DNA from: an uncultured bacterium
Lineage (GTDB): Bacteria; DAOPZR01
Reading direction: 5' to 3'
Assembly (NCBI GenBank): GCA_964637655.1
Contig: CAZWUZ010000008.1
Location: forward strand, 1 to 35,047
Length of the DNA: 35,047 bases
Part shown: positions 1 through 35,047 of the stretch, piece after piece
How the letters are laid out: every line of letters begins with the position of its first letter
How positions within the stretch are numbered: position 1 is the stretch's first letter
Notes under the pieces: model-generated
What the model saw: the letters and a program-made list of their open reading frames with translations, nothing else
The model's database searches: none
What the model was told of the DNA's origin: nothing
Made by a program: the position numbers and the translations under genes

Positions 1-1332
1 GGCGCGGATATCCGCAACATCCTGTTGTTCCGCGAGGATTACCCGTCCGCGCGCATCATCAAGCTGGTGCGTAACTACCGTTCGTCGCGCACCATCATTG
101 CCGCGGCCAACAGCGTCTTCCGCCGGCACAAGCCGGCGGACCTGCGCAAGGAACTCGAGGCGGTGCGCACCGGCGCGGACGGTAAGGTGCTCGAGGGGGA
201 AAAAATCGCCCTGTTCACCGCTGATGACGAGGCGGACGAGGCGGCCTTCTGCGTCTTTGTCGTGCAGCGCGAACTGCGGGCGGGGCGCCCGGCGGGGGAA
301 TGCGCGATTTTCTACCGCACCAACGCGCAGGCGCGCCCGCTCAAGGATGCGCTGGCCGCGGCGGGCATCCCCTACCTCGAGTACGGCGACCACCGGTTCT
401 TCGCCCTGCGCGAGGTGGATAATACCCTTGCCTGGCTGCGCCTGACCGTCACCGTGGCGCGCCTGCGGCAGCAGGGGGCTGAACAGATGGAGGAACCGGT
501 GCTTGACGAGGCGACGCGCTGCCTGGGAACGCTGCTCGGGGTGCCGTGCTTCGGTTTTACGGAGGAGGAGCGTGCGGTGCTGCTTGGCGGCAGCGGGGCG
601 TGGCGGACGCTGACTGATGACGAGCAGTACGGCCTGGTCATGGCACGCCTTCCGGCGGAGGGACGGCAGCGGCTCGATGCCTTCATCGACCGGTTCTACC
701 GGGTGCTGGGCGTCGTGCATGGCGGCGACCTGGCCACGGGACTGGAACAGGCCTGGCAGGTGCTCGGCTACGCGGCGCAGGCGGCGGAACCGGACCAGAA
801 GGGGCGGTCATTGCAGCGCAACCTCGAGCTGTTCCGCCACCTGCACGGGCAGTGGGCGGCGCGGGTGGCGGACGCGGTGTTTCCCGACGGCATCGCGCGG
901 CTCGCGGCGTTTCTTGCCGCGCTTGACGAGCAGCGGCGCGACCCGCAGGCGGCGGTGGGCGCGGGCGGTGACGTGGTGCTGCTGATGACCCTGCACGCGG
1001 CCAAGGGACTGGAATTTCCCGTCGTCTGTTTCACCGGGCTGGACGACGGTATCTGCCCGTTCGCCCACTTCACCGACCGTGACCTGGACGAAGCGGGCCG
1101 GCAGCAGCGCTTCGGGGAGGAACTGCGCCTCTTCTACGTCGGGCTTACCCGGGCGCAGGAACGGCTCTTTCTCACCCGCGCGCGGCAGCGCACCCGCAAC
1201 GGGCGCAGTGTGCCGCTGGAACCGTCGCCGTTCCTCAAACTGCTGCCGGCGCACACGGTCACGCGCGGCGATACACGCGGCTCGCTGCTCAGCCGTCTGC
1301 GTGAGCAAGCCGGGTCGCTATGGGGCTCATGA
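1..1332 (+). CDS. UvrD/PcrA/Rep-family (SF1A) ATP-dependent DNA helicase, C-terminal part; 5' end lies outside the window
   Basis: Frame is open from base 1 (GADIRNILLFREDYP). It carries the SF1 motifs LVRNYRSSRTI, IFYRTNAQ, MTLHAAKGLEFPVV, EELRLFYVGLTRAQERLFLT and PSPFL. Stop TGA at 1330-1332. Confidence 0.93.
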   Translation, partial: GADIRNILLFREDYPSARIIKLVRNYRSSRTIIAAANSVFRRHKPADLRKELEAVRTGADGKVLEGEKIALFTADDEADEAAFCVFVVQRELRAGRPAGECAIFYRTNAQARPLKDALAAAGIPYLEYGDHRFFALREVDNTLAWLRLTVTVARLRQQGAEQMEEPVLDEATRCLGTLLGVPCFGFTEEERAVLLGGSGAWRTLTDDEQYGLVMARLPAEGRQRLDAFIDRFYRVLGVVHGGDLATGLEQAWQVLGYAAQAAEPDQKGRSLQRNLELFRHLHGQWAARVADAVFPDGIARLAAFLAALDEQRRDPQAAVGAGGDVVLLMTLHAAKGLEFPVVCFTGLDDGICPFAHFTDRDLDEAGRQQRFGEELRLFYVGLTRAQERLFLTRARQRTRNGRSVPLEPSPFLKLLPAHTVTRGDTRGSLLSRLREQAGSLWGS

Positions 1333-3200
1333 ACCGCCTGCGCACGCGCACGCTGCGCGGGCGCGTCACCCTGTTCTTCGTCGGGTTCGCTGTTGCCCTG
1401 CTCATTGTGCCCGGCTTTTTCTTCTACCGCACGGCGACCTCGTACCTTGAACGCGAACTGGCGGACCGGCTCAAACTCGGGGCGGGACTCGCCGCGCTGC
1501 AGTTCGAGGGAGAGACCCTGCTGCCGCTGCGTGCGGGTGACGAGACCACGCAGCGCTATGCCCTGTTGCAGGCGCGGCTGCGCCGGGTGCAGCAGGCGAC
1601 GGGCGCGGCGGAACTCCGGCTGATCGATCCGCAGCGGCTGACGCTGGTGAGCGTCGACGCCACGGCGGTAGGCGTCCCCTGCCGGCTGGCGGATGCGGAT
1701 GCGGTCGAAATCGGCCGGGCCATGGCTACGGGTGAGCCGCAGGTCAGCCATTTGTACGGGGACGGGAGCACCTACCACATGGCGGCGTATGCGCCGGTGC
1801 GCGCGGCGGACGGGACGCCGGTGGCGCTGCTGCGTCTTGAAGGCAGCCCGCTGATCAGCGATTTTCTCGCCGCTTATCGCGACCGCATCCTGCTTTTTGC
1901 CGCGGTGGTGCTCTGCCTGTCACTGCTTGTCAGTCGCGTTCTCTCGCGCCAGGTCATCGAGCCGGTGCGCGAACTGGCCGCGGGGGTGCGCCGGCTCAGC
2001 GAGCGCGACTATGCCCCGGTGCGGGTCAGCGCGCGTGACGAACTCGGGTTTCTCGCCGAGGAATTCAACCGCATGGCGGAGACCATCCGCGGGCACGCGC
2101 AGGAACTGACGGCGTTGCACGCGCAGGCGGCGCAGCGCGCCGCTGATCTCGAGGTCTATAACCGCTATATCCTCGAAACCATCCGCAGCGGTATCGTCGC
2201 CTGCCAGCTCGACGGCACGGTGACGGTGGTCAACCGCAGCGCGCGCGCCATGTTCGCCCTGACTGCGGAGGTGGCCGGACAGCCGCTGGCGGAGGTTTTC
2301 GCCGCCTGCCCGGAACTTGGCGACCTGCTGACGGCGACGCTGGCGCAGCGCGAAAATCAGGTGCGCGATGACCTGGCCCTGACCGTGGCCGGGCGGCAGC
2401 GGCATTTCGACCTGCAGACCTCGCTGCTGCATGACGGGTCGGGCCGCCTGCTCGGGGTCATCCTCATGGCGGCGGAGACGACGCGCCTGCGCGAACTGCA
2501 GGAGGAAATCGAGCGCACCGAGCGGCTGGCGGCGGTTGGCACGCTGGCCGCGGGCGTGGCGCATGAAATCCGCAATCCGCTCTCGGGCATCAGCGGGTTC
2601 GTCGAACTGCTGCAGCGCAAGGTGACCGGAAACGAGGCGGCGCTGCGGCTCACCGATAAGGTGCGCGCTGAGATCAGCCACCTCAACCGTATCGTAACGG
2701 ATTTTCTGCAGTTTGCCCGCCCGCAGGCGCTCAATCTCACCCGGGTCGATCTGGCCGCCCTCTGTGCCGGTGCCGTGGCGGTTACCGCGGCGCATGCGGC
2801 GGAGCGCGGAGTGGCGCTGCGCCTCGCGCCGGGCCCGCCCGTCTTTTTGACGGCGGATGGTGAACAGTTGCGGCAGGCGCTGGTCAACATCCTGCGCAAC
2901 GCCGTCGAGGCAAGCGCAGCGGGACAGGCAGTGGTGCTCGCCTGGACGCCGGACGGGATGTTCGCGACCATCACGGTGCGCGATGATGGCGCGGGGATGG
3001 ACAATGCCGCGCGCAAGGCAATCTTCAACCCGTTCTTCACCACCAAGGATGACGGAACCGGGCTGGGACTGACGGTGACGCATACCATTATCGAGCGGCA
3101 TGGCGGGCACATTCGCGTCGATTCCGAACCCGGGCGGGGGACGGTGTTCACGGTGGCGCTGCCGCTGGCGGGCCAGCCCGGAAGAAAGGCACTGGTATGA
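1329..3200 (+). CDS. Membrane sensor histidine kinase (TM-periplasmic domain-TM, HAMP, PAS, HisKA, HATPase_c), NtrB/AtoS/PilS-like
   Basis: Two hydrophobic segments, HAMP (DELGFLAEEFNRM), PAS-like segment (ILETIRSGIV...VNRSA), H-box AHEIRNPL, N-box NILRNAVEA, DDGAG, IFNPFFTTK, GTGLGL. Start placed at ATG 1329, which overlaps the helicase stop as ATGA; the ORF track starts at 1320. Confidence 0.95.
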   Translation: MNRLRTRTLRGRVTLFFVGFAVALLIVPGFFFYRTATSYLERELADRLKLGAGLAALQFEGETLLPLRAGDETTQRYALLQARLRRVQQATGAAELRLIDPQRLTLVSVDATAVGVPCRLADADAVEIGRAMATGEPQVSHLYGDGSTYHMAAYAPVRAADGTPVALLRLEGSPLISDFLAAYRDRILLFAAVVLCLSLLVSRVLSRQVIEPVRELAAGVRRLSERDYAPVRVSARDELGFLAEEFNRMAETIRGHAQELTALHAQAAQRAADLEVYNRYILETIRSGIVACQLDGTVTVVNRSARAMFALTAEVAGQPLAEVFAACPELGDLLTATLAQRENQVRDDLALTVAGRQRHFDLQTSLLHDGSGRLLGVILMAAETTRLRELQEEIERTERLAAVGTLAAGVAHEIRNPLSGISGFVELLQRKVTGNEAALRLTDKVRAEISHLNRIVTDFLQFARPQALNLTRVDLAALCAGAVAVTAAHAAERGVALRLAPGPPVFLTADGEQLRQALVNILRNAVEASAAGQAVVLAWTPDGMFATITVRDDGAGMDNAARKAIFNPFFTTKDDGTGLGLTVTHTIIERHGGHIRVDSEPGRGTVFTVALPLAGQPGRKALV

Positions 3201-4576
3201 AACGGATCCTGGTGGTGGATGACAACGCGGCCATGTGTGAGGTATTGGCCGAGGCGCTCGGGGAGAAGGGGTATACGGTCGAGACGACGACGAGCAGCGA
3301 ACAGGGGGCGGATTTCCTCCGCCGGCGCGGCTACAATGTGCTGATCACCGACCTCAAGATGCCCGGCATCGACGGGCTGGAACTGCTGCGCCTTGCGCGG
3401 GCGGAAAATGCCGCGCTCGAAGCGATCATGATCACCGCGTTCGGCACGGTCGAAAGCGCGGTCGAGGCGATGAAACGCGGGGCCTCCGATTTCATCCTCA
3501 AGCCGTTCTCCGTTGCGGAAATAGAACTGAAGGTGGAAAAACTGCTCGAACGGCAGCGCCTGCAGAGTGAAAACCTGCTGCTGCGCGAGGAACTGCAGGA
3601 GCACTTCAATTTCGCCGAACTGATCGGGCACAGTGTGGGCATGAAAAAAATCTACGACCTGGTCCGGCGCGCCGCCCCGACCGATTCGCCCGTGCTGCTG
3701 CGCGGGGAGACCGGGACGGGCAAGGAACTCGTTGCGCGTGCCCTTCACGCCTACTCGCGCCGGGCCAAGCGGGCCTTTGTCAAGGTCAACTGCTCGGCCA
3801 TCCCGCACGGCCTGCTGGAGAGCGAACTCTTCGGCCACGAAAAAGGAGCGTTTACCGGGGCGGTTGCACGCAAGGACGGCCGCTTTATCGTGGCTGATCA
3901 GGGGACAATTTTCCTCGATGAGATCGGTGAGATGCCGGCCGCGATGCAGGCCAAACTGCTCAGGGTACTGCAGGATGGCGAGTTTATGCGGGTGGGCGGC
4001 ATAGAAACAATCAGTACGGATGTTCGTGTTATTGCCGCAACCAACAGGAACCTTGAGGACGACATACGCAGCGGGGTATTTCGTGAGGACCTGTTCTTCA
4101 GGTTGAACGTCATTCCCATGGAATTGCCGCCACTTCGTGAGCGTCGTGAAGACATCCCTGATCTGATGGCATATTGCTTGCATAAATTCAATATATTGTG
4201 TCGTAAACAGGTCAACAGCATAGACGAAGAGGTGCGCCGCGGGTTTCTGAATTATGCCTGGCCAGGCAATGTGCGTGAAATGGAAAACATTATCGAACGG
4301 GCTGTTGTGCTGTGTAACGGGGAGCGGATCAGCACGGAAAACATCCCCGTGGAAATTTTGACGAGCACTGCCAGAAAACCGGCAGAAAATCAGCGATACG
4401 AATTGTCGGGTGGCTTGACGGCGCTGGTTGAGCAGTTTGAAAAAGAAATCATCGAGCACGCCTTGCGGGAAAGCGAAGGCAGTCAGATGCGGGCAGCAAA
4501 ACTGTTGCAGTTGAACCGGAGCACGCTGCAGTATAAACTGCAGAAATACGGCATTACCGGCAGGAATGATGCGTAG
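3197..4576 (+). CDS. Sigma-54-dependent response regulator, NtrC family (REC + AAA+ + Fis-type HTH)
   Basis: REC (ILVVDD...ITDLKMPGIDG...KPF), Walker A GETGTGKE, ESELFGHEKGAFTGA, Walker B IFLDEIGE, FREDLFFRLNV, WPGNVRE, C-terminal HTH AAKLLQLNRSTLQYKL. ATGA overlap with the kinase stop. Confidence 0.97.
   Translation: MKRILVVDDNAAMCEVLAEALGEKGYTVETTTSSEQGADFLRRRGYNVLITDLKMPGIDGLELLRLARAENAALEAIMITAFGTVESAVEAMKRGASDFILKPFSVAEIELKVEKLLERQRLQSENLLLREELQEHFNFAELIGHSVGMKKIYDLVRRAAPTDSPVLLRGETGTGKELVARALHAYSRRAKRAFVKVNCSAIPHGLLESELFGHEKGAFTGAVARKDGRFIVADQGTIFLDEIGEMPAAMQAKLLRVLQDGEFMRVGGIETISTDVRVIAATNRNLEDDIRSGVFREDLFFRLNVIPMELPPLRERREDIPDLMAYCLHKFNILCRKQVNSIDEEVRRGFLNYAWPGNVREMENIIERAVVLCNGERISTENIPVEILTSTARKPAENQRYELSGGLTALVEQFEKEIIEHALRESEGSQMRAAKLLQLNRSTLQYKLQKYGITGRNDA
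4167..4182 (+). promoter_or_regulatory. Candidate sigma-54 (-24/-12) promoter inside the activator CDS
   Basis: TGGCATATTGCTTGCA, with GG at 4168-4169 and GC at 4180-4181 exactly 10 nt apart. Close to the TGGCACG-N4-TTGCW consensus and located in a local AT-rich patch. Confidence 0.5.
4369..4384. promoter_or_regulatory. Imperfect palindrome TGCCAG-AAAA-CCGGCA, candidate enhancer (bEBP binding site)
   Basis: Matches the palindrome at 16250-16265 at 14 of 16 positions. Confidence 0.35.
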
Positions 4577-5450
4577 CGTTCTGATCGCACTGATCCTGAT
4601 TGTCTCCGTCAACGTGATGCCGGCGGTGTCGGCTGACGATCTGGCCACCCAGTGGCAGACCATCAGCCGCATCGAGGAAAAACTGGCCGGGCTGAACCGC
4701 GAGGCGGCGACGGTCAGGGCGCAGCTCGACGAAACGGGGCGGAAGATTGCGGCGCTCAAGCAGGACGGAGTGTCACTGCTCGAGGAAATACGCCTGAACG
4801 TGCTGCTGCGCGAGAGCCAGGACCAGGCCCAGCAGCTGGCGACGCTGGAAGGGACCATCCGCACGCTGGCGGACACGCGGCTGACGCTGGTCGATCGCGC
4901 GCTGCTGGCGGTCAACCGGGAACTGGCGCGGCGCGCGGAGCGGCTCAAGGCGTTGCAGGCGGCGGGCGACCATGCCGGGTTCACCCAGCTGCTGACGGAA
5001 CTGGTCGGCTATGACAACTTCAAGCGGGCGCTTGAGGAGCGGCGCGAACTGCGCCTGGCGCGCCCGGCGGTGACGCTGCAGGTGGCGGACTGGAATTCCC
5101 CCGCGGAAGTGCGGGAAAAAGCGCTGATTCTGCGCGACGAGATCCGCGGCGCGGAGCGCGAGCTGGCGCTGACGCGCACGCGCATCAGCGAGGGACTGGC
5201 GGAGATCCGGCAGAAGGAGGAGATCATCCGCTTCGTGCGCGACCTGCAGCAGCTGCGCAGCGAGCGCGTGTCGGTGGTCGACCCGGCGGTGATCCCCCAT
5301 CTCGAGCGCGAAGCGGAACGGCGGCGCGGGGAGATCGCGCAACTGCGGCAGTACCAGGGGACGCTGACGGTGGAACTGGCGCGCCTGCGCGAGCAGGGCG
5401 ACCGCCTGACGGCGTACGCGGACCGCATGGAACGGGAACTGCTGCGGTGA
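4566..5450 (+). CDS. Hypothetical exported coiled-coil protein
   Basis: N-terminal signal peptide (MMRSVLIALILIVSVNVMPAVSA), then a Leu/Glu/Arg heptad-rich helical body. Overlaps both neighbouring genes. Alternative start at ATG 4569. Confidence 0.85.
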   Translation: MMRSVLIALILIVSVNVMPAVSADDLATQWQTISRIEEKLAGLNREAATVRAQLDETGRKIAALKQDGVSLLEEIRLNVLLRESQDQAQQLATLEGTIRTLADTRLTLVDRALLAVNRELARRAERLKALQAAGDHAGFTQLLTELVGYDNFKRALEERRELRLARPAVTLQVADWNSPAEVREKALILRDEIRGAERELALTRTRISEGLAEIRQKEEIIRFVRDLQQLRSERVSVVDPAVIPHLEREAERRRGEIAQLRQYQGTLTVELARLREQGDRLTAYADRMERELLR

Positions 5451-8400
5451 AAAAACTTCTGCTGGCCGGCCTGCTGCTGCTGTGGGCGTCCGCGTCTGTC
5501 GCGGCTCCGTGGTGGGAGGTGCATTTCACCGAGCAGCGCAGCAACTCCAGTTCGGCCTACGAGCAGGAAATATACGACTTCATCATGCAGGCCAACAGTT
5601 CGGTCTGGGTGACCAGCTATACCTGGGGCAACTCCTCGCACAACAAGCTGATGCTGGCGCTGAACGAGTTATATGCGCGGGGGCTGGATATACGGCTGGT
5701 CGGCGATAACACGTCGGCGTTCAACTCGTACATGGACGACTATGAAAAGCGCACTGACGCTGCCGCGGCTGACGCTGCCAACCTGCACCACAACAAATTC
5801 ATCGTCCTCGACTACAATACTGCCAACGCCAGGGTGATGACGGGTTCGACCAACTGGACCGACCCCGCCTACGCCACGCAGAACAACGACATCCTGGCCA
5901 TCAACGACCGCAACGTGGCCAACGCCTACGGGCGTGAATTTCTCGAACTGTGGACGGGCAACTTCCGCAGCGGCCCGACCGATGTCAAGGACTACACGGT
6001 CAGCGGGCACGCGGTCAACCTCTATTTCGCGCCCGAGGACGACCCGGGCAACACCTACCTGTCGAACCTGTTGCGCAATGCCGAGCACTGTATTTTCTTC
6101 CTGTCGTTCAACCACCAGCTGACCGACCTGATGAACCGGGCCATCGAACTGAAGAACCGCGGGGGGATCGTCGAAGGGGCCTACGAATCGATTTACGGCA
6201 GCATGTTCAACGGCTACATGGCGGCAGGCATCGACATCCGCCAGGACGGTAATACCGACCATCTGCACAACAAGCTCTACATCGTCGACCTGGAGACGGT
6301 GGCGACCGGGTCGATGAATCACTCGAACACGTCCAGTACCAGCACCGACGAAAACGAACTTTTCATCCACGATTTCCGCCTCGCCCGCGAGTACATGAAG
6401 CACTTCCACTTCTGCTACGACCAGGCGAGCCCGCAGGTTGCCACCCCGACACACGAGGACAACGCCCCGGCCATTGTCACCAATCTCGGGGCGGTCGATA
6501 CCCCCAATGACACGGGGCAGAGCATCACCGTGTCGTGGACCGGGGTGAACGACGCCGACCTTGCCGGCTACTACGTGTATATCAGCACGTCAGCCATCGG
6601 CAGCGTCGAGAACCTGATCCCCGAGAAATTCGTGCAGGGGGCGACGTCGACCACGCTCACCACCTACAACCAGGACGACCCCATCAGCAATAACACCGAT
6701 TACTACGTCGCGGTGGCGAGTGTCGACTGGCATGGCAACGAGAATTACAGCTGCCCGACCACCGGCCCGGTGCAGGCCACGGGCGTGATTACCGGCGCCC
6801 GCCCGTCCGGCACCATCGACTTTTCCGATTCCACCAGTCATATTGCCGGCGAGGCCTCGACCCTGGTCGCGGTCATCCACAACGACACGGCGGCGGTTTC
6901 CGCCATTGCCACGCTCACCATCAGTTTCGGTTCCGCGTCAGCCGGACTGAGCTTCACCCCGGTGGCGGCCGGCAGTCAGACCCCGCCCGCGGGCTGGACC
7001 GTGGTTGCAGTCACGGACACCACCATCACCTACAGCGCCCTGCAGGCGGGCAACCGGATCGCCGCGGACGGCAGCGAGACGTTCACCATTGCGGTGACCA
7101 ACCCGGTGACCGCGGGGACCAGCAACGCTATCACGCTTGACGTGGTGGCGGCCAACAGCGAAGTAGCCGCCGGGGTGACGCTGAGCAGCGGCCTGGTCAC
7201 CATCGCGCCGAGCGCGGTCCCGCTCTTTACGCTCGCCTGGGGCGCGGGTTCGAGCCAGCGCGGCGGCAAAAACGCGACCCTCGCGGTGGGTATGCATAAC
7301 GAAGCGGGGGCCGGCACCTCCATCCGCGAGGTGACCTTCTCGTTCGGCGCGGGGAACGGCGCGTTTACCGCGCGCGGCAGCGATGTGCAGGTCGCGCCGG
7401 CCGGGTGGATGGCGAGCGGGTCGGGCAACACCCTGACCTTTACCGCGTCCGATACGGCCTACTATCTCGCGGCGGGTGACACGCTGACACTGTCGCTCGC
7501 GGTGATCAACCCCGGCATCAGCCGGGCGAGCGATGTCATCACCGCGACGACCACCGACCGCAACGGGCTGCAGGTTCCCGGGGTGACGGTCGGGTCACTG
7601 ACCGTGCAGGCCACGGACGGCATCGTTTTCAACGAGTTCATGTACAACCCCGTCGGCAGCGACGTGTTGTTCGAGTACGTGGAACTCTATAACCGTACCC
7701 CGGTGACGGTGGAACTGGGCGGCTGGCAGATGAGCGCCGGCGGCGCGGTGACGACCATTCCGGCCGGCACGACGCTGGCCGCCTACAAGTTTATCGTCAT
7801 CGCCAGCACGCTGTCGCGCGGCACGGCGGGCGATGAATTCTACGAGTCGTATTCCTCGCGCTACGGCAACGGTGACGGCATCTGGATTGTCGATCCGACG
7901 ACTCCCGGCGAGGACTATCAGGTCATTGACGGCACTGATTTCGACCTCAATGATGATGCCGACTTCCTGACCCTGACCAGCGCCGATGCGACCTTCACGA
8001 CGACCGTCCGCTACAACGATGCGCTCAACGAGTGGGGCGGGGCGGACGGCACGGGCGCCTCGCTCGAGAAGATCGACCCGTCGATCGATGACGTCGGGAT
8101 CGTCGAACTCGACGGCCCCAACTGGGGCGCGCAGCAGATGACCAGCACCTACCCGGACGGCACCCCGGGTGTCACCAACAGCATTGCCGTGTCGCAGGTG
8201 CCGCCGGTGACCGGCCTGTCAGTCCGTTCGGTGACGGAGAATTCCGTCACCCTCGCCTGGTCGCCGCTGACGGAGTTTGCCACGTTTGCCGGCTACCATG
8301 TCTACTACGCCACGGCCAGCCCGGTGACGGCGGGGGCACTGGTCTGGAACGCGGTGCAGGACCCCAACCTGGCGCTCATGGCGACCGGGCGCACCACGGT

Positions 8401-11400
8401 CACCGGACTGACCGCCAACACCACCTACTACTTCCGTCTCATCGCGCAGTCGACGCTCTCCGGGCCGGGTGACGTGAGCAGCGCGGATGAAGTGAGCACG
8501 CTGACAACCGTCACGACGGAGGTCACGGTCAACTACCTGTATGACGGCGTGCGGTATGCCACCACCTACGACGGCAGCGCCATCCTGCGCGACGTCGGGA
8601 CGACCATCAACCTCCGCCTGGCGTCACCGCCGGCCAATGCCGGCTCGGTCATGGTCTGGTATGACGTCGGGGCCGACCCGGACGGCAGCGCCACCGGCAA
8701 CAGCAGCGACCGGGCCGCCTATGCCGCGGGCAACGGCGTCACGTGGGATGCGGTCATTCCCGGCAACGATGCGGAAATCAACGACGGGGCCGAAGTCAGG
8801 TTCCTCGTCCAGATTGACGGTATCCCCTATTTCAACAACGGCCTGCCGTGGAAGTACCGGGTGGATGGCGGCATCAGCGCCAGCTTCACCGACCTGACCG
8901 CGGCCGGGGTCGGGTACGGGCGCATCGAACTGCGCTGGACCCCGGTGACGAACGTTCCCGATTTCGGCCAGTACCGCATCTACTACACCGCCGGGAGCGA
9001 GACCATCAGCATTCTTTCGCCGTCGTGGGATGCGGTGGATGATGTGATGCTCGCGCACAGCGCCACCGGCGCGACCGTCGTCTCCGGCCTGCAACCCGGC
9101 GGCATCTATCGCTTCCGCATCGTCGCGGTCGACCAGTACGGCAACGAATCGGATTTTGCCACCTCGAACGAGGCGACGGGTACGGCACAGCACGGCACGG
9201 TGATCATCACCGAGTTCGCGCCCGCAGGGGACACGCTCAGCAGCGCGCTGCCGTGGGTGGAACTCTACTGCGTCGAGGGGACGCAGGCGATGAACGGGTG
9301 GAATCTTACCGACCTGAACGGCAATACCGTCCCGGTCGGCGCGGTGACCATGAGCGCCGGCGAGTACCGGGTGGTCTACCTGACCGACTCGACGTTTTTT
9401 GCCGGTGACGGGGTGCTGGCGCTCGACGCGGACATGGATACCACCAACGGTTCGTATGCCGACGCGGTGGTCTGGACCGACGGCAACGGGGCCTTCAGCG
9501 CCGCCGACGCGGCGGATGTGCGCGCGCTTGGTGCCGGCAACTGGGAGTACAGCGTTTCCTATGCCGCGGCCACCCCGTGGATCAGCGAGTACTTCTCCGT
9601 TCCGTACACCGCCGGCGGTTTTTATTCCCTGGTGCGCGCGGAAATCGATGTCTACCGCGACCAGAACACGCGCAGCGACTGGCGCCTGCAATACACCCCG
9701 AGCAAGGGGGGGAGCAACGGGGTCAGCACGGTCGCCCTGCAGTCGTTTACGGACGGCTACCGCAGCGCTTATCCCGACGGCTACACCTACTTCCAGGATA
9801 CCACGGCCACGGCGGTGTTCGGGTTCGGCACCGCGCCGGCCGACAGCACCAACGTCCGCCTGTATTATAATTACGATGTCGTACCGACGGGCGACCCGGC
9901 GGGCGCGGACTCCTGGGTACTGCTGGCACCGCAAAGCGACCTGCTCACCTGGGGCGGGAGTTTCCCGGGGACCGGCAATCCCGCGGCCAACAGCGGGAAA
10001 CGCGTCAATTTCATCATCGCCGCCGACGGGGTTCCCTATTACCGCGACAATGTGCCGGGCGTGGCGTGGAGCTACCGCCTTGACGGCAGCGCGCCGGGTG
10101 CGGTCGGCGGCTTCAGTGTCGAGGGGGTGACGCAAAGCGCGGCCATCACCGCGTGGTCGCCGCCCGCGGTCATCGATGATTTCGCCACCTACCGCGTCTA
10201 CTACGCGGTCGCCCCGGGCCCGGGAACCACGGCCGCGGCGTATGTCGACAAGGCCACGGTGAGCGAACTGCACTACCGGACGACAGCGGGCGCGGTCATC
10301 GGCGGCCTGACCGCGGGGCAGACGTACGTGCTCGCCATTGCCGCGGTTGATGAACGGGGCAATGTCGGCGCGCTGTCGGGGATGGATCCGGCGGCCATCC
10401 GGCCGACACTGAGCGTGACGGCGCGGACCGTGAGCGACACGGCCGGCAACCGCGTGAACGGTGGTTTTGCCGGCAGCGACCGCCTGCGCGGGACCGACCT
10501 GCAGGTCGAGGTCTGGTTCAGCGAGGCCCCGGCGGCGACCCCGGTGCTCTGGCGGGACGGGATGGCGGCACCCGACGGGCCGGGCGGGAGCGCCAACGAC
10601 CGTTCCGGAACGATGACTGCGGGCAGCGATGCCCGGCTGTGGACCGCCACCATCCCCTGCACGGACGCCTCGATCGTCAACGACACCACGCTGCAGCTGG
10701 TGTTCAGCGTCAATACCACGGTGGTGCGCAACGGCAGCGTGCCGTTCAAGGTGTCTATCGATACCACCGCGGCACCGCTCAGCGCGCCGGCCGGGTTCTC
10801 CGTGGTCGGCACGCTGGCGGGCGGGGCGACCCTGTCGTGGAACCCCATCGCGGCGGCGGCTGATTTTGCCTCGTATCGCGTCTACTATGGTGCGGCCCCC
10901 GGCCCGCTGAGTGCGGGCGCGGCGTATATCGATAAGGCCGCGTACGCCGCGCTCGGCACGGTGACCACCGGCGGTGTCACCGTCACCGGACTGAACTTCG
11001 GCGACACCTACGTGTTCGCGGCGGCGGCAGCGGACGCGCTCGGCAATATCACCGCGCTGTCGAACCTCGATACCGGGCTCACGCTGGTGTCGCAGACCGT
11101 GTCGTCGCTGCAGCTGTCTGATACCGCGGGCAATACCGTGACCGCGGCTTTCGACGGGTCGCAGGCGCTGCGCCGTGCCGATGTGCAGGTCAGCATCGTG
11201 CTGGCCGAGGACGCGGCGGATACCCCGGTGGTCTGGTTTGACGTCGGGGCGGTGCCGGACGGCCCGGGCGGGGCCAACGGCGCCGACCGCAGCGTGACCA
11301 TGACCCGCACCGGTGACGCGAAAAACTGGGCAGCGACCATCCCGTATACGGACGGGGAGATGGTCGACGGCGCCACCGTGCAGGTGATCATCTTCACCAG

Positions 11401-14400
11401 CGGCGCGGCGCTGACTGCCAGCGGGCAGCCGTGGAAGTACCGCGTTGACGGGCAGTCGGGACCGGCCCCGGTGCTGGTGAGCACTGCCGGCGACGCCAAT
11501 TCGACGACGGTTATCCTCTCCTGGACGCCGGTCAGCGGCACGGATTTCGGTGCCTACGTGGTCTACTACGCCCGCGCGGCGGCGGTGACGAAAGCCGACA
11601 GCCAGTGGACGCAGGCCAAGGACGCGAATCTGGCGGAAACGGGAACCAGCGGCACGTCGGTGCGCGGTCTGGCGGCGTCTGACACCTACACCTTTGCCGT
11701 GGCCTGGCGTGACCGCGTCGGCAACGAATCGGCACTGTCGAACGCGCTGTCGCGCCTGACCAACGCGATGGTGCCGGCGGACGACCCGGCCAGCGACGGA
11801 GTGAATATCGCCCACCGGCTCGACGGGACGGAAGCGCTGCGCGACACCGATATTACCGTCACCATGCTCCTCTCTTCGCCGCCGACGGCAGCCAACTCCG
11901 CGTGGATTTACTATGATGTCGGCGGCTATCCGGACGGGCCGGGCGGGAGCAACAGCGAGGAACGTCAGGTCGCGCTGATTGATTCGCCGGACAACGATCC
12001 GCATACCTGGACCGCGGTCATTCCCGGCAGCGACCCGGAAATCGCCGACGGGGCACTGGTGCGCTATGTCGGTGCGGCGGACGGGTTTATCCTGACCAAT
12101 GGCGGCAACCCGTACGCGTTCCGTATCGACAGCAGTGCGCCGCCGGCAGCCGGCAGCCCGGGTCTCATCGATAACAGCAGTTCGCTGCTCGTCACCTGGT
12201 CGGCAGTCAGTGCCGCCGATTTTGCGGAATACCGTGTCTACTACAGCACGTCATGGCCCGCCCGCGCGGGGCTGGTGCGCGGCAGGGCGGCGGATATGTC
12301 GCTGGGGAGTGCGGGCACCAGCGGCACGACGCTCTCCGGCATCGACCCGGCGCAGAACTACTATGTGAACATTGCCACGGTGGATGTGGTTGGCAATGAG
12401 CGGCTGCTGGCGGACGACCTGATCCTCTACCGGCAGGCACCGGGCGCGGCCGCGGCCATGGCCTATGCCGCCGGCACGGCTACCGGCAGCGGCGAGGTTT
12501 ACCCGGGCCAGGCATGGCCGGTGGCGGTGCGGGTTGCCGACGCGGCCGGGCTGCCGGTGCCGGGTGCAGCGGTGAACTTCGCGGTGCTTGCCGGTGACGG
12601 AACGTTGTCGACCTCGGCCGCGAGCACCGGACTTGACGGCGTGGCGCGGGTGCTACTGACTGCCGGCGCGCCGGCAGCGGCAACGGTGGTCCGCGCCACT
12701 TCCGGCGGTATGGCGCCGGTTGCTATCAGCGTGCTGGCTACGCAGCCGCCCCCGGTGGCGCTGCGCCTGCTTATGCCGGCGTCGGCCAGCACTGATGATA
12801 CGGTTGCGGTGACCGTCGAGGCGCTGGCGGCTGACGGGACGGTTGACGCCGGCTGGCAGGGCAACGTGACGCTTACGGCCGCGGAACATGGCGCGCATGC
12901 CGGCACGCTGCGCGGGACGTTGACGCGGACCCTGGCCTCCGGCCGCGGCACCTGGCTGCTGGGCAACAGCGAGGCGGAGGCGGTGACGCTGACCGCGACG
13001 AGTGCGACGCTGACCCCGGTGAGCATCGCGGCAGCGCTGCCGTTCACGGCGGGCGCGCCGGCGCAGCTGCGCCTGACTGCGCCCGCCACGGCGGTTGCCG
13101 GCAGTGCCGCGGCCGTGAGTGCGACGGTGCATGATGCCGGCGGCAATCCCTGCCTGACGGATGGCACGACGGCAGTGACGGTGACCGCCGGCGGCAACGC
13201 GTACGTGTCGCTGGCCGGGCCGCAGCGCGTCACCGGCGGCGCGCTGGCGCTTACCGTGCATGATCTGACCGCGGAAACGGTGACGGTGCAGGCCGCGGCG
13301 GCCGGCCTGCCGGCGGCGGCGGCGCACCTGACATTCATCCCGGCGGCGGCGGTCAAGGCGGTGGCCACACCGTGGCTCAGTGTGCCGGCCGGCGAAACCG
13401 CTCCCGTGACCGTGGACATACGCGACGCGTACGGCAACCGCGTGACCGGTGATGCCGGGCGTGCGGTCGGCCTGCAGCTGAGCGGCACGGCGCAGGTGTT
13501 GAGCAGCACGCTGACCGCGGCCGGGCAGGCCCGGTTTGTCATAACCGATACGTACGCCGGTGATATTACCCTGACGCCATCGTCGGCCGGTCTGACGGCG
13601 GTCGGCGGCACAGCGCACTTCTACGCCGGTACCGACACGCTGAGCGCGGCCACGGCCCTGGCCTTTGACGCCGCTGCCTACACTGCCACCGCCGGCAGTG
13701 CGCGGCAGGTGACGGTGCGGGTGCTGGATGCGCGCGGGCAGACGGAGGCCGCGGATAACGGGCGGAGCATCACGCTGACGACGGCGGGTGCTGCGCAGGC
13801 CGCGGCTGCGGTCGTGGCGACCGTCGACGGCCTGGCGGTGTTCACGGTGACTGACACCGTGGCGGAGAGCGTGCTGCTCACGGCCACGGCGGCGGGACTG
13901 CGCAGCGGCACGGCGACACTGGCAGTGGCGCCGGCGGCAGCGGCGGCAGTGCGCGCGACCGCGCCGGCGAATGTCGACTGCAACGCGGTCGCCGCGCTGG
14001 CGCTGGCGCTGACCGACGCGCACGGCAATGTTGTCAGCGCGGATAACAGTTCGCTGGCTGACCTGGGGGCGGCGCGCGGCACGGTCGGCAATGCCGGACC
14101 GCTCACCGCCGGGCAGCGGACACTGACCATCACGACGCCGCAGGCGGGTCCGCTCGCGGTCGTGCCGCGTATCGGCGCGCTGGCCGGCGAGACGCTGACC
14201 ATCAACGTGCTGAGCGGCGCCCCGGTGCGCCTCGCCGCGCTGGCGGCGGACACGGCGCTGCTCAACGCGGCGAGCCCGCTGGTGCTCGAAGTGCAGGATG
14301 CGGGGGGCAACCGCGTGGCGACGGACAACGGGCGGCAGGTGATGCTGCTGCTCGGCGGTAATGCGACCTCGCCGGCACAGGCGGGGGCCTACACGGTTGA

Positions 14401-16081
14401 CGGGCGCATTACCACCACCATTACCGGACTGGGCGCGGGTGACATCACGGTCTACCCGATGGCCACCGGCCTGAGCACCCTGAGCGATACGCTGCGCGTG
14501 GTGGCGCCGCCACCGGCGCCGGCGGCCGCGCGGGTCGTGGCGCTGTGCGGCGCGGGGGTGATCTCCATCGACGATACCGCCAGCGTGCGCGTCGAGGTGC
14601 GGGCGGCGGATGGCACGCTGCTGATGACTGATACGACGACGGTGGTGCGGCTTGCCGCACCCGCCGGGGTCAGGGTGGTGCCGGCAGAGCAGGTGGTGAG
14701 CGGCGGCAGTGCGACCTTCGCGGTCGGCACGGACAATGTGGGCAGCATCACGCTCACGCCGGCGGCGGGTGCGCTGGCGACGACGGGTGCCACGCTCGAG
14801 GTGCGCGCCGGTGTGCCGGTGGCGGTGCGTCTGGCGGGCCCGGCCACGGCTGTTGCCGGCGGCGGCGCGGCGGCACTGGCCGTCAGGATTGAAGACCGCG
14901 CCGGTAATGTCTGCGACGGGGCCTGGACGGTGGCGCTGGCGGCCACGGGCAGCGCGACCGTGCCGGCGACGGTCACCACCGCGGCCGGACTGGCCATCGT
15001 GGCGGTGCAGGACGCGGTGGCGGAAACAGTGACGGTGACGGCGACGGCGGCGGGGATGAGCGGCGGCAGCAGCAGCGTGCAGTTTGTGCCGGCGACCCCG
15101 CAGCAGCTGACGCTGACGGCGCCGGCCACCGCCGCGTACGGCAGCACGGTACCGGTGAGTGTGACGGTGCGCGACGGGGCCGGCAATCCCGTTGCGGTGA
15201 CCGGCAGCGTGACGCTGACAGTTGACGCCGGCAGCGTGACCCCGGCGACGCTGGCGTTGAGCGGGGCGACGGCGACGGGGAGTGTGCAGTTTACGCGGAC
15301 CGGCGTGCTGCACCTGCGCGCGGTGTGGAACACGCTCACCGCGACGGCGGCGGTGCAGGTGCTGGTGCCGCCGCAGACGGCGGCAACCATCGCGGCGGCG
15401 GCACAGGTCACGGTGAAACTGCCGGCCGGGGTCATCGGCGATTCCTGCGTGCTCGACGTGCGCACGGGGGCTGACGCGGCGGCAGGCCTGTCGCTCGGCG
15501 GCATTGTCGGTGAACCGGTCGAATTATTCCTCTATGACGCAGCCGGCGACACGGTAACGGCTGACTTCGCCGCGCTGGTGACGGTGGAAGTTGCCTATGC
15601 CGATGCCGACCAGAACGGGATGGTCGACGGCACGAACATCGCCGAGCAGACCCTGCAACTCTGCCGCTGGGAGAACGGGGCCTGGGTGGTGGTGCAGGAC
15701 GGCGGGCGTAATGCCGCCGATCCGGTGCGCAATGTCGTGGTTGCTGACCTCAAACATTTCTCGCAGTATGCCATCCGCGTGTCGGCGGATACAGGCGCGC
15801 CGGGGGGCGAAATCATCGCCTACCCGAATCCGTGGAAATCGACCTACGCCAGCGAGCGCATCGTCTGGGCCAACGTGCCGACGGGCGTGCCGGTGCGCCT
15901 GGAAATCTACACCATCGGCGGCGAGAAGGTCATCGACGGCGAACTGACGCTCGGGGCGAATCAGCGCATGGAGTGGGACCTGCGCAACCGCGGCGGCGGT
16001 ATGGTGGCCAGCGGCATCTACATCTACCGCATCAGCGGCGGCGGGGTGGAGAAGATCGGCAAGATTGCGGTTATCAGGTAG
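5447..16081 (+). CDS. Giant secreted protein, 3544 aa: PLD-superfamily (two HKD) nuclease/phospholipase head, lamin-tail, FN3 and Ig-like repeats, ZU5-like domain, T9SS-type C-terminal sorting-like domain
   Basis: GTG start overlapping the upstream stop (GTGA); signal peptide MKKLLLAGLLLLWASASVA; HNKFIVLD...TGSTN (5789) and HNKLYIVD...TGSMN (6266); lamin-tail-like IVFNEFMYNP...EYVELYN and VIITEFAP...WVELY; about 7 FN3-like units (W.P...DF..YRVYY...GL...Y.F...A.D..GN); C-terminus YPNP...IYTIGGEKV...WDLRN...VASGIYIY...KIAVIR. Confidence 0.93.
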   Translation: MKKLLLAGLLLLWASASVAAPWWEVHFTEQRSNSSSAYEQEIYDFIMQANSSVWVTSYTWGNSSHNKLMLALNELYARGLDIRLVGDNTSAFNSYMDDYEKRTDAAAADAANLHHNKFIVLDYNTANARVMTGSTNWTDPAYATQNNDILAINDRNVANAYGREFLELWTGNFRSGPTDVKDYTVSGHAVNLYFAPEDDPGNTYLSNLLRNAEHCIFFLSFNHQLTDLMNRAIELKNRGGIVEGAYESIYGSMFNGYMAAGIDIRQDGNTDHLHNKLYIVDLETVATGSMNHSNTSSTSTDENELFIHDFRLAREYMKHFHFCYDQASPQVATPTHEDNAPAIVTNLGAVDTPNDTGQSITVSWTGVNDADLAGYYVYISTSAIGSVENLIPEKFVQGATSTTLTTYNQDDPISNNTDYYVAVASVDWHGNENYSCPTTGPVQATGVITGARPSGTIDFSDSTSHIAGEASTLVAVIHNDTAAVSAIATLTISFGSASAGLSFTPVAAGSQTPPAGWTVVAVTDTTITYSALQAGNRIAADGSETFTIAVTNPVTAGTSNAITLDVVAANSEVAAGVTLSSGLVTIAPSAVPLFTLAWGAGSSQRGGKNATLAVGMHNEAGAGTSIREVTFSFGAGNGAFTARGSDVQVAPAGWMASGSGNTLTFTASDTAYYLAAGDTLTLSLAVINPGISRASDVITATTTDRNGLQVPGVTVGSLTVQATDGIVFNEFMYNPVGSDVLFEYVELYNRTPVTVELGGWQMSAGGAVTTIPAGTTLAAYKFIVIASTLSRGTAGDEFYESYSSRYGNGDGIWIVDPTTPGEDYQVIDGTDFDLNDDADFLTLTSADATFTTTVRYNDALNEWGGADGTGASLEKIDPSIDDVGIVELDGPNWGAQQMTSTYPDGTPGVTNSIAVSQVPPVTGLSVRSVTENSVTLAWSPLTEFATFAGYHVYYATASPVTAGALVWNAVQDPNLALMATGRTTVTGLTANTTYYFRLIAQSTLSGPGDVSSADEVSTLTTVTTEVTVNYLYDGVRYATTYDGSAILRDVGTTINLRLASPPANAGSVMVWYDVGADPDGSATGNSSDRAAYAAGNGVTWDAVIPGNDAEINDGAEVRFLVQIDGIPYFNNGLPWKYRVDGGISASFTDLTAAGVGYGRIELRWTPVTNVPDFGQYRIYYTAGSETISILSPSWDAVDDVMLAHSATGATVVSGLQPGGIYRFRIVAVDQYGNESDFATSNEATGTAQHGTVIITEFAPAGDTLSSALPWVELYCVEGTQAMNGWNLTDLNGNTVPVGAVTMSAGEYRVVYLTDSTFFAGDGVLALDADMDTTNGSYADAVVWTDGNGAFSAADAADVRALGAGNWEYSVSYAAATPWISEYFSVPYTAGGFYSLVRAEIDVYRDQNTRSDWRLQYTPSKGGSNGVSTVALQSFTDGYRSAYPDGYTYFQDTTATAVFGFGTAPADSTNVRLYYNYDVVPTGDPAGADSWVLLAPQSDLLTWGGSFPGTGNPAANSGKRVNFIIAADGVPYYRDNVPGVAWSYRLDGSAPGAVGGFSVEGVTQSAAITAWSPPAVIDDFATYRVYYAVAPGPGTTAAAYVDKATVSELHYRTTAGAVIGGLTAGQTYVLAIAAVDERGNVGALSGMDPAAIRPTLSVTARTVSDTAGNRVNGGFAGSDRLRGTDLQVEVWFSEAPAATPVLWRDGMAAPDGPGGSANDRSGTMTAGSDARLWTATIPCTDASIVNDTTLQLVFSVNTTVVRNGSVPFKVSIDTTAAPLSAPAGFSVVGTLAGGATLSWNPIAAAADFASYRVYYGAAPGPLSAGAAYIDKAAYAALGTVTTGGVTVTGLNFGDTYVFAAAAADALGNITALSNLDTGLTLVSQTVSSLQLSDTAGNTVTAAFDGSQALRRADVQVSIVLAEDAADTPVVWFDVGAVPDGPGGANGADRSVTMTRTGDAKNWAATIPYTDGEMVDGATVQVIIFTSGAALTASGQPWKYRVDGQSGPAPVLVSTAGDANSTTVILSWTPVSGTDFGAYVVYYARAAAVTKADSQWTQAKDANLAETGTSGTSVRGLAASDTYTFAVAWRDRVGNESALSNALSRLTNAMVPADDPASDGVNIAHRLDGTEALRDTDITVTMLLSSPPTAANSAWIYYDVGGYPDGPGGSNSEERQVALIDSPDNDPHTWTAVIPGSDPEIADGALVRYVGAADGFILTNGGNPYAFRIDSSAPPAAGSPGLIDNSSSLLVTWSAVSAADFAEYRVYYSTSWPARAGLVRGRAADMSLGSAGTSGTTLSGIDPAQNYYVNIATVDVVGNERLLADDLILYRQAPGAAAAMAYAAGTATGSGEVYPGQAWPVAVRVADAAGLPVPGAAVNFAVLAGDGTLSTSAASTGLDGVARVLLTAGAPAAATVVRATSGGMAPVAISVLATQPPPVALRLLMPASASTDDTVAVTVEALAADGTVDAGWQGNVTLTAAEHGAHAGTLRGTLTRTLASGRGTWLLGNSEAEAVTLTATSATLTPVSIAAALPFTAGAPAQLRLTAPATAVAGSAAAVSATVHDAGGNPCLTDGTTAVTVTAGGNAYVSLAGPQRVTGGALALTVHDLTAETVTVQAAAAGLPAAAAHLTFIPAAAVKAVATPWLSVPAGETAPVTVDIRDAYGNRVTGDAGRAVGLQLSGTAQVLSSTLTAAGQARFVITDTYAGDITLTPSSAGLTAVGGTAHFYAGTDTLSAATALAFDAAAYTATAGSARQVTVRVLDARGQTEAADNGRSITLTTAGAAQAAAAVVATVDGLAVFTVTDTVAESVLLTATAAGLRSGTATLAVAPAAAAAVRATAPANVDCNAVAALALALTDAHGNVVSADNSSLADLGAARGTVGNAGPLTAGQRTLTITTPQAGPLAVVPRIGALAGETLTINVLSGAPVRLAALAADTALLNAASPLVLEVQDAGGNRVATDNGRQVMLLLGGNATSPAQAGAYTVDGRITTTITGLGAGDITVYPMATGLSTLSDTLRVVAPPPAPAAARVVALCGAGVISIDDTASVRVEVRAADGTLLMTDTTTVVRLAAPAGVRVVPAEQVVSGGSATFAVGTDNVGSITLTPAAGALATTGATLEVRAGVPVAVRLAGPATAVAGGGAAALAVRIEDRAGNVCDGAWTVALAATGSATVPATVTTAAGLAIVAVQDAVAETVTVTATAAGMSGGSSSVQFVPATPQQLTLTAPATAAYGSTVPVSVTVRDGAGNPVAVTGSVTLTVDAGSVTPATLALSGATATGSVQFTRTGVLHLRAVWNTLTATAAVQVLVPPQTAATIAAAAQVTVKLPAGVIGDSCVLDVRTGADAAAGLSLGGIVGEPVELFLYDAAGDTVTADFAALVTVEVAYADADQNGMVDGTNIAEQTLQLCRWENGAWVVVQDGGRNAADPVRNVVVADLKHFSQYAIRVSADTGAPGGEIIAYPNPWKSTYASERIVWANVPTGVPVRLEIYTIGGEKVIDGELTLGANQRMEWDLRNRGGGMVASGIYIYRISGGGVEKIGKIAVIR
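8516..12420 (+). repeat. Five copies of an ~120-aa module, each followed by an FN3-like domain (protein-level repeat)
   Basis: Recurring motifs DG...LR.., W(Y/F)DVG..PDG(PGG), W.A.IP..D.EI.DG and PW.YR(V/I)D at approximately 8516, 9725, 10410, 11090 and 11785. Confidence 0.8.
12440..15400 (+). repeat. Ala/Thr/Val-rich tandem Ig-like (Big_1/invasin-like) repeats, roughly 10 units of ~100 aa
   Basis: Recurring V.V.DA.GN.V..D...V.L...G.A and D.VAE.V.VTA.AAG patterns. Confidence 0.7.
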
Positions 16082-16090
16082 CCGCGGCAG

Positions 16091-16119
16091 TTGACAATTG
16101 CCATCGGTTGTGATATAAG
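16091..16119 (+). promoter_or_regulatory. Sigma-70-type promoter for tRNA-Asp
   Basis: TTGACA at 16091-16096, 17-nt spacer, TATAAG at 16114-16119 with an extended -10 TG at 16111-16112; about 40 nt upstream of the tRNA. Confidence 0.8.
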
Positions 16120-16157
16120 ATTCACGCTTTCGGGAAACTGAAGAGCGGCAGCACAAT

Positions 16158-16234
16158 GGGGGCGTGGTGCAGTGGTTTAGCACGTCGGCCTGTCAAGCCG
16201 AAGGTCGCGGGTTCAAATCCCGTCGTCCCCGCCA
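16158..16234 (+). tRNA. tRNA-Asp (anticodon GTC)
   Basis: Full cloverleaf: acceptor GGGGGCG/CGTCCCC, D stem GTGC/GCAC, anticodon stem TCGGC/GCCGA with loop CTGTCAA (GTC at 16192-16194), T arm GCGGG-TTCAAAT-CCCGT, discriminator G and encoded CCA. Confidence 0.97.
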
Positions 16235-16249
16235 TTTTTTTGTATCGGT

Positions 16250-16265
16250 TGCCGGAAATCCGGCA
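16250..16265. promoter_or_regulatory. Inverted repeat TGCCGG-AAAT-CCGGCA: candidate upstream activator sequence, or a weak terminator hairpin for the tRNA transcript
   Basis: GC-rich inverted repeat at the start of an AT-rich spacer, about 140 bp upstream of a -24/-12 motif. No clean U-tract follows it directly. Confidence 0.45.
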
Positions 16266-16403
16266 GTATGTTCTTGTGCTTTTCAATATAGGGGATTGTG
16301 TGAAGTTTTTTTTTGCGAATATATTCCACTAACAATCGTTTATCGCTATAAAAAATAATAAAATATGCAAAAAAATATCACTGAAAATACATGAATTAGC
16401 AAG

Positions 16404-16419
16404 AGGTATGTTTTTTGCT
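16404..16419 (+). promoter_or_regulatory. Candidate sigma-54 (-24/-12) promoter for the 5976-aa gene
   Basis: AGGTATGTTTTTTGCT, with GG at 16405-16406, N10, GC at 16417-16418 and a TTGCT -12 box; about 60 nt upstream of ATG 16482, which has SD GAGGAG at 16469-16474. Confidence 0.5.
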
Positions 16420-16481
16420 AACATACATCTATATTGGTATCTGCAAATACCATTAGCTGATTTTGGCTGAGGAGAAGCATT

Positions 16482-19400
16482 ATGAAAAAGATGGCAAATT
16501 ACCTCTGGGCGCAGTTGCTGATTATGTCAATTGTGCTTTTGACTACAGGCGCTGCACATGCAGGGGTGAATGTCTCGAGTATCACTAAGGTCTCGAGTGG
16601 TAGTAACATCGCCATGGGTGGTTGGGCGACCTTGTTCTCCTTTACTGTGACAAATACAGATACGGCTAATGCGACGTTTAACACGTTTAACATATCGGTG
16701 ACCCCTGCATCTGTTTCTTCATGCAGTCCGCCGATTGTAAACGTTGCAATATCTGCAGGTTCACCAGGGATAAATCCTCAAACTGCAATCAATATGCTTT
16801 CTGAAACTATTACGGTCGGGGATGTCATTACCGATGGGAGTAGCACGACGTACTACATTGCCGTTCAGGCAAAGGGGGACGGGCTTCAAGATGAAGACAA
16901 GTTTACTGTCACGGTAAGTAATTTTACTTTTACCCGATATACCGGTCCCTTCACTGCAACTCGTACACAAAGTTATGATCTTACTGTCGAGATGGGATTC
17001 TCGGCGATTCTTGGAGAAGGATACTATTGGACGATTCCAGCCCACTCCCATCCCGTTGCTTTGTTTGAGTTTGGTGATATGTCCGGCAGTGGACAGTTTG
17101 TAACATCCGTTGATCCTCCTGGGGGGAATACCACAATCAACGAATTTAATTTGACTATCGTTGACACCGATGCAGTGGCGAAATACGCGATGCTTTCAGC
17201 AATGGGAGAATTCGGCAACGTGTCGTCCGGAGAAACTATTCCCAATCCAACGAACATCCAATTGAACGACTTGTATACTTCGCTAGTGATCAGTAATTTC
17301 AAAAACATTGCCATCTACGAGGACGTAGATGGCAATCATTGCTGGACGCCTTCCGACAGAATTGTTGGTTCTCCGACGATTACCTATGGGATAGATCCGC
17401 TGACTGGTTTGCATAAGATTAACTTGAAATCAACAGTCGCGGTGCCGGAAAGTGATGATGATAGTACCTATCTTCTGTGTATCGCTACTGCCTCAGGGTG
17501 GGGGGAGAACAAAGTAGGGTATGGCGACGAGTTTTCTGTATACATTGATTCGATTGTTATGAATACTTCGCATCCGGTTGTTGATGACTCGATGTCAGTC
17601 GCGGGTGGCGGCGACGGGGAAGTAAAGAGTGGTATGCTCTACACGGTGGTGGGACCTATAACCACTTACTCCGATTCAAAATTCACTCCATCGATTGACG
17701 GGCGGGCACTTGATGTGACCCGTGGCGTGCGCATGCTGGACGTTTTCTTTGGTTTGCCGACGGAAGACCCGGTCACCGGAAACACCAATAACACGTTTCT
17801 TGATTTTATTCCTGATGCGGTATTGGGCATAGACGCCACAGGAGGCCCTTCCCAGCCATGGTTGCAGGAGGTGAGCAATTGGCCGGCGGCAAGCTCGCAG
17901 GCATTGGAACAAATCAGGATATGTTTTGAACATGGCGGGTCTCGCCGATTCTCGCCGTCTGATTTGCGTGCGTTGACCGGCGATAAGCATAGCGGGGTAC
18001 AAGTATATCGCGATTATAACCCGCCGAGCGGAGCTGGTTCCGACGAATCACGAAACGGTATGCTTGATCCGCTTGATGAACTTATCCCCATTGCTGTTTC
18101 CGACTGCATCTGGACGGAATTTGATACCGGGGCTGAGTTGAAACTGGTACTTGATAATGGGGAAAAACTTCCCTTGACTGGGTGGCATTCAACCTACAAC
18201 ACTCGATTGGGGGCAAGCAGCACCATCAATAACGCGGGCCCTGACTTTTTTGTGACGATTTTGTTGTCTGAGGATGCTGATTACGGGGACTCGTTTACGG
18301 TACGCGTGCCGGGAGGCGGACTGACGTTCTCCAACGGAACCTCCAATCCGACCCCCAAGACACTTTCCGTGCTGAGTGATACATTCCTGGTAAGTGTGCC
18401 AACAATGTTCTACGATATGACCGAATATTGGGCAAACCCTGGAGAAATCACGGAACGCAGCGAACCGTATGCAGTTCTCGGCTTGAATGTTTCGGACACA
18501 CCGACTGATACAGCGTATCTCAAAAGTGTTGGGATCTATATCCAGAACATTTCCGGCGGCACCGACTTTACTGTTGATGATCTGATGCCGCTTGGGGACA
18601 CTATTTATTCTGGTGTTGCCCTTTATCGGGATTGTGATACTCATCCGCAGAACACCAATGGTCAGTTTGATCCGGGTATTGATATCTGCCTGCCGTTGAA
18701 CGGTACGGAGTCATGGGCGTTTGGCCAGTACAATGACCACTACAATGATCATTTTACCCGGCTTACCGTTGCGGATTCTACATTCACGTCAGTGCCTAAT
18801 GACGACCTTGGGGCGAACGGTGGGCCTGACTTTTTTATCGTTATCCGTACGTCGTCAACGGCAAGTAATGGTCATGATTTCCGAGTGAAGATGGTTGATC
18901 CAGCGGCGGTGGTGTTTGAAAATGCTTCCGGAGCAGTATCCTCTATTTCATTCCATAACGCTGATCCGGCAACCAACGGAATAATCGCGTATTACGACCC
19001 GACGGCTACGTACTATGCAGCCGGGAGTTTGCCGCCGGCATGGCTGGTGCTTGAATCCTGGGATCCCGCCTACACCCACGACTGGTGGAGTTTCACTTCA
19101 AACACGATTCGTATTACGGCAATTTCTGCCCTGTCGATTGAGGATTACACGATTCCCGGTCAGCTGGTGGATGTTCAGAGTGATGCGGTTCCAGTTTTCG
19201 GTATCAATATCTCCGATGGCACAGATGGAAACGAATTGCTGACAGGAGTCACGGTCCGTGTCAGTGATGGTGGAACGGCTGGCAATTTTACCACCTCCGA
19301 TCTTGCTGCACTGACCAGTGGGCTTGCAAGCGGTATTAGCCTTTATCAGGATAATGGGGATTCCCATGGTATATTCGACGCTAACGATGACATTGTGCAG

Positions 19401-22400
19401 TGCGGCACGTTGAATTGGACGGCAAATGGAGAAGTTACACTTGCGCCGACCGCAGGGGTGGCCATTCCCGATGACGACAGCGGCAACAACGCCGGCGCCG
19501 ATTTCTTTGTTGTTTTTCGCACGAGCGCATCGATTAACTACCTCGACGATTTCGTGTTATCCCTTGTTCCTCGCGGGGTTCAAACGAATTTGAGCTATTC
19601 GGATCCGACAGTCACCGATACAACTCATGTACTTACATGCCGGGTGCCTACTTTCCTGACGGACCTAACCACTAGCGAACAGAAAATTGGAGCGAGCAGT
19701 GATCCGTTTGCTGTTATCGGCATAAACATGAACGACCAACTTAACAACCTTGCCGATGGACAGGATACGTTTGCCAAATTGACGGTGGCGTTCTCCAACA
19801 TTGGAGGAGATCTTGCGTTTACCAGCAGCGACTTGGCGGCACTGCTGAATGATACAAGCAGTGGCATATCGGTGTGGATTGATCAGGGCTCAAACAACGT
19901 GGGTTCGTTTGACCGCAATACGGATTTGATGGTTCCACTCACCGTCGCGCCCGTGTGGTCGGGAATCGGTGACTCGCTGGTGGTACTATTGGATATTGCC
20001 GATCAGGCGATTCCTGGTAATGATACGGGCGATAATGCTGGCGTGGATTTTTACGTGGTAATCCGCAGCAGCGGGAGTATCAGTTATGATGATAACTTCA
20101 GCGTGTCCGTCGTACCGCAGGGAGTTGAGTATTTCAGCGGCAAATCATTAAAAACTCTGACGACGAATTCCATTACCTCAAACGCGGTCACCTCAACCGA
20201 ACTGACTGACCTGGTGGGCAGCGGCGGCGCGTGGATCGAGTCGCACGGCGATACCCTGCCGATCATCGGTATCAACGTTTACGACGCTCCGTCCGGCAGC
20301 GAGTACATCAGCCAGATCACCCTGCGTTTCCGCAATACGGGCACAGCCCTCGGGGTGTTCGATGACAGCGATCTGGCGGCGCTGAGCAGCGACGTGCTGG
20401 GCGGCATCCAGCTCTATCGCGATGACGGCACCACGGACGGGCAGTTCGACGCGGCCGACTCGCTTATCCCGCTCAACGGGGCGCAGTCGTTCTCGCCGCT
20501 CGGCATGGCCTCGGACTCCTACCAGGTGACCATCATGCCGTTCAGCACCGACGACGTGCAGCTGCCGGCGGACAACGTCACTGACGGCAATGTCGGGCCC
20601 GACTTCTACATCGTGGTCAAGACCAGCAGCACGATGCAGTACGGCGACGATTTCTTTGTCGAACTCGAGCAGAACGGCATCAGTTATTCCGCCGGCCCGG
20701 CGGCCGACACCATCGCCACCGGGGTCATCACCTGCCGCGTGCCGACGGTTATTACCGACCTGGCGACCGAGACGGGGAGCGTGTACAAGCGCGATAACAG
20801 CGATACCTTCGCCATCCTCGGCATCAACACCTGGGACAACGGGCGTGACGTGCACCTCAAGACGGTCAAGGTGACGTTCACCAACGTCTCCGGGTTTACC
20901 CTCAGCGACCTCAATGTGGCGCTCTATCGCGATGCGGGCGCGGCCAACGGCGTGCTCGATGCGCTGGACACGCCGCTGCTGACCACGCAGTCGTCCAACC
21001 AGAACGTCCTGACCCTGACCCTGGCGGCGACGGGCACGGACAGCAGCGTGCCCAATACCGACGCCGGTGTCGACCAGGGGGCGGATTTCCTCGTGGTTAT
21101 CGGCACGACGGGGAGCGCCAACTGGAAGAGCGGTGACCGCTTTACCTACGCCATTGCGCCGGGCGGGCTCGAGTTTGAGACGGCGGCGCAGACCATCACC
21201 TCGCAGCGCAGCGGCTACTCGGCCAACAGCATTATCGGGGACATCACCCCGCCCAACTTCGTTTCGACCACCACCACCGACGCCGACCGTGTTTACCGGA
21301 GCGGCGACACGCTGACGTTCACCTCGAAATGGACGGAGGCGGTGACGGTGGTGGCGCTGTTCCCCGACACCACTATGGTCGGCAGCAACCAGGGAAACGG
21401 TAATTTCTACTTCAGTTACCCGGTGCCTACCCCGGTGACCGGGCTCGGCGACACGCAAATCTGGGTGATTGCCACCGACGCGCAGGGGAACACGGTGGCG
21501 AACAACACCTACGGGGTTGAGTTTGACACGGACGGGCCGTCGTTTGTCACCTGGGGCTGGGGGGACACGCCGCCAATCTACAGTGACGGCGACACCGTCA
21601 CCCTCTACGCCTCGTTCAATGCCGATGCGGGTGCGGATGCCTACGGCACCGACTCCATCGTCGTCACGGCTGACTTCTCGGCGGTTGATTCGGCGTTCGA
21701 TACCGCCAACGTTACGGTAACGCGCCTGGCTGCCGACCGGTGGAAGATCACCTACGTCATCAGCAGCGGCAACACGAAGGCCGACGCGGACACCATCCAC
21801 GTGCGCCTGCTCGCACATGACTACGCCAACTACGCCAGCGATACCGGGGCGTGGCTCAAGCTCGACAATACCGGGCCGCAGATTACCGCGGTCACCTGGC
21901 TGCCGACGACCGGCGACCAGAATGTGCGCAACAGCAAGGTGGTGCACTTCACTTTCAACGTCAACGAGACGACCGATACCACCCGCACCGTGGTCGATTT
22001 CGGGCAGGTCGACGCGGGGTATCTCGCCGCCAATGTCGCCACGGTCAGCCCGAACGGTACCTTCTACGACATCACCTATACGGTTACCGCGGGGAATACG
22101 CGGCAGGATAACGAGCAGATCGCGGTGAGCATCACGCTGTACGATGCGGCCGGCAATATGACGACGGACAGCGCCACGGTCCGGGTCAACCTCGATAATA
22201 CCAACCCGTCCGCGCTGATCACTTCGCCGGCGGATTCCACGGCGTTCAACTCGTCGCCCATCAGCATTTTCGGCACCGCCAACGACCCGGACGGCAACAG
22301 CGCCATCGACGGCAAACAGGCGTCCGAGGTGGCGGCAGTGCGCCTGCGTGTCATCGCTGACACCGGCGCCGGCCTGACGGTGCTCCCCGGCTACGGCGAT

Positions 22401-25400
22401 ACCACGGCGTTTTCCACTGCCGACACGGCGGCCGGCGAACTGGCCTACAGCAAGTGGCAGTTTGTCTTCCGCCCGACCGACACCGGCACCTATTACCTGA
22501 GCACGGTGGCGGTCGACCAGGCGGGCAACCCGGTCGCCTACGCGTCGGCGTTTGCCGACACGACGGTCATCCGCTATCTGCCGGCGCAGGCCGACCTGCT
22601 GCCGCCGACCATCAGCAACCTGCAGGCCAGCCCGAGCCCGTTCTCACCCAACGGTGACGGGGTCAAGGACACCACCTACATCCAGTACTCGCTGTCGGAG
22701 CAGTGCGCGACGGCGACCATCACCCTCAAAAACAGCAGCAACAGCACCGTGCGCGTGCTCACCGGCGATACCGGCGCGGGCGCCAACGAGGTCGCGTGGA
22801 ACGGCCGCCATACCGACGGCTACATCCTCCCCGACGGGCTCTATACGTTCACCGTGCGCGCCGTCGATCCGGGCGGCAACAGTGCTCAACTGAGCGGTTC
22901 GGTACGCATCGCCACCGCCCTGCCGACCATCACCAGTGTGTCGGCCACGCCGTCGGAGATATCCCCGAACGGCGACGGGATCAACGAGAACAGCACGATC
23001 AGTTTCACCGTCGGCAACATGGCGTCGTCGGAACTGCTCGGCAATCTGACCTACACCAAGACGGCCGGCAGCGCGAGCGTTGCCACCACCTGGGCAAACC
23101 CGGTCTACACCCCGGTGTCGCCGTCGAAACTGGCACTGGTCACCCAGGAGCCGTTCACCTACAGCGTGAGCGTCACGGTGCAGGGGACGGACGCCAACGG
23201 CTTCGCGGTGAGCGACCAGTTCACCATCACCGCCAACACCGCCGCCAACACCATCATCACGACGGACAACGGCATCGCCTTCCAGACGGTGAGCAGCCTC
23301 AGCGTGGCGAACAGCGGGGCCGCGACGGGCGACGCCTTCGCCTATGACGCCAAACTGTACACCAATGTCGGCAGCGCGCTGCTGCGCGTGGTTGACGCGC
23401 TCGGCGCGTCGGTTACCTCGTCGGTCGTCCTCAGCCCGACCTTCATCGGCGCCGGCACCTACACCGGCCAGTGGCCGGCCGGGGCGCAGGCGGACGGGGT
23501 CTACACCTACCAGATCACCGTCATCGACGATTTCGGCAACGAGGCGGCGGCGTCGGGGAACATCACCTGCGCGTCGACCCGCATCGAATTGAGTGGCGTC
23601 GGGGCAACCCCCTACACCACCATCTCGCCCAACGGCGACCTGGTGCGCGACAACACCTTCATCACCTACACCATCAACAAACCGGCGCAGGTGACGGTGC
23701 AGATCTTCAGCGGCGCCACCGCGGTGACGACGCTGCAGGCGGACACCACGACGCGTGCGGCGGGGACCTACGCGGCGCAGTGGGACGGCGACACCAACGG
23801 CATCCTGCCGTCCGTGGCCAGCGGCGAGTACACCGCCCGCGTCACGGCTTACGACCCGGCACTCAACGAGTCGGTGCTGGGCGAGGTCACCATCACGGTC
23901 GACAACGAGCGGCCGGATACGCCGGTCATTATCTCCCCGCGCCAGGAGGCGACGGGCGACGGCAACAGCGACGGGCTCCCCGGCATCGGCGGTTTTGACG
24001 ACGACAACGACGGCGCCGCCGACGCGGCCGATCCGGAGGTGCTGGCGGCGACAACCGACGCCACCCGTGACGGGATCGACAACGATTTTGACGGCGTCAT
24101 CGATGAGGCGACGGAAACCTACGTGGCCGCCTGGGATGACAACGAGAACGGGATGCACGAGGAGCCCTACTTCGTTGCCAGCACCCCGGTTTCCGTCACC
24201 GGGACGGCGGAGGCGAACAGCACGGTAACGGCGTTCATCAACGGCGGCAGCGCCGGGTCGGCGACCACCGACGCCTTCACCTCGTTCACCATCGCCAACG
24301 TGGCGCTCAGCGAAGGGCTCAACCGCCTGACCGTGCGCGCCACTGACGGGGCGGGCAATGTCGGCAACGTCACGACACAGCAGCGCATCGTGCTCGACAG
24401 TATCGAGCCGGCCATCGACTATGTCGTGGCGGAAACCACGGTGATTGCCGCGGCGGAGACCGTGCGCACGACCGTCACGCAGTTCATCGTTTTCCTCGAT
24501 GACGGGGCGCTCGGCAGCGGGGTCGACTGGACCAACTCGTCGGTGACCCTGTACAAGGATAACGCCCCGCAGCCGGTGACGGTGACGGCCGCCTACAGTG
24601 TCACCTACAGCCGCTGGTGCCTGACGGTGGTGCCGACGACGGCGCTGACCAGCATTGGCAACAACGGCAACTACGAGTTGCGGGTCTCCGCCCGTGACCG
24701 CCTCGGCAACAGCGGCACGGAGAACTTTGCCTTCACCTACCAGAATCTCACCCCGGTCATCAGTACGCCCGCAACGGGGACGACGGTTGACAATGTCAGC
24801 GTTTCCGTCACCGGGCAGGCGCTGGCGACGTCGAGTGTTTACCTCCAGTATTCGTCCGACAGCGGGGCGACCTGGACGTCGACCGACTCGGTGGCGGCGC
24901 ATGCGACGCTCAACCTCTTCAGCAAGACCCTGACCCTGCCGGCGGCGGACGGCGCCTACACCCTGCGCGCCTACTCGGAACTTGCCGGGGCGGTCAGCGA
25001 CTATTCCAACAGCGTGGTCGTCTACCTCAACCGCACCTTCCCCACGGTGGCGATTTCCAGCCCGGCTGACGAGAGCGACACCAACGGCTACCCGATGGTG
25101 ATCACCGCGCAGCTGACCGCCGGGGCCAGCCCGACGTATGTGCGTTTCGGGGCCGACCTCAATGGCGACGGCAGCAGCGACACGTATTATTACGACGCGG
25201 TGCAGCCGTTCCAGTGGCTGTTCTACCCGCCGACCCCCAACCGCGAGTACACCTTCCGCACCTGGGTGAGCAAGGGCGGGGACACCGGTTCCGCCTCGTC
25301 TGCGGTCGACGTGATGTACGATACGGTGCTGCCGACGGTGATTTCCGTGCCCTCGGCCGGTTCCTACATCACCGATACCCCGACGTATGTCGAGATCATC

Positions 25401-28400
25401 GTTTCCGATACGCACTCCGGGGCGGACTTCACCCGCACCACGCTGCGCCTCTATCAGGCGGGCGTGCAGGTCTCGGGCGGCACCGTGCCGGTGAGTGCGA
25501 CGACGCTGCGCCTCATCCTGGCCGCGCCGCTGGCCACCAGCGGGCAGTGCAGCATCGCCTACACGGTCTACGACAAGGCGGGCAACACGCGCACGGGGGC
25601 GGACACCTTCACCTTCGTGCAACTGGGTGACAGCAGCACCACCTTCTATCTGGTGACGACGGCGGGCCTGTCGATGGCTATCGATGACGGTGCGGATACC
25701 CGCTACGCCATCCGCTCGCTCTGGGTCAACATCCCCGACCCCAACGCGGGCAATGCCATCGCCCTCTACGATGCGCAGGGGGCGCTGGTGGCCTCTGATA
25801 CGACGGCCGGTGTTGCCGTCGACCAGTTCCGCAGCTGGGGAGTCAACGGCAACCTGACGGAGGGCAAGTACACCATCCGGGTAACGCAGCCCGATATGCT
25901 GCCCAACGTGGCGCAGGTGTCGTTTACGCTCGACACGACGCCGCCGACGATTACCACTTCGCCGGAGACCGGGGTCTACACGTCGAGCATTGATCCGGTC
26001 TATGCCTACATCGCGGACACGGCGACCCACGGCAATTACCCGTCCGGGGCCGACTATTACGGCTGCAGCATCACCCTGACCTGGCCGGGCGGCGTTGAGG
26101 GGCCGGCGGGCACGGTCGACGCGGCCAATGGCCGGGTCACCCTCTCCTCGCAGGTGGTGGCAACTGACGGCACGGAAGACGGCGCCGCTTCGCTGACGAT
26201 TACCGCGGTTGACGCGGTCGGCAACGCTGCCGTGCGCACGGTCAACTTCTTCTACGATTCGAAGGATCCCGCAGTCCGGGCCGCCGACCCGTACCTTTAC
26301 TGGACGTCAACCGACACCACACAGGCCTACCTGACGCTGAGCAACGGTTCGATTACCGAGCAGGACGTGGCGGTGGTGGCGGTGGCGCTCACCGACTCCT
26401 GGCTTGACCCGGCGCAGACGTCGGTCAAACTCTACAACAGCAGCAACACGCTGGTGGGCGGCACCGCCGGGCGCACGGGCGACACCTACTACTGGCGCCT
26501 GAGCAATCCGCTCAACACAGTCGGCGAAGCCGGAACCTACTACCTGCGCCTGACGGCCTACGACCTGGCCGGCAACGCGATCACCAGCCAGATCAGCTTC
26601 GCCTACTCGCCGGTGGACATCGAGCGCGACATTGTCGATTATGCCACCATTGAGGATACGCCAAGCAAGACGGGGGTGCAGACACGGCAGGTGGAGCCGG
26701 ACGGCGACTGGCTGCCGGTCCTGCGCCTGCGCCTGCGCGATACCAACCTCATCGCCTGGCTGCAGGGGCTGCGCGTCGATCTCGTCGATTCGGGGACGCC
26801 GGGCAACCTGAGCAGCAGCGACTTCACCCGGCGCACGGCGGCGGCAGGGAGCATTGTCGCCCTGTACAACGATGCCGGGTCGCGCACCGGCTACTTCGAC
26901 GCCGGGGACGCCCTGGTGGCCGCCAACTACCTGCTGCCGGAGAGCGGCTACGACACGGCCATCATCATCGCCCCGACGGCGCCGCAGCAGGTGCTCGACA
27001 CCTACACCTACTTCTACGTGGTGCTCAAGGGGAGCCGGAGCATGGACTTTGACGACGACTTCGTCGTCCGGGTGCCGCAGAACGGGCTCTTCCTCAACAT
27101 CGGGGCGAAGAACGACACGGCGTCGACGAACATCTACACGGCCAACATGCCGACGTTCTATAACGACCTGGTGACCGCCACCCCGCTCAACAGCAACTGT
27201 TCGACCGCGGTGATCGGCATCAGCGTGCACGACAATGTCGGCGGCAACGCCAATGCCATCCAGCAGGTGAAGGTGAAGTTCACCGGCGGTCCGAGTTTCA
27301 GCCAGTTCGACCTCGCCCCGCTGAGCAACGGTTCGGCCAGCGGCGTTTCGCTGTACCGCGACGACGGCGACGGGGTGTGGGATGCGGGCGACGTGTTCAT
27401 CGCCCCGAGCAGTGTGCCGACGTGGAGCTATCCGAACATCGCCACGCTCAACTTCAACAACGTCTTTGTCGGCGCGAACGTGCGCGGCGACTCGTACTTC
27501 GTGGTCGTCCGCACGAGCACGTCGATCCAGACGGGTGACACGTTCCAGGCAATCATCCCCGCCGAGGGGCTGATCTTCAACAACGGCGAGCGCGCGGAGA
27601 AGGGGTGCACCACCGCAGTCATCACCGCCAATGCCGACTACGATTCGCCGACCGGGCGCTTCACCGGTCCGGCCAACGGCAGTTTTCTCACCAACGACGC
27701 GCAGGTCAGCCAGACCAAGGCCGACCTGGTCTTCTTCATCGACAACACCTCGTCGATGCTGGGAGACATCACCGCGGTCAAAAACAACATCACCACGTTC
27801 GCCAACGATCTGGCGACCGCGGGGATCGACTACCAGCTGAGTTTGTACGCGTACAACGATCCGGGTGCGGCGCCGCCCGACACGTACGTCATCTACTACG
27901 GCAGCACCACCGACGTGAACACGTTCAAGGGCTGGGTGGCGCAGATTGACGCGCACAACGGCAACGCCCAGGACGAGATGGCCACCGAGGCGACGGTCGC
28001 GGCGCTGAACACCGGGGCCGATACGGCGGTGCCGTTCCGCTCGGGGGCGACCAAGTTCTTCATGTACTTCACCGATGGCGGCGTCTATGACAGCGTCGAG
28101 GGCGGGCCGTACACCCTGGACGAACTGCCGACGCTGCTGAACAGCAACCGGGTGACGCCGTACTTCATCTACAACCCGGCCAACCCGGCCAATCCGTCGG
28201 GCGGCGGCGGGCTGACCGCGGCTGACGAGTTCGAGCCGATCGCTCTGGCGACTGATGCGGAAACCGCCAACATCAGCACGGGGATTGCCACCATCCTCGA
28301 CAACCTGGCTGCATCCATCAGCACGAAACTGAGCGTGTCCCGCCTGATCGGCACCGCGCAGGATGAGGGCGGGGCCGGTCTGCGCGAGGTGCGCCTGGTC

Positions 28401-31400
28401 TACCAGAATGCCGCCACCGGCGTCTATGCCGCCGATTCGCTGACCGTGATTGCGACGCAGACGTCGGACGACAGCTGGTCGTGGTCGTTCAACATCCAGG
28501 CGCTGAACCTGGCGGACGGGCGCTACAACTTCTACCTCCTTGCATGGGACAACCTGGGGAACGGCGGCGACACCCTCGACACGCTGGTCATCAACATCGA
28601 CAGCACCAAGCCGCAGGTCGAGGTGCTGAACATCCTCAACCACAGCAACCTGCCGTACGGCATGCCCGGCATGCTGCAGTTCACCGGTCTGGCGCATGCC
28701 ACCGGCAGGTTCCTCAGCGGCGCCAGCGTGGCTGACACGGCCAGCATCAAGTCGGTGGAAGTGTCGACGGACAACAGCACGTGGAGCACGCTGGTGTTCG
28801 GCGGCGACGGCCTCGACAACGACGGTGACGGTCTCACGGAAGAGGAACCGGGGAGCAGTTTCGGCACCAACGACGACTGGCAGTTTGCCATCGCCGGTGT
28901 GCCGGGCGACTGGTGGTATGACGACCTGACCGGCCAGTCGGGCGTGTACGAACCGGGCATCGATGACGTCTACCTCGGGGTCTACCCCGATACCGGGTAC
29001 TACAAGGGCTCCAATGCCGTGCTGTCGGCAGGCGCCAACAACGTTGCTGACGCGGTCTTCGGCGGCCGGCTCTACGCGCTGTACGACGAGGATATCAGCG
29101 ACACTGACCGCACGGACGAGATCGTCCGCTGGGTGCACTGGTACCGGCCGCAGACCATCGGCGACGTCACGCTCTACTTCCGCGTGACCGACAATGCCGG
29201 CAACCAGACGGTACTGCCATACACCTTCACCTGCACGCAGTCGGTGTCAGCGACGGTGACGGACTACACGCTGAGCGCCGCCCCGGATACCCGCTACCTT
29301 GAATCGCTGTCGGAGCCGAAGGCGGTGCTGGCGCTCAACATCAGCGACGGGGCGGGCGGCACGGACAAAATCGACACGCTTGCGGTGCGCCTGACCAGTG
29401 TCAGCGGCACGTTCCGCAGCAGTGACCTGGCCGCGCTGGCGACAAACGCAACCAGCGGCGTGATGCTCTATGCCGACAACGGCTCGGTCAACGGCTTGTT
29501 CGACGCTGCCGACCAGCCGGTGGCACTCGCCATCACGCCGGTGTGGGCCTCGGGTGCCGCTCTCGCGGCAGGGGCCTGTGACACGGTTACCTTCGTCTTC
29601 GCCAGCGGGCTGGACATTCCGGATGGCGACCTGACCGCCGATTCCGGTCCGGACTACTTTGTCGTGGTGCGCAGCAGCGGCACCATCGGCTACAAGGACG
29701 ACTTTACGGTCAGCATCCCGGCCGGGAATATCACCCTGCTGTCGGGGCCGCTGTCGGCGACCGGCACGACGGGGACCATCACGGCCAAGGTGCCGGTGAC
29801 GGTGACGCCGCTGGCGACGGGCACGACCTGGGTCGGGCGCAGCGACTCGCAGGCGGTGCTGGCGTTCGCGGCGACTGACAACGCGGCCGGCGCGCCGGTG
29901 TTGTCGCAGCTGACCCTGACCTTTGCCAATGTCGGCGGCGATGCGGCCTTCACGCCTTCCGACCTGCAGCCGGTTACGGCCCTGGGCAGTTCGGCCACCG
30001 GCGGGGTGGGCATCTACACGACCAACTCGGTCGGGTTCCCGGCCTGGTTGAACATCAACACCGTCACCTGGGTGGGCAACACCCTGGTGCTGACGCTGTT
30101 CGAGGACGGGGTGGTGGCCCACGGCACCGAGACCTACACGGTCTATGTCCGGCCGGGTGCGACCATCAGCGACAACGACGACTTCACCGTGGCGATTGCG
30201 TCCGACGGCATCCAGTTCACCGATGGCGGCAACCGCACCCCGGTCTGCACGAAAACCGGGACGACGGGCACGATTATCGCCGACGGCACGAATCCGTCGA
30301 TCAGCGGTGCCGGGGCGGTGCTGCTCAATAACCAGGTTGTGCTCGACAACCAGACAGAGACCGTGTACCAGTTCACCAACGTTACCGTGGCTTCGGCCAA
30401 GGTCCATGATGCCCTCTCCGGGTTGCAGGCCGCTTTCTCCCGGCTGGCAATCGATACCGACATGGTGGCACCGTCACCTGCCGGCGAGTATTATCATGAC
30501 GGCAACGGCACGCTGTTCTGGCTGAGCAATCCGTACGCGGAAACCCGCGCACTGACCACGGCGGCGGTGCAGACAACGCTCAGCCGGGTGGTGGAGGACG
30601 CTAATTCACTGGTTGTGCGCGACGGGGACTACCGGGATGTTACCGCTCTGCTGGGGGCGGCCGCGACACGCGGGTCTAACCGGGTTACCTTTACGAGCAT
30701 CAGTGTCGCCGACTCGGGGATTTACACATTCCTGTATGACCCGGTGGCGCTGGATACGCCTCCGGGCAACTACCTGGCGGTACTCTCCCTGATGGATGTG
30801 GCGGGGAACCAGTCGACGGAGACCTACCCGTTTGTGTTCAAGCAGGGTGACGTGGTCAATCCTGAAGTTCTTTCGCTCAATCCGGCCGGGAGCGACGTGG
30901 TCGGCTCGCTGAGCAAGGTGGCAATGCTGGTCTATGACGCGCAGGCGGGCATTGACTACAACCGTTCTACCCTGACGCTGACCGGTCCGCTGGGCGCCAT
31001 CAGCACCAGCAAGGACTTCAACAGCACGACGGGCAAGTTCGACGCGTTGCTCAATACGGCGCTGGCTGCAGACGGCACGGCGGATGGTACGTACCAGTTC
31101 GTATACCGCTTGTACGACAATGCCGGCAACCTGACCAGCGACACCATCAGTTTCACCTACAACTCGTCGCTGCCGCAGGTACTCAATGGCGTTGAGGATG
31201 CGGCGACAACGCGCAAGGCCGGGGACGTCATCACCATCAAGATAGGGTGTGTCGAGTCGCGCTCCGAGCGCAACCTGATGCTGGTCTCGGCGGGAACGGA
31301 CAGCTACGTGGTGCTTGACCCGCCGGATACGCGCTGGATGGCGGCGGATACCTCGCTGTACACCATGCGGACGGTGTCTTCAGCCTCCCAGACCTACAGC

Positions 31401-34400
31401 GATGCGTCCTCGTGGCGGCTTGATTACCATGCGGGGAGCAACCGGATGCGGGCGTATGCCCCGGCCGGGTCGAGCGTACGCGCTGTGCCTGCCGGCGACA
31501 GTTTGTCCGCGACCTACACGTACCCGTCAACCTACGGTGCGGCGACCGCGGACATCGGCCAGCTGATCCAGGGGATCACCCTCTACGACGACGGTGATTC
31601 GCTCATTGATGGCAGCGGGTCGGATGGCGGCGACGAGCGCCGGCATGACGGATATTACACCGGGCGCTACACCGTACAGCCGGGAATCAACACGACGGCG
31701 GCGGAAGTGACCGGTAAATTCAGCAACCGGGTCAATCAGGCAGCGGATGCCTTGACGTTTGGCTCTGTTTCCATCGACTCGCTGGAACCGGCGCTCTCGG
31801 GTCTGACGGCGTCCCCGGTGGTCTTCAATCCGCAGCAAAATGAGGTGACGCAGATCCGCTTCCGCGTCAACGAGGCCTGTGCGGCAATCACGGTCAACTT
31901 TACGGATTCCACCGGGGTGACGGTGCGCACCATTGCGCTGGGGAGCAGCACGCAGAATGAAATCACCCTGTCGTGGAACGGGCGGAACAATGTCGGACAG
32001 ATATTGTCGCCCGGGGTGTATCCGTACACGATTACGGTCAGCGACCTGCTGGGCAACAGCGCCTCGATCAACGCTTCGGTGACGATCTCCTACGTGACGC
32101 TGACCGTGGAGAACATCCGCCTGACGCGCAGTACCATGCTGCTGCCGATCAACGACGGGGTGGGCGACGTTACTCAGGTGTCGCTGGATGTCTATATGCG
32201 CAACGCCGATACGCCGTCGCTTTGGGCGATGGGCCTGACCTATGTCGACGATTCGCTGGGGACGGTGCTGACCGACAGTCTCGGCAGGGCCGTTCCCGGC
32301 GGCATGGATGCCGACGTCGAGCCGTATGCGCTGATCAACGTTTCTCTCTACCAGAGCGACGGGACGCTGGTTCGCGTTCTTGATAATGATTACACAGCCG
32401 GTGTGGATATGGACGATGTCTACTGCTTTGAAGTCGGGCCCGGGGACGACAATACGGGGAATGACTACGACAATCTGGTGCAACTCAGGGATGCGGCCAA
32501 CGGGGTCTCCGGTGACGGAATCTTCATGGGGACGTTGGCCTTTGAATTGATTACGGCGTTGCCGACCGAAGGCACCTACCTGCTGGTGGCGCAGTACGAA
32601 CTGGTGCGCAAGGACATTGTTCCCTCCGGTCTGACAGGGTACCATGCCAAACCGGGGTATATCACCGGCAAGCAGACGAACCCGGATAACCCGGCCTCGA
32701 CGGCAATCCGCGTTTCGACGCTTAATGCGCCGGAGGATGATGCGACGCCGCCGCAGGTGAGTCTGGTAAAAATCACGCAGAGCGGTGGTGACGAGGCAAA
32801 CATCACTGCGGCGACGCCGACCCTGTATCAAGGCGTTACGCGGGCCACCGTGATTCTCGACGACGGGTTTGACGGCTCCGGCCTCGATCTCGCCAATTCC
32901 ACCATCCGGATGAAGGGACCGAACAGCACCCTGCTGGCCGGCACGCAGAACAACGACGGGAGCAGCAGCATCTGGTGGCAACTGAGCAACACGGCGCTGG
33001 AACCGGGCGCGTACACGGTTGAGGTTGTCGGCAGGGACAATGCGTCGAATGCGGGGGCGATGTCGACCTATTCCTTCACGCTCGGCGACTTCCAGCCGCC
33101 GTCGGTCATCTCGTGGACGTACAACAGCGGCCAACCGCTGACCACCAATGCGCAGGTGGCGGCGACCATCAGCAAGGTGTCGGCAACGCTGCAGGACCAG
33201 GTGTATGGCGGCGGGTTGAATCTGGCTGCCTGTACCATCGGTCTGTACGATGCCAACGGCATACTGGTGAGCGGGGCGCAGAGCAGTGACAGCATTGCCA
33301 CCCTCACCTGGACGTTGAGCCCCACGCTGCCGCAGTCGACGCAAGTCGACAGCAGTTATCAGGTGCGGGTTGCCGCGGTTGACGCCAGTGGCAATGATTC
33401 GCAGTACACGCTCAACTTCACGCAGCAACGCCAGGCCAATGCCAGCAACATCACGCTGGCGGCTAACTCGTTCGGTTGCACCCCGGGGGTGATTTCTCCG
33501 AACGGTGACGGCCGGCAGGACGTGGCACAGATCTCGTTCATTGCCACCTCCTGTGACACCATCGTGCCGGTGCTGCAGTTCTTCAACGGCATCAATGCGT
33601 TCAGCACAGTTGATACCTCGGCCAGTGCGATGGGACGTCTTGATTCGACCGTGCTGGGCGGCGGTCTTTCGCGGTACAGCGTCACGTGGAACCCGGGCGC
33701 AGCGCTCACCGTCGGCGTGTACAACGTCGAGGTGAAACTGGGGAATCGGATCAACGGCAACATCGTGCCCTATCCGACAAGCCTGGGGTGGATTATCTGG
33801 GACACGCTCATCGACACGCCGTCCGTGACGGCGCCGACCGACAGCGCCACGGTAAGCAGCAACAGCCTGACGTACGCGCTGACCGTGGAAGGCACCTACG
33901 CCACCAGCGGCGACAGCGTGTACGTGCGGACGACGACGGCGGCGGGCGGGGTCACCACGACGGCGCTGGCCATCAGCGGCAGCGCCTACACGACCGCGGT
34001 GACCATCACCAGCGGCTGGAACACCATCGAGGTCTGGTCGGCCGATACCGCCGGCAATGTCAGCGGCATCACCACGCGACGGGTGCGCCTGGTCAACGGC
34101 TCGAGTGCCACCGACCTGACGGTCACCATCGGCAACGGCACCGACCGCGAACCGGTGCTCAACGTCGGGGAAAACCTGACCATTGGTTTGCCGTACGGCA
34201 CCACGGCCGGCGGGCTCAACATCTACTCGACCGACGGGCGCGTGGTCGGGAGCGTGCAGGCGGTGGACAGCGACGGTGACGGGTATGTCGACCGGGTCGT
34301 CTGGAACGGCACGGGCAACAACATCGTCGGTGGGGTACATGTCTTCAAACTGCAGTACACCTTGAACGGGCAGGTCTATGTGGAAACCTTCCCGCTGGCC

Positions 34401-34412
34401 ATCGTGCCGTGA
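16482..34412 (+). CDS. Giant secreted surface/adhesin-like protein, 5976 aa: ~11 acidic beta-repeat domains, FlgD-Ig and other Ig-like domains, vWA domain, Ca-binding-like loops, C-terminal sorting-like domain
   Basis: SD plus ATG; signal peptide (MKKMANYLWAQLLIMSIVLLTTGAAHA); SPNGD(G) FlgD-Ig motifs near 22640, 22960, 23620 and 33490, plus FNP...WNGRN near 31820; vWA DLVFFIDNTSSM...FTDGG (27720-28330); DGIDNDFDGVIDE and DGLDNDGDGLTEE; LYDDG...DGYYTG near 31580; tail IYSTDGRVV...WNG...GVHVFKL...LAIVP. Confidence 0.93.
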   Translation: MKKMANYLWAQLLIMSIVLLTTGAAHAGVNVSSITKVSSGSNIAMGGWATLFSFTVTNTDTANATFNTFNISVTPASVSSCSPPIVNVAISAGSPGINPQTAINMLSETITVGDVITDGSSTTYYIAVQAKGDGLQDEDKFTVTVSNFTFTRYTGPFTATRTQSYDLTVEMGFSAILGEGYYWTIPAHSHPVALFEFGDMSGSGQFVTSVDPPGGNTTINEFNLTIVDTDAVAKYAMLSAMGEFGNVSSGETIPNPTNIQLNDLYTSLVISNFKNIAIYEDVDGNHCWTPSDRIVGSPTITYGIDPLTGLHKINLKSTVAVPESDDDSTYLLCIATASGWGENKVGYGDEFSVYIDSIVMNTSHPVVDDSMSVAGGGDGEVKSGMLYTVVGPITTYSDSKFTPSIDGRALDVTRGVRMLDVFFGLPTEDPVTGNTNNTFLDFIPDAVLGIDATGGPSQPWLQEVSNWPAASSQALEQIRICFEHGGSRRFSPSDLRALTGDKHSGVQVYRDYNPPSGAGSDESRNGMLDPLDELIPIAVSDCIWTEFDTGAELKLVLDNGEKLPLTGWHSTYNTRLGASSTINNAGPDFFVTILLSEDADYGDSFTVRVPGGGLTFSNGTSNPTPKTLSVLSDTFLVSVPTMFYDMTEYWANPGEITERSEPYAVLGLNVSDTPTDTAYLKSVGIYIQNISGGTDFTVDDLMPLGDTIYSGVALYRDCDTHPQNTNGQFDPGIDICLPLNGTESWAFGQYNDHYNDHFTRLTVADSTFTSVPNDDLGANGGPDFFIVIRTSSTASNGHDFRVKMVDPAAVVFENASGAVSSISFHNADPATNGIIAYYDPTATYYAAGSLPPAWLVLESWDPAYTHDWWSFTSNTIRITAISALSIEDYTIPGQLVDVQSDAVPVFGINISDGTDGNELLTGVTVRVSDGGTAGNFTTSDLAALTSGLASGISLYQDNGDSHGIFDANDDIVQCGTLNWTANGEVTLAPTAGVAIPDDDSGNNAGADFFVVFRTSASINYLDDFVLSLVPRGVQTNLSYSDPTVTDTTHVLTCRVPTFLTDLTTSEQKIGASSDPFAVIGINMNDQLNNLADGQDTFAKLTVAFSNIGGDLAFTSSDLAALLNDTSSGISVWIDQGSNNVGSFDRNTDLMVPLTVAPVWSGIGDSLVVLLDIADQAIPGNDTGDNAGVDFYVVIRSSGSISYDDNFSVSVVPQGVEYFSGKSLKTLTTNSITSNAVTSTELTDLVGSGGAWIESHGDTLPIIGINVYDAPSGSEYISQITLRFRNTGTALGVFDDSDLAALSSDVLGGIQLYRDDGTTDGQFDAADSLIPLNGAQSFSPLGMASDSYQVTIMPFSTDDVQLPADNVTDGNVGPDFYIVVKTSSTMQYGDDFFVELEQNGISYSAGPAADTIATGVITCRVPTVITDLATETGSVYKRDNSDTFAILGINTWDNGRDVHLKTVKVTFTNVSGFTLSDLNVALYRDAGAANGVLDALDTPLLTTQSSNQNVLTLTLAATGTDSSVPNTDAGVDQGADFLVVIGTTGSANWKSGDRFTYAIAPGGLEFETAAQTITSQRSGYSANSIIGDITPPNFVSTTTTDADRVYRSGDTLTFTSKWTEAVTVVALFPDTTMVGSNQGNGNFYFSYPVPTPVTGLGDTQIWVIATDAQGNTVANNTYGVEFDTDGPSFVTWGWGDTPPIYSDGDTVTLYASFNADAGADAYGTDSIVVTADFSAVDSAFDTANVTVTRLAADRWKITYVISSGNTKADADTIHVRLLAHDYANYASDTGAWLKLDNTGPQITAVTWLPTTGDQNVRNSKVVHFTFNVNETTDTTRTVVDFGQVDAGYLAANVATVSPNGTFYDITYTVTAGNTRQDNEQIAVSITLYDAAGNMTTDSATVRVNLDNTNPSALITSPADSTAFNSSPISIFGTANDPDGNSAIDGKQASEVAAVRLRVIADTGAGLTVLPGYGDTTAFSTADTAAGELAYSKWQFVFRPTDTGTYYLSTVAVDQAGNPVAYASAFADTTVIRYLPAQADLLPPTISNLQASPSPFSPNGDGVKDTTYIQYSLSEQCATATITLKNSSNSTVRVLTGDTGAGANEVAWNGRHTDGYILPDGLYTFTVRAVDPGGNSAQLSGSVRIATALPTITSVSATPSEISPNGDGINENSTISFTVGNMASSELLGNLTYTKTAGSASVATTWANPVYTPVSPSKLALVTQEPFTYSVSVTVQGTDANGFAVSDQFTITANTAANTIITTDNGIAFQTVSSLSVANSGAATGDAFAYDAKLYTNVGSALLRVVDALGASVTSSVVLSPTFIGAGTYTGQWPAGAQADGVYTYQITVIDDFGNEAAASGNITCASTRIELSGVGATPYTTISPNGDLVRDNTFITYTINKPAQVTVQIFSGATAVTTLQADTTTRAAGTYAAQWDGDTNGILPSVASGEYTARVTAYDPALNESVLGEVTITVDNERPDTPVIISPRQEATGDGNSDGLPGIGGFDDDNDGAADAADPEVLAATTDATRDGIDNDFDGVIDEATETYVAAWDDNENGMHEEPYFVASTPVSVTGTAEANSTVTAFINGGSAGSATTDAFTSFTIANVALSEGLNRLTVRATDGAGNVGNVTTQQRIVLDSIEPAIDYVVAETTVIAAAETVRTTVTQFIVFLDDGALGSGVDWTNSSVTLYKDNAPQPVTVTAAYSVTYSRWCLTVVPTTALTSIGNNGNYELRVSARDRLGNSGTENFAFTYQNLTPVISTPATGTTVDNVSVSVTGQALATSSVYLQYSSDSGATWTSTDSVAAHATLNLFSKTLTLPAADGAYTLRAYSELAGAVSDYSNSVVVYLNRTFPTVAISSPADESDTNGYPMVITAQLTAGASPTYVRFGADLNGDGSSDTYYYDAVQPFQWLFYPPTPNREYTFRTWVSKGGDTGSASSAVDVMYDTVLPTVISVPSAGSYITDTPTYVEIIVSDTHSGADFTRTTLRLYQAGVQVSGGTVPVSATTLRLILAAPLATSGQCSIAYTVYDKAGNTRTGADTFTFVQLGDSSTTFYLVTTAGLSMAIDDGADTRYAIRSLWVNIPDPNAGNAIALYDAQGALVASDTTAGVAVDQFRSWGVNGNLTEGKYTIRVTQPDMLPNVAQVSFTLDTTPPTITTSPETGVYTSSIDPVYAYIADTATHGNYPSGADYYGCSITLTWPGGVEGPAGTVDAANGRVTLSSQVVATDGTEDGAASLTITAVDAVGNAAVRTVNFFYDSKDPAVRAADPYLYWTSTDTTQAYLTLSNGSITEQDVAVVAVALTDSWLDPAQTSVKLYNSSNTLVGGTAGRTGDTYYWRLSNPLNTVGEAGTYYLRLTAYDLAGNAITSQISFAYSPVDIERDIVDYATIEDTPSKTGVQTRQVEPDGDWLPVLRLRLRDTNLIAWLQGLRVDLVDSGTPGNLSSSDFTRRTAAAGSIVALYNDAGSRTGYFDAGDALVAANYLLPESGYDTAIIIAPTAPQQVLDTYTYFYVVLKGSRSMDFDDDFVVRVPQNGLFLNIGAKNDTASTNIYTANMPTFYNDLVTATPLNSNCSTAVIGISVHDNVGGNANAIQQVKVKFTGGPSFSQFDLAPLSNGSASGVSLYRDDGDGVWDAGDVFIAPSSVPTWSYPNIATLNFNNVFVGANVRGDSYFVVVRTSTSIQTGDTFQAIIPAEGLIFNNGERAEKGCTTAVITANADYDSPTGRFTGPANGSFLTNDAQVSQTKADLVFFIDNTSSMLGDITAVKNNITTFANDLATAGIDYQLSLYAYNDPGAAPPDTYVIYYGSTTDVNTFKGWVAQIDAHNGNAQDEMATEATVAALNTGADTAVPFRSGATKFFMYFTDGGVYDSVEGGPYTLDELPTLLNSNRVTPYFIYNPANPANPSGGGGLTAADEFEPIALATDAETANISTGIATILDNLAASISTKLSVSRLIGTAQDEGGAGLREVRLVYQNAATGVYAADSLTVIATQTSDDSWSWSFNIQALNLADGRYNFYLLAWDNLGNGGDTLDTLVINIDSTKPQVEVLNILNHSNLPYGMPGMLQFTGLAHATGRFLSGASVADTASIKSVEVSTDNSTWSTLVFGGDGLDNDGDGLTEEEPGSSFGTNDDWQFAIAGVPGDWWYDDLTGQSGVYEPGIDDVYLGVYPDTGYYKGSNAVLSAGANNVADAVFGGRLYALYDEDISDTDRTDEIVRWVHWYRPQTIGDVTLYFRVTDNAGNQTVLPYTFTCTQSVSATVTDYTLSAAPDTRYLESLSEPKAVLALNISDGAGGTDKIDTLAVRLTSVSGTFRSSDLAALATNATSGVMLYADNGSVNGLFDAADQPVALAITPVWASGAALAAGACDTVTFVFASGLDIPDGDLTADSGPDYFVVVRSSGTIGYKDDFTVSIPAGNITLLSGPLSATGTTGTITAKVPVTVTPLATGTTWVGRSDSQAVLAFAATDNAAGAPVLSQLTLTFANVGGDAAFTPSDLQPVTALGSSATGGVGIYTTNSVGFPAWLNINTVTWVGNTLVLTLFEDGVVAHGTETYTVYVRPGATISDNDDFTVAIASDGIQFTDGGNRTPVCTKTGTTGTIIADGTNPSISGAGAVLLNNQVVLDNQTETVYQFTNVTVASAKVHDALSGLQAAFSRLAIDTDMVAPSPAGEYYHDGNGTLFWLSNPYAETRALTTAAVQTTLSRVVEDANSLVVRDGDYRDVTALLGAAATRGSNRVTFTSISVADSGIYTFLYDPVALDTPPGNYLAVLSLMDVAGNQSTETYPFVFKQGDVVNPEVLSLNPAGSDVVGSLSKVAMLVYDAQAGIDYNRSTLTLTGPLGAISTSKDFNSTTGKFDALLNTALAADGTADGTYQFVYRLYDNAGNLTSDTISFTYNSSLPQVLNGVEDAATTRKAGDVITIKIGCVESRSERNLMLVSAGTDSYVVLDPPDTRWMAADTSLYTMRTVSSASQTYSDASSWRLDYHAGSNRMRAYAPAGSSVRAVPAGDSLSATYTYPSTYGAATADIGQLIQGITLYDDGDSLIDGSGSDGGDERRHDGYYTGRYTVQPGINTTAAEVTGKFSNRVNQAADALTFGSVSIDSLEPALSGLTASPVVFNPQQNEVTQIRFRVNEACAAITVNFTDSTGVTVRTIALGSSTQNEITLSWNGRNNVGQILSPGVYPYTITVSDLLGNSASINASVTISYVTLTVENIRLTRSTMLLPINDGVGDVTQVSLDVYMRNADTPSLWAMGLTYVDDSLGTVLTDSLGRAVPGGMDADVEPYALINVSLYQSDGTLVRVLDNDYTAGVDMDDVYCFEVGPGDDNTGNDYDNLVQLRDAANGVSGDGIFMGTLAFELITALPTEGTYLLVAQYELVRKDIVPSGLTGYHAKPGYITGKQTNPDNPASTAIRVSTLNAPEDDATPPQVSLVKITQSGGDEANITAATPTLYQGVTRATVILDDGFDGSGLDLANSTIRMKGPNSTLLAGTQNNDGSSSIWWQLSNTALEPGAYTVEVVGRDNASNAGAMSTYSFTLGDFQPPSVISWTYNSGQPLTTNAQVAATISKVSATLQDQVYGGGLNLAACTIGLYDANGILVSGAQSSDSIATLTWTLSPTLPQSTQVDSSYQVRVAAVDASGNDSQYTLNFTQQRQANASNITLAANSFGCTPGVISPNGDGRQDVAQISFIATSCDTIVPVLQFFNGINAFSTVDTSASAMGRLDSTVLGGGLSRYSVTWNPGAALTVGVYNVEVKLGNRINGNIVPYPTSLGWIIWDTLIDTPSVTAPTDSATVSSNSLTYALTVEGTYATSGDSVYVRTTTAAGGVTTTALAISGSAYTTAVTITSGWNTIEVWSADTAGNVSGITTRRVRLVNGSSATDLTVTIGNGTDREPVLNVGENLTIGLPYGTTAGGLNIYSTDGRVVGSVQAVDSDGDGYVDRVVWNGTGNNIVGGVHVFKLQYTLNGQVYVETFPLAIVP
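17050..30290 (+). repeat. About 11 copies of an ~170-190-aa acidic domain in the 5976-aa protein (protein-level repeat)
   Basis: Consensus V.GIN..D...L..(V/I).V.F...F..SDLA.L....SG(I/V).LY.D.G..G.FD..D...P.D..G...G.DF(F/Y)VV.R(T/S)S....Y.DDF.V...G. Seven copies lie in 17050-21240, two in 26625-27635 and two in 29250-30290. Confidence 0.85.
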
Positions 34413-34423
34413 GGAGGATGGCC

Positions 34424-35047
34424 ATGCACACCGGGAAGAAGCGGGGGAGAGCGATGAAGGGACTGACTCTGATGGCGGCGGTGGCACTGCTGCTGGCAGC
34501 GGCGCTGCCGGCGGCGGCGGCCGACTTCCTCGTGGGGGCGCGCCCGCTGGGCATGGGGAGCGCCTACACGGCGATGGACGGTGACGTCAACTGCGTGCCG
34601 TGGAATCCCGCGGGACTGGCGACGGTGAACACGTTGCAGTTCACCAGTATGTACGCCGACCTCTACGAACTGAACTTCCTCAAGGAGAGCAACTTCGCGC
34701 TGGCGGTGCCGCTCGGCCGCGACCGCGGGGTGGCGGGTATCGGCTACTCGGCGCTGTCGATCGACTACGACTACCCGTCGTACTTCAACCTCAACACGCT
34801 GACCTGGCGCGACAGCGAACTCCGCCTGTCGTATGCCCGCCCGCTCAACAGCACGGTCAATCTCGGGGCGACGTTCAACTGGCTCTCCACGGTCTCCAAT
34901 GTGCAGGGGGGGCAGATGCAGGGGTACTCGTTCGACCTCGGGGTGACTGGTCAGGTCATGCCGCAGCTCACCCTCGGGGCGTCCTTCACCGATCTGCTCG
35001 CGCGCCGCAACTGGGACAGCGGTACGGATGAAAAGCCCGGAACCGGT
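34424..35047 (+). CDS. PorV/PorQ-family (FadL-like) outer-membrane beta-barrel protein, 3'-truncated at the window edge; absent from the ORF track
   Basis: Hand translation from ATG 34424 (SD AGGAGG at 34412-34417; alternative in-frame ATG 34454): MHTGKKRGRAMKGLTLMAAVALLLAAALPAAAADFLVGARPLGMGSAYTAMDGDVNCVPWNPAGLA...SELRLSYAR...VNLGATFNW...GYSFDLGV...LTLGASFTDL. It has a signal peptide, the GAR..GMG.A..A...D....WNPAGL motif and amphipathic strands, with no stop before 35047. Confidence 0.88.
   Translation, partial: MHTGKKRGRAMKGLTLMAAVALLLAAALPAAAADFLVGARPLGMGSAYTAMDGDVNCVPWNPAGLATVNTLQFTSMYADLYELNFLKESNFALAVPLGRDRGVAGIGYSALSIDYDYPSYFNLNTLTWRDSELRLSYARPLNSTVNLGATFNWLSTVSNVQGGQMQGYSFDLGVTGQVMPQLTLGASFTDLLARRNWDSGTDEKPGTG

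Follow-up and report, generated by a model that had tools for sequence, protein, structure and literature searches.

Response regulators of the NtrC family mostly bind palindromic sites with arms of 4-6 bp and spacers of 3-8 bp, according to excerpts of a DAP-chip study in which the sigma-54 regulators of D. vulgaris were mapped, and these sites are often located at the regulator's own or adjacent operons (8/21 and 7/21, respectively, in D. vulgaris; PMC3333781). Excerpts of two other reports describe conserved sigma-54 promoters that lie within genes of E. coli and have long 5' UTRs (nagB to nagE, yqeC to yqeB; PMC4591121) and, in M. xanthus, intragenic sigma-54 promoters along with intragenic Nla28 and Nla6 sites, as well as Nla28 half-sites upstream of -24/-12 regions (PMC7910581).

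Sigma-54 promoters and activator sites within genes have been described before, as have enhancers downstream of promoters. As an example of the last, Belitsky and Sonenshein reportedly described in 1999 a downstream enhancer of Bacillus subtilis rocG. RocR is said to act from beyond the end of rocG through an element shared with rocABC; this element is reportedly single, intergenic and about 1.5 kb away. Our word searches of open-access text for sigma-54 promoters with a downstream enhancer mainly yielded eukaryotic literature. They found no report of an enhancer inside an activator's own gene, which, for word searches, counts as weak evidence that none has been published.

Organization of the locus

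The locus described here lies in a 35,047-nt stretch of DNA (the window) from a draft genome of 3,985,905 bp (3.99 Mb) with a GC content of 0.655, here called G000. The only other genome of the phylum, G001, belongs to a sister genus and has ~67% DNA identity to G000 across the locus. Because these two DNA lineages, the only ones for which DNA was compared, are kin, conservation between them counts as a single comparison. The window contains the following features:

1320..3200, + strand: sensor histidine kinase (HAMP-PAS-HisKA-HATPase), from the ORF list and Pfam
3197..4576, + strand: NtrC-type sigma-54 activator (REC, AAA+ with GAFTGA, AAA-lid, Fis-type HTH), from Pfam
4167..4182, + strand: P1, candidate intragenic sigma-54 promoter TGGCATATTGCTTGCA, regulator codons M324-K330
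4369..4384, no strand: site 1, palindrome TGCCAGAAAACCGGCA, regulator codons T391-A396, in the AAA-lid/HTH linker
4566..5450, + strand: 294-aa protein, signal-peptide/coiled-coil-like, without family; overlaps the regulator gene and giant gene 1
5447..16081, + strand: giant protein 1, 3544 aa, from the ORF list and domain searches
16158..16234, + strand: tRNA-Asp(GTC), with a conserved TTGACA-type promoter of its own directly 3' of the giant gene 1 stop codon
16250..16265, no strand: site 2, palindrome TGCCGGAAATCCGGCA, 15 nt 3' of the tRNA-Asp end
16404..16419, + strand: P2, candidate sigma-54 promoter AGGTATGTTTTTTGCT, a motif match kept in G001
16482..34412, + strand: giant protein 2, 5976 aa, with signal peptide, Big_13, FlgD_ig/CHU_C and VWA_4
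34409..35047, + strand: PorV/PorQ-like outer-membrane barrel gene (48.1 bits, below the cut-off of 90)

The kinase gene overlaps both the UvrD-like gene upstream and the regulator gene, and its product is AtoS-like, with a score under the cut-off. The 294-aa protein is 65% identical to its G001 ortholog and is confined to the phylum's two genomes. Giant protein 1 has a signal peptide, PLD/NucT-like domains, LTD, fn3, Big_1 and a C-terminal T9SS type A sorting domain, and the N-terminal 1173 aa of giant protein 2 have 42% identity to the G001 ortholog. The 3' end of giant gene 2 extends into the PorV/PorQ-like gene, which is truncated by the contig end. A conserved T7 run is found directly 3' of the tRNA-Asp gene, and an Rfam search over 15900-16600 returned nothing besides the tRNA.

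The regulator matched the Pfam models Response_reg (95 bits), Sigma54_activat (234 bits, with GAFTGA in the alignment), AAA_lid_14 (82 bits) and HTH_8 (54 bits). It scored below every NCBIfam equivalog cut-off (AtoC, 468 vs. 714; NtrC, 444 vs. 559) and was therefore assigned to no named subfamily. The G001 ortholog is 77% identical, and the HTH region, NR(S/T)TLQYKLQK(Y/H)GI, is nearly identical across both genera, with at most 44% identity between this region and any G000 paralog. The last third of the regulator gene, which includes both P1 and site 1, has a GC content of 0.51, compared with 0.64-0.73 in eight paralogs (nine genes compared), and the low GC is common to G001. Both genomes encode rpoN (DNA-binding domain, 188 bits in G000 and 170 bits in G001), and a bEBP query gave at least 40 matches in G000.

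The palindrome resembles the upstream activating sequences of the NtrC family, such as those of NtrC at glnAp2 and of the D. vulgaris regulators: it is a dyad whose 6-bp arms and 4-bp spacer are within the range given in the excerpts cited above, its distance to a candidate -24/-12 promoter is 100-200 bp, and it is found at the own and adjacent operons of what would be a small regulon. It differs from them in that there is a single candidate site per promoter, whereas theirs are tandem, and in that one copy is downstream of its promoter, inside the activator's coding sequence. The D. vulgaris motif tables contain 'TGCCGG' twice, in unrelated rows, and 'CCGGCA' never (PMC3333781). P1 is like the intragenic sigma-54 promoters of E. 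coli and M. xanthus, and the activator site is intragenic as well; compared with the cases in those excerpts, however, the host gene here is the activator's own, with the site downstream of P1. What the locus would have in common with rocG is a sigma-54-type enhancer downstream of the promoter served and one regulator for two neighbouring units, as predicted here; unlike at rocG, the element is present twice, and one copy is in coding DNA ~0.2 kb downstream.

Sequence and rarity of the palindrome

The initial annotation of the window reported two similar 16-mers at 4369-4384 and 16250-16265. Both are present there, identical at 14 of 16 positions and each with a G directly 3' of it, and their surroundings are AT-rich as claimed, with a GC content of 0.50 (4001-4500) and 0.44 (16001-16500) vs. 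0.655 for the genome. Site 1 does fall in the AAA-HTH linker, codons T391-A396 being where the AAA-lid match (residues 314-397) ends, before HTH_8 (residues 411-451). The distances given to the -24/-12 motifs were borne out as well: there is a gap of 186 nt from the 4167-4182 motif to site 1 and of 139 nt from site 2 to the 16404-16419 motif. Counting both genomes, three of the four copies are perfect 6-4-6 palindromes, and the fourth, window site 1, has one arm mismatch. The consensus element is TGCCGGAAAACCGGCA followed by G. A second site with up to three arm mismatches was not found within 90 bp of any of the four copies; there is one dimer-sized site per promoter.

The caution that CCGGCA half-sites are common was correct, with 11,440 occurrences in the genome. 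The full pattern TGCCRG-W4-CCGGCA, however, had only two matches in the 3,985,905-bp draft, sites 1 and 2, which does not fit the suggestion that the motif might be frequent and random. Within the window, the pattern TGCCRGWWWWCCGGCA likewise matched sites 1 and 2 only, with 0.00 matches expected from 100 shuffles. Allowing one mismatch to the consensus gave three sites in G000, the third being C85:1313, and G001 contained two exact copies of TGCCGGAAAACCGGCA and no one-mismatch copies. There were 18 two-mismatch sites in G000 and 22 in G001, making 21 and 24 matches with up to two mismatches, vs. 3 and 0 for a reversed-sequence control. The exact 17-mer also had at least 120 single, scattered matches in unrelated genomes, which served as a control only.

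Conservation of the sites in G001

Both orthologous places in G001 bear the identical perfect palindrome, and the 16-mer is found nowhere else in that genome. From the 22 two-mismatch matches, ~0.02 exact copies were estimated to occur in G001 by chance, and two were seen, at the places predicted from G000. At site 1, 19 of 20 nt are kept in a linker that is otherwise variable, with indels, and in the last third of the regulator gene, identity reaches 19/20 or more in just two runs, site 1 and P1; there are 52 such runs in 16.6 kb of the G000/G001 alignment. Same-residue codons are identical at 5/5 positions in the palindrome and 6/6 in P1, compared with a background of 0.49 (166/341), and P1 is the longest identical-codon run of the regulator gene.

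Site 2 is found in the spacer between the tRNA and the ATG of giant gene 2, which is 247/249 nt long in the two genomes. Besides the T-run and the palindrome, a short block at a G001 sigma-70 promoter, P2 and the RBS are visibly conserved in it; the remainder is unalignable. The distance from the tRNA-Asp end to the palindrome is 15 nt in both genomes.

At the protein level, AYCLHKFN and A(G/R)KPA are kept in 4/4 ortholog lineages, two of which (P0001 and P0003) are represented by protein sequences from database entries, and neither is kept in three aligned paralogs. In the orthologs, A(G/R)KPA is followed by E, D or G, residues that all have G-initial codons. Part of the conservation at site 1 and P1 is due to protein constraint, as AYCLHK and AGKPA are kept in every ortholog. 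The presence of two copies per genome, at the same places in two genera, supports the view that selection maintains the palindrome as a cis element specific to this locus.

Candidate sigma-54 promoters

P1 is one of 12 strict matches to TGGCAY-N5-TTGCW in G000 and is identical at 16/16 positions in G001. It starts 202 bp upstream of site 1, within the regulator gene, and the distance is the same in both genomes. At least 8 of the 12 strict copies, as judged from the ORF table, are directly upstream of a high-GC3 ORF, which suggests that the strict motif behaves like a genuine promoter signal in G000. By the -24/-12 convention, transcription from P1 would start at ~4193, giving a leader of ~373 nt to the 294-aa gene.

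P2 (GGTATGTTTTTTGCT) is one of 65 loose matches to GGYAY-N5-TTGCW in G000 and mismatches the consensus at 3 of the 12 specified positions. The P2 variants of the two genomes, GGTATGTTT(T/A)TTGCT, are 155/156 bp downstream of site 2, measured from the palindrome to the GG, and the G001 version, GGTATGTTTATTGCT, is inside the unalignable spacer. From the GG to the ATG there are 77 nt in G000 vs. 78 nt in G001. The predicted start at P2 is ~16430, with a 5' UTR of ~52 nt, which would place the centre of site 2 ~172 bp upstream of the start.

P1 and P2, both conserved in G001, precede the giant-gene units on the + strand. The proposed co-occurrence of the palindrome with -24/-12 motifs was found at both sites, each of which has a + strand loose motif within 300 bp; given 65 loose motifs in G000, 0.010 would be expected that close to any given site. 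The chance of both copies being paired with sigma-54 motifs at conserved spacing was estimated at ~1e-4. As a control, we inspected 80 unrelated genome loci with the exact 17-mer, and found no strict motif and two loose motifs within 300 bp. The IHF consensus was absent between site and promoter in 4/4 spacers. In G001, a perfect sigma-70 promoter (12/12) is found between the palindrome and P2, ahead of giant gene 2, so that sigma-54 dependence of giant gene 2 would not be obligatory there.

Another -24/-12-like motif, at 5428-5443, was rejected as a promoter for giant gene 1. It is conserved, but the start at ~5454 would be inside the signal-peptide codons (GTG at 5447), and the C-terminus of the 294-aa gene, overlapping the RBS, can explain its conservation. 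Production of a truncated, HTH-only protein from P1 was also rejected, because the in-frame Met codons after ~4193 (4280 and 4487) are Leu in G001.

Proposed function of the palindrome

With two copies in the genome, at places kept in the sister genus and each by a conserved sigma-54 motif, the palindrome is most likely the docking site of the neighbouring regulator. We therefore favour, with moderate confidence, the explanation that it is a bEBP enhancer of the local NtrC-type regulator, which would control both giant genes. The enhancer (UAS) would be bound by a dimer of the regulator's Fis-type HTH domain. The adjacent HAMP-PAS kinase would phosphorylate the regulator, which would assemble on the palindrome, loop the AT-rich DNA and remodel sigma-54 RNA polymerase at two promoters. 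P2 would drive giant gene 2 and the PorV-like gene, with the enhancer, site 2, in the classical upstream position (about -172). P1, within the regulator coding sequence, would drive the 294-aa gene and giant gene 1 via the long leader, and its enhancer would lie ~184 bp downstream of the start, in the AAA-lid/HTH linker, presumably the sole loosely constrained coding segment near P1. From the sequence, we infer that the regulator binds, that both promoters are active from the given starts and that the giant genes are co-regulated. Two or more sites are typical of NtrC-type enhancers, though not universal, and natural enhancers are rarely found downstream of the promoter within the transcribed region, as site 1 would be.

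Only tentatively do we propose that the activator ORF has been moulded into a full sigma-54 control region, with the promoter in a lid-domain helix (AYCLHK), the enhancer 202 bp downstream in the lid/HTH linker (AGKPA) and AT-rich coding DNA between them, acting from the transcribed leader. With the classical copy, which is 11.9 kb away, a single two-component system might then coordinate two T9SS-type giant surface proteins. If this is true, the locus would be a minimal regulon with a single kinase, activator and 16-bp site, two promoters and two giant secreted proteins. Its host belongs to a candidate phylum with two genomes, and we know of no work on gene regulation in this phylum. The locus would also be a natural case of regulatory DNA in a regulator's own coding sequence with the enhancer downstream of the promoter, a rare arrangement that would show how far coding sequence bends to carry control signals.

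Alternative explanations

The evidence for a selected DNA element would serve equally well if the palindrome were the site of another protein, either another bEBP, given the at least 40 matches to the bEBP query in G000, or a repressor or roadblock that insulates the giant-gene units; the single site per promoter also fits such a protein. A global factor is excluded as the binder by there being two copies per genome. We consider another binder unlikely, however: copies in the regulator's own gene and the next operon are the commonest NtrC-family layout in the excerpts of the D. vulgaris study (PMC3333781), both copies adjoin sigma-54 motifs, which require a bEBP, and no paralog exceeds 44% identity in the HTH region.

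The palindrome might instead act as a nucleic-acid hairpin, with site 2 as a terminator or 3'-processing signal for tRNA-Asp and for read-through from giant gene 1, and site 1 as an mRNA attenuator, processing or stability element. All four copies are foldable, with RNA folding energies, including 4-nt flanks, of -8.0, -11.1, -13.2 and -10.3 kcal/mol. The initial annotation had raised the possibility that the 16250 copy is the tRNA terminator. This was largely answered by G001, where a canonical terminator (8-bp stem, then CTTTTTTGTT) starts 5 nt after the palindrome, and the palindrome itself is without a T tail and was not flagged as terminator-like; because of this separate terminator, the palindrome is probably not simply the tRNA-Asp terminator. 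Window site 2 is still terminator-like in a simple scan (8 pairs, weak T tail of 5 T in 8), is the sole such hairpin between tRNA-Asp and giant gene 2, and may have a second role as a terminator. It resembles intrinsic tRNA terminators in being a GC-rich hairpin at a fixed 15 nt from the tRNA with a weak T-rich tail in the window, but its stem is short, 6-8 bp vs. ~8-13 bp in those tRNA terminators of G000 that were judged canonical, and the conserved T7 run is already present 3' of the tRNA. Among the 41 downstream folds listed for G000 tRNAs, at least eight looked canonical (stems of ~8-13 bp and an immediate T run), and none of these contained the palindrome.

Site 1 has no T run on either strand, the scan of 3900-4700 gave no terminator-like site, and its G to A arm substitution breaks a pair without compensation. 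An unrelated genome, L034, does have the 17-mer between a sigma-54-like motif and a start codon, which is the layout of a leader hairpin. Nevertheless, a hairpin would leave unexplained why the identical primary sequence, including the loop, recurs at two unrelated places, inside a gene without a T tail in one case and each time by a sigma-54 motif, and we regard this explanation as quite improbable.

That the palindrome has no function, with site 2 as incidental spacer, site 1 as a by-product of the TAGKPA peptide and codon bias, and their likeness due to chance, is highly improbable: GCCGG-rich words are favoured in GC-rich DNA (21 and 24 matches with up to two mismatches vs. 3 and 0 in the reversed control), the exact 17-mer is carried by at least 120 unrelated genomes, AGKPA is kept in 4/4 orthologs and runs of at least 19/20 identity are numerous (52 in 16.6 kb), but two exact G001 copies were seen at predicted places where ~0.02 were expected, site 2 is non-coding in an otherwise unalignable spacer, the pairing with sigma-54 motifs at conserved spacing has a chance of ~1e-4, and other near-matches with a sigma-54-like motif were not conserved where checked (C105 and C20).

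Near-matches and wider searches

With up to three mismatches, there were 202 sites in G000, seven of which had a loose sigma-54 motif within 400 bp vs. 2.7 expected. Two of the seven are sites 1 and 2; C106 and C183 are also among them. The others were rejected as regulon members: C105 has the same 156-bp spacing, yet is without a G001 counterpart, C20 is at a putative start site and is also without a counterpart, and C368 is inside an ORF. C85:1313, with its one mismatch, was likewise rejected, having no sigma-54 motif nearby and no copy with up to one mismatch in G001. A possible third site in the window, at 5197 (TGGCGGAGATCCGGCA), has two mismatches to site 2 and was rejected because it is not conserved, the G001 sequence being TTGCAGAAATCAGGCA. 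Site-specific recombination between the direct copies was dismissed by argument rather than computation: the arms are 6-7 bp, there is no recombinase gene between the copies, and excision would delete the sole tRNA-Asp gene found in the draft.

A metagenome scan with the giant-protein-1 alignment gave 270 pattern matches, of which none was confirmed. A scan with back-translated AYCLHKFN found one contig, which was 99.94% identical to G001. In sequencing run X6, a relative with ~90% identity covers P1 (three DNA runs; short, low-depth contigs).

Organization of the locus

The window is the entire 35,047-bp contig C8 of the draft genome (G000; 3.99 Mb, 485 contigs, GC 0.655) of an organism from a wastewater community, and the genes discussed here are all on the + strand.

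Genes of the window, in order
First in order, + strand: UvrD-like gene, end only
1320–3200, + strand: HAMP-PAS histidine kinase
3197–4576, + strand: NtrC-type activator with REC, AAA+ sigma-54 interaction, lid and Fis-type helix-turn-helix (HTH) domains, referred to in the following as the regulator
4566–5450, + strand: 294-aa protein without a family
5447–16081, + strand: giant protein 1, 3544 aa
16158–16234, + strand: tRNA-Asp
16482–34412, + strand: giant protein 2, 5976 aa
34409–35047, + strand: PorV/PorQ-like barrel gene, truncated by the contig end, scoring 48 bits against a cut-off of 90

Overlaps of a few bases join the kinase, activator, 294-aa and giant-1 genes, which can therefore be read as one operon. 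The only other genome in the phylum, from a sister genus (G001), has a contig, C6, that is syntenic over the full locus, with a DNA identity of 67% across 16.6 kb.

A T9SS type A sorting domain (15722–16078; TIGR04183, 25.6 bits, cut-off 23) forms the C-terminus of giant protein 1. Its N-terminus (5447–6000) carries two PLD-like (PLDc_2) domains with a weak likeness to the nuclease NucT, suggesting that this very large protein is a nuclease or phosphodiesterase, either secreted or on the surface. In G001, the orthologous gene (G001:C6 22998–33753) is split into two overlapping open frames, 22998–29216 and 28978–33753, because either a frameshift has occurred or the assembly is in error. Over its first 3.5 kb (16482–20000), giant gene 2 has a GC content of 0.44–0.54 in the window versus 0.55–0.61 in G001; the N-terminal 1173 residues are just 42% identical, and DNA alignment is absent until ≈19948, pointing either to fast evolution or to replacement in one lineage. 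The tRNA-Asp between the giant genes is the only one among the 42 tRNAs found in the draft, and a conserved GCGGCAGTTGAC...TATAAG-type promoter starts directly after the giant gene 1 stop codon (16090–16234).

A rare palindrome occurs twice and is conserved

The two 16-bp palindromes reported in the initial annotation were found at 4369–4384, inside the regulator gene (site 1), and at 16250–16265 (site 2), differing at 2 of 16 positions. They are the only matches to TGCCRG-W4-CCGGCA in the window, where shuffled sequences gave an expectation of 0.00, and the only ones when the whole genome was searched. The accompanying caveat that the half-site is common was justified: CCGGCA occurs 11,440 times in G000. 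Base composition also favours look-alikes of the whole palindrome, since 21 sequences lie within two mismatches of the consensus, versus 3 for the reversed control. Within one mismatch there are three copies: site 1, site 2 and one on another contig (C85:1313). The initial observation is confirmed and exceeds chance by far.

G001 has an identical, perfect palindrome, TGCCGGAAAACCGGCA, followed by G, at both orthologous places. Its 3.6-Mb genome contains exactly these 2 copies, none with one mismatch and 22 with two, from which we estimate that roughly 0.02 exact copies would arise by chance. Because G001 holds the perfect form at both places, the ancestor most likely did so as well, and the window most likely acquired one later change per copy, G to A in an arm of site 1 and A to T in the spacer of site 2. 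This DNA-level comparison is one between two related lineages.

Pairing with sigma-54 promoter motifs

A loose sigma-54 motif, GGYAY-N5-TTGCW, lies by both palindromes on the strand facing the giant genes, giving the candidate promoters P1 (4167–4182, inside the regulator gene, ≈202 bp ahead of site 1) and P2 (16404–16419). There are 65 such motifs in G000, so for any one place the chance expectation within 300 bp is 0.010. As a control, we used 80 unrelated genomes containing the exact 17-mer: a strict motif was present within 300 bp in 0/80 and the loose motif in 2/80. The strict form TGGCAY-N5-TTGCW has 12 matches in G000, P1 included, at least 8 of which, by our own reading of the ORF table, are directly upstream of a high-GC3 open frame, which argues that it marks real promoters in this organism.

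A single locus outside the phylum shows the following context. In a Desulfotignum MAG (L034, 2960–3045), the 17-mer follows a sigma-54-like motif, GGCATGGGGGTTGCA, by ≈20 nt and directly precedes a start codon, in a region divergent from a bEBP gene whose product is 43% identical to the regulator. Since the loose motif was found in 2 of the 80 control loci, this arrangement is probably due to chance.

Constraint within the regulator gene

Site 1 codes for T391–A396, where the lid domain ends and before the HTH; the linker beyond it is variable and contains indels. Within the final third of the gene, just two stretches reach at least 19/20 identity between the window and G001:

4166–4191: stretch containing TGGCATATTGCTTGCA (P1)
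4367–4386: stretch containing palindrome site 1

Over the whole gene, identical residues are encoded by identical codons in 166 of 341 cases (0.49); the rate is 5/5 at site 1 and 6/6 at the P1 −24/−12 motif, the longest such run in the gene. The GC content of the last third is 0.51, versus 0.64–0.73 in eight paralogs, and in G001 the dip is deeper (0.34–0.43). In two further ortholog lineages, represented by protein sequences alone (P0001, 95% identical, and P0003, 78%), the peptides AYCLHKFN and A(G/R)KPA are both kept, and the residue after the latter is E, D or G, with codons always starting with G; neither peptide is kept in the three paralogs aligned. This pattern fits a constraint at the DNA level, though it is not proof, and part of the constraint at site 1 and P1 could come from the conserved peptides.

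The 294-aa gene has a third −24/−12-like motif at its 3′ end (5428–5443; TGGAACGGGAACTGCT in the window, TGGAACGGGAATTGCT in G001), where its longest run of identical codons (DRMERE) also falls. We considered this motif as a promoter for the signal-peptide form of giant protein 1, but with an inferred start at ≈5454, past the GTG of giant gene 1, it cannot have that role. It may bind sigma-54 silently or be kept by overlap with RBS and coding sequence.

The tRNA-Asp spacer and the terminator alternative

Site 2 begins 15 nt after the tRNA-Asp end in the window and G001 alike. The spacer from the tRNA to giant gene 2 has five visibly conserved blocks:

Conserved spacer blocks, in order
Block 1: T7 run after the tRNA
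Block 2: palindrome site 2
Block 3: short block at the G001 sigma-70 promoter
Block 4: GGTATGTTT(T/A)TTGCT (P2)
Block 5: ribosome-binding site

Spacing is also kept, at 155 versus 156 from the palindrome to the GG of P2 and 77 versus 78 from there to the ATG. P2 deviates from the sigma-54 consensus at three positions. G001 additionally has a perfect sigma-70 promoter (TTGACA-17-TATAAT, 12/12; G001:C6 34027–34055) between the palindrome and terminator and P2. Only a degenerate remnant of it is left in the window, where a search of 15900–16700 gave no sigma-70-like site; tandem promoters for giant gene 2 may therefore exist in one genus only.

The palindrome might instead act purely as a hairpin. 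Site 2 would then be the tRNA-Asp terminator, a possibility that the initial annotation had raised. In the window, site 2 passes a simple terminator scan (8 pairs, with T at 5 of the 8 bases that follow) and is the sole terminator-like site there. The G001 copy has no T tail; 5 nt past it begins CACCGGC..GCCGGTG with CTTTTTTGTT after it, a canonical terminator. Of the 41 downstream folds listed for G000 tRNAs, at least eight resemble canonical terminators (stem of ≈8–13 bp, immediate T run), and none of these contains the palindrome. Site 1 lacks terminator features, and its arm substitution is uncompensated, weakening the fold to −8.0 kcal/mol. A pure hairpin role thus does not explain the data; a secondary one for site 2 in the window is possible.

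Elsewhere in the draft, a 117-nt stretch (G000:C20 13732–13848) is 87% identical to G001:C246 and by eye appears to be a terminator hairpin beside a minus-strand tRNA gene; C20 itself was rejected as a member of the regulon.

A putative enhancer for the local regulator

The best available reading, partly supported and on balance moderately likely, is that the palindrome is an enhancer bound by the local regulator. The regulator carries the features required of a sigma-54 activator, GAFTGA included, and rpoN is present in both genomes. Its HTH region is nearly identical between the two genera, and no paralog in G000 exceeds 44% identity to it. Sites of this family are described (PMC3333781) as mostly having arms of 4–6 bp and spacers of 3–8 bp, often at the regulator's own or an adjacent operon; the 6-4-6 palindrome is within this range. 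Together, these features fit a classical promoter–enhancer arrangement in which P2 and site 2, centred near −172, would drive giant gene 2. From P1, an internal promoter, the 294-aa and giant-1 genes would be transcribed, with site 1 as an enhancer ≈184 bp downstream of the start, placed in the one nearby coding segment under loose constraint. The predicted start sites, near 4193 and 16430, follow the −24/−12 convention.

Several points count against this reading: the DNA comparison covers two related lineages, there is a single site per promoter, that of P1 is on the downstream side, P2 deviates from the consensus, the perfect sigma-70 promoter of G001 stands between site 2 and P2, the conserved peptides may account for part of the constraint at site 1 and P1, and a search for the IHF consensus found none. 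Against the local regulator as the binding protein, G000 encodes many other activators.

Comparison with known systems

A natural downstream enhancer is reportedly found at B. subtilis rocG. Conserved intragenic sigma-54 promoters in E. coli feed the next gene via long leaders (PMC4591121), and in M. xanthus intragenic sigma-54 promoters occur along with intragenic activator sites, some of them operon-internal (PMC7910581). Each ingredient of the layout is thus already known. In the window, the predicted promoter and downstream enhancer share the activator's own gene, an arrangement that word searches of open-access text did not find. The layout is unusual, in a phylum of two genomes.

Downstream of a different bEBP gene on another contig of the draft (G000:C277 2739–2818) lies a palindrome of 23 bp, AAAAGTATT gtcat AATACTTTT, with a strict sigma-54 motif, TGGCATCACGATTGCA, ≈40 bp past it; this looks like a separate unit of activator, site and promoter.

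Follow-up and report, generated by a model that had tools for sequence, protein, structure and literature searches.

Giant cargo-type proteins, paired PorV-family barrels and an SprA homologue point to a probable T9SS-like export pathway in a diderm bacterium outside Bacteroidota

In the T9SS (type IX secretion system) of Flavobacterium johnsoniae, the motor is needed for the release of cargo from SprA (PMC10994853), and cognate pairs of cargo and shuttle genes have been demonstrated for type B cargo (PMC12618676). Giant proteins have been reported from Omnitrophota in a preprint whose text mentions neither T9SS nor PorV nor FlgD (10.1101/2023.11.21.568195). Here we analyse a stretch of 35,047 nt, hereafter the window, from genome GCA_964637655.1, one of the two uncultured genomes that make up the whole of its GTDB phylum (n=2); both are fragmented and about 90% complete, and the other is called the sister genome below. 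A sequence-only reading had proposed that the window holds a sigma-54-controlled T9SS-like locus with two giant cargos and a PorV-like barrel. Our analysis makes it probable that the giants and the barrel belong to a T9SS-like pathway for outer-membrane export and display in which the translocon module was kept and the Bacteroidota energy chain is missing; that the giants are secreted and that tails bind barrels is what we infer. The features of the window are as follows.

1..1332, + strand: UvrD/PcrA helicase, C-terminal part (Pfam UvrD_C, TIGR01073); same order in the sister genome
1320..3200, + strand: membrane sensor histidine kinase (HAMP, PAS, HisKA, HATPase); syntenic in the sister genome
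3197..4576, + strand: sigma-54 activator of the NtrC/AtoC type, among the genome's 16 PF00158 matches
4566..5450, + strand: 294-aa signal-peptide-like, coiled-coil-like ORF, overlapping the start of giant 1
5447..16081, + strand: giant 1, 3544 aa, with two HKD motifs, lamin-tail domains, fn3 and Big_1 repeats and a type-A-like C-terminal domain (CTD)
16091..16119, + strand: TTGACA-17-TATAAG sigma-70-like promoter, directly upstream of tRNA-Asp
16158..16234, + strand: tRNA-Asp(GTC) (ARAGORN); the sister genome has a tRNA at the same position
16248..16267, + strand: terminator-like hairpin after the tRNA, its stem conserved in the sister genome
16404..16419, + strand: sigma-54-like GG-N10-GC site (GG-N10-TTGC), 78 nt upstream of giant 2, conserved in the sister genome
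16482..34412, + strand: giant 2, 5976 aa, with Ig-like repeats (Big_13, internal FlgD_ig/CHU_C) and a VWA domain, ending in a CTD-like tail that is divergent
34424..35047, + strand: divergent PorV-family barrel, N-terminal 208 aa, cut by the contig end

The window holds two units, split by the tRNA-Asp gene, which the first reading had missed, and the hairpin after it (a hairpin scan found one against 0.5 expected in shuffles and is thus weak alone). The idea that one barrel serves both giants within a single locus is not supported: the split runs between the giants, and giant 1 has no barrel gene adjacent. The TTGACA-17-TATAAG promoter, at first given to the export locus, is best assigned to tRNA-Asp, since it sits before this gene and the sister genome keeps the TTGACA box ahead of this tRNA; the promoter fails the rule of the promoter scanner and was not called. 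Upstream, the helicase gene opens a run of overlapping genes and serves as context only. The kinase, the activator, the 294-aa ORF and giant 1 each overlap their upstream neighbour and have a weak Shine-Dalgarno sequence or none; the strong ones noted earlier hold for giant 2 and the barrel only. The 294-aa ORF has no Pfam match and eight sequence homologues including itself, all 64-100% identical; its look-alikes by features fall in Gemmatimonadota/Fidelibacterota clusters, which is weak evidence. The order kinase, activator, giant 1, tRNA, giant 2 is kept across two genera.

The proposed sigma-54 control gained some support, for giant 2 only. A strict pattern scan of the window gave two matches versus 3.4 expected. 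The site upstream of giant 2, which departs from the sigma-54 consensus, is identical in 14/15 bases in the sister genome, where it lies 80 nt from the ATG; 2/300 shuffles reach 14 at any offset, and the site is kept in sequence and position in surroundings that are not conserved. A metagenome scan with the giant 1 C-terminus confirmed 0/201 candidates, and promoter conservation therefore rests on two genomes. Giant 2 and the barrel probably have a sigma-54-type promoter, as judged from sequence. Whether the adjacent kinase/NtrC pair activates the operon from this site, as first suggested, is a separate question. The presence of rpoN, the conservation of the site although its surroundings differ and the gene order kept across the two genera would fit such control; however, the activator is one of 16 PF00158 matches (16 in each genome), 297/2570 scanned upstream regions score as well as or better than this off-consensus site, and a score of 17 is attained by just one of the 12 other cargo genes scored, giant 1, whose match lies inside upstream coding sequence. 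In addition, the sister genome carries a perfect TTGACA-17-TATAAT upstream of giant 2, and an enhancer was not identified, which leaves regulation by this pair unlikely in our view.

Both giants are present as first described, with signal-peptide-like N-termini (judged by eye, without a predictor) and the IY..G..V..W..G(I/V)(Y/H) pattern in their tails. Giant 1 has HKD motifs at 115 and 274 and is probably a nuclease-type member of the PLD superfamily. Its tail, with YPNP and a terminal KIAVIR, passes TIGR04183 (26 bits, cut-off 23) and scores E=3e-13 against a lineage-specific CTD profile built without window sequences; a further comparison of the tail profile with giant 1 is circular and was excluded from the evidence. 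The giant 1 orthologue in the sister genome is 59-65% identical and lies in two frames. Giant 2 shows low GC3 in its first ~1200 codons, for which an assembly chimera is unlikely because this part is colinear with the sister genome at 35-56% identity; the whole orthologue is 35-67% identical.

The giant 2 tail is harder to classify. It has the pattern and no NCBIfam match at E<=0.1, and against the lineage-specific profile it scores E=0.67, rank 17 of 12,725 ORF tails; the orthologous tail in the sister genome reaches 16.1 bits versus the TIGR04183 cut-off of 23. The tail was modelled as an Ig-like sandwich that matches the FspA-CTD (Z 8.0, rmsd 2.1, 75/75 aligned), a score tied with generic Ig folds (CopC Z 8.2), and in a Foldseek search PorZ appeared only at rank 34; canonical tails were in the alignment, and pLDDT exceeded 60 in 1/5 models. 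This tail is a candidate CTD.

The barrel gene, with its WNPAGL motif, starts at ATG 34424, 11 nt past the giant 2 stop and behind GAGGAGG. Relative P0031 matches 200/208 residues of the fragment; full-length relatives of 545-573 aa combine a barrel of 14 strands with a Pro-rich linker and a domain resembling TolB-N/FlgT. Against NF033709 the fragment scores 48 bits and P0031 58.7, both below the cut-off of 90. A single-sequence PDB search with the sister-genome barrel returned nothing and profiles were needed: the barrel profile matches PorV at E=4e-32 and the best FadL-type protein (CymD) at 1.6e-3. By fold alone the two families tie (PorV Z 31.4, FadL-type channels Z 30.8-30.6), and the modelled 14 strands with an NPA hatch are common to PorV and FadL/TodX. 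Taken together, the profiles support a divergent PorV relative rather than FadL, in line with the original proposal. In neither genome does a gene exceed the TIGR03519 (PorP/SprF) cut-off; the best scores, 25-28 bits versus 90.55, fall on PorV-family genes, and the positive control for this model was silent.

Genome-wide, a dedicated barrel per cargo, suggested earlier, turned out to be the rule. The host genome encodes 16 PorV-family barrels (13 genes over the NF033709 cut-off), 11/16 of which lie directly behind a CTD cargo gene, as do 10/11 of the barrel genes fetched from the sister genome. There are 14 TIGR04183 matches in the host genome, 13/14 of them over the cut-off, giant 1 included, and for 10/14 the distance to a barrel downstream is at most 600 nt, versus ~0.001 expected per site. 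The library HMM was used for this statistic because the lineage CTD profile had been seeded with tails chosen beside barrels. Identity matrices of tails and barrels correlate with rho 0.77 (n=21 pairs, 0/2000 permutations as high) and, within the host genome, with rho 0.86; in both genomes the barrel that goes with the most divergent tail is itself among the two most divergent. Cargo and barrel genes have been inherited together. Mirror trees can also come from co-duplication of neighbouring genes without binding. Against the PDB, the tail profile matches PorZ and PorU best.

These data bear on a plainer reading: a FadL/UPF0164-type barrel that transports small molecules, with ordinary Ig domains of the FlgD kind as the tails. 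The fold tie with FadL/CymD, the several barrel paralogues that pass UPF0164, the additional match of the tail profile to FlgD (1.5e-5) and the FadL-like barrels of Treponema, which carry periplasmic TPR extensions and are described as transporters (PMC8407342), all fit it. Yet the barrel profile favours PorV by ~28 orders of magnitude, and this reading would leave unexplained how closely barrels are paired with CTD genes, how their divergence matches and why SprA is present, so we regard this reading as very improbable.

The SprA homologue (~1890 aa) is encoded on another contig of the host genome. It scores 164.9 bits against TIGR04189, below the cut-off of 200, and a single-sequence PDB search returned nothing; a profile was needed, and in one built from 29 sequences positions 83-1690 of 1720 align to 6H3I_A (E=2.4e-166), with SprA chains the only matches. 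The sister-genome orthologue is 70% identical, and both genomes combine SprA with PorV-family barrels and CTDs. The SprA gene is flanked by lptF/G and TPR genes and is unlinked to any cargo-barrel pair, an arrangement that would suit barrels acting only as surface anchors or folding partners, with cargo crossing the outer membrane by another route (type II or BAM-assisted, for example) and SprA having a different function or serving some cargo only. FadL-family barrels can indeed anchor proteins, as BamG does for BamH (PMC12611786). The co-occurrence in both genomes speaks against an anchor-only role, as does the fact that the demonstrated role of SprA in the cited literature is in the T9SS pathway only, and we consider it improbable.

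The search for the remaining T9SS genes, proposed together with sprA, gave a different outcome. GldL and GldM (PorL/PorM) were found in neither genome with a positive Flavobacterium control, the sole GldM-model match (sister genome, E=0.043) being at chance level, and GldN (PorN) was likewise found in neither, its control working. GldK (PorK) was not found in the host genome, the sole one scanned, where a lone FGE-sulfatase-like ORF scored 54 bits versus a cut-off of 350. The PorU sortase domain PF01364 was found in neither genome, with positive controls, and full-length PorU models in the host genome gave matches confined to the CTD region. DUF6089, which we take to be PorG, was not found.

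The host is not a member of Bacteroidota. Grouping with that phylum is rejected in the RpoB tree (AU p=0.001), and in the free tree the host falls outside the FCB clade (100% support); a forced position as sister to all FCB is not rejected (p=0.15), with one marker, a long branch and many phyla unsampled. RpoB was not found in the sister genome with the query used, and the long branch is therefore unbroken. BamA and lpxD/lpxC/lpxA-like ORFs (recognised by eye) are present, the host is an LPS diderm, and the high GC of the window extends genome-wide (65%). The placement outside Bacteroidota agrees with the first proposal. Mis-binning was rejected because SprA, the barrels and the whole locus recur in the sister genome at ~60-78% identity (the variable N-terminal part of giant 2 aside).

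Altogether, these results suggest that the outer-membrane half of the type IX machine works here in another way. By analogy with F. johnsoniae, cargo would cross the inner membrane by Sec, its tail would bind its own barrel at the loops, with the barrel docked at the SprA lateral opening, and cargo and barrel would exit the SprA pore together. With no sortase found, cargo would keep its tail and remain attached to the barrel, which would anchor it at the surface. The periplasmic extension of the barrel, TolB-N-like on the window barrel and TPR in several paralogues (C1, C13, C24, C39), may tether the barrel or couple it to some energiser. Giant 2 would be carried by its adjacent divergent barrel, and giant 1, with its canonical tail, would use an orphan or shared one; giant 1 probably acts outside the cell as a nuclease/phosphodiesterase, borne on a long stalk.

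Because release in F. johnsoniae needs the motor, a motor-less version would have no known release step. It is tempting to speculate, at just short of an even chance, that a non-FCB diderm runs a working SprA translocon without the Gld/Por motor, hub or sortase, for cargos of up to 6000 residues on private, co-evolved PorV-family barrels, the periplasmic domain fused to each taking the place of the energy chain or wall tether. Somewhat less probable, and a serious possibility nonetheless, is that energy is supplied after all, by a motor so divergent that the GldL/M/N models miss it or by one that is borrowed, such as an ExbBD/TonB-type or flagellar-type stator, and that acts on the periplasmic tails of the barrels. 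Export would then be the same and 'motor-less' only apparent; the two readings overlap and are not exclusive. Cargo release in F. johnsoniae needs energy, SprF and PorG couple to the track via cysteines (PMC12635249), several barrels carry TPR tails and the window barrel a TolB-N fold, and on C301 of the host genome a TPR gene is followed by an ExbB/ExbD pair. Against this stand the failure to find GldL/M/N with a working control and the count of two PF01618 matches per genome: one of those in the host looks like flagellar MotAB, and neither contig carries a barrel, CTD or SprA match.

In the literature, judged mostly at listing level and with subscription journals thinly covered, we found no description of such a system outside FCB. 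SprA with many carriers and many cargos and no recognisable motor would bear on where the translocon arose and on whether cargo release can be driven otherwise. If the proposal is true, the translocon-carrier-tail module would predate the rotary T9SS and be more widely distributed, and paralogous tail-barrel pairs would be a natural code for carrier specificity; the 21 natural pairs, including the strongly divergent one of the window, make the question of carrier-cargo recognition (PMC12618676) testable.

Compared with the F. johnsoniae T9SS core (6H3I, 8GL6, 8GLJ, 8GLK; PMC10994853), the host shares an SprA that is homologous along most of its length, PorV-family barrels of 14 strands bearing the NPA hatch motif, and CTD-like Ig tails on secreted-type proteins. 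In contrast, SprA is ~1890 rather than 2403 aa, 16 PorV-family paralogues stand against one PorV for all type A cargo, several barrels carry C-terminal TPR or TolB-N extensions, GldL/M/N, PorU and DUF6089 were not found, and the host is non-Bacteroidota. Treponema pallidum (TP0548, TP0859, TP0865; PMC8407342), also non-FCB, has several 14-strand FadL-fold paralogues with helical/TPR periplasmic tails, set beside the window barrel by description; the portions of that source consulted read them as nutrient transporters and do not describe pairing with CTD cargo. The Omnitrophota giants (bioRxiv 10.1101/2023.11.21.568195) are likewise giant secreted-type proteins of candidate-phylum bacteria, but contain SecA domains together with numerous transmembrane segments, and type II secretion genes are found close by. 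The type B PorP/SprF shuttles (SprB-SprF, Fjoh_3952-3951; PMC12618676) resemble our pairs in that cargo and carrier genes are linked and specific, an orphan cargo goes with an orphan carrier, cargo is retained on the carrier and some are wall-tethered via a periplasmic partner, whereas here PorV-family proteins are the carriers, the tails resemble type A/FlgD and the barrel has the periplasmic module fused to it.

Contig C8 of the host genome (3.99 Mb, 65% GC, 90.6% complete) makes up the window from end to end, and every annotated gene in it is on the plus strand.

Annotated features of the window
First gene, +, UvrD fragment (family match)
Second gene, +, HAMP-PAS kinase (domain match)
Third gene, +, NtrC-type activator (domain match)
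4566-5450, +, 294-aa coiled-coil-like orphan (ORF)
5447-16081, +, giant 1, 3544 aa (ORF)
16158-16234, +, tRNA-Asp (tRNA prediction)
16482-34412, +, giant 2, 5976 aa (ORF)
After giant 2, +, first 208 codons of a barrel (incomplete ORF)

Overlaps of 4-13 nt join the first five genes, UvrD through giant 1. Re-checking bore out the tail and barrel motifs of the sequence-only reading and its 11-nt gap between giant 2 and the barrel gene. Its single locus holding both giants is not supported: tRNA-Asp and a hairpin lie between them and divide the region into two units. The TTGACA-17-TATAAG promoter that it listed precedes the tRNA, and the -35 box is kept before the same tRNA in the sister genome, G001. 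There, one contig keeps the gene order of the window from UvrD as far as the beginning of giant 2, and a second contig carries the end of giant 2 and a complete 551-aa barrel. The sister's giant 1 orthologue lies in two frames, with a break near residue 2024 (locus L113:13190-13220) without an N run, reflecting either an assembly error or a true frameshift. Sequence relatives of the 294-aa orphan are all close, and its feature look-alikes (0.92-0.93, low recognition score) are in Gemmatimonadota/Fidelibacterota clusters. Over roughly the opening 1200 codons of giant 2 (16482-~20080), GC3 is 0.47-0.54 versus 0.79-0.92 in the remainder, while the sister orthologue has 0.70-0.78 across the same stretch; this N-terminus is also the portion least conserved between the two (35%). 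The distal end beside the tRNA looks as though it was recently replaced.

A relative of the truncated barrel, P0031, agrees with it at 200 of 208 residues and gives its complete form. The AlphaFold2 model of P0031 (pLDDT 85) has a hatch at its N-terminus and 14 strands, together with a Pro-rich linker of low confidence and an alpha/beta domain matching FlgT and TolB-N (VIA: Z 15, rmsd 2.1-2.3), which is inferred from the barrel topology to be periplasmic. Foldseek ranked PorV first, and VIA tied PorV (Z 31.4, rmsd 3.1-3.3) with CymD and FadL (Z 30.8-30.6). The tie was resolved by a 101-sequence profile far stronger for PorV (4e-32) than for FadL-type barrels (at least 1.6e-3), which upheld the original PorV assignment. 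A six-sequence barrel profile matched PorV alone in the PDB (E=0.024), and P0031 scored 58.7 with the PorV model NF033709, under its cut-off of 90.

Both giants had been proposed to end in type IX secretion (T9SS) C-terminal tails (CTDs). This holds for giant 1, whose tail is conventional and type-A-like; that of giant 2 is divergent, without an NCBIfam match, and its sister orthologue reaches 16 bits with the NCBIfam CTD model. Against a lineage profile it gave E=0.67, yet ranked 17 among 12,725 tails. Its best model had a pLDDT of 78 (the remaining four 47-60) and is biased, because canonical tails were in its alignment; it superposed on FspA-CTD over 75/75 residues (Z 8.0, rmsd 2.1) and on NucA-CTD (Z 7.6), mirolase CTD (7.4), PorZ (7.0) and RemA-CTD (6.9), but ties these with CopC (Z 8.2) and further Ig folds. 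Generic Ig folds also predominate in Foldseek, with PorZ at rank 34.

Elsewhere in the host genome, contig C146 encodes a 1890-aa protein whose 29-member profile aligns with Flavobacterium johnsoniae SprA across most of its length (E=2.4e-166); its named homologues, which share 23-28% of residues with it, belong to Elusimicrobia (2), TA06, Gemmatimonadetes and Zixibacteria. Its gene (L005:246-9641) is head-to-head with an lptF/G gene and adjoins a long TPR gene, also found upstream of SprA in the sister (L115, C17); the TPR protein might be an SprE-like partner. The host has 16 PorV-family genes and three C-terminal fragments. A CTD gene precedes 11 of the 16, two lie <200 nt from a contig end and three have no CTD gene before them (one with an N-gap upstream); in the sister, 10 of 11 barrel genes examined are so preceded. 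By an independent count, 10 of 14 TIGR04183 (CTD model) matches are followed by a barrel match within 600 nt; five strong tails, including that of giant 1, have no adjoining barrel match. Tail and barrel identities correlate over 21 pairs (rho 0.77; 0.86 in the host, 0.75 in the sister), in 12 of which the nearest neighbour coincides, and several clades are common to both trees, a pattern that co-duplication alone could explain. The passengers are diverse: beta-helices, FG-GAP repeats, an M4 peptidase and Ig stalks.

In both genomes, a giant cargo is separated from its barrel by a ~135-aa protein with only a signal-like N-terminus and a CTD (L007:5898-6305, C13 17897-18304; L116:5589-6059), possibly a plug or decoy. 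A divergent barrel (L017:1-1890, C88; L117:1484-4276) shares its polypeptide with TPRs and an uncharacterised domain that contains a DCDD motif; its partner tail lacks YPNP and ends in LMNK. The barrel fragments (C232:3256-3417, C232:4229-4501, C12:16985-17467) resemble the C25/C232 paralogues; one of them contains a stop. They show signs of recent duplication or recombination between barrel genes. Further host ORFs of 2700-5000 aa (C11:11507-20998, C13:1-15015, C119, C17, C174, C79) are not among the CTD-profile matches; frameshifts or truncation at contig ends may affect some of them.

GldM, GldL, GldN, peptidase C25 and DUF6089 were not found in either genome, with a positive Flavobacterium control. 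PorP stayed below cut-off in a search in which no positive control responded, and the GldK model, run on the host only, matched a single generic FGE-type ORF. Each genome has two MotA/ExbB matches, the host's on contigs without barrel, CTD or SprA genes. GldL, GldM and GldN were likewise not found in two FCB genomes, a Zixibacteria bin (G003, via L082), which has two C25 peptidases, and a Gemmatimonadetes bin (G004, via L081); motor-less sets may occur inside FCB as well.

GTDB places the host and its sister, of one family and different genera, as the only two genomes of a phylum. In RpoB trees of 80 and 35 rows (34 loci of the latter picked by hand from the 80; Elusimicrobiota, Spirochaetota and Fibrobacterota missing from this RpoB-only sampling), the host sits on a long branch and falls outside FCB, a clade with full support, with ≤62% identity to any of the 35 rows. 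AU tests on RpoB rejected its grouping with Bacteroidota and Kryptonia (p=0.001), in line with the original placement outside Bacteroidota, and with Gemmatimonadota/Zixibacteria (p=0.001); a position sister to all FCB was not rejected (p=0.15). BamA and lipid A genes, the latter identified by eye, indicate an LPS diderm.

As for giant 2 expression, a GG-N10-TTGC 16-mer (16404-16419) shares 14/15 bases with the sister, 78 and 80 nt, respectively, from the ATG, in poorly conserved flanking DNA; 2 of 300 shuffles equalled this match at any offset. The host has rpoN and a near-canonical sigma-54 site upstream of a gene identified by eye as pspA, and both genomes have 16 matches to the sigma-54 activator domain PF00158. 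The giant 2 site is not a strong match to the sigma-54 consensus (297 of 2570 upstream regions score no lower), and a perfect sigma-70 promoter also precedes giant 2 in the sister. Sigma-54 control of giant 2 is plausible, with about even chances; control by the adjacent kinase/NtrC pair, as first suggested, is a guess that we consider unlikely.

In the portions consulted, SprA is termed FCB-specific and implied in 6/7 FCB phyla (PMC12611786), T9SS is restricted to FCB (PMC11205867) and Treponema FadL-like barrels with TPR tails are presented as transporters (PMC8407342); those of a giant-gene preprint (bioRxiv 10.1101/2023.11.21.568195), PMC7323717 and PMC8542988 contain nothing on non-FCB T9SS. 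Within the literature searched we found no published description of such a system outside FCB. Databases assign labels like 'PorV/PorQ family protein' automatically, and such genes may already bear them.

Parts, linkage, homology and absences were observed, and from these we infer function. By analogy with the F. johnsoniae export model (PMC10994853), the tail would bind carrier loops inside SprA and then leave together with the carrier. Because no PorU was found, cargo should remain attached to its carrier; the same is described for type B cargo, whose cognate PorP/SprF shuttles are gene-linked (PMC12618676). In Bacteroidota the track is described as pulling via SprF and PorG cysteines (PMC12635249); the fused TPR/TolB-N barrel extensions are candidate tethers or coupling sites. 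The system appears to resemble the known T9SS translocon module in its working, and departs from canonical T9SS in having no recognisable motor, ring or sortase. Compared with the type B/PorP-SprF system, the host would build its cognate-carrier logic from PorV-family barrels and type-A-like tails.
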